Shown in pieces: positions 1-64,000 of a stretch of DNA of 64,000 nucleotides. The stretch lies in contig OX597820.1 in the NCBI GenBank assembly GCA_951406725.2, positions 115,630,001 to 115,694,000 on the forward strand, in the 5' to 3' direction. The notes beneath the pieces were generated by a model, which saw only the letters and a list, made by a program, of their open reading frames with translations, ran no database searches and was not told the origin of the DNA. Within the stretch, counting starts at the first letter, position 1. Every line of letters starts with the position of its first letter. Origin of the DNA: Octopus vulgaris. Taxonomy: Eukaryota. The position numbers and the translations under genes are program-made.

Positions 1-298
1 GTGTGGTGGGAGATGGTTAGAGATGGGACAGAGGTGTAACTGTAGCAAGTGATAGGAGTGGCTCAAGGGGCCGATGTGAGTAGATAATTTAGAGGCTGAT
101 TATTTATGATTTATTTATCTCATTCACTCCTAAACATTTTAGCAGCGATGGAATAATTTGTTAGGCTCAAAGGATATATTTTTATTGAAGATGGGACATG
201 TAGTAAATCTCTGTATGTTTCTAGAATAAAAAATCTTTAAGATTATACAGCTATCAAAATTGTTAACTCTAATTAGAAGTATTTGTTAATTATTTCAG

Positions 299-472
299 GT
301 AAATGGTGTTGATGTTTTAGAAGGTCCGTTACGGATATATTGGCAAGTTACTATACCAATACAGTTAAAACATTGTGATGACGTCCCTGTACCACCAATT
401 GCATCATGGAGACACAGCTATTATGCTACTCCAACTGGTAATGGCCTTAATGTTGATGCTGAAGAACCACAG
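299..472 (+). CDS. RASSF2/4: RASSF2/4-like gene, internal coding exon (upstream exons lie outside the window)
   Basis: tttcag|GTA...CAG|gtagg, 174 nt, phase 0-0. VNGVDVLEGPLRIYWQVTIPIQLKHCDD resembles the RASSF2/4 N-terminal motif [21 protein letters not shown]. Confidence 0.88.
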
Positions 473-572
473 GTAGGCTTGTTATGTATTCTCTATTCAT
501 GTGTATGTGTGTGTGGGCGTGAATATTAAACATTGTTTGTATCATAAAATATACATGTAAAAGGCTTCTGCT

Positions 573-603
<31 letters not shown>

Positions 604-1801
604 TTCAATCATTACATGTACTAATGTGTGTGTGTGTGTGTGTGTATGCGTGCACACACATATACATGCATGTAATTTCTTTAAAACTTACAATTTCTGT
701 GTCCAGAATATAAACTGACCAATGCACTAAGAATTAGAAGTGTAGATGGCTATGTTACTAAATGTGTTAGTGTTGAAAATCAGGCAAAGAATGAGACCAG
801 CTGGCAGACACTTTGCCAATGCAAAGTCTGTAAGATTAAGATGTACAGTAACATGTAACTTTCCACCATTGTTATGTGAATCCATTCCAGCAATGGGCAT
901 TTGATTCTTCATAGAAACCAATCCACTTCTTGGAGAATTTCAAACAAGAAAGTGACTTTCATGAAAAATATGTGCTAAGTCAGCAAACTAAACCAGATTT
1001 TATTTTTATTTTTTCCTTATCGAACAGCATTTAAGATGAATTTTGGCAGCACAGAAATATTTAAGTCTTCAATTTTCTTAGGGGTTGTTTTTATTCCTTT
1101 AAAAACATGTGATTTAATGCATATTTCACATTATTTTTTTAATGCATTTTTGGTAAAGAAATATGTGCTTAAGTATCTTGAAATCTCTTATAATAATAAT
1201 TTTCTTTTTCTTTTTTTAGTTTTTCCATGTATGTAATGTATTTCAAAACTGTACTCAACATACTTAACAGATACAGTCATTATTATTATTATTATTATTA
1301 TTAATTGAGGGTGGAGAGGGAAGTGTTGCCTTGTAGCAAGTTTGTTGAAAGGTGGGTGAATGTTGGAAGAATGGCCAGTGTGAAAGAACCAATTCTGAGC
1401 GTGCACCTGTTAAAAAAAAAAAAAAAAAGGGCTCTTGCCCTGTTCAGGCTTTTGTGGGTTTTTTCACGAGGACCTTAATGCACCTCGCCTCTCGCCTATT
1501 GGGGGTTTTTAATTTGTTCAATTTTTTTTTTGTCATTACATTGTGCATACACAGAAACCCATTGTATCGTCCTGTATTTGTCTTTTGTGTTGTATGTCAA
1601 TGTTGTGTATATGAGCCCTTGTGGCTAATAAAAGAATTTACTATTATTATTTGCTATGTTCTGAGTTCAAATTCCACCAAGGTCAACTTTGCCTTTTATC
1701 CTTCGGGGTCAATAAATTAAGTACCATTTGCACACTGAGGTCAATCTAATCGACTGGCCCTCTCCCCCCAAATTTGAGGCCTTGTGCCTCCAGTAGAAAG
1801 G

Positions 1802-1836
<35 letters not shown>

Positions 1837-2963
1837 GTGGTGAGCTGGCAGGATCATTAGCATGCCAAATAAAACATTTAGTACCATTTTGTCCATCTTT
1901 ACGTTCTGAGTTCAGATGCTGTCAAGATTGACTGAGCCTTCCAGCCATTTGGGGGGCAATAAACCAAGTACCAGTTGGACACTCATATCAATACAATTGA
2001 TTAACCCCCTTCCTGCAAATTTCAGGCTTTGTGCCTATAGTTAAAAGGTTTATTATCATGTATCACCTGACTGGCCCTTGTGCTGGTGGCGCGTAAAAGC
2101 ACCAACTACACTCTTGGAGTGGTTGGCATTAGGAAGGGCATCCAGCTATAGAAACTCTGCCAGATCAAGATTGGAGCCTGGTGCAGCCATCTGGTTCACC
2201 AGTCCTCAGTCAGATCGTCCGACCCATGCTAGCATGGAAAACAGACGTTAAACGATGATGATGATTAAAGATGGCTGACAGAACCGTTAACATGCCAGAC
2301 AGGATGCTTAGTGGCATTTCCTCTCTTTTGAGCTCAGGTTCGTCCACGGTTGACTTTGCCTTTCATCCGTTTGTGATCGATAAAATAAGTACCAGTTGTG
2401 GACTGGGGTTGATGTAATCAACTAAACCTCTCCCCTGAAATTGCTGGCCTTGTGCCAAAATTTAAAACCATTATTATTATTATCATTATATTTATTTTTT
2501 TATCATTTTTAAAAAATCTATTTATTTATAATTCTAAATCCAAGTAAACATTAAAAGTGCAAGAAATAAGGTTGGCAATGGAATAGATTTTGTAATGAAG
2601 ATGTTTTGTCTTTATTTTATTCCCCCCCCCCCCACTTTTTTTGTTTGTTTGTTTGCATACTGCAGCTAAGTTAATAGCTAAGTGTTGTATGCATATTAGC
2701 ATGTAATCTCTCATTTTATGAACAGTAGTAATTTTATGGTGTTAGTATAGTTAAGGTGCTGTCGCAGCAAGAAAAGGGGGCTACAGCATAAGAGAAAAAT
2801 ACCTTTGCAGCCTCATATATAGAAAGGTATTTGTCAGTTTTCAGAGAACAAGTCAAAAGGTTCACTTTCCACAAAGCAAGCAGTTCAATTTACTTGAAAT
2901 GTCTCCTGCTACCATAAAAGGTTCATTTAGGATGATAACTGTATTATTATTATTATTATTATT

Positions 2964-3174
2964 CAGTAGTTTTATTTTTATAGCGTGCTTTCACTTCACT
3001 ACCGAGCACAGCTCTGTGTGCCTTGGGTATGTGCTGTGATTTGTTGTGATGCTCTGATGGTTATTGTATGGAAAGTGTTCTGCGTAGGATGTGTGCAGTG
3101 CCTAGTAGTGCAATTTTCTGTATGTTATATGTGTTTGTAAGTCCTGGTGTTTTTGTTATGTATTTGTCTGAATA

Positions 3175-3177
<3 letters not shown>
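2964..3177 (-). mobile_element. 5'-truncated Dong/R4-like non-LTR element inside a (TAA)n tract
   Basis: Minus strand encodes ...YNIQKIALLGTAHILRRTLSIQ* (stop 3061-3063), typical of R4/Dong C-termini, plus a short 3' UTR. (TTA)n on both sides. Confidence 0.75.
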
Positions 3178-3216
<39 letters not shown>

Positions 3217-5604
3217 TATTAGTTCTTCCAGTTCACTGGCAAATTAAAGAGCTGCACTAACTCACATTACTTGATGCTTTAGTAAAATGTACCAGTCTTT
3301 TTAACTGTATCATCCTAAGGGGAAGGGCTGGCTTTATATATTTTTATAGCCTGTTTTAAATAGGAAAATGAAAAAAAAGTCTGAGTGCAATTTGTTTTTT
3401 ACTTTTTAGGAAATCATTATTTTACACTTTATACATTATTGTGTTACAGTATTTTTGACAAACTTTTTCTTTTTTTTTTTTTTTTTTTTTTCCATGTTTC
3501 TGAAATTTACCTTTGTAGCCATAATTATAGGTGCATTTGGCTACCTTGCTAAATGTTTAAGAAGTGCCAAAAAGCAGGCAAAGAAAGTGACCAGCTAACT
3601 GTCACTTTGCAAATGTACTCTGTGAGAAATACAGTAACAAATTCACTTAACCTCATTTATCAAAGGGTTTGGCTTCAAAAAGAAAAAAACAGTGATAAAT
3701 GAACCCCGTCCTTTACACCTTGTAAAGTCTTTCGCACTGAATTTGTGGCCCACAGCAGCAAAGCTTCAATCATTGGGATTTTCCTTGATTTTCTACCTTT
3801 TCTTGTAAAGAACGTATTTGTCTGTTGTTTGTTTGGATCAGGTAGTTTTGCATTTTTTCCTGTTTGCTGGTTTCCTGTTGATGGGTACAAATACATAAGC
3901 CCCTATTACAAATATGCAGCCTTGCAACCCATTGATGTAAACGCAAGCAATGGTCAGTGTTTTCTGGGTAGCTAAGCACTGTGTGTGTGGTCAGTGTTGT
4001 GTGGTTTTGCAGTTCAAGCAGAGTCTTTGACTGACCACCGACCAATGTTATCCTGAACCAGTGATGAATAAATTAGAAATAAGGGGATGTTATCTGAATC
4101 CCAACAACAGAAGTCTTTGTTTTCTTCATTAGAAACCAGCCTCTTTATAAGAAGAATTCAAACAGAAAAACAAAAGTCAGTCAGGAAACTAAATCTGATT
4201 CTCAATGTCTTAATTTTAACAAATATATATTTTATTGAATATATCAACAGCAAGAGTCCCCCTGCTCCAACAGTAATAAAAATAAACCTTTTTAATAAGT
4301 AAGAAATTCACTTCTTAATGCTATGATGCTATCCCATAGTGTAATGGAGGTTTGGCCATTGAATCTTTATCCTCAATCCATTTTAACTTTAGATTACATG
4401 TGTTGTAAAGTAATCTGTCTTGGAAGGGATTCATTATTTGAATATTCTGCTTTTGAAGGATACAATCTTACTTGTTTTTTTTTTTTCTTGTCAATGAGAA
4501 ATGACTATAACTTGTATACTTATGTATATGAAATCATTTCTTATTTCAATTGAATAGATTTAGGGGTGGGTATTTTGAAGGGATGGAAATGTATTGTCTA
4601 ATACTAAGAGTGATATTAGCTCATTTGCATTCATTAACAGATGAAACTAATCTTTTATGAAAGAGAAAACATAACAATTTTATTCTCAATATTTCCATTT
4701 CAATAATTCAGCAAGATGGCAAGAATGTTAGCACACCGGGCAAAATGCTTAGCAGTATTTCGTCTTGTCTTTACATTCTGAGTTCAAATTCCACTGAAGT
4801 CGACTTTGCCTTTCATCCTTTTGGGGGCAATAAATTAAGTACCAGTTGTGTACTGGGGTTGATTTAATCACTTGCTCCCCTCCCCCAAAATTTCAGGCCT
4901 TGTGCCTAGAGTAGAAAAGAATATTTCCATTTCACTATTTCTTATAGTTTGTATGTGATACTTTTAAGAGTATAGCTTTAATATCTTTTGGTCTTGACTT
5001 ACTGTCAGTAGTGGTCTACTATGTCATGGTAGTTTATGGCTGAATGCCCCCTGCTGTCATCAACCACTCTGCAGCATGAATTAGATGTATTTTGTTGTGA
5101 CAGCTTGGAGGGAGAGACATAAGTCTAAACGTTAAGTCTAGTAAACATATACTTACTGAAAGTAAATATTAACAAAAATGGAGTTGTGACATTGTTGACA
5201 AGTTTTGTGGCACTGTAGGCAAGTGTCCTCTACTGTAACCTGACGCTGATTAAAGCCTTGTGTGTGCATTTGGTTGAGGGGAAACTGAAAGAAGTCCATG
5301 GTGTGTGTTTGTGTGTGTGTGTGTGTGCCAGCATGGACAATGGACGTTAAGTGATGAAGATGAGTGATGATGAGATGCATGCATGTTATAGGCTCCTTGA
5401 CATCAAGTGATAGTTATGAGTGCCCCCTTCATAGAAGTGGTGTCCTTTGTTTCCAGTTTTCCAGGAAACCATATCTGACCATAGAGAAATATTATCTTCC
5501 TTTGAAATAGGTGTTTGGGACATGAGGAGCCATAGAAAATCGACTTCCACTCATTCTGTCCAACCCATGCAAGCATGGAAAAGCAGACATTAAAAGAACA
5601 ATTA

Positions 5605-5643
<39 letters not shown>

Positions 5644-7568
5644 GTGGTCACTGAGGCTATTTCACTGTTTCTGTTAAATCTTTTGAGCTTTTATTTATTT
5701 TTTTTACTTCTTTCAGTCATTTGACTGCAGCCATGCTGGGGCACTGCCTTTAGTCAAACAGATCGACCCCAAGTCATATTCTTTGTAAGCCTGACACTTA
5801 TTCTATCAGTCGCTTTTGCTGAACCGCTAAGTTATGGGGACGTAAACATACCAGCATCAGCTGTCAAGCGATGTTGGGGTGACAATTATAGACACACATA
5901 CACACTCATACGATGGGCTTCTTTCCAGTTTTTGTCCACCAAATCCATTCACAGGGCTTTGGTTGGCCCGAGGCTATATTAGAAGACACTTGTCCAAAGT
6001 GCCACACAGTGGGACTGAACCCAGAACCATGTGGTTGGGAAGCAAGTTTCTTACCACAACTACACCTTTCATTCACTTTCCTAATGTAAATGTAATCTTC
6101 AGTCATTGTGGGTATTGAACTCTCAAACACTTTGTTGTGGGCACAGCATTTTTACACTTGTCTATTATACTATCATTCCATTCTGCTAAAATTTGCTTTC
6201 GAGAAGTAAATGCTGGGGTATTGTAGCTTATTGAAGTATGTGTGGTAGAATGAGAAGTGCAGAAATAGTAAAACAGTACTATTGTCCTCTGACCAAACAT
6301 GGTCAGTTGACTTACTGTGTTTTGTTGGAGAATGGTTATTTGAATTCCTTGGATTCATGCCTTATACATTCTAGAGAGACATGATCTTTAACCCTTTACT
6401 GTTCGCATTATTCTACCAAAATTAATGCTTTTTCATCCACATTGCCTTGAACTAATCAGGCATTATCTTGTAGCTTTGAGATTTTGATGAGGTAGCTCTT
6501 AAATTTTAAAATATTGTAGGGTTAGTGTGAGAGACCAGATCTGGCCATTTTGAACATAAAACGGGCAGAATATTTTGGGCCGGATATGGCCGGTTTAAAT
6601 ATGTTCAAGTTTTCAACCTATGACAAAATTAGGATCATGTTTTTTTTTGGGGGGGGGTCTGCAGTTTTTGCAATTATCTGAGTTTCTTATTTTTCGATTT
6701 CTTGTGTTTTATCAGAGGAGGATGGAATAGATTTAACTTTATGTCACTTTATAAAAATGTATCTAATCTTTGCTGCAAAGTGGTTGGTGATAGGAATGAC
6801 ATCCAATTATAAAAACCATAGCAAACACTACCATAATGGATACAGTAGTAATGTTGACCTTGTTTGGAGTTGTTGCATATGCCTGAGAATTAGTGACTTA
6901 GAGATTATAGTGAAATGGTAATCTGATCCAGTATGGAGCCTCCCTCCCCCTCCCCCCCACCTAGCACATGAAATGAAGACTATTCTGAGTTGAAGCACTG
7001 CAGAGACTGATGGTACCCACTCACATTGCTTTGTTTGTTATATATTAACATTTTATGTAACATATGGTATAATTATAAACAGGGCAAATTTTAGCCCTTT
7101 TTCTCCACAAACTGATACAAAATGAACAACTTTAATCAGTCTTTGAACCTTATTGGGTTCTCATCAGAGGCGTCTACATCATTCTGACAGTCTCCAGAGA
7201 AACAAGCAACCAATCTGTTTATATACTCAACAAATGCAGCAGTTATTCTATGAAGGAATCTCTAATTTGCATACCGAAACTGTTCAATACTCTATAAATA
7301 CCAGTGGCCTGTCAACAGGGATCTTGGTCCACACAGTATTGAAGTATGATAGGGACTGGAGAGAAAACTGTTTGCTTTCCTCGAACACGTAGTCTCAGCT
7401 TTTGGTGCAGAGTTCACCAGAGGTCACTAAATCTCTAGGAACAAAAAAAATAATAATAAAGTACTGACAATAAACTGAATTTCATTTAACTTACCTCTCC
7501 TCCTTCAAAATGTTCTTTGGGTTTGTTTTTTTTACCTAATTAGAGAAAATCTATATTTTATAATCAAT

Positions 7569-7822
7569 ATTCTGTTGTGTTTGGGGAGAGTCATTCTCTT
7601 TTAGTGCCTTATTATTGAACACACTCACCGCTAAAATTTCCACATTTCTTTTTTTATTTTTTAAAAAATTTTCATTGCATCTTGCAACCTTTTCAATAGT
7701 ATTGCAAGACACAAGGATAATTTTAGAAAAATAAATAAATAAAAGAGTGGAAGTTTTGCCAGTGAGTGCGTTAAATTATAAGGCACCAAAAGAGAATGAC
7801 TCTACCCAGACACAACAGAATA
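7569..7822. repeat. Imperfect fold-back element, arms about 120 bp
   Basis: tattctgttgtgtttggggagagtcattctctttt... mirrors ...aaaagagaatgactctacccagacacaacagaata. Confidence 0.85.
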
Positions 7823-9889
7823 TGCTTCAACACACGAACTCACATAAAGAATCTTGCAAACCAAATCCAAAAATGAAATTATAATTAATAATTTTCACTT
7901 AATTATAATTAATAATTTTCACTTAATTCAATTAATACTCAATTGACAAAATACAGTTGTTTTAACATTTCTGTCTTAGTGGATTATTATTAACATTGAC
8001 AACCATTGTTCATTCCTAATATTATATTGATTGTCTCTGTTCTGTCTCATATATCCTATGTGTCTATCTAGCATATCAGTTGGAACATAAAATATCTTCT
8101 TTAAATTTTCATATATTGCCAAGCTGGCTGCCTCCTTTTATTTCCATTCCATTGCTACATTAGTCTGTCATTTCACTCACATTACCATTTCACTTGCTTC
8201 TACTTAATCCAGCCATATTACAGATATCTTCCAACCAGCTATGATCCATCATCATCATCATCATAGTCTATTTTTCTATGTTGGGATGGATTCTGCAAGT
8301 CTCATACTATCTCACCACTTGTTAAGGTCCATTTTCATTCGGGACACACAGCAGCAGCAAAAACTCAATATTTGTTACGTATTTTTCTTTCTGGTGTGTG
8401 GAGAGAGGGGTTACAGTTTTTACAAGTTCCCATTCCATTTATCGGCCGTTTTACAATATGGATTGGGTACACTTTATCCTGCTTCTATGTTGTGTCTAAA
8501 TTAATGGCATTGAAAGCTAATGCATATTGTTATTCCAGTATAAATATTTTATGCCTATGTTAGTTCTACTATCTTGTAACCCCTATCTCTTATTGTAACT
8601 GTCTGTTTGTGATCTTACTGGAATGCTCTGTTGATATTCCTGTCTGTTTTAATTTTCATTCTTTTCAATAATTAGTGAGGAAGAGGAGTGCTTTCACATT
8701 GGTGAGATTGAAGTGGTTGTTGCTGGATTTTGAACTAAATTTCAGCACTTGTTGAATATGTGAATTTCCTCAAATCTCACGTCACTATCTTATAAAAAGG
8801 AAAGACACATTGAACAATGAAGTCCCTATATGGATAAAACAATGGGATGGTTAGGGCTCGAAAGCCATGTGTCACACATGGATCTGCTTAGTGAGGATCG
8901 GCCTGGGGTTAAACAACAACATAGACGGGAAGAGTATTGCAGAGAACTGCAACTCTGGGAAAGAATGATTAGAATATTTAATGCAAGGCCTTGCAGGTGG
9001 TGCACATTGGGATGACTAAAAGGAAGAGACTGGTGCCTCGGGTGAGGCTTCAGTAGATTGGGTTATGGGTTCTTGGTTCAGAGGAATTGTTACAGAAAAG
9101 ATGAAGAAACAATGTCTTTGAGTAAATTTTAGCTCAGTTTGTTAAATGGCTTTTGGATGTTGTTTTGGGTATTTCTGTGTACAGCAGTTGCATAATTCCA
9201 GAAATGGGGTCTAGAGAGATCCCTAACAACACACTGCACTGGAGTCATCTACCAGGAAACTTCTGATCAAAGAGATGAGATGAATTCTATTCATAGGTGT
9301 AAAACTTGAGCATGTAATGATGTGGGAGATAACATTACTTTTGCTGATGCTCACAGAAGCAAGAGTTAACTTGTGTCATCGAAGAGTAAGTCTTTAGTAT
9401 GTCTTTTACAGGAAATTTTATGAGCGGTTTCTGAAAAGGGAAGAGAGAAAGTATATTCAGATGTTTGAAATGAAAGTGATAGGATATTAGTTGTCAGCCA
9501 AACATGTTTGCCTTTAGAATTGCACACCATTATCAAGTCAGTGCATTCTGATAGCTACCTATAGAATGGGAAAAACTATATAAAGAAAAATAAATAAATA
9601 AAAAAAATTAGTGCTCAATAACGGAGAGTAATGAAAGAGACCTTGTCAGGGATGAGTGCTTTGTTAGGTTGGAGTGATTTGGAGAAACTTGAAACTCAGC
9701 AACTCTCAAGTAATTTAACTGTATTGTTGTTAGTTTGTTTGGCTCTAAATATTCTGTTGCTCCCTTGTTACTCTTTCTGCTGGAATTATATTATTTTGTT
9801 ACAACTCTTGTTGCATTACAGTTCTATATTTAAGAGATGAGGAATTATTTACATTTGACAGATATTTGTCCTCAATCTTGTTTGTTGTT

Positions 9890-9935
9890 AGCACAACGTT
9901 TCGGCTTATACACCCTCCAGCTTTCATCAGGTGTC
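9890..9935 (-). ncRNA. Decayed hammerhead motif on the mirror arm
   Basis: GACAC-CUGAUGA-A-AGCUG...AAGCC-GAAA-CGUU^GUGCU, with mismatches in stems I and II. Confidence 0.55.
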
Positions 9936-10181
9936 TTGGGGAAATTTCGAACCTGGGTTCTCATTCCTAAGGTATTTTTCAATGTTGTTGTTATTATTCA
10001 GGTCACTGCCTGGAATCGAACTCAGATTAGTAGCCCACGCTCTTAACCACTATGCCATATGCCTGTGGGCATATGGCATAGTGGTTAAGAGCGTGGGCTA
10101 CTGATTCCAAGTTCGATTCCAAGCAGTGACCTGAATAATGATAATAATAATAATAATATGAAGTAGACTGACATGTAATTT

Positions 10182-10224
10182 TTGAACCTGTGGAAGGCAC
10201 GCTAGATGCCGAAATATCGTTCAA
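10182..10224 (+). ncRNA. Hammerhead-like motif with a U6 variant core
   Basis: UUGAAC-CUGUGGA-A-GGCA(cgcuaga)UGCC-GAAA-UAUC^GUUCAA: perfect 6-bp stem I and 4-bp stem II. Confidence 0.6.
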
Positions 10225-10340
10225 CTAATTTCACATGACAACTATGGCAATCTTCTATCTATTTCTATAATAATAATAATAATAATAATAATATTGAAAG
10301 ATACCTGAAGAATGAGAACCCAGGTTCAAAATTTCCCCTA

Positions 10341-10386
10341 GACACCTGATGAAGGCTGGAGGGGATATCAGCTGAAACGTTGTGTT
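10341..10386 (+). ncRNA. Minimal type-I hammerhead ribozyme motif
   Basis: GACAC-CUGAUGA-A-GGCUG(gaggggauau)CAGCU-GAAA-CGUU^GUGUU: stem I GACAC/GUGUU, 5-bp stem II, loopless palindromic stem III (AACGUU). Confidence 0.7.
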
Positions 10387-10586
10387 AACAACAAACAAGA
10401 TGAGGACAATCCTTGTTAAACCTTGTGCTGTAGCACTACTTGTAGTACCATCCTGGTACTCCTTATAAACCCACATACACTCTCATATTTTCCCTGTGCA
10501 CTAATCTATATTGCTGTATTACTACTCCATGTAAACCTACCTATGCTCTTTGTAAACTGTTGCCATGCTACTCCTTTTCTTTTCAG

Positions 10587-10721
10587 CTATTTGGTTTATT
10601 TGATGACATTTACGATGACGACGACGAAGATTATGATGATAATGATTTTTCTGATTCAAAGTCTGACTCTATGCTACTAAGTTTACGTGTTAACTCTACT
10701 GAGTATGACTTTGAGTATGAG
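10587..10721 (+). CDS. RASSF2/4: Probable acidic cassette exon of the RASSF gene
   Basis: Pyrimidine tract ttttcttttcag|CTA...GAG|gtacc, 135 nt, phase 0-0, open in the gene frame: LFGLFDDIYDDDDEDYDDNDFSDSKSDSMLLSLRVNSTEYDFEYE. No homology recognised. Confidence 0.55.
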
Positions 10722-11217
10722 GTACCCTTAGACAGTAGTCACTTCTAAGCACTACCACTCTTCACTTTGTGCACTCTTAGAGATAGTTCATAACGCATCA
10801 CACACACACACACACACATTTGATTAGTCTGTGGCCTTTTAGTGAAGTGCACATCAGTTTAATTTACCTTGATCTACAGTTTACTTTCATAGCAGTTCAG
10901 ATGAAGTTCTTTCTATTACAATATTTGTTTAATCTTTCTTGTGACTCCTACAATTTATCTTCCTGATGATGAGTTTAACATAGAATAGTTTATTCTACAT
11001 CAGTCATCAGACTCTGGTCTGTAATCTGAAACCAGACAGAATTCACTTTTGGTTTATAGGATGGAGCAAGATGATTGATAGCCCTGGTTTAAAGTTGGAT
11101 AATGTCAGACAATTCAGTTAACTGTTTCCAACAGCTAAGTGAAGTGAGGCCATTTGCATGGAGAAACAACAAATTAGTGGATGTAATGAGCATTAAAAAT
11201 GTAATGAAAACTAATTA

Positions 11218-11595
11218 CAGGAGTGGCTGTGTGGTAAGTAGCTTGCTTACCAACCACATGGTCCTGGGTTCAGTCCCACTGCGTAGCACCTTGGGCAAGT
11301 GTCTTCTATTATAGCCTCAGGCCGACCAAAGCCTTGTGAGTGGATTTGGTAGACGGAAACTGAAGGAAGCCCATCATGTATATATATGTGTATGTTCCCC
11401 CCCCCCCAACATCGCTTGACAACCGATGCTGGTGTGTTTTCATCCCCATAACTTAGCTGTTCGGCAAAAGAGACCGATAGAATAAGTACTAGGCTTACAA
11501 AGAATAAGTCCTGAGGTCAATGTGCTCAACTAAAGGCAGTGCTCCAGCATGGCCGCAGTCAACATGACTGAAACAAGTAAAAGAATAAAAGAATA
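11218..11595 (+). mobile_element. tRNA-derived SINE family A (other copies about 5705-6063(-), 16600-16945(-), 36372-36752(-), 37953-38394(+), 46377-46740(+), 47866-48252(-), 56470-57045(+), 59470-59826(-), 60045-60410(+))
   Basis: Head ggagtggctgtgtggtaag...ggttcagtccc (A/B-box-like), internal (TA/TG)n, tail ccagcatggccgcagtc..atgactgaaacaagtaaaag. Confidence 0.9.
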
Positions 11596-12359
11596 CTGTG
11601 AAGAAAAGATAATAGTATCTCACTCCATTCATGTTGACAAGGAAGGGACATAACTTTGGAATTGTTTCAGTCTTATTAGGCCTCCTTAGTCACATTAGGC
11701 CTCCTTAGTCACATTCAGACTTTACTGTACTTTCTGAAGAAACAATAGAATATAGATGTACAATATATTGTTCAAGAGAATATTACATTAAAATCTCCTT
11801 CATGGACATTTTTCACAATAAAAACTATGATTAGCCAAAAGAAACTGTCTTATTTCTGTTGCTAGCAATTTGAACTAACTTACAAAATTAAGAATAATTA
11901 AAATGGTAACTGAAACTTTTAAACTAATTACAAATTTGATTAGTTTTAAGATACTGAAATATAAACTTTATTGGAATACATTTGGATGTGTGAAAATGTC
12001 CTTGAATTATTTCACTTGATACTTCCAAAGTTGTATTCAGTTGTCCTTGATATTTATAGCAGAAGATGATATATAATACGGTGATATGATATAACATCAT
12101 AATGTATGTTATTTTGTAGTATAATATGATGCTGAATTTTATTTGTCTTTCTGTAATTATTTCACATCTGGATGTCATCTTAACATGAAATACATTATCT
12201 GTACTACCTTGAGTTTCTGAGGGAAAAATTTAACATTTAATTAATCTTCATTTTAATTGTTTGATTTTAGCTTTTCTTTTATACTCTTCAGTATAAACCC
12301 ATTCCTTTTTTACAAATGCGTGTGTTTAATCATTTGGGGGGAAACTAACACTATTTTTA

Positions 12360-12610
12360 AGTAACGTTCATAGCTACTTCAACATGGCCGTTCCATTCAA
12401 ATGTACTTAATTATGATTATTTAACCCCAAGAGGACATCTCCTCTAGCTGGTTAACAATGCACAGCTGCATCCAATACATTGCAAGCAATACATCAGATG
12501 CAGCTGTGCATCCTTAACCAGCCAGATGAGATGTCCTCTTGGGGTTAAATAATCGCAGTAAAGTCTTTTTGGATGGAACAGCCATGTTGAACTGACTACA
12601 AATACTCGCT
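12360..12610. repeat. Imperfect fold-back element
   Basis: ttcaacatggc...gattatttaaccccaagaggacatctc...gcacagctgcatc mirrors gatgcagctgtgc...gagatgtcctcttggggttaaataatc...gccatgttgaa. Confidence 0.85.
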
Positions 12611-13229
12611 GGTACAACTACTGCGATCATCGCTTAGAGAGATTTTAGAACTAGCTTTTCAGCTTGTAATACTATTACTAATAGCAATCTGTGTATCATA
12701 CCTAATGCAGATACATCGTATAAAGCCTAATTAATTGCAACCTATGCTGGTGCCACATAATAAGTACCTCTGCTGGTGTCACAATAAAAAAAATGGTATC
12801 CATGCTGGTACCATATAAAATGCACCCAGTACACTCTGCAAAGTGGTCGGCATTAGGAAGGGCTTCCAACCATAGAAACCATACCAAAACAGACAATTGG
12901 GGTCTAATGCAGCTCTCCAGCTTGTCAGTTCCTGTCAAACCATCCAACCCATACCAGCATGGAAAATGGACATTAAATGATGACCACATGTATATCAACA
13001 GAGGACCAAAATTGTCCAGCAGCTGCAGTGAATATGCTAGATGTGCATCTCTTCCTTCTTTGGTTTTGCCATTTGCAAGTAGCCAGTGGCAACAAGACAA
13101 AATCTGTCCTGACTGATATAGGAAAACAAACTGTGATTAATGTTGCTAATTCTGATGAAGTAACTCTAAAATTGAAGACATCTTAACCATCACCATCGTT
13201 TCATTTATTTATTTTCTTTGTTTTAAAGA

Positions 13230-13684
13230 AGAACACCATCCGAGCATGATCGTTGCCAGAGCAGCCAACTGACTTCCATGCCGGTGGCACGTAAAAAGCA
13301 CCATACGAGTGTGATCGTTATCAGCATTGCCTTACTGGCACATGTGCTGGTGGCACGTGAAAAAAAACATTCGAGTGAGGCCATTGCCAGTGCCACTGGA
13401 CTGGCTCCTGTGCAGGCGACACGTAAAAAAACACCATTTGAGCATGGCCATTGCCAGTACTGCCTGACTGGCTCTCATGCCGGTGGCACGTAAAAGCACC
13501 CACTACACTCTCTGAGTGGTTGGCATTAGGAAGGGCATCCAGCTGTAGAAACTCTGCCAGATCAAGATTGGAGCCTGGTGCAGCCATCCAGTTCTCCAGT
13601 TCACAGTCAAATTGTCCAACCCATGCTAGCATGGAAAGCAGACGTTAAACGACGATGATGATAATGATGATGATGATGATGATT
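13230..13684 (+). mobile_element. RTE 3'-end copy (others near 2070-2265, 18430-18597, 20820-21105, 32940-33300, 35500-35722, 37260-37470, 40533-40930(-), 41990-42355, 43133-43502, 50055-50240(-), 53640-53835, 55210-55507)
   Basis: Shares aaaagcacccactacactc...ggaagggcatccagctgtagaaac...cccatgctagcatggaaagc..acgttaaacga(tga)n with the 3' UTR at 63760-63992. Confidence 0.88.
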
Positions 13685-14030
13685 GTTAAATGGATTTTAT
13701 AAGAAGTTTTACTGCTTTTGCTAACAAGTTAAGCAACTTCATATATCATGGACGGCAACTCTTTGACATATGCCAGCCATGACCTACAAGATTTTAGGTC
13801 AAACTTGCAGTATCGTATTGTAAAACCTGTTTGATTTGCAGAGATCTAAAACTGTAAATTAAATTCATTTCAACTGGTTTAGTAGCTCTGAATGTAGTTT
13901 CCGTAGTTTGTTTTCCTTCTGAAACATTCACAGCATGCTTATTGTTCCACCACTTGCAAACATTTATTGTTATTATTACATAAATTCCTTTATTTTTGTT
14001 ATCATTTTCTATTATAATGATATGCATAAC

Positions 14031-14398
14031 ATTATAGTGTATACACAAATGTAGAATGGTGCTGGTTTTAGGATATTGTCTCAGAGGAACTTCTCTTTTG
14101 AAACTTTAGATGTAAAAACACAGCATACTCTAAATAATGTTAGAGGGCCATCAGACACTGGTGTTTTGGCTTCATTTTGATAGGCACTCCTGAGGAACAG
14201 AAGTCCCTAGCCAGATCCAAATGACTGGGGATGTCTGTCACTGAAGAGGTGAAATCAAGCTGAAGCACCAGTGTCTGGTGGTCCTCTAACATTATTCAGA
14301 GTACGCTAGGTTTTTAATACATGAAGTTTCTAAAGAGAAGTTTCTCGGAGACAGAATCCTACAGCTAGAACCATTCTACATTTATGTATACATTATAA
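14031..14398. repeat. Imperfect fold-back element, arms about 170 bp
   Basis: ttatagtgtatacacaaatgtagaatgg...aataatgttagagggccatcagacactggtg mirrors caccagtgtctggtggtcctctaacattatt...ccattctacatttatgtatacattataa. Confidence 0.85.
14235..14281 (+). ncRNA. Decayed hammerhead motif near the centre of a fold-back element
   Basis: CUGUCA-CUGAAGA-GG...CU-GAAG-CAC(ca)GUGUC^UGGUGG. The opposite arm reads AAAACAC at this position, so the arm consensus is GAAACAC. Confidence 0.45.
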
Positions 14399-15634
14399 AT
14401 GATTTACACACATTGTTATTTTAAGCTAATGCTATAACTAGTGTGTATATTGATTTCCTTTATTTTTATCATACATATGTTTATCCTAAGTTATTTTTGC
14501 TTTATTTTTTCCTAAATAGTTATTTACTGATTGATTGGAGAAATTCATTTTATTTAAATGTCAAAATCAGATTTGTTTGTCAATGATATCCAACAATTCC
14601 AATTATTTTGCCAAATATTTCTTTCAGTTAGATATCAAGTTTGTGTTGTTGTAATTATAACTTTGTAAATGTCAGTTGTGTATTTGGATTTGTCTTTCCC
14701 AAATGAGATATTGACTGATAAAGTTGCAAGATATTCTACAAAGCTAATAATTCACTCCATTCTTAGTATATGTTATCCTTCGGGTAATTTTTGGTCAATC
14801 ACATGAAGAACCACACAGAGTAAGAAACTTGAAGTTCATTACTTATTCCATCACTACTCAAAGAAATGAACCAGTTTTGTAATTTTTGAGTTATAAATGG
14901 TAGAAAACAAAAACAAATGAGAAACTTGGAATTGCAACAGAGGAAAACTTTGCTTTTGATTACCTTCATACCAGGTTTATACCTGGAATTATTGGGCCAC
15001 TTGGATATGTAACTGACTGCCTCATTACCAGTCTTGAGAAATTAAGGTTCTCAAAACCAGGCAGAAGAAAGCTAATTAGATTACAGATACAAGTCACCAG
15101 TGGAACTATCAAAATATATAAGGCTTTCTAAAAGTTTAGAATATAAATACAAATACATATCTTGACATGCAACTATACATAAGAGTATACATATATAAAA
15201 TGAAACCTACAGATTTGAATATGCACTGACTCAAAACACTTATACACATCCACATACGCAAGTACTCTGTTGTGGAAATTCCAATGACGAAGCCTTGAAT
15301 TTAGGTTAGAAACCAGCTTTTTTTTTTGCTTTTTTTTTTTTTCTTGCAGTTGGTAAGAAATAGAAATAAAACTAAAGAACACACAACGCATGCACACGTG
15401 TGTTGTGATTTCAGTGTATCTTGTCGATCTGATACATTTGCAACAAGACAGCTGCTTTAAATTAGTCATGTGCTCTGTTGTATGTTTTTGTCTGTGTTCT
15501 CTACAACAATTTGGAAAAATATAAACAAACATAGAAGGGATACATAGTGTTTGATGTATAGAGCTTATCTAATAATAATAATAATAATAATAATGATATA
15601 TTGTAAAATCTGTTTTCTTTGTTTCTTTGTACAG

Positions 15635-15817
15635 GCAGAACAATCTCCACAACCAACTCTCCCCAAATATGGCATGGATGACAGTGTAATCATACCTAAT
15701 TTAGATGGTGTTGTCCGACGTCGAAATATTCGCAAATCCAACACAGTTGCCTACAGAGCTGACCGACCAAGCAAGTGGAAACGAGCTTCTATAAACGGAC
15801 ATATTTACAATTATGAT
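15635..15817 (+). CDS. RASSF2/4: RASSF exon leading into the RA domain
   Basis: gtacag|GCA...GAT|gtaaga, 183 nt. Ends KWKRASINGHIYNYD, matching RASSF2 RRHRFSINGHFYNH. Confidence 0.93.
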
Positions 15818-15859
15818 GTAAGATTCAGTTTCCTTTCATAGAAATTTCATTTTATGCAC

Positions 15860-16200
15860 AAGGTAAAGAAATCAAAATATCAGCACTTAGTCAATGAAGC
15901 CCTTATCAAGGGCTGGCATGTGAGCCCCGTTCCTTATTGAAGTTGGCTGTTGTGGCTCTCCATCTATGTCAGTGCACTATTTCCTGCAGAAGATAGTTCT
16001 ACAACTCAGACAACTGGAGAAAATCCTCAAAGAAATAAGTGCAGCAGATGTAACTAGCTCAAGAGACTGCGAGTAGAACCCATCCGTGGGTTAAGACTAG
16101 CTCAGTCCTTGTCGCCCTGCTCAGGTGGCGCATACAGGCCAAGGGGCAAAACACTTGTGACTCTGAGGTACCTACTGATGATATGGAAGGGCTTCCAGCT
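15860..16200 (+). mobile_element. Decayed HERO-like (REL endonuclease) non-LTR 3' fragment
   Basis: KKSKYQHLVNEALIKGWHV / IEVGCCG...LKEISAA resembles the K.KY..LV....GW...IEVGCRG C-terminus of HERO-type elements; frameshifted. Confidence 0.6.
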
Positions 16201-17871
16201 TTGCAATGGATTTAGAAGAGCTTGCAAAACCTCTGAGCAACTTGTGCAGTTTCTGTGTGGGGCAAAGCATCACCTAAATTCCTTTCAGTACCAACCTGCC
16301 TGAGACTGCCCCTGGGTTTTTGATGCAAACTTCATTGTTTAAAATGCATCAACTTAAAATATTCATCAAAATTCCATGTTCATTTATGTTCCAAACATCA
16401 GCTTAATAATGACATAAATGACTCATTAAACTTTTCCTTATTTTCAAAACTAATTGAAATCAAGGTGATGGATTTCTATAGAAATATGGTAGCAAAAGGG
16501 TTAAATTCTTTTCTTGTGTATATTTTCTTTCTCCCCTATTTCTTCACCTTCTGATGTAATTCAAAAGAAATATTGTTGACAACATCATTATGCTTTTATT
16601 TTTTTCTTTATTTTATCCAATCATTGGACTGCAGCCATGCTGGAGCATCAGGTTTTAGGGGAATAAATTGACCCCAGTTCTTACTTTTTAAGCCTGGTGC
16701 TTATTCTATTGGTCTTTTTTTGCCAAACTACTAAGTTACGGGGACATAAACAATAAAAAAGAAACCTGAGTTGACAAATGATGTGGGGTGACAGACACAC
16801 AGATGGTCTTCCATACAGTTTCCCTCTGTCACTCACAAGGCATTGGTCAATCTCTGGCTATAATAGAAGACACTTGCCCTCACTGCTGTACAGTGGGACT
16901 GAACCTGAAACCACATGGTAACAAAGCAAGCTTCTTAACTACGTCCGCACTTCATTATTTCTTCACTTCTTTACTTTTGTGCCATTGTTGTAAAATGGTA
17001 GAAGGCGGCAAATCAATTCTGCAATGCAGGTTTAATTCCTGGTTTGAGGAATCCTGTACATCATTGATTTCTGTTGAAAGTCAATAACTTGGAGAGTGTT
17101 GTGTGGACTTAGAGCAATTTGACTTACAGCTCTACGCAGGGAGGTAAAGTCTTTAGTCTTGATGTAATGACCCATTAAGAGACATGTGGTGTTGACAGTA
17201 GAGCAAGCAAGCTGCATTGCACTGTTTACTTGCATTCCTTCACATTCTGAGTTCAAATCCCAGCTAGGTTAACAGTACTTTACATTCCTCAGGAGTCGAT
17301 AAAATCAAATCCAAACAAGTAGTGGGGTTGGTGTCATCAATTATACCATTACTTTGATTCTTTTGTCTATATTGGAAAGCATGCAGTGCTCCTGCATGGC
17401 CACAGCTTCTGGCTGAAACCAATAATAGTATAAACGATAATAGTATTTGTACCCCAGCATCACTTTGATGACATGTGCTGCTCTTCTCACTCAATAATAA
17501 TAAAGACTAATGTGTATGTATATTTGATTAATAAATAAACAGTAAATATACCCCCACCACCACCACCACAGTACTAGCTGTTCTTGATATGAATCCTTTG
17601 TTATAATTCATAGCATTTTTTAAAAAAATTATTATTTGATCTACACTTATTGCTGTGTGTGTGTCGGGATAGCAACCTCATCATAAATATTCTGTTATCT
17701 ATTGCTGATTGCTAGAGTTATGAATTACTAGTAAGGGGGAAGAAAGAATGCCTTTCCTTGGCCTCAAGTCAGTTCTCCTTTACATTGTTATTGATCTTGT
17801 GTGATTTCTGTTAAGTTAGTAGAAACTGTGTCATGATTATATCTTTTTTTCTTTTTTTCTCTTTCTACCAG

Positions 17872-17973
17872 ACTCGTGTTTTCACTCCAGTGATTGGCAG
17901 CTGTACTAGTGTTACAGTGAACAGCACAATGACTGTACCACTGGTTATAAAAACATTGCTTGAGAAATTCAAG
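17872..17973 (+). CDS. RASSF2/4: RASSF exon, RA domain
   Basis: taccag|ACT...AAG|gttagt, 102 nt. TRVFTPVIGSCTSVTVNSTMTVPLVIKTLLEKFK matches [34 protein letters not shown]. Confidence 0.95.
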
Positions 17974-17999
17974 GTTAGTATCATCACCACCACCACAAC

Positions 18000-18148
<149 letters not shown>

Positions 18149-19975
18149 GTACTAACTTGGACAACTGATTAAAATCAAACAATTTTTCAAACTACTAGAA
18201 ATAGTAGCCAAATCTTTCTCAAATCAAAATCTACTCATTTAAAGGAGGACATTTAGTGCAATATTAAGGGTGTTAAATAGTTATTGACGAATAGCAGCAT
18301 TTGGTGTGCTGAAAATAAGAGTCATAATGACCAAACTCATATTGGTATTAGTTCTCATACATTTTTGTTATCCTGGAACATTTGCCTTTACATATATGTG
18401 TATACAGCAGAAGCAGATCCATCAAGCCAAGCAAAATGGCACCTGTGTCAGTGGTATGTAAAAGCACCCATTACACTCTTGGAGTGGTTGGCGTTAGGAA
18501 GGGCATCCAGCCATAGAAAATCATACCAAATCAGACTGGAGTCTGGTGCAACCTCTCAGCTTGCCAGCATGGACCAAGGACGTTAAATGATGATGATAAC
18601 AGCAGTTGATTAAATAGAACAGGATTCAAGAGATATCAGATGGACTAAGTACAAGTTTTCACAACATAACATGTTGAATAGTAATATGAAGAGCATTCGT
18701 TATTGAAACAATGTATGTAGAAGGAAAGGGAATGCCTTGTCAACATGTTGTGAGTGACATAGCTTCAAGCAGCATCTCAGTTTGTTGAAAGATAACATAG
18801 AAAAGGATGAGTGACCATCCCACAGAGTTGAGCAGCAAAGTTCCATTTTGACTTCTGGAGGGTTCTGCTTGGGGTTGAAATTGCTAGGTTTTTATAACTT
18901 TAAGTCAATCTTCTAGAACTCTCAACAGAATTATTTGATAGGAAAATTCACACACTTCTTTTGAACTTCATGTAAGCATTTATGCTTTATTTATAAATAT
19001 ATTTACTTTGAGGTTCTGAACTAGAATTCTTAGTGAGATGGTTTTCAAAGTTTGGTAGAACCCATCCTGCAGACTCATTGGCCAGTGTGGTTCTATATAC
19101 AACTGTCTGGAAAAGGAGGCAGGGTTATCAAAGACTTGCTTAATCAGGGATGCTTGGGGTGGGGGTGAAACAACAGCAATTTGGTTTAAGAGAGTTTATT
19201 ATAAGTAGAAAAATTTCACTTAGGCAAAAAAAACTAAACAAAATGAAGTATCCCTTCACAAACTTTAAGTGAAATTGTAGCCCAGCTTTTGGATTAGTTG
19301 CTACTAGTTCTGATATTTATTCCTTATTTGTAGGTTAACTGAAGTATGCCAAATAAAAGGTCCTGCTCAGACACAGATTCAACAAAATATCTTCAGTGAA
19401 TTTCATTCTGAAAGCACTGGTAGACCAACGCTAGACCAACATCCATTTTCCCCTCCACATCTTCAATAAATTGGGTTTCTATTCAGCCTCAGAGAATAAA
19501 CTGGGTCTGATCTGTAATTCATGAAGGCTCTCTATTTTGTTTTTAAATGAAACCTGTCAAACTAACCTGTTTAAATGCCTGAACATCTTAGCAGATGAGG
19601 TGATTGGTGGAAAGAGAAAGAGAGTGGGTGAGAAAGACAAGACAAGCTTGACTAATTACTTTTAGAAACAAGCTAACACTTCTGATTCTTTTTTTTTTTA
19701 AACCGTGAATAACTAGAATGGCAAGCGCAATATTAATTTATTGATATAGTGTTTGCCAATCTAGTCATTGACTAGTTAGTCAACACAAACCTGAATCTTC
19801 TAACAGACTCCATCACTTTTTGTTTTTAAATTTAATTCCTGTTTTCCAATGTTTGTATTTACATTCAGTAGACACAGGCAGCCATCGGCTGATGCTTGTC
19901 TTTTAGCTGTATCTTGCTGAACCTTCATTTGTCAAAGTGACAAGAGATCACCACAAGTAGAAGTGTATATATATA

Positions 19976-20485
19976 CCATAAATCCTCGAGTATAGTCCAC
20001 CCTTGAGTATAATACGCAGGGGGTTGTATTTCTGAAAAACCTAAACCTTGTGTATAATATGCACCTCTTCTCTAACTTGAGTTGTGCGTAATTAAGCCAG
20101 CAGCACCTAGTCGAACAAACACTTCCGAGCAAGTGTAATACAATAATGGTGATGTTCTTAACTGTTATATGGGAATGTAAATATGTTTGCAAATTATTTT
20201 TGTTACGTTATTCTGTGATCTGAATACTTTTATTTTAATAAATGTTGCTTACTGCAAGTTATGGATGATTCTTTTATGACTTCATTGCTTTCAGGCTTAG
20301 CTTAAGGTATTTTTGCGCCCAACATCACAAAATGCATCTGAATAAACATTGCTGGACAGCAAATAGAGACTCGGACATTGCTTAGAAGAAATTTTTCATT
20401 TTTAACCTCATATATAGTACGCACTAAGGAATTTTTACCTTTAAATTTTGGGAACAAAATGCGGATTATAGTCAAGGATTTACGG
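19976..20485. mobile_element. pogo/Tigger-like MITE
   Basis: TA|ccataaatcctcgagtatagtccac ... gcggattatagtcaaggatttacgg|TA. Confidence 0.7.
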
Positions 20486-21374
20486 TATATAGAAATAGTT
20501 GACTTTGGTCAATATTGACTGTTCCCCTCCTTTCTCTCACATTTCTCTGTTTCTTTCTCTAACATCTTTACCAAACTCCTTACTCCTCCTTTGTTTTACC
20601 GATTATAACATTTCAAGTAAGGATTTATACAAAAATTAAAATTAAGGTTTTTATAATGTTGTTGTTTAGCTCCCAGGTCAGCGCCTGATTTACCAGGCCT
20701 ATGGTCAAAGACATGGCAACCATGACCACCACCACTTTCTTTATATATATATACATATATATATATATAATTGCTCTACCTTAAAAATTTCTATATATAT
20801 ATAAATTTTTAATATATATAATGGCATGTAAAAAGCATCATCTGAATGTGGTTGATGCCCCCACCCCGCCCCAACTGGCTCCTATGCCAGTAGCACGTAT
20901 AAAGCACCATCCAAATGTGGTTGATGCCAGTGGCATGTAAAAAGCACCCACTACACACTTGGAGTGGTTGGCATTAGGAAGGGCATCCAGCTGTAGAAAC
21001 ACTGCCAGATCAGATTGGACCCTGGTGTGGCCTCCTGGCTTGCCAGTCCCCAGTCAAACTGTCCAACCCATGCCAGCATGGAATACGGACTTTAACCAAT
21101 GATGATATATCAATTTAATAGTGTGTGTTTTGAGACAGACTTGTTTGCAATTTCTAGCCAGGAAACTACATAGAAGCTTCCTCATTTGGTTCATATAATG
21201 ATGTTGGGTAATCTAGAGAGCTATTAACTCACTCAGCTAACTCCGTTTATTATGATCATTAGAGTAGATAATAGTTATCTTTAGATCCTTATAAGTAAGA
21301 AGTGTAGTTCTAGCTTTTCTTATTAATGATCTAATAGCTTCTGTTTTCTATTATTACATTATTGTCTTTTACAG

Positions 21375-21426
21375 GTGGAGAATGATGCTGATGAATTTTC
21401 TCTCTATGTTGTCACGGAAGCTGAGG
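21375..21426 (+). CDS. RASSF2/4: RASSF exon, RA domain
   Basis: ttacag|GTG...GAGG|gtgagt, 52 nt, phase 0-1. VENDADEFSLYVVTEAE matches IENSAEEFALYVVHTSG. Confidence 0.93.
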
Positions 21427-21653
21427 GTGAGTGCAGCTGGTTGATATCAAACTGTCTTGTTTAAATTAATGTTTATACAATGAAATTTGTTAATATAATG
21501 ACTGTTATTTCCAGTTCAATGTTAATATAAAGAACAATTCCATCACCTTTACTCCCCAAAACTAAAATGTGTAATTTTGGGCTAATAGACTGTTCCTTGT
21601 AATTTTATCCTTTTTATTTTCTATGAACTATAATCCCTTTTTTCTTACCATAG

Positions 21654-21823
21654 GGGAAAGGGAAATTGGAATTGGTGAGATCCCTTTGGAAGTACGTCTG
21701 AGACTGGGTGCTGATGAAACAAATGCCAAAATCTTTATACGGGAGAAAGATTATGTGGGCTCAGTTGTCGTTCCTGAAGAAGTTGAACCAATAGAAGAGA
21801 AGACCTGTTATTTACCAACTGAA
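21654..21823 (+). CDS. RASSF2/4: RASSF exon, end of RA domain
   Basis: ccatag|GG...GAA|gtaagt, 170 nt, phase 1-0. EIPLEVRLRLGADETNAKIFIREKD matches [25 protein letters not shown]. Confidence 0.93.
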
Positions 21824-22479
21824 GTAAGTGTTCAATGTCTTTGTGTATGCATAATCCATAAGTGATTGATTTCACCTGCTTCACTGCTACTGCAGTGAGT
21901 GGTGCAGCATTCTTACACGGCCCCCAATTCCTCTTACATAGAGTCTGAGTTAAGCAGCAGCAGCAGCTTCCCCTTTTCTCGTTGGTCTCCCTACAATTCT
22001 GGCTACGTTCAAACATGTCTGCCATGAATTTTCTCTTATCTTCTGCTGATCTATCTTCAAAGTTGTCAATGTTAAGAGCAAGTAGTTGAGGAGTTTGTTA
22101 AGCATACCACAACCATGTAGTATGTGATTCTGGGTTCAATCCCAGTGCACGGCACCTTGTGTAAGTGCTGTCTTTTACCATAGTCTTTGATTGTTGACCA
22201 TTTTGTGAGTGAAATATGCCCAACATAAACCATGTGGCAACTCATCATGTGTTTGGGTGTGTGTGTGTGCATACACACATGATGATGGCAGTTTCTTTGT
22301 ACCCAAAGATCATAAGGAAGACCAGCAATCCCTTATATGGCTGTGTAAACCAATCCTTGAATAGCAAGCTCTGGTCCTCATGGGGCATTATGTACACTAT
22401 GGTCACTTGAGGGTTGTGACAATGACTCTTTTCTTCTTTAGGATTTCTCATCTGCTGCAGTTGCTCTGGCTGTCTCAAA

Positions 22480-23220
22480 ATCCCTCTTACCTGGATGAGC
22501 TGGTCTTTGAAACACTTCTTAGGGGTTCCGATGTCACTTTTGCCCTGGCTGAGCTCACTGTAGAATACAGTCTTTGACATTCTGAATTTGGTCTCATGCA
22601 TTTGACATTGCCTGCCCATCTGAGCAACAGTATGGTTTCAATGCTTGAGACCTTGGCCTGCTGGAGGACTTTGTTGTTTGTGATGTGCTCCCTCCATGAG
22701 ATGTCCTGGATAGAGTGAAGGCATCTCAGGAAGTGGAGGTGTTCCAACAGCTTAACTTGTTTCCTCTGCAGCATCCAAACTTCTGGCCCTTAGGGGACAG
22801 TAATGATGACAACAGCCTGATAGACTTTGATCCTGGTAGACGGGTTCAGTACACGGTTCTGCCAGACATTGCTTCTGCAATTGTCCAAAGAAGGTGTTAA
22901 CTTTGGCAATGTGGTTGTCAACATTAAGGCGGCGAGCTGGCAGAATCGTTAGCATGCTGGGCGAAATGCTTAGTGGTATTTCGTCTGTCTTTATGTTCTG
23001 AGTTCAAATTTCGCCAAGGTCGACTTTGCTTTTCATCCTTTCAGGGTCGATAAATTAAGTACCAGTTGCGTACTGGGGTCGATTTAATTGACTAACCCTC
23101 TCCCCAAAAATTTCGGGCCTTGTGCCTAGAATAAAAAAGAATGCGGTTGTCAACATCCTTTTCACAGTTTGCATCATTAGAAATACCGCTCACCAGAAGA
23201 GAAGTGTTCAACTGTATTTA
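22480..23220 (-). mobile_element. Decayed RTE/BovB-like RT C-terminal fragment, interrupted by a SINE
   Basis: Broken frames HLRCL(H)SI..ISWREHITNNKVL, LRWAG, VFYSELSQGK..GTPKKCFKDQL. Confidence 0.75.
22925..23139 (+). mobile_element. SINE family B with a 17-bp TSD (other copies about 1655-1803, 1835-2055, 2268-2470, 4705-4920, 27757-27975, 30317-30520, 45630-45861(-), 56645-56873(-), 57700-57850(-))
   Basis: aaggcggcgagctggcagaatcgttagc...gagttcaaatt...ggtcgactttgc...aagtaccagttg. TSD aatg(t/c)ggttgtcaacat at 22908-22924 and 23140-23156. Confidence 0.9.
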
Positions 23221-23691
23221 GTGGGGGGTGGGGGAGTTAATGCTAATTTGCAGTGTTTGGTATGTGGCATATAACATCTGTGTACACACATGTGTGCATG
23301 CATGCATAGTTGAAGTGGATCCATGACAGAGGAAGACCACGTACAGAACTCAGAGTGTGCAAATGTTGCCAGAATCCAGAAGTTCCTCTGTATGAATTTG
23401 AGTGGACACAGTGTTGCACAGCATTGAATCCTCTTTCCAACAGAATCAACCTTAAAACCAGTGGCACAAGAGAGGTTGAAACAACCAGAAACCAATTGCA
23501 CTTCAGATTATTTTTGTTTTTTTTATATATGTTTATCTTCTCTTAGAAGGAAGTTCTAATGAGAATCCAGGGGTCCTTCCCTCCCAGCGGTTCACATGCT
23601 AATTAATCTGACTCTAGTATAGAATAGACCCGGGAACAATAGTAGCCAAGAGTTGGTTCCAAACCCCTCAAAACTACTGGGTACAGTTTAA

Positions 23692-24217
23692 CCCTTTCGT
23701 TACCAACCCGGTTAAAACCAGTTCTGGCTTTGAGTACAAATGTCTTGTTTTCATAAGTTTTTAATTAAAATCTTCCACCAAACCTTAGTCACAATTTACA
23801 TTCCTAACACTAGCTTAATGATAGCTAAATTATTTTACTAAATTCTTTGTTATATTTAAAGTAATTGAAAGACACACAGAGTATCTCAAAATAAATACAG
23901 TTACGGAAGGAAATTGCTATTTGTAAATCTCACAACGATAGATATTCAGCAACAGTACTTTGGAGTAAAGATTATTTGCCAACATAACATGGCAGTTCTG
24001 GTTTAGGACGAATGTTGCTGTAAATTAGCCCCAGGAGACATTGTCTCCAGCTGGCTGTACGACACGATCCGTGTCCTTATATTTTTGAACAATTATTCTG
24101 TGCTGATGAAGAGAAATAACCTGGAAATCGTGATACACAGATACTGTTTTGAGCTGAGTTGGGGTGCTAGATTCCCTTGTTTGAAAATATAAGAACACAG
24201 ATCGTGTTGTGAAAGGG
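23692..24217. mobile_element. piggyBac-like MITE with an insertion in its right end
   Basis: TTAA|ccctttcgttac ... gttacggaagg[insert about 23911-24210]gaaaggg|TTAA. Similar ends occur near 6390 and 16490-16504. Confidence 0.55.
24097..24141 (+). ncRNA. Hammerhead ribozyme motif
   Basis: UCUGUG-CUGAUGA-A-GAG(aaauaac)CUG-GAAA-UC(gu)GAUA^CACAGA: perfect 6-bp stem I, one mismatch closing stem II. Confidence 0.62.
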
Positions 24218-26738
24218 TTAAACTCGTATCCACGAATACATCTCTATGCACAAGCTTTGCTGTGTGGCTAAACTCTTCACTTTGCAACCACATGATTTTG
24301 TGCATAGTGTCACTGAGCAGCATCTTGGGCTAGTGTCTTCTGCCATAGCCTCAGGCTGACCAATACTTTGTGAGTTTGGTTGGCAGAAACTGAAAAGCCT
24401 GACGTCTGTCTGTTTCTGTCTCCTTGTCATGACAGCAAACTAACATCACCATCACATGAGTTGCTTATTATAAGCTCCTGTGAAAACATCTGAACTAAGG
24501 GGAAATATTACCTGGCTTGGAAAGAGGCAACAGTTGGCCACAAGAAAGAGCATCTAACTGTAGAAAAACTGATTCACCGAATCCTGTCTAATTCATGCAA
24601 TTATCTAAAGGTAGACATTAAAGCAATGAGGATGGCAGTGATGGAGGTAGTGGCTGCAGTCTTGGTGTCAGAAAATACTTGAACATGGAATGCCTATAAA
24701 GACATCCTATCTAGGAGAGTAGTAATAACACTGAAAGAAGCTGTAACAGGGGAGAAAGATGTCTTTAGTTCAGTTACAGATTATATCTCTTCTGTTGCTG
24801 ATATGATAAAAATTTAACTAAATCAAAAATTTAGACATCTTTTAATTGTGCTTCAAATTTGAATGGCTGAGCAATATGAAGGGCATCCAGATTTTAGAAC
24901 AGTTGAGCCAATAAACCTCACTCCGATACAAGCATGAAAAGAAATGGAGGTAAACCACAGAACTTGGAACTGTGGCATCCCTGTAAATTTTATACCTTTT
25001 AAATCATTATCATCATCATCATCATCATTTAACATCCATTTTCCCTGCTGGCATGGGTTGGACAGGAGCTGCACCCAGTTGCATAATTGTTTTGGCATAG
25101 TTTCTACAGCTGGATACCCTTCCTAAACCCTTTTAACATTCTTTTCAGACAACTATCAACTTATTCAGTTTTTAAAAGTTACAATATTTGGGAAATTCTC
25201 TTGTATTTATTTTATTTTATTACCCCCCCCCCCCTTACCATTCAGAGATTGTGTAGAAACACTGTCTGTCTTAGAGATTTCTGAAAAGCTGTGCTGCATA
25301 AATACTGTCATTGAAATGGAAAATGTTTTGTTAAATGCCATGTTGTCTTTTTTTATTTTGTTCATTAGGCCCAGCATACTCTGGAAGCTGTAACTAAAGG
25401 ATCTTTTGAAATGAATATCGTTAGTAAACTGAGCAATTTTATTCTGCAATGCTCTAATCTTGGTTTCGGTTACTTATAGCCTTAGAATATCTTTCTGCAC
25501 CAAGACATAGCTATCAAAGTTCGTTTCCATTAGAGTGGTTTATAACATATTATCCTAACAATATTCATTTCTTTTCTAACTTGCTAATATCTTTTCCTCC
25601 TTTTCAATTCTGGTTCTTTAAACCACTCTAAGGGTAAACAGCTGCTTGGTGCTGTCTTGTTATTTTTTTTTTTTTTTTTTACCTGTTCTAGCTTAGAAAT
25701 AAAGCAAATCAGAAAAAAAAAAAAGCTTTTTTAATTTCCTCTGGTCTGAAGCTATCAAAACAAGAATGTCCTTCTGATCACTTCATATATTTCTGTCCCC
25801 TTTTCATTGAAATAGATATTTTGCTATTATTACAAGTTTTCTATTTTCCCCTCCTAATCTGACACCTTTACATTCCCCATCTATTAGAAATAGTCAACGA
25901 CATTCTTGTTTTGATTTCATATTCTCAATAATAGCTTCTTATAAATTGCTTTCCTAATAACTACCTATTCCTATGTTTTCTGTAAGATAGTTATCTGAAA
26001 CTAATCTTAATCTCCTTAAAATCTAAAAATCTGGCTCTTAATTTTCACTAATAACTACAAGCAAACTTCTTCACTACTTCCAATTATTAACTATGACCAG
26101 TTAAAGCTCTGACTAATCTCATTCTCTTACATACAGTTGGTTCTAAATACTTCTTTGGTTTTCATTCTGTATATAATCAAACCATTCACAAATGTAAGAG
26201 CATGTTAACAGATTGTGCATGTGTCTCTCTCATCCAGCTGTCTTTGTTACTCTTTCAAACTAAAAAGGGTGGAAACATGTACAACATAGTTTGATTTCTT
26301 TAACATTCCAATTTGATTACATTTTTGTAGATTATAATATTGTACTCTTAGGCTAATTAAATAAAATATTTGATAGTTTGTCATAAACCAGAGAATAACA
26401 CGTTTCCATAAATAAAGGCGTTGTGGTATTTTTGTTACCCAAATTGTTATAATAGAGCATTGTTAATTTATAGAATTGGTTTCCTTTGTCAGCTTGACTT
26501 GCTATTAATATTTTCAAACATACTTTACCATTTTAGCATAATAAACATGTGCTGCAATCATTTACTACAGTAACAGGAATAATTATCTCCGGAATGTTCT
26601 TTTTTCTTTTTTTTTGTTACTGCAGTATTAATGTTAATTGGAGTTTTTTTTTATGTTGTTTTTAATATAGATCTCAGTGAAGACTTTTTATTATTTTTTA
26701 TTTTAAACATATTTTGTGGGTTTTTTTTCTTTTTTAAG

Positions 26739-26836
26739 GTAGAGCAATTAATAGCCTTACCTGAAGCTGTATTAAAAGGTTTACTACAGAAATTTTTTGA
26801 TGATGAAGAAAAAGATGTAGAGAAAATCAAGGATAA
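26739..26836 (+). CDS. RASSF2/4: RASSF exon, SARAH domain
   Basis: ttttaag|GTA...AA|gtaagt, 98 nt, phase 0-2. VEQLIALPEAVLKGLLQKFFDDEEKDVEKIKDK is SARAH-like. Confidence 0.92.
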
Positions 26837-28725
26837 GTAAGTATTTGATTACTTGTTAATTAAGTTAAAACAGGTTTAAACGATAAAGGATTTATGTTCA
26901 AATGTGCCAGCTCTGACCTTTCACACCTACCTTACAATGTCATTCTAAAAATAATTACCATCATCAAAATCCCAAAGCTATAAAACGATTCATAATTAAT
27001 TCAAAACAATGTGAATAAATAAGCATTACATTTGACGAAGTAATCTGAATGTTAGAATTAAGTTAATGATTGTGGCAATTAATGATTTACAGAAAGTCAA
27101 TTAATTACTCTGCATTTATATGCAATTGGTTTTGCTGGCATGAAAGGCAAAAAAACCTTTGTCCAAACATAGTTGAATTTTTTTTTTTTTTTTTCCCCTG
27201 TAAAAATAAAAATTTATACTTTGCTGAAATAACTTTTTAAAGTTGGGAACCCTTTTCATTAAAAAAACTCTTTGTTATAAATGGAAAAACAATCCATCAG
27301 TGAGAGGAAGCTGAAAGCAAGGAAAATTATGTGGCAGTTTTCTTTTGAATAAAATATTATAAACTAGTTTTGGTGACTGCCTAGTTAACAAGGTGATAAA
27401 GAAAACTATATTTTGAGGGTTCCAAGTTCAAATTCTCTTGGAACTTAGCAATCTCCTGCATCATCAGTTCATGTATGAGTTGTGACTATAATAAAAATCT
27501 AATTATTGTCTCAATTCATTCAACAAAAAAGGAGGACACCCTTTACAAGAAATCATTAAGGAATTACTCTTAAAAGGGTTTTGTTAGGATTGTGGCATAA
27601 ATGAGTCTTAAAATGTGCAACAACACTAAACAGTATTTTGTGTTTGAAAATTTCTTGTTAAAAATTTCAAGTTTATATTTCTCCATACCCAAACATCATC
27701 TCACAGGATACTGGAAATAATTGACACTTGTTCACTATTGTTAGCATTGTATAAAATGGTGCCGAGCTGGCAGGATCGTTAGCATGCCAGGCGAAATGCT
27801 TAGCAGTATTTTGTCTGTTGTTACATTCTGAGTTCAAATTCTGCTGGTGTCGACTTTGCTTTTCTTCCTTTCGGGGTCGATTAAATAAGTACCAGTTATG
27901 CACTGAGGTCGATGTAATCAACTTAATCCCTTCCCCCAAATTTGAGGCCTTGTCCTTTCCAGTAGAAAGGATTATCATGTAATGTCAAGACAAGGAGACA
28001 CAAACTTACACACTGGATTCTAAGCATTCTAAGAAATGTAGTTCCAAGATACATCTCATGGTTGCTCTCAGATGCATCATCTGTGATGTTTCTGAAGGTT
28101 TTTGGGGGTTTTGTGTTGTTCAATATCAGATTTATTTACCTAGCTGATTATGTCCCAGGTTGCACCCCAATAGCAAGAAACCAGTGGTCTACCCTCTTTA
28201 TCTAAAGCCATTTTAACCACCTTTTCTGCAATTTCAGAGATAGAATTCCTCCACCCTACCATCTTGTTGCTGCACCAAATAAGTCCAATCCTAGTCAGAA
28301 CTTTGCAGAATGAACATCCTTCAAAACCCCAGCAATCTGTTTCAGTTGCCTTGCATCGTTCTTGCCAGCTCTGGTTTCTGCACCAAGAAAATAATAATTT
28401 CTACTAAACTGACAGGACAGCACTTTATATATACCCTTGTTCCAAAATATATTCAGTGTGTAGTGTTTGATTAGCTCTCCTCATATATTTTCAAGATGAT
28501 TTGGATGTCACTAGGAAAATAGTCCTATCTCAATCTTTGCTAGTTGCCTAAGTAGTGAGACAGCAAATAAGGGAGAGAGAAAGAAGAGATGTTGTTTGCT
28601 GTTGTTATGTTTAGGTTTTTCAACAAGAAAAATCTATTGAGCTCTTCTGAAAACAACTGATGCTAAGATTATCATACAATGTCTGTTTCAATTGCTGTAA
28701 TTTACGTTTCTTTTATTTCTTCCAG

Positions 28726-28792
28726 GTACATAAAGGCACGGACTGTGATAAAAAATTATCTAGCTGATATCAAACCCGTTTCTGAACTATAA
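28726..28792 (+). CDS. RASSF2/4: RASSF last coding exon
   Basis: ttccag|G TAC ATA AAG...CTA TAA. YIKARTVIKNYLADIKPVSEL* completes the SARAH helix and is phase-compatible with the previous exon. Confidence 0.88.
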
Positions 28793-31700
28793 TACCTCTT
28801 TATTTTGTCTTCCTGTGGCTGTTACAAAGAAATGCCCACTGCATCTATCTTTTGGTCATTTCTCACCACATGTACCATACATCCATTGCTGACTCAGGCA
28901 AAGCAATGTCTTGTTGAAGACATTGCCTAAACATTGATAAATTGGTTGTGAAATCTATATTAAAAAGATGCAGCAGCTGCAACTAATTGCAATCTCCTGT
29001 CAAAGACAACAAATGACTGTGATCAAGGTAAAAATATTCACAAGGTATTAATAATCCATTAAGATCAAAGCCTCTTAAATCTCTGCCTTATTACATAAAA
29101 ATCAAAACTTCAATTAGGAGCAGTAAATAAGGTAGACTCATTGAAGGTAAACTGCTGAGATGTTTGTCTATAAAAACATTTATGTTAAAGTACTCATTAG
29201 AGCATATCATTGACTTAATTAATTGCTCACTGAAATGAAATTTGTCTTGATTAGCTGAAAATTTTCAATTACATTTTCATTTCATTATAAAGCACATCAT
29301 CTCAATATTCCACACACAAGTGACATAGATATCCAATATCTATCATAATATTGTTCAATATTTAAAAAAAAAATTTTTCTTTTTCTCTTGCACAATCATA
29401 ACAAACAGACTGGGCCAGGTTTCTTCCCATCATTAACATCTCACACAGCCTTTTCTCATTTTTTAAAGAGAAAGTGTTCCTTATGCAAATAGTTACCCAC
29501 CCTCCATCAAATGCCAATAAAATTCAGTATTGCAAACAGATTAATAACATAACAACACAATGCCTCTGTCTCTTGTTCATAATACTAGCACTTATTTCTT
29601 GAAAAACCACCCTATCCCCCTCCTTCTGAACAGTGTTTCTTTTGAACTACACCTAAGCTCAAATCCTCACATCACATCATATTTCTGAAGTCAACAATTT
29701 TTTTTCTCCACTAACCATAATGTTTTTTTTGTTGTTGTTTTTTTTTAAATAACTCTAACATATTTGAACTGCTAATAGTGAAATTGGTCTTATTCTACAT
29801 TGGACTGTGTCGACTATCTGAGCCCAAACACTCTAGGAATATAACTCATTTTAATGGATTACAATGAAATTCAAGAGGTTTACCTTGTTCTCTGAGGCAA
29901 AGGATTCAAAGGGACTGCAACCCCCACACCCCCAAAAAACTGATCTTTTCTTTTTTTTTTTCATCTGGCTGGGAGAAATATTTTGTTGAACTAATCTATC
30001 AGCCGACCATCTTTGAAAAACAACTTTTTAAATGACAATATCAAATCCCTCCCTAAAATAAATGTAGAAATCCAGTCTTGAGTTGTTTTTCTTATACATC
30101 TATTTTAGTTTTAGTGCTGTATCTGAGCACTTCCCTCATCATCCTTGTTTATTCATTTCTCTATGCTTGCATGGGTTCAATGCAGATTACTGGGGCTGAT
30201 TTTCTACAGCAAGATACCTTTCCAGGAAAGGTAGTATTTCTCCAAACCCAAACGTCATCTCACAGGATACTGGAAATAATTGACACTTGTTCACTATTGT
30301 TAGCATTGTGTAAAATGGTGGTGAGCTGGGAGGATCGTTAGCACACCGGGCGAGATGCTTAGCGGTATTTTGTCTGTTGCTACATTATGCTGGCATCAAC
30401 TTTGCTCTTCTTCCTTTCAGGGTCGATTAAATAAGTACCAGTTATGCACTGAGGTCGATGTAATCAACGTAATCTCTTCTCCCAAATTTGAACTCTTGTC
30501 CTTTCCAGTAGAAAGGATTATCATGTAATGTCAAGACAAGGAGACACAAACTTACACACTGGATTTTTTTTACTTTCCTTTTACCAGTTCCCCTTGCAAG
30601 GCTATGATAGAAGGCACCTGCTCAAGGTGCCACACAATGAGAGTGAACCCAGAACCATGTGGTTGAGAAACAAGCTTCTTACCACACAGCCATGCCTGCA
30701 CATTTTTTTTTAGGTTTGTTCTGCCCAGTCAGAGAATAAACAATGGTTTCACACCTATATAGTGCTTAATTCCAGAAAACTATACAGGCTAAGCTTTGGG
30801 TGAGACGGGGTTATCCCCCCTTGGACTGGTATCTATCTAAGATATCCGAGCCTGGGAGCATTTCTCTAGTTGGAAATTACAGTGTTTTTAATGTAGTCTT
30901 TTCGTCCACTCCAGATAGATTTAGCAAGAAATTCGATAGAATTAGAAAATAACTCAGCTAAAACAGTCAAAGAAAGGGAAATATTTTATTGAACTGAAAA
31001 CGGATACAAAATGACGTTTGTTCATCAGAAAACAGCCTGAATTTCTAATACTAGCAGTAATCACTTGAAAGACCTTGTATGAGCATATCAAAGAGGGAAG
31101 CGGTTGTCCTGGTTCTCAAATTCCTTAATTGTACAATTTGAAAAATTACAAGTTCTTTATTTTTTTTTTTTTGATAAAACTTTGTAAAAAAACATTTCAT
31201 TCATTTCCTGATCTAAAGCAAAATGAAGGGAAAAAAAATTTGTTTTTAATGATATATCCCAGTTTATCACTGATCTGGGATAACACAGAATGCTGAATTG
31301 TGAACCATGTTACTTTTATGAATTGATCTGTGAAAACAGGGGGTCAGTGATCAAAGATTCTGCTTTGACCACAAAAGCACACCCCCAGTAACCACTCACA
31401 ATGCTCAAGATGACTTGATCTCTTGCAACAAAACCTATTTCCTGTCCTCATATCTTCTCTTTTATTTTAACAGTGGGTTTTAAAACCAGCCAATTGTAAT
31501 AAGTAAGGATTGATGTATGTACGAAATATCTGAATCATCAGTTTATCAAATCTGTGCTCCTGGTATATAACATTTAACATCCGCTTTCCATGCTGACATG
31601 GCTTGGACGGTTTGACAGGAGCCATACCAAGCTTTGTCTGTTTTGGCATGTTTTCTATGGCCGGATGCCCTTCCTAATACCAACCACTTTACAGAGTGTA

Positions 31701-32734
31701 CTGGGTGCATTCTTTTGCATGGCACCAGCACAAAGAGGGTCCCTGAACTGGGGGTGCGAGTTGGTAAGAAATCAGAGGGACATGAAAAAGGGTTTTGTTG
31801 TAGAGTACATGAATACTCCAGTTGAAAAAAGGTGAGTGAGAGAGTAAGATAAAGAGAGCAGATGTGTGAAAGAGTAATAAGAGGAGAGCAATAGTGAGAG
31901 AGAGGGGGGTGTAGCTCTTTAAACTGTAAAAAGCCAATGGGATCCAAATTTAACTTGACCAGTTTCTTGTTTTCAACTGATTGAACCACAAATTTATAGA
32001 TAAATATTTCAAGAGAAGGGTAGACATTTTGGCATCAGATGTTTTAGTGTTTCTCTTATTCTCTCTCTGAAAATCTGCTTATGTAGGTGTAATGTCTCAC
32101 GTTACCTGTATATTCCTGCGAGTGAGTATGTTTGCCTTCCAGCACCAAAGCAGGTTGAATGCCAAACTGTCAATGCCTAAACAGCGATGCCCTATTGTCT
32201 CACTCCACAAAGTGAACGTAAGTCTTGGAAAGATTCACCTTCCAATAATGCTGTTGTATAGACACAAGACCAGTGAAGAGAGTAAAGTCAATTGTATTGA
32301 TAGTATTTGAGTTGGCACTTAGGGAAAAGAGAAACACTGGTAAGGGGTCTGAACCCAGGATATAAGCTGTAACAAAGTGCCACAAACTATTCTTAGGGAT
32401 GCTCTACCAAGCCACAGCCCTTCATTAAAATGTTAACAGGAAATGATGAATGAGAAAATGTCATAAGCAGTAATCTGATATTGTTAAGGAATAATAAATG
32501 TTATAAAATTAGAAAAATCATGCAGTAACAACAAATTTCACAGCCGCTTTTTTTTTTTTTTTTTCCTTTTTTAATGAACATTTAACAGAAATAATTAAAA
32601 ATCTGACAAAGCCATAGATTTTGATCAAATAATGTAAAATATTACATAGCAATGAGTGGTCCCTTATAAAATGTCCAGTATAAAACTGTCGGGTAATTTT
32701 ATACATTGTGAATGAATAGTATTGTTGAAAAAGT

Positions 32735-32890
32735 ACCGTATCTGATGGCCTATAAGACGCACCTTTTTTTTTTTTTTCCTGCACTCAAATCTCGCGACTG
32801 TTGGCCGAAAGTGGTAATTTATTTTACAAAAGTATAGCCTAGGCTAGGGTGCGTCCTAAGTACTTGTGTGTCTTATATGCCATCAAATAC
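32735..32890. mobile_element. Short pogo-like MITE
   Basis: ta|ccgtatctgatggcctataagacgcacc ... gtgtcttatatgccatcaaatac. Confidence 0.55.
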
Positions 32891-34532
32891 AACAATTGCC
32901 ACACTTTTTATCCACAGAAGAAATACATTGCTGAACACTAAATCTTAATGTAAAGAAGAGCCAAGACGGCAAGGGAAATCGTAGTCGTGGCTGATGCTGG
33001 TGTCGCATAAAAAGCACTCTTCAAGCCTTGGGCCTTACGGAGGCAAAGTGGCTGAGCTTTCGAGGCAATGACCAAAACCTTTGGCATAAAAGTGTGCTTG
33101 AGAAGAAGAACCATCAAACCAAGTAAAATCGTGGCAGATAGCAGTGTCACACAAATGGCACCCATTACTCTCTCAGAGTGGTTGGCATTAGGAAGGGCAT
33201 CTAGCCATATAACCATGCCAAATCAGCCTGGAGCCTTCCAGCCCTGGTCAAACTGTCCAACCCATGCCAGCATGGACAATGGACATTAAATGATGGGGAC
33301 GATTATGTAAAGACATCGCATTTCATTACCAATGGAAATGTAATTCAAAGATGACTTCACCTTCAATATATGTGCACAAAAAAACGACAAAGTTTTAAAA
33401 ATATAAGCAATTAGATAATACCAGTTTCTTTCTTCCTCCAATTTAAAATAATCTTATAAACAAATTATGGATGATCATCATTTTAACATCCACTTTCTTC
33501 TGCTTGCATGGCTTCAACAGATGTTTATTGAGGCAGATTTTTCTGTGGTCAGATACTCTTCCTATTAAGTAGGTTACATTTGCCCCTTTGTCAGACTTGT
33601 ATTCACAGAGTATTTCAAATGCATGGCAGTGTCCCTTATTCACAACAATTACCCGTGTCAAGACAAAGATGGAGGGACAGACACACAAGCCACAGATACG
33701 TGACAGGCTTCTTTCAGTTTCTATCTACTCAATCCATTCAGAGGGCTTTCATCAGCCAAGGCGACTCACGGTGGGACTGAACTTAAAACCATGTGGTTGA
33801 GGAAGCACACGTCTTGACCACATTCCTGGGCCTATGAGCAATTCCTCAAATAATTCAATATTTTCTGATTTCATTATTTATAGACGATGTATTGAATCCT
33901 TCTCACAAAACTACATTGTTTCTTTGTAGGATACAGAATTACTGGAGACTGTTAATTCATTACTTCATGTCTTATTCTTTTTGGAAGATTTCTAAAAATT
34001 TTCAGAGCATAAAACAGTTTATGTTTCCATGTTTTACAATACATTTACTCAGTGGATAAAAAAAAAAAGGAAATAAAAACCATGACAGATTTGTCAGGTA
34101 AATGTCATTACTTTGTGATGAATTTACAGCAAACTCCAACAGCCCCACCTTCATGAGGTGAAGCAGTTTGCTAAAAACGAAGCTGCTTCCTTATGACTTA
34201 TCTCTCTCTCCCCATCATCTCAATTGTTTATCTCAATGATGAAGTGGACCTTCTCAAAAGTTAAACATTTTCAGTGGATTTCAAGCGCAGTTTATGAACT
34301 GATCCATCCACTCTGATATTTTGTTGTTACTTTTGATAATATTAAAATAAGCTACCTGAATCTTTAGATTCACGTAGCTTATTTTATATTATTATTATTA
34401 TTATATACCATGTCCGAAAGTGTTAAAAGCTGTGAAAGCATAAAAATAAAAAGCAGTAAACGAGACGGAACAGCAGCAAGAGACGGAACAACCAGTTTGT
34501 ATCTGGAGTTGATATTTTAGTAATTAGCAATT

Positions 34533-34948
34533 TTATAATTCTGTAAGTAGCCTTTTTAAATAGTTAATTAGACTGTCCAATCCAATTAAATAATTATTGT
34601 CCCTTTCACATGTTGCATACACATGACTGAAATCAATCATCTTCACTTTGACACAAGAATCTCTTTTGCCATATGAACTCTGCAGAAGATCTTCGATATT
34701 TGTCATTGCACGACAATCACCGTTGTTTTTGTTTACAATAGAATGATTTGATGGAGGTAATTGGGACACTGCTGCTAAATGCTGCTTACAAGGCCAAAGC
34801 CCTTCATAAATGCACAGTAAGGAAGAGGAATAAAATGCAAATTTTCGTTGATTTTCAAACCAGTTTTTGATGTCGATGAGCTCAAGTAAGATTGCAAAGA
34901 CTGCATCTTTGCGTAAACTTTCAGACAAATTAAAATATTCACCAATAC
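34533..34948 (-). CDS. IPMK: IPMK last coding exon
   Basis: gtccag|GT ATT GGT. LRKDAV, WFENQRKFAFYSSSLLCIYEG (SSLL motif), VKMIDFSHV (IDF motif), DNNYLIGLDSLINYL, then TAA. Confidence 0.96.
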
Positions 34949-35283
34949 CTGGACAGAGAAAAAAATAACAAAAATGTAGATTCCAATTTGGAAAAACTGC
35001 ACAATAATATTTTTTGTTAAATTTCTCAATATTTGGCAATAGAAAATTGAACTGATTTTCAATTAATATCCCTACTTGGGGAGATATCTTTTACTTGTGG
35101 CCATGCTGGGGCAATAGTAGAAAACATTTGTCCAAGATGCCACACACAATGGGACAGAATCTGTAGTTGGGAATTAAGTGATAAACAAGTAAAAGATGGC
35201 AAAATGTCTAGGATTCAAAACTTTCAGCAATTGTCTGCTTTAGAAAATATTTAGTTAAAGATAAAATACAATAATAAACAAAC

Positions 35284-35368
35284 CTTCTTCTAAAATTCGA
35301 AACTGGTCAAGTTGCAGAAGCTTCTTTCGACAGGGGAAATGAAAGGTATCAGTTGAAGGACGATACAC
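35284..35368 (-). CDS. IPMK: IPMK coding exon 4
   Basis: ttgcag|GTG...GAAG|gtttgt, 85 nt, phase 0-1, bridging exons 3 and 5. VYRPSTDTF aligns with human VYHVHSDSY. Confidence 0.82.
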
Positions 35369-35885
35369 CTGCAACACCATTTACAACAGAAATATTAAAT
35401 TCTACTACATTTATATTTCCATTTATATTCTATGGCTTTATGAGAATTTATATTATGAGAATTATATTATATGGCTTTATATTATGAGAATTTTAAAAGC
35501 ACCAACCGATTGTGGCCGATGGCAGACCCCACTGGCACCTGTGCAGGCGGCACGTAAAAAGCACCCACTACACTCGCGGAGTGGTTGGCGTTAGGAAGGG
35601 CATCCAGCTGTAGAAACACTGCTAGATCAGACTGGAGCCTGGTGCAGCCCCTGGCTTCCCAGACCCTGGTCGAACCATCCAACCGGTGCTAGCGCAGAAA
35701 GCGGACGTTAAACGATGATGATTCTAAGAATGTTGATGATGATGATGATTGTGATAGTTTAATTCCTTACTTCTATGTATGATGCCTCCTTAGATCTGAA
35801 ATGTTCATATTTAAATCAAAACATCATGATAGATTGCTAGCCACTAAACCCTTTTTATTTTCTCTCCCTGTTTCTTTCTGTGTTC

Positions 35886-35921
35886 CTTTCTGTCGAAGAG
35901 CATAGGCTCGAAACGTAAAAG
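35886..35921 (+). ncRNA. Hammerhead-like motif (U6 core) in a Penelope-type repeat end (about 35825-36000)
   Basis: CUUU-CUGUCGA-A-GAGC(auag)GCUC-GAAA-CGUA^AAAG. Confidence 0.55.
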
Positions 35922-37045
35922 ACTTTCTCACTTCCCAAGCGTTAAACTAATACATCTCTTTGTTGTTTACACACCTGTCTTCATCTTTTGTTAATTCTCA
36001 TAAAGCCATTTGTAAAGATTTGTTACAATTCCAGCTTATAATGAGAATGTTAGTTTTAAATCGCTACAAATTCTTGATTATTTTCAAAAATTCAAAATTA
36101 GCTCTTAAAGTCTTGCAGGGCTCACTTTACGTGAATCTCAATCCTCTTAGAAACAGGATATTTGGACAAATTGTAACCAGTCCAGTACAAAAATCCTACC
36201 ACATGAATTAGGATGAAATTTGATGATACAATTACAATTATTGTTGGAGTACATTGTGAATGTGGTTTTTACCCGTTGATTTATTTTTTATTTTTACATG
36301 TCACTTTTACCTGCCAAGGTAGGTTGAATACAGTTAAGTTGATTCCACACAGGTATTTTCACATGTTTTTTTTTATTTGTTTCAGTCATTTGACTGTGGT
36401 CATGCTGGAGCACCGCCTTTAGTCAAGCAAATCGACCGCAGGACTTATTCTTTGTAAGCTTAGTACTTATTCTATCGGTGTCTCTTGCCGAACTGCTAAG
36501 TTACGGGGACGTAAACACACCAGCATCGGTTGTCAAGTGATGTTGGGGGGACAAACACAGACACACAAACATATACATACACATATATACGACGGGATTC
36601 TTTCAGTTTCTGTCTACCAAATCCACTCACAAGGCTTTGGTCGGCCTGAGGCTATAGTAGAAGACACTTGCCCAAGGTGCCATGCAGTGGGACTGAACCA
36701 GGAACCATGTGATTGGTAAGCAAGTCACATACCACACAGCCACGCCTGTTCCTATATGTTTGCAAAATAGCAATTTCCTTGTCTCAACTAAATTTACATC
36801 CCAGTTATTCTCTGTAACTTGAAATCCCCACAATTCACACCAGAAAAAGAAATCTGAGATATGCTTTCATCTCTTCCTTTGTAAGGTTTTGTCAGGCCCA
36901 ACAAATATTATTTACCTTTATTACTAGAACTATGCCCTCCTCGTAAAGCCACCAATATGCAGAGACACTACACTTAAAATATGTCAGTAAATTAATGTCA
37001 TCACTGCCTTTCACTAACCAATGCAATATCAACGGCATGTTCACA

Positions 37046-37514
37046 CGGGCATATGGCGTAGTGGTTAAGAGCGCAGGCTACCAGCCTCAAGATTCCAAGT
37101 TTGATTCCAGGCAGTGACCTGAATGGTAATAATAATATCGAAAAATACCTTACGAATGAGAACCCAGGTTCGAAATTTCCCCAAGACACCTGATGAAGAC
37201 ACCTGGAGGGTATTTCAGCCGAAACATTAACAAACAAGATGAGGACAAATATCCGTCAAGCACCATACGATCGTGGCCGTCTGCCAGCCTCGTCTGGCAC
37301 GTAAAAAGCACCCACTACACTCACGGAGTGGTTGGCGTTAGGAAAGGCATCCAGCCGTAGAAACACTGCCAGATCAGATTGGAGCCTGGTGCAGCCTTCT
37401 GGCTTCCCAGACCCCAGTTGAACCGTCCAACCCATGCTAGCATGGAAAGCGGACGTTAAATGATGATGATATAAATAATGTACATAATTCCTCATCTCTT
37501 AAAAATAGGACTGT
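37046..37514 (+). mobile_element. Single copy of the same tRNA/hammerhead element with a nested RTE 3' end (37260-37470)
   Basis: gggcatatggcgtagtggttaagagcg...gagaacccaggttcgaaatttccccaagacacctgatgaag...cagccgaaac...gaggacaaatatccgtcaa, resuming after the RTE tail as aattcctcatctcttaaaaataggactgta. Confidence 0.8.
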
Positions 37515-38123
37515 ATGTTCACACTTGCTTAGCATCAATAAATCTCAATTTCATTTAAACAGCTGGTGTATGCAAATGATGCTGAAGTTCTACACTAATT
37601 GTTTTATCCACATCCAAAACTCTCTTTAATTAAACCAGGAAATTCACTGGTTGAGGTATTGACTATCATTATGCTCAAGAATTAAAGAGAGAAACAACTT
37701 CTAAAGAAAATCATTCAATAAAAACGCAACAAGTAACACTTTCAGAGACATCCAAGTAAAGTGAGACATTACACACATATCCAAACATAAGCAGATGCTC
37801 AGAGGAAGAGAGAGAGAGAGAGAGAGAGAATAAGAGAAACTAAAACATCTGAGGCCCAAAATCTCTCTACACTTCTCTTGAAATATTTACTTTCTAAAAT
37901 GAGACTAAACTTTGTTTTTGATGTAGAAGTGTTTAGTAATAGTTTTCAACTATAGGCGAAGGAGTGGCTGTGTGGTAAGTAGCTTGCTTACGAACCACAT
38001 GGTTCCGAGTTCAGTCCCATTGCATGGTACCTTGGGCAAGTGTCTTCTACTATAGCCTTGGGCCGACCAATGCCTTGTGAGTGGATTTGGTAGACGGAAA
38101 CTGAAAGAAGCCCGTCGTATATA

Positions 38124-38176
<53 letters not shown>

Positions 38177-38465
38177 GTATGTGTGTATATTTATGTGCCT
38201 GTGTTTGTTCCCCCACCATCGCTTGACAACTGATGCTGGTGTGTTTATGTCCCTGTAACATAACAATTCGGCAAAAGAGACCGATAGAATAAGTACTAGG
38301 CTTACAAAGAAGAAGTCCTGGGGTCGATTTGCTCGACTAAAAAAAGTGGTGCTCCAGCATGGCCATAGTCAAATGACTGAAACAAGTAAAAGAGAACAGC
38401 AAACAACATCACTATTTGGTGATGGGAGAGATATTTGTGGTGTGGATCCTTTAAGAATTAATAGA

Positions 38466-38848
38466 GTGGAAGCACTCCGTCGGTTACGACGACGAGGGTT
38501 CCGGTTGATCCGATCAACGGAACAGCCTGGTCACGAAATTAACGTGTAAGTGGCTGAGCACTCCACAGACACGTGTACCCTTAACGTAGTTCTCGGGGAT
38601 ATTCAGTGTGACACAGAGAGTGACAAGGCCGGCCCCTTGAAATACAGGTACAACAGAAACAGGAAGTAAGAGTGAGAGAAAGTTGTGGTGAAAGAGTACA
38701 GCAGGGATCACCACCATCCCTGCCGGAGCCTCGTGGAGCTTTAGGTGTTTTTGCTCAATAAACACTCACAACACCCGGTCTGGGAATCGAAACTGCGATC
38801 CTACGACCACGAGTCCGCTGCCCTAACCACTGGGCCATTGCGCCTCCA
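38466..38848 (-). mobile_element. tRNA-derived SINE family C; related plus-strand copy at about 39830-40135
   Basis: Head tggaggcgcaatggcccagtggttagggcagcggac...gtttcgattccc; flanked by an aagaattaa(t/c)aga target duplication. Confidence 0.85.
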
Positions 38849-38941
38849 AGAATTAACAGAAATACACAGAAGACCTGGCATTTCTAAAAGAAGCCTGGCT
38901 GGTTGCAAAGAGTTACTTAATTTCATAAAGAAGTTTCTTAC

Positions 38942-39111
38942 CCGAAATCCCATTTTAAAACCAACCTCTGTTGAAAACTGATTTTTAATTTTTTCATATT
39001 GAATTTTCTCAGCAGAAGCTTCGGGGTCGTAAGTTTGGCTTCCAATCTTGATGTCAGCAATACTAGCTTTTTCAAACTCAACTGTCATATCTTCCAAGTG
39101 AAGGTACAGTT
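38942..39111 (-). CDS. IPMK: IPMK coding exon 3
   Basis: ttacag|AA...CGG|gtaag, 170 nt. LYLHLEDMTVEFEKASIADIKIGSQTYDPEAS carries the LED and DxKxG catalytic motifs. Confidence 0.95.
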
Positions 39112-41430
39112 CTGTAACAAAATAGAAATTGTAAACATTGTTTAGTTAAGAACAAACCATTACAAGTATTAGTGTTTAGGGTTAGCATAAAGAGGTAGGG
39201 GGGATATAATCGACTGAATACACCTGTGTAGATTTAATCAGGAACGAAAGCTACATTCAACTCACAGAAGTCCATCATCATCGTGATTATCTTGTTCCTT
39301 TATCCAAACCTGGGCACCAAATCGTTAATTAACAAAGTTAACGATTCCCCTTTTAAGTTAACTTTGGAAATCATTATCAGACTAATTTAACTTATGTTAG
39401 CTTCAATTCAATTGAAGTTAACAGATTTTATAGTTTTGGCACTTTTTAAAGGTGTTTTTAGAAATAAACTGATTTTTTCTTTTTTTCTAGAATAAAAATT
39501 AATGTTAACAGTTTGTCAATAACTTTCATTGCATTAAGAAATAACTGGTTAACAGTTATCGAAGTTCATTTTTCGATTTATGGCACCCACCTTTGCCTTT
39601 ATCCATGCTTGCATGAGCTGGGCAGACTTTACTGCAGCAGATTTCCCATGGCTGGATGCCTTTCCTGCTGCCAACCCTTGTCTGTTTCCAAACAAAGAAA
39701 TATTTCCCCATGACCAGACATGTTTTTGCAGAAGATTGGAAACGAAGGACATCCATTTACAACAATCACTTGAAGTCAACACAGAGACACACATACGTGT
39801 ACACACACACACACACACACACACATATACGTGGCTGGGTGGTTAGGATATTCTGCTCATGATCGTAAGATTTGTGAGCTTCACTCCCAGTTATGTATTG
39901 TGATCTTGAGCAAGACACTTTATTTCACATTGCTCCAGTCTACTCAACTGGTAAAAATGAGTTGTACTTGTATTTCAAAACGACCAGCTTTGTTACAATG
40001 TGTGTCGCGCTGAATCTCGTGTTAAGGGTATCCATGTCTGTGGAGTACTCAGCCACCAACATGTTAATTTCACGAGCAGACAGTTCCATTGATCAGATCA
40101 ACTGGAACCCTCGTCGTCGTAACCAACTGAATGCCAATGTACACACACACACACACATAGATATCTACAATGAGCTTCTTGGTCAACCTGGGCCAATAGT
40201 AGAAGGCACTTGTCCAAGGTACCACTCAGTAAGATTGAACTCCAAACCATGTGGTTGGGAAACAAACTCCTGAAGCACCTGGCCCACAAAATTATTCAAT
40301 TCAATGCACTGCTGACATCTTGTTTTACCTTGCTAAACATTGCTTTCTTTTCAAAATGAGAATTCTGGAAGAACTGAAGAAACAATTTTTTTATTCATCT
40401 AAATTCAAATATAAAAGGAGAAAATGCTGAAATAATTTAGCAGTAATTAGATACAACAATCCAAAGCAATATATTCTCAGCCAGACCGGGATCTCTATAG
40501 ACATATGTATGTACATGGAATACAACAGGTTGTCATCATCATCATCGTTTAACGTCCGTTTTCCATGCTGGCATGGGTTGGACAGTTCGACTGGGGACTG
40601 GGAAGCCAGGAGGCTGCACCAGACTCCAGTCTGGTCTGGCAGTATTTCTACTGCTGGATACCCTTCCTAATGCCAACCACTCTGAGAGTGTAGTGGGTGC
40701 TTTTTTCATGTCACCGGCATGGAAGCCAGTCAAGGCGGCACTGGCATCGGCCACGTTCAGATGGTGCTTTTTATGTGCTACCATCACGGGGCTCACAACT
40801 ACAATTTCCATTTGATTTGATTTTGATATTGCTGATGTTGATGTACTTGACTCAATAAGTCTCCTCAAGCATGGCAAGTCGCCCTACGATCCAAGGTACT
40901 TATGAGTGGGCTGGCTATGCGACACTGGTGCAGGTTGTGTATATATAAACCAACAATATGGCCTGCATGAATGTATGCAAACCTAAAAAGGTGCAGATGA
41001 ATACGAATCCCAAATCCCAATATCCTTCATTGTTTTTGTTGTTATGAACAGCTAGAAAGAGAAGTTAATATATGCTCCACTTCAATTACCTGATGGTGAT
41101 TCTAAATCTGAAGGCTAAAGTTTGAGTACCAGAAGTCAGCATTATTAAACATAGCTTTGTAAACATCTATTTGAGATGGGAAACAAACCAACCCAGAGTG
41201 ACACAAACTATATATATATATATATATATCAATCAGTCACTGGAGTGAACCGTATCACTTAATTACATCAAATGGAATTTCCATTTCATTCTCTCTCTCA
41301 AATTCAGGTTTGACTCGGGGCTTTTAAAACCAAAACATGTTGCGAGTTCTCTCCCTTACTCAACGAACTTTTACTTTAATTAGACATTGCACTTGTCTTT
41401 CGTCATCACATCAGTATTTCTAATTATGAT

Positions 41431-41551
41431 CACAGCCCCATCCTAGAGCATGACACAGCCCCATCCTAGTGTATGACACAGCCCCATCCTAGAGCATGAC
41501 AGCCCCATCCTAGTGAACGACACAGCCCCATCCTAGATTATGTTGCAGCCC
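41431..41551. repeat. Minisatellite with a 23-bp unit
   Basis: About 5 copies of cacagccccatcctagagcatga. Confidence 0.92.
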
Positions 41552-43065
41552 TGTTGTAAAATATGTACACGTTTATAGGCTCAACAGTTTCATCGATTGT
41601 GTCCATGTCCCCTGGTGAATGCTGCCATTTTTGGTCCTCAACTGTTTATTTATTAAGCATCGAGTTGGATTATTTGCAGTTAGCCTGTATATGCCACCGT
41701 CCACCACGTGTGGACAGACATGTTCTGTAGGAGTAGAGCTCTACAAAGAGGCAGAAGAGACAGAGTATGAGATAATGGGTGATAGTGAATGACTGTGGCA
41801 GTTTAAGAAGAACAAAGAAATGTCCTCCAGGTTTACCAACAAATAACAAGATATAAAAACAAAACAGCAACAACAAAAATCAATGTGTGTGTGTGTGTGT
41901 GTGACCAAGACCTCTGGAGGTGTGCTGTGACTGAGAAGACCCAACAAAATGAGTTCACAGCTGTAACCTACACCAGTGTCACATAACCAGCCCACTTAAA
42001 AAAGTACCTTGGATCGTAGGGTGACATGTCATGCCTGAGGAGACCCATTGAGTCAAGTACATCAAAATCAATATCAAAATCAAATCAAATTACAATCAAA
42101 CAGAAATTGTAGTTGTGACCCCCGTGCCAGTGGCATGTAAAAAGCACCATCCGATCGTAGTTGATGCCAGCTCCTGTGGCACGTAAAAAGCACCCACTAC
42201 ACTCACGGAGTGGTTGGTGTTAGGAAGGGCATCCAGCTGTAGAAACACTGCCAGATCAGACTGGAGCCTGGTGCAGCCTCCTGGCTTCCCAGACCCCAGT
42301 CAAGCCATCCAACCCATGCCAGCATGGAAAATGGATGTTAAACAGTGATGATGATATACATATAAGAATTTAAGATGAGGATTCCGATAGAATCAGGTAC
42401 TTGAAAAGGTATGTACCAGGAAAGGCTGGGTAATAGAAATTTTTAATTTTTTTTATTTTCAAACTCATTATTGACAGGCAGCACTCAACTTTAATTCCAT
42501 AAGTTCAATTTTATTTGACCGACCTCCATACTCTTTCCCCCACCACTTCCAACCAATATCCACCGAACACTCCCCAAAATTTCTGTGTTTCTCTATTCCC
42601 CTCCCCAGGTCATTTACCATTAGCAAGAGACTCCCCATATCCCAACCCTATACCTGATTGTAAGCCTTTATTTTTCTTTCACCCTTATGTTTCGACCCCT
42701 CCTTACTTACCACAACCCAGAGCTTGCCATAATATATTTTCTCCTACAATCCAGTCTCGTCTACCCCTGATCTAGTCTAGCAGACTCCTTCTCACCCCGA
42801 ATCACTGACCTTAGATACCAAATTACACATTTCCAAGAACCTACATTCATAACCCAAACTGCCAACGTAGTTGCTCTTTCTCCCATTTCAAAGTTGGCCT
42901 TGATGGACATATCCCAGCTGTATTCCTGAATATTCTTTTGTCTTGTAGAATTACTTCTCATCTGATGATTACGGTCTTTTATGATGACGCAATCTTCTCA
43001 TTCTTCTATTAAAAATTCACACAAGAAACAGTTGTAACGAGCTGACAATTACCCATCCTTTGTTA

Positions 43066-43645
43066 TTGGGTTGGTGCATAATTATTGCAGCGTTTTCTCA
43101 ACAAAAACAATAACAAAATGTAACAAAAACATAGCCAATCCACTTATGCATACCCTTCCTTCTTGGGATACAAAACTCTACTTGTGAAGACCTGTTGAGG
43201 CAAGTGAGAATCGAAATCGATCAACATCAATGGAAATTGCAGCTGTGATACCAGTGCCGGTGGCACGTAAGAGAACCATCCGTTCATGGCCGTTGCCAGC
43301 CCCGTCTGGCACCTGTGCCGGTGGCACATAAAAAGCACCCACTACCCTCACAGAGTGGTTGGCGTTAGGAAGGGCATCCAGTCGTAGAAACATTGCCAGA
43401 TCAGACTGGGCCTGGTGCAGCCTTCTGGCTTCCCAGACCCCAGTTGAACCGTCCAACCCATGCTAGCATGGAAAGCGGACGCTAAACGATGATGATGATG
43501 ATATTCACCATCTACTTCAATTAATGCTTCCTATTAGCTTGGCAGACGGTCAGACCGTCATTTAAAGATGGTTTTGTTAAATATTATTGTTTTTGTTGAA
43601 TAAAATTTGTCGGAAACAAGCTGCAATTATTATTCACCAACCCAA
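43066..43645. mobile_element. Mariner-derived MITE with a nested RTE 3' end
   Basis: TA|ttgggttggtgcataattattgcagc ... gctgcaattattattcaccaacccaa|TA. The TIR resembles Hsmar1-type TTAGGTTGGTGCAAAAGTAATTGCGG. Confidence 0.75.
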
Positions 43646-43653
43646 TATTATTC

Positions 43654-43718
<65 letters not shown>

Positions 43719-43721
<3 letters not shown>

Positions 43722-44825
43722 TCATCATCATCGTTTAATGGTTTGAGTGAGGACTAGCGAACCAGATGGCTGCACCAGGCTCCAGTCTGATCTGGCAGAG
43801 TTTCTACAGCTGGATGCCCTTCCTAACACCAACCACTCTGAGAGTGTAGTGAGTGCTTTTACGTGCCATCGGCATGAGGGCCAGTCAGGCGGCACTGGCA
43901 ACGGCTACACTCAAATGGTGTTTTTACGTGCCACCTGCACAGGAGCCAGTCCAGCGGCACTGGCAAATGACTTCGCTCACATGCTTTTTTTTTCCCGTGC
44001 CACCTGCACAAGTGCCAGCAAGGCGATGCTGGTAACAATCACGCTCAAATGATGCTTTTCACGTGCCACCGGCATGGAAGTCAGTTTGCTGCTCTGGCAA
44101 CGATCACGCTCGGATGGTGCTCTTAGCGCTCCACTAGCAGGGATGCCAGTCATCAAATTTCTATCACAAGTTCCTTCCACAGTTAGAGATTGGCACTTCT
44201 TAACACAGCTCTCCTTGTCCATACACATCATATGACCATTACCAATGCAGTCGTCTCTCTTACACACAACATCTGATGCCTCTTATGCCCAACTCTTCTC
44301 TCAAGACACTTACACTCTGTCATACATGCACACTGACATTGCATATCAAGCGAAGCATACCAGCTTCATTTCTTTCAAGCCTGTGCATATCCTCAGCGGT
44401 CACAGCCCATGTTTTGCTACCGTGTAGCAAAGCTGTCCACACACAGGCTTCATACTGTTTGCCTTTTACCCTGAGGGAGAGGCCCTTAGTTACGAACAGA
44501 AACAGGAGCTCTCTGAACTTTGCTCAGCCTATTCTTATTCTTGCAGCTCTCAGAGCATCCACCTCTGCTACTGACTCAGTCACCGACATAACAGAAGCTA
44601 CCAACTACCTCTAGCTTACGCTCCTGGCAGTTGATGCAGTCTATTTTCTATGCATTTTCAGTGTTTATTGCATCTGTGCATCTTCCACAGACAAAAACTA
44701 TTTTCCCAGTTAACATTCCTCTGATATTGCTGCACCTTTTATGTGTCCATAGTTTACACCAGGTTTGTACCGAGTTTGTACCTACACCTTTTCTACAGAT
44801 TGAAAAGGGCCACCAACCTGAAGGG
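43719..44825 (-). mobile_element. Truncated, internally deleted copy of the same RTE family
   Basis: Reverse-strand peptides SICRKGVGTNS..CKLWTHKRCS..TGKIVFVCGRC and CMDKESCVKKCQSLTVEG match the 62-63 kb ORF; the same 3' UTR and (GAT)n tail follow. Confidence 0.88.
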
Positions 44826-46047
44826 GTTTGTGATTTGTCTAGCAATTTGTGTGTGTGTGTGTCTCTGTTTCTACTCCAACCCCAACGGCTTGACAACTGG
44901 TGTATTTGTATTTATGTTCCCATAACTTAGCAGTTCAGTGAAAGAAACCAACAGAATAAGTACAAGACTTAAAAAAAAACAAAAAAAAAAACAAGTACTG
45001 GGGGCATTGATTCATTTGAGTAAAAATCATTCAAGGCAGTGCCCCAGCATGGCCACAGTCTAATAACTGAAACAAGCAAAAAAGAAAGCAAATCTTTCCT
45101 TCAACAGGGCCCAGATGTTTGAGCATCCAAATGATCACGACCAAGCTGGAGCTTTCCCAATTGAGTTCCTGAATTCTCTACAGCCATCTGAAAAAGGGGG
45201 CCCCAATCATGCTGCTAGAGAACCTGGATCCACCTCGCCTGTGCAAAGGCACCAGGCTGGTGGTGAAAGCAATGCAACCCCATGTCTTCAGATTAGGAAA
45301 AGCAGAAAGTGAACTGAGATGATTTTGTAAAGTTAATATAAAGAATGTCTCATTGTCTTACTAATTAAAACTCACTCGTTATCTCTGGTAATGATGAGAA
45401 AAAGAGAAAGTTAATATGACAAGGATCTGATTAACAGGTTAAATTGAATTGAGGTTGAGCTTTTTTGGAAGAAGAGAGGACAAACACAAACAAGTACAAA
45501 GTTCCAGAAAACAGCCGTTAAAAGGAAGACAGAAGGACGAGAGAAAAAGGCCATTAAATACTGTGAAGTGATTAGGATGAGAGGAAGGAAGGATGAGAGG
45601 AAGGTTCGTCTGTTACGGCATAAATTTATATTTCTTTATTGCCCACAAGGGGCTAAACACAGAGGGGACAAACAAGGACAGACAAACGGACTAAGTCGAT
45701 TACATCGACCCCAGTGCGTGACTGGTACTTAATTTATCGACCCTGAAAGAATGAAAGGCAAAATCGACCTCGGCTGAAGTTGAACTCGGAACGTAATGAC
45801 AGACAAAATATGGCTACGCATTTCGCCCGGCGTGCTAACGTTTCTGCCAGCTTGCCGCCTTATTGTGGCATAAATTTAGTACATTTAGAAGGACAGAGAC
45901 TGTTATTGTAGAATTAAGTATATATATATAGTAAAAGCAATTAAGATTCAAGTGAGTTCTGTTGAATTCACATGAATGCGGTACTTAACTTAGATGCACC
46001 AGAAATCTATATGGTATTAACCATAAAATAATGTGGGGTGATTATAA

Positions 46048-46189
46048 ACAAGAAAAAGCAACAAGAATGGATTAGTTTTTCAGTACAATTGTTTCATACG
46101 AAGAACAGCTTTATTAAAAGCTGCAAAAAGCTGTTCTTCGTATGAAACAATTGTACTGAAAAACTAATCCATTCTTGTTGCTTTTTTCT

Positions 46190-46192
<3 letters not shown>
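46048..46192. repeat. Near-perfect hairpin, arms about 65 bp
   Basis: gcaacaagaatggattagtttttcagtacaattgtttcatacgaagaacagcttt and its reverse complement, separated by a short loop. Confidence 0.92.
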
Positions 46193-46230
<38 letters not shown>

Positions 46231-46775
46231 CATAGCAGATGAGATCACAGTTAGATGATGAGGCAGCTGGCATGAAGTAACAGTTGACTAGCATCATTGT
46301 TTCTTGTGCAATTTTAAATTTAAACAATATGGGTGATTTGATAAATTTTACTTTTCTTCCTATCATATTGTAAATGAACAGGTGTGGCTGTGTGGTAAGA
46401 AGTTTGCTTCACAACCACATGGTTTTGGGTTCAGTCCCATCCCATAGCACCTCAGTCAAGTATCTTCTGCAATAGCCGCAAGTTGACCAAAACCCTTGTG
46501 AGTGAATTTGGTAGAAGGAAACTGAAAGAATCCTGTCGTATGCATGTGTGTTTTCAGTTGACAACCAGAGTTGGTTTGTTTACATTTCTGTAACTTAACA
46601 GTTCTACAAAACAAGTTGAGAGAATAAGGACCAAACTGAAGAAGTCTGTGCGGGAGTCAATTTGTTCGACTAAAACCCTTCAAAGCAGTGCCCCAGTATG
46701 GCCACAGTCCAATAACTGAAACCAAGTAAAAGGTTAAAGATAAACAAATGCATAAAACAAAACAAAAAGGCTTAC

Positions 46776-46961
46776 CATCAGGGAAAATATCAAATTTGCA
46801 TGTGCCATAGAAGTACGGTAAGAAGTCCTTCAAGCGTCTGAGGATGGGATCTGATTCAGCCTTTTCATCAAAGACAGTCTGGTAAAAATTTAGTTCACGA
46901 CGACCCCGTGGTGGGAGTTGGATGAGTTTCAGTAAAGTCTTATCCTTTGTCTGAAGGAAAG
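46776..46961 (-). CDS. IPMK: IPMK coding exon 2
   Basis: ttgtag|CT...GATG|gtaag, 186 nt, phase 1-1. LLKLIQLPPRGRRELNFYQTVF...LKDFLPYFYG matches IPMK VLKQLQPPPRGPRELEFY...LPKYYG. Confidence 0.94.
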
Positions 46962-47278
46962 CTACAAAAGGAATACACAACATGAAAAAGACACATTTTA
47001 TACATTGGTGCATGTGTGTGTGTGTGTGTGTGTATATATTCATACCTGGATTCATTGCCCCCATTAAACGTTTAACACCCACTTTTCCATATCCTGCACC
47101 GATCAAATAGAATTTGTTGAGGCATGTTTTTTTTTTTTTTTATGGCTGGATGCTTTGCCTGCCACCAACCCTCAGCTGTCTTCTCCAAGTAAGGTAAGAT
47201 TTTCCCAAAGATAGACAGTTTTCACAGTAGACAAGAAATGAACAGCATTGCTTGTATGACATCTAGACAAGGGTACAT

Positions 47279-47321
<43 letters not shown>

Positions 47322-48599
47322 TTCTGTCTAGTAATTCCACTTGCAAGGTTTTGGTCAGTTTATAACTAAAATAGAAGACAATTGCCCAATGTGCCAAGTT
47401 GTGGGACTGAACCCAAGACCACATGGTTGAGAAGTAAGCCTTTTGACCACATAACTACACCTGAAGATATATATACATACAAACGTACATATCTACATAC
47501 ATCTGTATGTGTGTGTACACATATATTAATGTTTGCTTTTATGCTGAGCTATAAAAACAAATTTACATTAAACTGAAAGATCACTCTATAGTTTTTGTTG
47601 AGTATTTATTATACTTTTACAAGAAGAGTGCTTACAGTGACTTCAAAATTTTGGCCTGCTGACCTTCATTAGACTGTTATACATTTAAGTTCATCTTGGC
47701 TGTATGTAATCCTTAGTAAAGTTTATTTTTGCCTGGAGTGAGTAAAGGTATGTTCAATGATAATTAGTTGTAAATTCTGATAGAAAGATATTATAGAAGG
47801 TTTTCTTTTGTTTAAAGTTGGAGATGTATTATTGTTCAGAGTTCAATCATGAATCTCCTAATCTTTCTTTTACTTGTTTCAGTCACTAGATTGCAGTCAT
47901 GCTGGGGCACTGCTTTGAAGGGTTTTAGTCAAATATTTTGAACCCAGTACTTATTCTTTTTTAAGTTTGGTACTCATTCTATCAGTCTCTTCAGCTGAAC
48001 AACTAAGTTACAGGAATATAAACAAACCAGTACCAATTTTCAAACAGTGGTAGGAGACAAACACAAACACACACATCTATATACATATACATGACAAGTT
48101 TCTTTCAGTTTCCAACTACCAAATCCACTCATAGAGCTTTAATTGGCCACGGGCTTAAGTAGAAGACACTTGCCCCAGGTCCCATGCAGTGGGACTGAAC
48201 CCTGAACCATATGGTTGGGAAGTAAACTTCTTACCACAGAGCCACACCTGCAAAACTTTGTAATCAGGTGTGTCTATTTATGCATGTCAGTTTCCAGTCT
48301 TAGGTTGTTTTTAGGGTTCACAAAAGAAAATGAAGAGATGAAACCTTTAATTGGCCAGTATGTAACTAGATTTAATTGTTGTTGATGTTATTTGAATACT
48401 ATTTTGGAGATTTAACACATCTGTTTTGGGATGATGGAGGTTACTGTTCAGAGTTCAGTCAAGCATGTGAAACTAAAGGCTAAAACCAAGGCCATACATA
48501 CAACTGAAGCTTCAGAATCTTTCCATCTTACTCTCTAAATGGAAGCTGTCTCGTAAGTAATACTGCTTTTAGCACAGCTCTATACCATCTGCTACATCC

Positions 48600-48900
48600 A
48601 CATACACAGGGTCTATAGCAAACCAATTCAAGTCACAATACAACCAACACACAAATGTTTTCAACTCAAACAGGAAAAAATGACACCTCACTATCAAAAC
48701 ATATATGGACACTTAAAACCAAAGGATAAACCATTTAGTATTAGTTGGAAAATACTGTCAAAAGCACAACCATAGCAAGGAAATAACAAACCCTTCCAAT
48801 GGATCCTACTACATTCTCGAATTTAAGAATCAAATACTGAACTGTGAATTAGTCCCTTCCAGCAAACAAAATTCACAAAACACTAAGATATTTCAAGCTA
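48600..48900 (+). mobile_element. Decayed Penelope-like GIY-YIG endonuclease fragment
   Basis: YTGSIANQFKSQYNQHTNVF / TSLSKHIWTLK / KDKPFSISWKILSKAQP across frameshifts, matching the YIG..FK.R..H / LSKHIW.LK / I.W.I pattern of PLE endonucleases. Confidence 0.7.
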
Positions 48901-49339
48901 ATAGTTTTCAAATAAACACACAAATAAATAGACTTAAATATATCCTATACATATATATAAATACACACACATAGAATTATCCAAAAACACATAATATAAT
49001 ATGTTATAAATGCCATTAGAAATACTCAAACTTAAAACTGAATAGAAGAAATATAATGACGTCATCCACAATCTTTACTTTCCTAAAACTCAAAGCTTAA
49101 ATTTTCTACATAATAATAAAGTATCAACAATAAGAAAATGCTAATTAGGAATCTTCTGACCAATTAATTTTTCCACCCACTTAAATTCTTTTGTGAACCC
49201 TTAAAATACAGAATATCAAATGTCTACACAAAAAAACCAGCGTGACCTAAACCTGACACATCTAAATAGAACAACTACAAGTGTCCTCTGCATTTAAACA
49301 AAATGTGCAACCAAATAAAAAGAAAATAATTCAACTTAC

Positions 49340-49448
49340 GTATTACGTTGTTCTTTTGATTCACAAGGTGCCCGGCTACTTGGTGATCCAAAAGTTTTGT
49401 TCCAGGTGGCAGCTGACGGAAATTGTTGTCGGACTGAGTCGTAGCCAT
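49340..49448 (-). CDS. IPMK: IPMK first coding exon
   Basis: ATG at 49448. MATTQSDNNFRQLPPGTKLLDHQVAGHLVNQKNNVI contains the inositol phosphate kinase HQVAGH motif. Donor C|gtaagt; upstream acceptor ttgtag| at 49523. Confidence 0.92.
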
Positions 49449-52400
49449 GATTCAACATTAAAGCAGTTTGGAGTTTTACCACCAATGTGAACCAGGTGGA
49501 AACTTCACGAATATAAGAAAAATCTACAATAACAACAAAATAATAACAAAAATAATAACAAAAGAAAAAGAAATAGAAAACAATCGTCAGAAAAATAAAT
49601 GTTCATTCCAGGGGGGGGGGGGGCTGAGAGTATTAAGGGCCCTCGGGCATAACTGTTTACCGGGCCCCTTAGCATTGATATCAAAGTAGAGTTAACATGT
49701 AGAGTGTAGGCCCCTCAGAGTTCTGGACCTTTGGGCAGTGCCCGATTGACCGACACCTCAGTCTGCCCCAGGTTCATTCTAATTTCAAAAAAAGGGGGTT
49801 GAAATGGCAGAATTATAAGTGTGCTGGTCAGCAGCATTTCCTTCCAGTTCTTTACACTCTGAGTTCAAATTCTGCCGAAGGAAGCCAACTTTTGGGGTTG
49901 ACAAAATAAATACCAGTTGAGCACTGGGGTTGATGTAAAATGGGGAGGCAATTTAGTTAAGTAGTTTGGATCAAGATGAAAAAGAATGACACAACTCTGA
50001 GTTGGCAGAAACAAACTGTCACCAGCAGCGTGGAACAGTATCTGATGGTCTGGTCATCATCATCGTTTAACGTCCGCTTTCCATGCTAGCATGGGTTGGA
50101 CTATTTTGACTGAGGGCTGGCGAATCAGATGGCTGCACCAGGCTTCAATCTTGACCTGGCAGAGTTTCTACAGCTGGATGCCCTTCCTAACGCCAACCAC
50201 TCCGAGAGTGTAGTGGGTGCTTTTTACGTGCCACCAGCACTGTGATTTTATTTCCCAATGTCAGTTGTCTGAGTTCAATTCTTCACTTCCACTGCTGTCA
50301 GCTTTTCTTTTGACCTTTTTAAAATGTCAAGAAATACAATCCCAGTCAAGTAGTGAAGTTGGGTTTCTCGTTTCTCTTGGATTTTGCTGATGTGAGAAGA
50401 GTCAAGAGAAACTACTCACAGCATCTCTTTCTCCAGAAATGAAGACAAGTTGAGGGAAGTGAAAGGAGGAGGGGGCAATGAGTTCTCAGAAAATCTGATT
50501 TGCTACAGGAACTGTCCAAGAACAGATTGATGGGTATTACAGCATGGAATGGAAATACAGAATTGCACCGTTAGCGATAGCATTGTGTTCTCTTTGTTTC
50601 TATCACTTTACGATACGACCAATGATTTTCTTTCTTTTTTTTAAATGGAAAGAATACAATAGTATTTGTTGTTGTTGTTGTTTAAGGCCAAGGTCGGTAG
50701 TGACTAACCAATGATCAAAGCTGTTCCAGCAGTAATCATATCTTTCCATACAAATTAATTGATAAACATGCCCTCCCTTTTTTAAAAAGTAGAGCTACAG
50801 GAATTAAGCAGAAATATTTTGTGGATTGAACAATCACTAAGAGGATCCTTTATTGGATCAAGGAACAGTACCTATTCCCTAAATAAAGGCATGAAAGATG
50901 CCTACAATGGATTTGAACTTGAAACTCTGGAGCCAATATTTGAAAAGAATATCTATTTGACCAATTTGCTTCTACCACTGGATAAATTACAAAGGAACAA
51001 TAAAACCCCTAAAACCCCTGCAATGAATCAACAATCTACAAAAAGAATTGAAACTGAATAAGAAATATTCTTTCCTCAATGATTGAAATGAAAAATGAAA
51101 TCAATCAACTTAAGGTTGATTAATTAGCAGAATCATCAGCTCAGTGGATAACCTACCTGCAATAATTAGAGTTGTTTATGTTCCAAGTTCAAATAGTCCT
51201 TGGGTCAACTTTTCTTTTTGTTCTTCTAAGGATAACAAAATAAAATATCAGTCAATTACTGCGGTTGATTTAACATTCCTTTAAAGTATTCTGGACGAAA
51301 AGGGAATTGCAATGGAATCCAGGAACTTAAGCAGCCGTTAATTTTAAAATGAATTAAATTAGTATGTGCAGGTGTGACTGTGTGGTAAGAATTTTGTTTC
51401 CCAATAACATGGTTTGGGGTTCAGTCCCACTGTGTGACTGTGTGGGATTTTGGGAAGGTATCGTCTACTATAGCCTCAGGCCAACCAAAGCCTTGAGTGT
51501 GGATGTGGTAGACAGAAATTGAAAGAAGCCAGTCGTGTGTGTGTGTGTGTGTGTGTAATGCTAAAATAATTTTATCATGAAGAACATTTTAGTACTGGTT
51601 TCAGTCTTTGTGACTTTTTCAACTTAGGGTAATTTTCAAATACAAGGGATATTCCCCCTTTTTTGCTGTCTATCTTTATCTCTTTTTTACTCTTGTGAAG
51701 GCTTGGTAGTAGGTAATAGCAGTCCTAAAAGGATATTTGATTGGTTTTGATTGTTTAAGCAACAGTAGTAGCCAAGGAAGGAGGTGGTGAAGAAGAAGAG
51801 GGAGTAGGAAAAGAAGAAAAAGAATAATAAAAATACGTGAGTGGTATGACAGTAGTAGGATGTTGGTAGAATCCTCTTAAATGGTCAAGTGACCTAAAAG
51901 TGACCTGTTGTGGTGGTAATAGTAGTGACTGGAATTATTGATGTGTTTATGTCCCCAAAACTTAGTAAGAAAAGCTTAAAAGAAAACAAAATTCTGTGGT
52001 TGATTTGTTTGACTAAAATTCTTCAAGGCGGTGCCCCAGCATGGCTACAGTTTAATGAGTGAAACAGGTAAAGGATTTTCTATAAAGTATATTTAATAAG
52101 AATATTTCAATTTGGTTAACAGCTGAGATTTGGCTGAGTTAAATGAAAAAATGTCTGAAGTTCTAAATGCAAAAATATTTATGATGAAATAAAACAATGT
52201 GTCATTATAACATTTGTAAAAGAGAAAAATAAACCATTTTAGAAAAATTTGATGTTTAGAACATTAAAACGGTGAATATGGTTTTAATATTTACACACCA
52301 GTACCTCTTTTATATAACTAGAATGTCAGTAAAAGATAGTTTGAGCTACTACAAATAGAAGTCAAATTTTACTCAAACTACAGTGGAGAAGGCTAGCCAC

Positions 52401-54235
52401 CAGACTTGGTTAAAAAGAGACGATGAGCGATGGCTAGAAGAATATTGAGCTTTATTTGATAACCAGCTGATCTAGCAAGTGGGGCCTCATATCAGTGAGA
52501 GGGGCTGGTGCGTATTGATGCCGTCGAGAGGTAGGCCCCGAAATGGCGTGCATTCTCTCCTGATGACCCCATACACTTGCTGGGTTCCAGTATGCTGGGT
52601 TTTTGACTGGTAGCACTTGCATGTGCAAGTTGTTTGCAAGATATCTAGAACATTGAAACAGTGTATATGGTTTTAATATTTACACACCTGTACATCTTTT
52701 ATATTTTTATATAACTAGAATGCCAGTAAGAGATAGTTTGAGCTACTACGAATAGAAGTCAAATTTTACTAAAAGAACACCCAATAATATTAAAAAGAAA
52801 GAGAGGAAATCAATAATGAAAATCTAGAATTGGACTGAACGACTCGACAATTTTTATTTTAAGCTGTTCTCACATTTCTAAACAGACTAACAACTATCAA
52901 TGTAGATAGATAATACAGACTGCTACCGCAGTTTTGCCTATTGTTGACTCACTCTGCATACCTATAAATAGGTTCCATGAGTAAGTACATCTTACGACTG
53001 TAAAGAGCAGCCACATTGTTTAATACCTGAGTAAATTGTGAGCTGATAGTCTCCCCAAGGATGCAGAAAAAAGCTCAAAGACTCAGCCATGGTTCTGAGT
53101 CTTCTGAATGTTTCAGTCAATCTTACTATTGATTTGGTTTTCAACAGTGTTGGTCGGGTGGAAGAGACTGTATCACAGATCTTTACAGACCCTCCAACAC
53201 TGGTGAGATTGATATAGTTGATGTCTGTAGGAAAAACATGAGTAGGAATGGAATTCTAGAAGGGGTTTTGGGGAAGAAAGATTGGATTTAGTGGTAGGTG
53301 GGGAGGGGAAGAGAGATAGATGATGTATAAAGTGGCTTTATGGGAGGGGTTTGGAACTATTTAATCCAAAGAAACAGAAGTAGGTGTAGTAGTGAGCAGA
53401 ATGAGGAGACTGAGAATCTGTGGCCTGGAGATTGTAGGATGCTTATGAGTGGGTCTTAGGAAAAACCTTAACACATCTTTACCACCATCTTCTCCCTTTT
53501 TCCAGTTGGGGTAACCATGTATCTCCCCTACAGCAAGACACCTATTTCTATCTCTCTGTCATCACTTGGAATAAAGCCACCATCCTCAACTCTACTCCAC
53601 CCCTTTCAGCTGAGGGGTCCTGTCACGCAAATCACTTGGTGACCTCACTGGTGCTGGTGCTACATGAAAAGCACCCAGTCCACTCTGTAAAGTGGCTGAT
53701 GCTAGGAAGGACATCCAGCCACAGAACCTATAACAAAATAGATCTTGGAGTTTGGCACAATTCTCTAGCTTGCCAACTCCAGTCAAACCATCTAACCCAT
53801 GCCAGCATGGAAAATGGACATTAAATGATGATAACAATGGATGGCTTTGTTTTTAATGTGGCCCACGATGTCCGTGTGTTGAATAGCAATAACAGTCCAG
53901 ATGTGGAAACAATACTCCATTACTAAAGTTTGGAAGAGAGTCACAATTGATCAAAGTTGAAGTATCCGTAGGTACAGGAGTGGTGTGTTAATCTTTGCAG
54001 TTTATGAAATGTGAAGGTGGAATCACCGGAAAGATTGCAAGGTCCAGCAATCTTTGTAGGGACTTTGAGGAGTTTAACTGCACATTAACCAATGAAAGTA
54101 TAATATAAGTTTGGATATATATATATATATATATATAACGGGAAGCTTTATGAAAATAAACAAAAGACGAAGGCAGGTGGAAAACAAACGAACAATTGTA
54201 TTAGTACGGCGCTCGGGAAATATAAATAAAACAAG

Positions 54236-54273
54236 TCTTTAACGTTTCGAGCCTACGCTCTTCAACAGAAAGA
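54236..54273 (-). ncRNA. Hammerhead-like motif (U6 core), same family as 35886 (element about 54135-54330)
   Basis: UCUUU-CUGUUGA-A-GAGC(guag)GCUC-GAAA-CGUU^AAAGA. Confidence 0.58.
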
Positions 54274-54396
54274 TACACAGAGAGAAGGAGAGAAAAAAAA
54301 TGCGTGCAGTAGCTAACGAATCAACATGGCGATCTGATTTCGGCCAGAGGTCAAAGATCAAACATGAGACGCGAGAGCGAAATATATATATAGAGG

Positions 54397-54427
<31 letters not shown>

Positions 54428-55949
54428 AGTCAATTCAAGGTTACGTTATCCTTATTAGGGATTAATAAATCCAAAATTTCACTAGTTTAATCTCCATCAC
54501 ATTAGAAGAAAATTTCTACGTTGTGTTAAGGATTATAATAATTAAACTTAATAATATAAGAAAATGGCGAGATAAATATGTTAACAGATGTTAACGGATG
54601 ATGATGATGATATATGGGGAAAGTAGTGATAATGAATATCAATATGATGGAAGGAAATATCTGTCAAGGTAACATTGCACTGGCTCAGAAATGAAATTTG
54701 CTTAGGGGCTGCAAACTCAGGTCCAAAAATTTTTACAAACAAGGTCTTATTGTTTTTTTTTAATTTATTTTTTATTTTACGTTCTTGGAGAAACAGAAGT
54801 TTGATTTTTCGCCCTACAAAAGTTTTAGCAGGTGCACTTGCACGCCTTACATCCCCTGTCCTTGGAGCCTTGAGTGAATGGAAAAATTTCAGTCAGCCAA
54901 GATTATCCAAGCAATTTGTAGATAAAATCTCCCCTTAAGAGCTTTTAGTCTAAAAACAATTAAGAAAATTAGGTCTGTGTCCTGTTTCTATTTAAGATAA
55001 TAAAGTTCAATTTGAAGGAGATTTGTTTGTCATTTTTAGTTAAGCTGCCACTTAGAAGCCCTTTGATTTGCTAGGAAGGAAGTAGTTTAATATTCTAGGG
55101 TTGGTTGGAATGTTGTTAAGTTCCCTCACCGAAGCCTTGCTGTTTTTGTTCAAGTAATTGTGTCTCCTGTAAATATTCTTTGGATTCTGTGGGGATCGAT
55201 CAGTGCAGAAACACTTTCCGCCTGACTGGTCCCATGCCATGCAAGTTCTGCCTGACTGGTCCCATGCCATGCCAGTGCCGCCTGACTGGTCTCGTGCCAG
55301 TGATATGTGAAAAGCACCATCCAAACATGGTCAATGCCAGTACCACCTGACTGGCCCTTGTAAAAAGCACCCACTAGACTCTGTAGAAACATTGCCGGAT
55401 CAGAGCTGGTGCAGCCTTCTGACTTGCCAGCCTTCAGTCAAACCGTCCAACTCATGCCAGCATGGAAAGCAGACGTTAAAAGACGATGATGATGATGATG
55501 ATGATGAACTACATCGGCTGATAATTATTTAATTGTTATTGTTCTTAATGAGCTGGTAGAAACAATTTAACAGTGGATTAATTACTTAGACTATGTAATT
55601 TCGTATGTTGTGTACCAAGTCAATCCAATTATAATTCCTTTTTCAAATGTGTGGCCTTGTGTTATTGTGAAAACTAAAGTAACAATACAAAACTTTTAGT
55701 ATCATTCTTCTATGCTCTAAAGTCAGATCCTGTTGCAGTTAACTTCTTTCAGCCCTTAGGGGTCGAGTGACTGAGCAAAAACTCTATGTCAGGGCTTCTC
55801 GACTTTTTTTATATCTGGGCCAGAGCTAAAATCTGAACATTTTAAGGGGCCTGCCCCCCAAAAAGTAAAATGTAAATCCATCATATTTAAAGAAGGAAGA
55901 TCGTTGAGGGTTGCTGGAAGGATGCTTGCATCCCTGGGATTCACGGTTG

Positions 55950-56401
55950 AGATTGAATCAACTCCCAGTATAATCTGTTTGACTGCTATGGGTAGTTGTT
56001 TAGCTACAGGTCAAGTAGAATGATGACCAAATGTATTCCAACCACGACCATCATGTTTTATGAGCTATGTAACATTACATTACCCAGTCTGTCCTGTTCT
56101 TATAATAAATGCTAAGTCTGATTTGAGCGTGATTTGACTGCTATTTCTAACTGGTCAAAATATCACATAGAGCAGCTGCTCTATGTGATCTTTTGACCAG
56201 TTAGAAATAGCAGTCAAATCACGCTCAAATCAGACTTAGCATTTATTATAAGAACAGGACAGACTGGGTAATGTAATGTTACATAGCTCATAAAACATGA
56301 TGGTCGTGGTTGGAATACATTTGGTCATCATTCTACTTGACCTGTAGCTAAACAACTACCCATTGCAGTCAAACAGATTATACTGGGAGTTGATTCAATC
56401 T
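55950..56401. repeat. 452-bp loopless palindrome
   Basis: Centre gagcag|ctgctc at 56175/56176; 226-bp arms with two mismatches seen (55987/56364 and 56161/56190). Confidence 0.95.
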
Positions 56402-57066
56402 AAGAAATTAACCATTTGTTTTACCAAAATAGATTTCATTAGAAATGGTTTATTGGATTTAGATTAGATGCAGATGTATGGTTAAAGAAGCTTGATTCAT
56501 AACTATGTGGTCTCCAGTTCAATTCCACTGCCTGGCACCTTAGCCAGGTGTCTTTTACTATTATAACTCCAGGCTGATCAAAGCCTTGTGTGTGGATTTG
56601 GTAGACAGCATATACAGAAGCTTGTCTTATATATGCTTGTTACTTCTTTATTGCCCACAAGGGGCTACACATAGAGGAGACAAACAAGGACAGACAAAGG
56701 GATTAAGTCGATTATATCGACCCCAGTGCGTAACTGGTACTTATTTAATTGACCCTGAAAGGATGAAAGGCGAAGTCGACCTCGGTGGAATTTGAACTCT
56801 GAACGTAACGGCAGACAAATTACCGCTAAGCATTTCGCCCGGTTTGCTAACGTTTCTGTCAGCTCGCCGCCTTAATATATATGTTGTCTTATGTGTGTGT
56901 GTGTTTGTTCCCCCACACTGCTTGACATTTGGTGTAGGTTTCTTTATGTCCCCTAACTTAGTGGTTCTGCAAAAGTGACCGGTACAATAATTACTGGGGC
57001 TGGTCCAACACAGCAGAAGTCCAGTGGCTTAAACAAGTAAAGGAAGATAAATGGAGGTGAAGAACA

Positions 57067-57494
57067 TGGAAAGATTTCCTTTTGTACCACCCATCCACAA
57101 TAAATTTTTTTTTAAATATTACACATGATGGAAAATTGATTTCCAACCATGTCTTATAATAATAAAGATGAGAAAATCATAAAATTTCAAAATTTCTATT
57201 ACAAAAATTTCATTTCTGTATTATGTATATTCATATCCCAATTTGCCTAACGTTTAAGGCCTAAATTGCCTAACTCAATGAAATTTGTCTAATCTTGAGA
57301 CATGAATATATATAATACAGATATTAAGTTTTTTTAAACAGAAATTCTTAATTTTTATGACTTTCTCATCATTATATATGACTTTTTATGACTTTCTCAT
57401 CAACTATATAAGACATGGTAGGAAATCAATTTTCCACCATGTCTAATATTTAAAAAAATTATTTTATGGGAGGGCACAAAAGGAAGGCTTTCCA
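57067..57494. repeat. Imperfect AT-rich fold-back element
   Basis: catgatggaaaattgatttccaaccatgtcttata mirrors tataagacatggtaggaaatcaattttccaccatg; ends tggaaag...ctttcca. Confidence 0.8.
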
Positions 57495-59009
57495 CAAAAA
57501 ATTGAATTAAATTAAACTCAAACTTTGACTTTTTCTTTTTTCCAGACTTGTAATCTCCGTTTCTCTTTTTTTTTTTTAAACATCCAAATTGGAAGGCAAG
57601 AATTTTAAAAAGCTTAACTAAAATTATTTAAAAGCAATCAGATGTAAAGAGTTCTAAAATAAAGTATATTTGTGTTATGGTCAATAAACAACAACTATAA
57701 AACTGGTTTCAAATTTTGGCACAGGGGGGGGGGGTCGCTTACACCGAAATCAATGATCAGCTGGAAATTATCTTATCGACCCCTGAAAGATGAAAAAGCA
57801 GAGTCGACCTCGGCGACATTTGAACTCAGAACGTTAAGTCGGGAGAAATGCTGAGTACAGGATGGTGCTGATCGATCAGCAAGAGCAATCCAACTATGAC
57901 CACCACACAGACATATCCATTGGTACACAGTGTACGTAGTTCCACATCATGTGGCGCATTCTGCTCTTTCGGATTTGGCTGCTATTTCTAGCCGTACTGT
58001 ACGGAACCAGCATTGCAGACAACTGTTTCCATGCTACACAACCAAAACATATCTGAGTCAATATTATTGTGATACTAATAAGATCAGCTGAACTTACCTT
58101 GTTCTTCCTGCAAACATTAAATCTCACCATAGCTCCTCGCCACACCCAATCGATGTTGTCATTAAATTCAACTAAACCACTTAACACACTATTTATATGT
58201 CATCGTTTTCAAAGACAGATATAAATACAAATAAACAGCGGTCTATTCTCCATAAATACCACCTGGTTTTTCACAATTAATTATTATATATATTAGATAG
58301 GAATTTATTTTTCATTTTGAAGCTGGATACTTAAATATTTTAGCTTTTAACGTAAATTTATTTTCAACAGTGAGATAAAACACGCTGGAAATACGAATCT
58401 ACTGTTAAATTGTTGCTAACTCCGTATGCTCCAATCGTGATGGAGTTTCTGGTGCGGCGGAAGAAGCATGTTTCCTCCCAATTTCTTTCAGAATTAATTC
58501 ACTTCTGCATCATATTTATAAATACGTGTACTGGCACTGGGTATTCTTCCGTCTTTTAATGTTTAGTCGTAAGAAAATGCTTATGCTGTGTAATTAATTG
58601 GTAAACTCATTCTTTCTACTATAGACACGAGGCCTGAACTTTGGTGGCGGAGAAGCTGGTCGAAATACATCGACCCCCACTCCAAAAGGCGTGCTAACGA
58701 TTTTTTTCTACTCTAGGCACAAGGCTCGAAATTTTGGGGAGAGGGGCCAGTCGATTAGATCTATTTCTAGTCTTTCTCATTCGCAAAATCTGCCCCCTCT
58801 TAATTTTGTTCAGATTACTTTCCTTTTTGGTGTATCGATGCAACTCTGGATTTGTGGATCTAGTAAACTAGATCCGCCGTTTATTCCAACCCACCCGCTT
58901 ATATGAATTTAAGCAAATGTCTCACCCACCTACTTATTTCAACCCCCACCAATTATTTGGGACCCGAGAGTAGGTAACAAAGAAGAAAAAAAACATTTTG
59001 ATTCACCTG

Positions 59010-59183
59010 TCCGCAGTTTTGAAGATAATCAAACCAAAATAACGAGTTCGAGCCACTCACTAAATATGTATTTCTGCTAAATTCGGTAAAAAATCCGTTC
59101 TGCCGTTTTCCAGTTATTTTGCAAACACAAACAGACGAGCGACTATGATACCCTGCTTTCGCTTACGCGCGCAAGACAATTAA
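59010..59183 (+). mobile_element. Possible DINE-1/Helentron-associated fragment
   Basis: ctaaattcggtaaaaaatccgttctgccgttttccagttattttgcaaacacaaacagac followed by ataccc and a GC-rich end; resemblance only. Confidence 0.3.
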
Positions 59184-59661
59184 ATGGGTTCCAGAACAAG
59201 AGGATTGGCATCGAATAGTTTATGGATAGTTCTGTACTTACGTGGTTGCCTGCCAATCCCCTTCTCCCTCAGAATTGCCGAGTGTAACCGCGAGAATTAC
59301 ATAACAGTTTGATAGATAACATTAATACGTAGCTCAAATTTAATAAGTGACACATTAAAATGATGAATAATAAAGAACGATTTTAAGATACAAATCGGAT
59401 CTTAATGCAATTATCATAGCCAGACAAATATTTTATGAGTCGATGAGAAGGAATCTGTGACTATTAAGACTCTTTTACTTGTTTCAGTCATTTGATTGTG
59501 GCCATGCTGGAGCACCACCTTTAGTCGAGCAAATCGACCCCAGGACTTACTCTTTGTAAGCTTAGTACTTATTCTATCGGTGTCTTTTGCCGAACCGCTA
59601 AGTTACAGGGACGTAAACACACCAGCATCGGTTGTCAAGCGATGTTGGGGGACAAACATAT

Positions 59662-59700
<39 letters not shown>

Positions 59701-60514
59701 CATGTATACGACGGGCTTCTTTCAGTTTCCGTCTACCAAATCCACTCACAAGACTTTGGTCGGCAGAGGGACTGAACCCAGAACCATGTAGTTGATAAGC
59801 AAGCTACTTACCACACAGACACTCCTAACTGATTTAATTGATTTAATAATATATTTTATAAACGCCATACTTTATAATTTTTATAAGCGTTCGAGGATTT
59901 CTGTATGCTATGTGATTCGGTGTGGTCCCCTTGGAGGTCGAAATTTTGTACATACTCGACAACTTTATCTTCGTTATTTCAAAATGTAAGCGAAGAAATT
60001 TATGAATGATGCATTTGTTCCGATACCAGTTATATATATATAACTGTGGCTGTGTGGTAAGTAGCTTGCTAACCAACCACATGGTTCCAGGTTCAGTCCC
60101 ACTGACCAATGCCTTGTGAGTGGATTTGTGAGTGCCCCGGGCCGACCAATGCCTTGTGAGTGGATTTGGTTGACGGAAACTGAAAGAAGCCTGTCGTATA
60201 TATATATGTATGTATGTGTGTTTGTCCCCCTAGCATTGCTTGACAACCGATGCTGGTGTGTTTACGTCCCCGTCACTTAGCGGTTCGGCAAAAGAGACCA
60301 ATAGAATAAGTACTGGGCTTACAAAGAATAAGTCCCGGGGTCAATTTGCTCGACTAAAAGGCGGTGCTCCAGCATGGCCGCAAAGAAATGACTGAAACAA
60401 GTAAAAGAGTATATATATATATATATAATCAGAAAAGGCTAGGCTACTGGTTTTAAATTGATATTAATTTAATTAATATTCAATTTATTTCCCTCATTAT
60501 TTAAATATATGGTA

Positions 60515-63500
60515 CATGACACGGCTGTCCCTCATCCCAGGGTCTCAGAAGCCCACACCTCCCACACCCTCAGAGTTGGCACATTGAAAGTTAGGTCTGG
60601 AGAGATTGTAGAGCTGCTTGAACGGAGACGTGTGGATGTATGCTGCATCCAGGAAGTAAGGTGGAGAGGAGGTTCCGCTAGGCTCCTCACAGGCAAGGAA
60701 CACAGGTACAAGATTTTCTGGGCAGGGAACACTGACGGGGTCGGGGGGGGTATACTTCTTGCGGAGAAATGGGTAGATAAGGTAATCGAGGTAGTCAGAG
60801 TAAGTGACAGAGTAATTAAAATTAGATTAGTCCTTCACCATAGGACAGCTACCATCATCTCGGCATATGCCCCTCAACCAGGGCTACCGGAAGGACAAAA
60901 AGACCAATTCTATGACACCCTATTGCGGACTACCTCGTTGACAAATGACAGTGACCTTCTCTTCGTGGCAGGTGATTTCAATGGACATGTTGGACGGCAT
61001 GTCGGTGGCTTCCATGGCGTCCATGGAGGCTACGGTTTTGGCTCTCGTAATGAGGAGGGAACCAGGCTGCTGGAGTTCTGCGATGCAAATGACCTTATGG
61101 TCTGCAATACCAACTTCAGGAAACCCACCTCTCACCTAATCACCTACCGTTCTGGCAGACACACCAGCCAGATTGACTACATCCTTGCCAGAAAAAGGGA
61201 AAGAGGGCTGATCATAAATGCCAAAACCTTTCCAGGCGAAGAATGTACTCCTCAACATAGATTAGTAGTTAGCGACTTCAGGATCAGAGCTAAATGGTTG
61301 CCCAGAAGAAGACCAGCTTGGAGGAGAAGGGTCTGGAAGCTTAAAGATCCTGCAAATGGACAGAGATTTAGAGACATACTACTCGAAGCCTTTGATGAAA
61401 TAGAAGGGGATATAGCTTCACTTAATGTGGAAGACAACTGGAGATTTCTACAGGACAATCTGCTGACAGCCACTGACCAGATCTGTGGATGGAGCAAAGT
61501 ACCATCTCGACCAGAGTAACGTGGTGGTGGAACAATGTGGTTGACAGGGCTATTAGACAAAAGAAACAGGACTGGAAGAACGGTGGTAGCAGGGAATTGT
61601 ATCAGACAGCCAGAAGGGAAGCTAGGAGGCAGGTTTATTTAGCCAGAGGGGAAGCGGATAAGAAAAAATTTGCCAATGTTCTGAGCCGTGAAGATGAAAG
61701 ACTTGAGGTATTTCGTGTTGCAAGACAGTGTGTGAGAGAGAATCGTGATGTGGTAGGAGAGAAATGTGTCCGCATGGATGATGGTTCACTTGCGCTAAAT
61801 GAGGATGCAAAGAGAGAGGTTTGGAGATGCCACTATGAAAGGTTGCTGAATAAAGAAAATGAAATAAAGAGAGTCTGCCAAATGTTGACCCAACAGAGGG
61901 ACCAGCTATCCAAGTTGATAGTTCCATGGTAGCTAAGGCAATTAGAAGCATGAAGACAGGGAAAGCCCCAGGCCCATCAGGAATTACTGCAGAGATGCTC
62001 AAAATATCTGGCAGTGTCGGCTATAACCTAGTCACCCGTATAGTTAACCAGGTGATACACGAAGGAGTCATACCCAATGACTGGTGTAGCAGCATACTAG
62101 TCAACTGCTACAAAGGAAAAGGTGATGCCCTAGATACAAATAACTACAGGGGTATCAAGCTGTTGGATCAGGTAATGAAGGTTACGGAGAGGGTCATAGC
62201 CCAACTAATTAGAGAGAGAGTTAGTTTAGATGAGATGCAGTTTGGGTTCGTGCCAGGGAAAAGCACCACTGATGCTATGTTCCTGGTAAGGCAGCTGCAG
62301 GAGAAATACCTAGCCAAAGATAAGCCCCTGTACCTGGCTTTCGTTGACATGGAGAAAGCCTTTGATAGGTCCCCGATCCCTCATCTGGTGGTCAATGAGG
62401 AAACTAGGGATAGATGAATGGCTGGTGAGGGCTGTGCAAGCCATGTACAGAGATGCCGTAAGTAAGGTTAGGGTTGGCAACATGTACACAGAAGAATTCA
62501 AAGTAGAGGTTGGGGTCCACCAGGGTTCAGTACTCAGCCCCCCGCCTATTTATCATAGTCCTCCAGGCAATTGCGGAGGAATTCAAGACAGGTTGCCCCT
62601 GGGAGTTCCTCTATGCTGACGACCTTGCTCTAATTGCTGAGTCACTATCAGAACTGGAGGAGAAGTTCCAGGTGTGGAAGGAGGGTTTAGAATCGAGGGG
62701 CCTTAGAGTCAACCTAGCTAAAACCAAAGTACTAATAAGTAGAAAGGTAGACAATCCACAAATGTCTTCAGGAAGATGGCCCTGCTCGATCTGTAGAAAA
62801 GGTGTAGGTAGAAACTCTATAAGATGTACCCAGTGTAAGCTATGGACACATAAGAGGTGCAGCAATGTCAAAGGTAGGCTAACTGGGAAGATAGTTTTTG
62901 TATGTGGCAGATGCTCGGGAGCATTGACCTCCGAAAATCTGCAGAAAACAACTTCCGTCACTTTCCAGGGGGAAAAACTAGAAGTAGTTGATAGCTTCCG
63001 TTATCTAGGTGACCAAGTCAGTAGTGGGGGTGGGTGCGCTGAAAGTGTAACTGCTAGAATAAGAATAGCCTGGGCAAAGTTTAGGGAGCTCTTACCTCTG
63101 CTGGTGACTAAAGGCCTCTCGCTCAGAGTAAAAGGTAGACTGTATGATGCATGTGTACGAACTGCCATGCTACATGGCAGTGAAACATGGGCTGTGACTG
63201 CTGAGGACATGCGTAAGCTCGTGAGGAATGAAGCCAGTATGCTCCGATGGATGTGTAATGTCAGTGTACTTACTCGACAGAGCGTTAGTACCTTGAGAGA
63301 AATGTTGTACCTAAGAAGCATCAGTTGTGGTGTGCAAGAGAGACGATTGCGCTGGTATGGTCATGTGGCGAGAATGGATGAAGATAGGTGTGTGAGAAAG
63401 TGCCAATCCCTAGCAGTTGAGGGAATCCGTGGAAGAGGTAGACCCAGGAAAACCTGGGACGAGGTGGTGAAGCACAACCTTCGAACTTTAGGCCTCACTG

Positions 63501-63992
63501 AGGAAATGACCAGCGACCGAGACCTTTGGAAATATGCTGTACGTGAGAAGACCAGGCAGGACAAGTGAGCCCAGCCCACTTATGCATGCCTTTCCTCCCT
63601 TGGACACAAAGACCTGTTGAGGCAAGCGAAGTCGATATAGAACCTCATCTGACAACAGGCACCCATGCCAACCCCCTTTGCTTGCGAAGATATGTTGGAG
63701 CAAGCGAAATCGAATCGAATTGAACTAGCCAGGATCCCTGGTCTGGTGGTACGTAAAATACACCAATCCGACCGTGGCCGTTGCCAGCCTCGCCTGGCAC
63801 CTGTGCAGGTGGCACATAAAAAGCACCCACTACACTCACGGAGTGGTTGGTGTTAGGAAGGGCATCCAGCTGTAGAAACATTGCCAGATAAGACTGGAGC
63901 CTGGTGCAGCCTTCTGGCTTCCCGGATCCCCGGTCGAACCGTCCAACCCATGCTAGCATGGAGAACGGATGTTAAACGATGATGATGATGAT
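60515..63992 (+). mobile_element. Near full-length RTE-clade LINE (APE endonuclease + RT), frameshifted
   Basis: ORF pieces 60509-61519 (IQEVRW, AGDFNGHVG, QIDYIL), 61926-62417 (KAPGPSG, NYRGIKLL, QFGFVPGKST, FVDMEKAFD), GVHQGSVLSP, and 62510-63568 (LYADDL, LRWYGHVARM, GRGRPRKTW). 3' UTR ends in (GAT)n. Confidence 0.95.
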
Positions 63993-64000
63993 ATATACAC

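What the first reader, a model, noticed from the sequence alone, without database searches (positions are those of the whole stretch)
7569..54273. A system of small, mostly fold-back elements built around minimal hammerhead ribozymes
Seen: hammerhead-shaped motifs (stem I - CUGANGA or variant - extra purine - stem II - GAAA - tiny or palindromic stem III - NUH - stem I) at 7663-7699(-), 9890-9935(-), 10182-10224, 10341-10386, 14235-14281, 24097-24141, 35886-35921, 37185-37228 and 54236-54273(-). Their stems differ in sequence but still pair, giving about six families. Four elements show a head-to-head layout in which sequence downstream of the ribozyme is mirrored upstream. Known: Penelope-like elements (PLEs) carry minimal type-I hammerheads with loopless stem III that cleave as dimers, and often insert with inverted pLTR copies. 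Inference: a dense population of non-autonomous, ribozyme-bearing PLE derivatives sits in the introns of these genes and would be missed by standard annotation.
Basis: partly seen in the sequence, partly recalled or inferred. Interest (0 to 1): 0.82.

Follow-up and report, generated by a model that had tools for sequence, protein, structure and literature searches.

The report
Octopus SINE carrying Penelope-type hammerhead ribozyme
This stretch of octopus DNA holds, mostly in introns, old copies of six repeat families that each carry a tiny predicted self-cutting RNA motif of the kind known from Penelope-like jumping genes, and one very abundant family begins with a tRNA-like promoter, so it is likely a SINE that is copied by Penelope-type enzymes rather than by the usual LINE enzymes.

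Summary
The motifs are real. Six of nine pass a mismatch-tolerant minimal-hammerhead scan (0.025 per shuffle); 7663 is a U3-A8 core variant (0 in 200 shuffles); 14235 and 37185 are decayed. They form six families, and eight of nine lie in introns of Octopus RASSF2-like and IPMK-like genes. Minimal hammerheads on scattered, truncated Penelope-like (PLE) ends are known across animals, so the general picture is not new. Only 4 of 8 insertions are fold-backs, and in three of them the predicted hairpin buries the motif. A perfect 10-bp target duplication flanks the whole unit at 37 kb. Public contigs show ~60,000-80,000-fold summed depth over single-copy DNA, a fixed 3' end and head-to-head junctions at other loci. 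Most likely it is a tRNA-headed SINE mobilised by PLE enzymes, comparable to Schistosoma Sm-alpha and animal retrozymes but dispersed and with a PLE-type minimal ribozyme. No autonomous PLE partner was found, and cleavage and Pol III transcription are untested.

The parts
7570..7878 (.). Family F fold-back insertion: arms about 7570-7697 and 7697-7823 (80% identical), one-sided extension 7824-7878, target duplication 7558-7569 / 7879-7890 (11 of 12 letters)
   Evidence: family 3' end from loose ends at 7879 in 205 contigs of X1
7663..7699 (-). Minimal type I hammerhead with U3-A8 core variant; stem I decayed in this copy
   Evidence: 1 vs 0 in 200 shuffles; loose ends at 7665 in X1 and X8; variant described in PMC4209133
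9818..10064 (-). Family A copy 1: tRNA-like head (A box 10057-10047, B box), (AAY)n, spacer, hammerhead, tail
   Evidence: 3' end from loose ends at 9817 in all four runs
9890..9935 (-). Family A minimal hammerhead (CUGAUGA, extra A, GAAA-CG-UU); one mismatch each in stems I and II
10067..10409 (+). Family A copy 2, head-to-head with copy 1 (2 nt apart); A box 10074-10084; lacks the last ~50-65 nt of the tail; interrupted by family B
10159..10268 (+). Family B, ~110-nt insertion inside the (AAT)n tract of family A copy 2
10182..10224 (+). Family B minimal hammerhead, A6U core (CUGUGGA), 6-bp stem I, GAAA-UA-UC
10341..10386 (+). Family A minimal hammerhead, best-preserved copy; predicted cut after 10381
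14032..14398 (.). Family E fold-back (arms 76% identical) with decayed hammerheads at 14235-14281(+) and 14148-14200(-)
23985..24210 (.). Family C: inverted 3' fragment 23985-24092(-) with a 75-nt one-sided extension, then hammerhead 24097-24141(+) with short stem III, then mirrored 24177-24210
35813..36008 (+). Family D copy 1 with A6U-core hammerhead 35886-35921
37047..37514 (+). Family A copy 3: head (A box 37054-37064), (AAT)n, broken hammerhead 37185-37228, tail split by a later insertion 37258-37476; perfect 10-bp target duplication 37037-37046 / 37515-37524
54138..54380 (-). Family D copy 2 between (TA)n tracts, with A6U-core hammerhead 54236-54273
296..28789 (+). Host gene, RASSF2-like (exons at 296-475, alternative 10584-10724, 15632-15823, 17866-17979, 21372-21431, 21653-21826, 25354-25431, 26736-26864, 28706-28789); six motifs lie in its introns
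34536..49448 (-). Host gene, IPMK-like; motifs 35886 and 37185 lie antisense in the intron 35381-38938; 54236 lies 4.8 kb upstream of the start codon

Best explanation
These are old insertions of six octopus repeat families that each carry a minimal hammerhead motif near the 3' end and were likely pasted in by the enzymes of Penelope-like elements (PLEs), and the most abundant one, family A, is a ~250-nt unit with a tRNA-like promoter head that likely works as a PLE-dependent SINE. Proposed steps. (1) Pol III would start at the head's first base; the A box starts at position 8 in all three copies (shown), transcription is inferred. (2) The hammerhead plus tail would be a captured PLE pseudo-LTR that binds the PLE protein (inferred). 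(3) The protein would nick AT-rich DNA and start reverse transcription at one of two sites near the RNA's end; fixed 3' ends and one-sided extensions are shown, the cause is inferred from Anolis Poseidon biochemistry. (4) Self-priming or template switching would add an inverted, often 5'-truncated copy head-to-head; the layout is shown here and at other loci, the cause is inferred. (5) With almost no stem III, a single motif is predicted to be inactive and would cut only as a dimer or with protein help; in the host pre-mRNA the fold-back is predicted to bury it, so these copies are probably passive. Families B-F are probably 5'-truncated PLE ends.
For: Motif excess over shuffles. Fit to the published PLE minimal consensus: extra nucleotide before stem II in 8 of 9, palindromic 15.2-16.2, G at 10.1 in 8 of 9. 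Family D keeps 33 of 36 motif positions against 119 of 167 elsewhere (p=0.006), with changes only at N7, loop II and N17. A+B box pairs: 4 hits, 3 of them family A heads, against 0.13 in 30 shuffles; spacing matches the SINE promoter in PMC8969392 once the 9-nt piece shown by loose ends at 10023 is counted. A 10 of 10 target duplication encloses head, ribozyme and tail at 37 kb (1 of 3000 random pairs). In four runs of four coded organisms the body bin has 62,000-82,000 times and the head bin 10,000-19,000 times the single-copy depth; the 3' end is fixed at 9817 (206-330 contigs per run); (AAT)n joins head and body; 11 of the 15 joints listed (805 in all) are head-to-head junctions, 4 of them onto the head's start. 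Both local arms share a deletion the family lacks, so they come from one event or were homogenised. Inverted pLTRs, optional tail and 8-10-bp duplications are PLE features (PMC3846280; PMC8557442); tail from two RT starts, ATT cutting and a protein-assisted, dispensable ribozyme are from PMC11167929.
Against: No PLE ORF was found: none among 15 window frames scanned with Pfam, and the family A frame hit only 8 short ORFs without RT or GIY-YIG domains. The one-sided extensions are 49-75 nt, longer than the 30-40 nt reported. Only 2 of 10 elements tested have a significant target duplication. ARAGORN and Rfam do not call the head a tRNA, and the lack of T4 runs is not significant (52% of shuffles also lack one). 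The head bin has only about a fifth of the body's depth, so many body copies may lack it. Listed joints have short sides (20-47 nt), and 6 of the 11 have unknown letters between. No compensatory changes within a family can be shown from 2-3 copies. G10.1-C11.1 is intact in only 4 of 9 copies.
Confidence: 0.68

Rival explanations
1. Family A is an ordinary LINE-dependent tRNA SINE, or an Sm-alpha/retrozyme-like element spreading through circular RNA, and the inversions come from LINE twin priming or hairpin self-priming.
For: SINEs normally use LINEs (PMC8969392). An APE-type LINE and its 3' derivatives are abundant in the window. No PLE ORF was found. Joints 10408/10409 to 10341 show 75-nt tandem ribozyme units at some loci (2 of 12 rows listed), and 7 related ORFs from unnamed ENA contigs are 40-43-aa tandem repeats.
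Against: The 3' end has no poly(A) or simple-repeat tail and does not match the window's LINE end. The inverted piece duplicates the 3' end, whereas twin priming inverts the 5' part without duplicating it (recalled). The ribozyme is of the minimal PLE type, not the canonical retrozyme type. All window copies are dispersed or inverted.
Confidence: 0.14
2. Head and body are two separate elements: a short tRNA SINE ending in (AAT)n, and a PLE end that targets such tracts, so their joining is repeated coincidence and not one mobile unit.
For: Family B did insert into that very tract. A PLE enzyme cuts ATT motifs. Body depth is about five times head depth.
Against: One 10-bp duplication encloses both parts. 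All 3 heads and all 3 bodies in the window are linked. The head-to-head pair holds two complete units, and joints at other loci put inverted body pieces directly on the head's start.
Confidence: 0.09
3. The fold-backs are MITEs (DNA transposon derivatives) and the hammerhead shapes are incidental.
For: Long inverted arms; other fold-backs in the window have no hammerhead.
Against: The same family occurs as a single, non-inverted copy (37047-37514). Junction points vary between loci, arms are asymmetric, and the motifs far exceed chance.
Confidence: 0.04
4. Some sense-strand motifs are domesticated ribozymes that regulate the RASSF2-like pre-mRNA, for example the alternative exon at 10584.
For: Four motifs are sense in its introns; 10182 and 10341 lie 200-400 nt before that exon; family B's stems I and II stay free in the predicted fold.
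Against: All are repeat copies with decay in core or stems. 10341 is predicted to pair with the mirror arm at 43 of 46 positions and 14235 at 42 of 47. No same-strand identical partner lies nearby for a dimer.
Confidence: 0.05

Closest known systems
Minimal type I hammerheads of metazoan Penelope-like elements (Cervera and de la Pena 2014, PMC4209133)
   Same: Core, extra nucleotide before stem II, palindromic loopless stem III, many divergent families per genome, mostly single motifs, some inverted pairs 100-700 bp apart, and the U3-A8 variant of S. mansoni.
   Different: Octopus is not in the supplement file searched. Families B and D have U at core position 6, which is outside that consensus and had 0 occurrences in that file. 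No tRNA-headed carrier is described in the sections read.
Sm-alpha / Sj-alpha SINE-like elements of Schistosoma (PMC2770079, PMC6765202)
   Same: A tRNA-derived, Pol III-type head followed by a type I hammerhead in a short non-coding repeat with more than 10,000 copies.
   Different: Sm-alpha is described as often tandem, with a canonical hammerhead that frees monomers. Family A is dispersed, has a minimal PLE-type motif and shows PLE-type inverted insertion and target duplication. No sequence comparison was possible.
Animal non-LTR retrozymes (PMC7229834; bioRxiv 10.64898/2026.07.22.740005)
   Same: Short non-coding hammerhead elements proposed to derive from PLE pseudo-LTRs and to borrow PLE enzymes; PMC8969392 says they can be seen as a kind of SINE.
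   Different: Retrozymes are defined by tandem units with a hammerhead in each and by circular RNAs. No Pol III head is mentioned in the passages searched. Window copies are not tandem.
EN-containing PLE insertions (Adineta Penelope, PMC3846280; Anolis Poseidon, PMC11167929; Naiad/Neptune, PMC8557442)
   Same: Head-to-head inverted ends, one-sided tail, 8-10-bp duplications, AT-rich or (TA)n targets, and mobilisation in trans through pLTR sequence alone.
   Different: No ORF here; extensions are 49-75 nt against 30-40; octopus Naiads are listed without a canonical hammerhead.
Octopus tRNA SINEs of Ohshima and Okada 1994
   Same: tRNA-derived retroposons in the same genus (title seen in a reference list).
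   Different: Paper not read and sequences not compared, so family A could be one of them or an entry of Repbase, Dfam or the 2026 O. vulgaris library (893 unclassified recent SINE families).

Membership tests
PLE-type minimal hammerhead | Core CUGANGA (or U3-A8) ... GAAA ... UH with stems I and II | tested here: met
   6 of 9 pass (3 of these with A6U), 1 more is U3-A8, 2 are decayed
PLE-type minimal hammerhead | Unpaired base before stem II, G10.1-C11.1, palindromic 15.2-16.2 | tested here: met
   extra base in 8 of 9; G10.1 in 8 of 9 (G-C 4, G-U 3, G-G 1); palindromic or short stem III in 8 of 9
PLE-type minimal hammerhead | Compensatory stem changes among copies of a family | tested here: inconclusive
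   only 2-3 copies per family; family D changes avoid stems; the letter table listed no repeat positions
PLE-type minimal hammerhead | Self-cleavage as dimer or with protein | not testable with these tools
   only contigs, no raw RNA reads; cofold energies only
Penelope-like element | ORF with telomerase-like RT and GIY-YIG endonuclease | tested here: not met
   none in 15 window frames or among hits of the family A frame; no genome held. These are not full PLEs; a partner elsewhere is untested
Penelope-like element | Inverted, often 5'-truncated copy head-to-head at the 5' end | tested here: met
   4 of 8 insertions; 11 of 15 listed joints
Penelope-like element | 30-40-bp tail on one end only | tested here: inconclusive
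   one-sided extensions of 49, 55 and 75 nt in 3 of 4 fold-backs
Penelope-like element | Partial tandem (direct pseudo-LTR) | tested here: inconclusive
   none in the window; 75-nt tandem joints at other loci; tandem units implied by P0061-P0067
tRNA-derived SINE (family A) | A box and B box 30-35 nt apart near the 5' end | tested here: met
   A box at position 8 in 3 of 3 copies; spacing 34 in copy 3, 25-26 in copies 1-2 which share a deletion
tRNA-derived SINE (family A) | Short, dispersed, high-copy unit inserted whole with a target duplication | tested here: met
   246-249 nt; 10-bp duplication; summed depth
tRNA-derived SINE (family A) | Head recognisable as a given tRNA | tested here: inconclusive
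   ARAGORN 0, Rfam no tRNA match; likeness to tRNA-Arg is recalled only
tRNA-derived SINE (family A) | LINE-derived 3' end or poly(A)/simple-repeat tail | tested here: not met
   no such tail and no match to the window's LINE end; other LINEs could not be compared
tRNA-derived SINE (family A) | Transcription by RNA polymerase III | not testable with these tools
   absence of T4 runs is compatible but not significant
Non-LTR retrozyme | Tandem units each with a hammerhead | tested here: not met
   window copies are single or inverted; tandem joints are a small part of family depth
Non-LTR retrozyme | Abundant circular RNA | not testable with these tools
   no raw RNA reads offered
Sm-alpha family | Sequence homology to Sm-alpha | not tested
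   no Sm-alpha sequence available from a tool

The most novel reading that the evidence does not exclude
One of the major repeats of octopus genomes is a true tRNA-headed, Pol III SINE that captured a Penelope pseudo-LTR with its minimal hammerhead and spread to tens of thousands of dispersed sites with Penelope reverse transcriptase and GIY-YIG endonuclease: a SINE-PLE partnership beside the textbook SINE-LINE one. Its ~120-nt 3' part would define the minimal cis signal for Penelope insertion, and its head-to-head copies would seed introns with long double-stranded RNA.
Probability: 0.55. Interest if true: 0.72.

Novelty: new variant of a known kind. Interest (0 to 1): 0.54.

Why it matters
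The finding as first written (minimal hammerheads on Penelope-like ends) is known across animals; octopus adds a host and two core variants. Family A matters more. SINEs are defined as passengers of LINEs, and PLE-borne non-autonomous elements have been proposed mainly for tandem retrozymes. A dispersed, tRNA-headed family with a very high copy number would make PLE mobilisation in trans directly testable with a ~250-nt RNA. It would allow a test of whether the ribozyme is kept for cleavage or as a protein-binding fold, and it would reclassify part of the SINE-rich octopus repeat landscape.

Tried and rejected
No whole genome is held, so no genome-wide descriptor search, consensus building or PLE-ORF linkage was possible. 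Rfam: no hammerhead or tRNA match in the window or two sub-regions; its hits are hairpin look-alikes below gathering scores. ARAGORN: 0. Exact family A and D motifs: 0 in viral contigs and 0 in metagenome contigs. P0062 found no related locus in prokaryote genomes or viral contigs. The family A open frame found no long protein and only short spurious ORFs. Sequencing runs: no RNA holder listed, and all 24 runs are contigs. No empty (pre-insertion) site among the rows shown; only one record (X16, 9033-9852) bridges an element end by the tool's 31-letter rule, others fall 2-6 letters short. 10459-10800 has little cover in X1; no conclusion drawn. Target duplications were not significant for 8 of 10 elements. 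Lack of T4 runs in family A was not significant. Cofold dimers are 2.5-7.5 kcal/mol more stable than two monomers but mostly not in the active hammerhead fold, so they were not used. I first rejected 7663 and reversed this after the U3-A8 test. Loose-scan hits at 49077 and 46576 are at chance level. Family A and D motifs were absent from the one supplement file held for PMC8557442. Lunse et al. 2017 is not held. Earlier scan notes by sequence and place gave nothing.
Full report
HOST AND SETTING. The window is animal DNA. An IPMK-like exon is 100% identical to a protein named from Octopus vulgaris, and a RASSF2-like exon is 98% identical to O. vulgaris proteins. Mapping these proteins back puts RASSF2-like exons between 296 and 28789 on +, with an alternative exon at 10584-10724 in an O. 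sinensis isoform, and IPMK-like exons between 49448 and 34536 on -. Six motifs lie in RASSF2-like introns (four sense, two antisense), two lie antisense in one IPMK-like intron, and 54236 is 4.8 kb upstream of the IPMK start codon. No whole genome is held.

OBSERVATION. All nine motifs are present. A strict descriptor finds 4 of 9 against 0.04 per shuffle (50 shuffles). A mismatch-tolerant score finds 6 of 9 against 0.025 (40 shuffles). The 7663 motif has the U3-A8 core described for S. mansoni in PMC4209133 and is the only such hit, with none in 200 shuffles. Its stem I is broken in this copy, but the mirror arm and the family's loose ends (130 contigs in X1, 66 in X8) give the pairing strand. 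14235 and its mirror depart from the canonical core at different places, as expected for decay from an intact ancestor. 37185 has lost the cleavage triplet. Rfam detects none of the motifs. Blast within the window gives six families in eight insertions, four of them fold-backs. The two family D copies agree at 33 of 36 motif positions but only 119 of 167 outside (p=0.006), and the three differences fall at N7, loop II and N17. Compensatory change within a family cannot be shown from two or three copies.

Each of the three copies starts with a tRNA-like head, followed by (AAT)n, a 50-nt spacer, the hammerhead and a tail. A scan for A plus B boxes gives 4 hits in the window, three of them these heads, against 0.13 in 30 shuffles (box patterns recalled, matching the consensus in PMC8969392). 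The A box starts at position 8 of the element in all three copies. ARAGORN and Rfam do not call the head a tRNA. Copy 3 (37047-37514) is enclosed by a perfect 10-bp direct repeat, matched by 1 of 3000 random boundary pairs. I saw this repeat before fixing the boundaries, but both boundaries are set independently, by the head's first base and by the family 3' end. Copies 1 and 2 stand head-to-head 2 nt apart and share an 8-9-nt deletion that the family lacks (loose ends at 10023 in X4 and X16). Family B (110 nt) later entered the (AAT)n tract of copy 2, and a LINE 3' derivative entered copy 3.

OTHER LOCI. Contigs of four runs, coded as organisms A, B, D and E, were laid on 7300-10800 at 80% likeness. 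Summed depth is not a copy number. Still, the family A body bin (9874-9990) has 62,000-82,000 times the depth of single-copy flank, the head bin 10,000-19,000 times, the family F bins 4,000-54,000 times and the family B bin at most about 370 times. Loose ends with random continuation mark a fixed 3' end at 9817 in all four runs and at 7879 in X1 (24 of 3762 rows shown). (AAT)n continues from both the body and the head. Of 15 joints listed (805 in all), 11 join an inverted piece head-to-head to a plus-strand copy at varying points, 4 of them onto the head's start; 5 of the 11 have known linking letters, and all sides are short (20-47 nt). Two of 12 rows in the linking-letter table show 75-nt tandem ribozyme units. 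One X16 record runs from flank that differs at about 6.5% of letters into the element end, so this insertion is older than that split; no empty site was among the rows shown. Arm divergence per arm is 0.065 (A), 0.11 (F) and 0.14 (E); on the scale of PMC13282606 (0.065 about 18 Myr, a SINE burst) these are old copies, though conversion between arms would bias this. A 30-aa frame through family A hit 8 short ORFs: a 51-aa O. bimaculoides prediction that reads through the whole body, and 7 from unnamed ENA contigs built of 40-43-aa tandem units. None has an RT or GIY-YIG domain. Their DNA could not be fetched, so a hammerhead in them is inferred from the peptide only.

MECHANISM. Shown: the motifs, the unit structure, fixed 3' ends 50-150 nt behind the predicted cut, head-to-head junctions, one-sided extensions of 49-75 nt in 3 of 4 fold-backs, target duplications in 2 of 10 elements tested, and insertion in (AAT)n or (TA)n for B and one D copy. 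Inferred: a PLE protein binds the ribozyme-and-tail region, nicks AT-rich DNA, starts reverse transcription at one of two internal sites and adds an inverted copy. This rests on PMC11167929 (two RT starts define the tail, ATT cutting, ribozyme protein-assisted and not needed in vitro) and PMC3846280 (head-to-head pLTRs, optional tail, 8-10-bp duplications, pLTR sufficient in trans). For family A, Pol III transcription from the head is inferred. In the host pre-mRNA, 9810-10420 is predicted to form one long hairpin (z = -34.8) that pairs 43 of 46 bases of motif 10341 with the mirror arm; 14235 (42 of 47) and 7663 (22 of 37) behave alike. The fold-back is therefore a trace of insertion that masks the ribozyme, and these copies are probably passive.

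AGAINST. No autonomous PLE was linked to any family. Extensions are longer than published tails. The head is under-represented in depth, which fits 5' truncation, the local deletion or separate origins. Eight of ten duplication tests were negative. Cleavage, transcription and covariation are untested.

COMPARISON. Scattered minimal hammerheads in many families per genome, read as truncated PLEs, are already described (PMC4209133), so families B-F are new members of a known kind. Their A6U core is outside that paper's consensus; Lunse et al. 2017 may cover it but is not held (known to me by recall and from its citation in PMC6765202). Family A works like Schistosoma Sm-alpha, a tRNA-derived SINE with a hammerhead, and like animal retrozymes, proposed to be PLE-derived. 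It fails the tandem-unit test of retrozymes and the LINE-tail test of ordinary SINEs, and it is not a full PLE. I found no paper on hammerheads in octopus repeats or on a dispersed tRNA-headed SINE with a PLE-type ribozyme in searches, which cover only open-licence PubMed Central and bioRxiv. Repbase, Dfam, SINEBase, the O. vulgaris repeat library and Ohshima and Okada 1994 (title only) could not be seen and may already list the family.

PAPERS SEEN. PMC4209133: parts 1-3 of 4, supplement file 2 part 2 of 3 and a term search of the files held (file 1 not searched). bioRxiv 2026.07.22.740005: part 1 of 5 and passages; supplements closed and may bear on novelty. PMC13282606: parts 1-2 of 3. PMC11167929: parts 1-2 of 4. 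PMC6765202: passages and section 11 part 2. PMC8557442: passages and a term search of one supplement file. PMC3846280, PMC7229834, PMC2770079, PMC8969392, PMC8967140, PMC6155905, PMC10886601 and bioRxiv 596502: passages only.

VERDICT. Observation confirmed, interpretation partly supported. The general system is known; family A is a new variant, most likely a PLE-mobilised tRNA SINE (0.55). Interest 0.54.

Noticed in passing
window 55950-56401: Near-perfect fold-back: 226-nt arms, 99% complementary, no spacer, no hammerhead found. Either a very recent inverted duplication or an assembly artefact.
   Followed up: partly
window 12378-12591: Fold-back (83%) whose outer ends resemble the 3' extension of the family C element at 23985-24058; probably the same kind of end, truncated before the ribozyme.
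   Followed up: partly
window 46043-46197: Fold-back (91%) running into (TA)n on one side, without a hammerhead; (TA)n is the listed target of octopus Naiad PLEs.
   Followed up: partly
window 57067-57494, 34336-34392 and 39395-39423: Further fold-backs without a detected hammerhead.
   Followed up: no
window 60473-63989 (+): Frameshifted APE-endonuclease/RT LINE with a PHD-like finger (RTE-like, recalled); its 3' end occurs more than ten times in the window, once inside family A copy 3.
   Followed up: partly
window 10584-10724 (+): Acidic alternative exon of the RASSF2-like gene, present in an O. sinensis isoform, 175 nt behind the family A hairpin.
   Followed up: no
window 9964-9818 (-) and 37157-37514 (+): A frame from an ATG through the ribozyme to the element's end is open in an O. 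bimaculoides copy (51-aa prediction P0060); it could be the relic start of a parent PLE ORF or chance.
   Followed up: yes
window 37166-37180 (+) and equivalents: A second B-box-like word lies just upstream of the family A ribozyme, perhaps an older promoter relic.
   Followed up: no
window 38837 (-): A different tRNA-like head with A and B boxes, not linked to a hammerhead.
   Followed up: no
P0061-P0067: ORFs from unnamed ENA contigs (65-358 kb) made of 40-43-aa tandem units related to family A; probably tandem ribozyme repeats of about 120-130 nt in another animal.
   Followed up: partly
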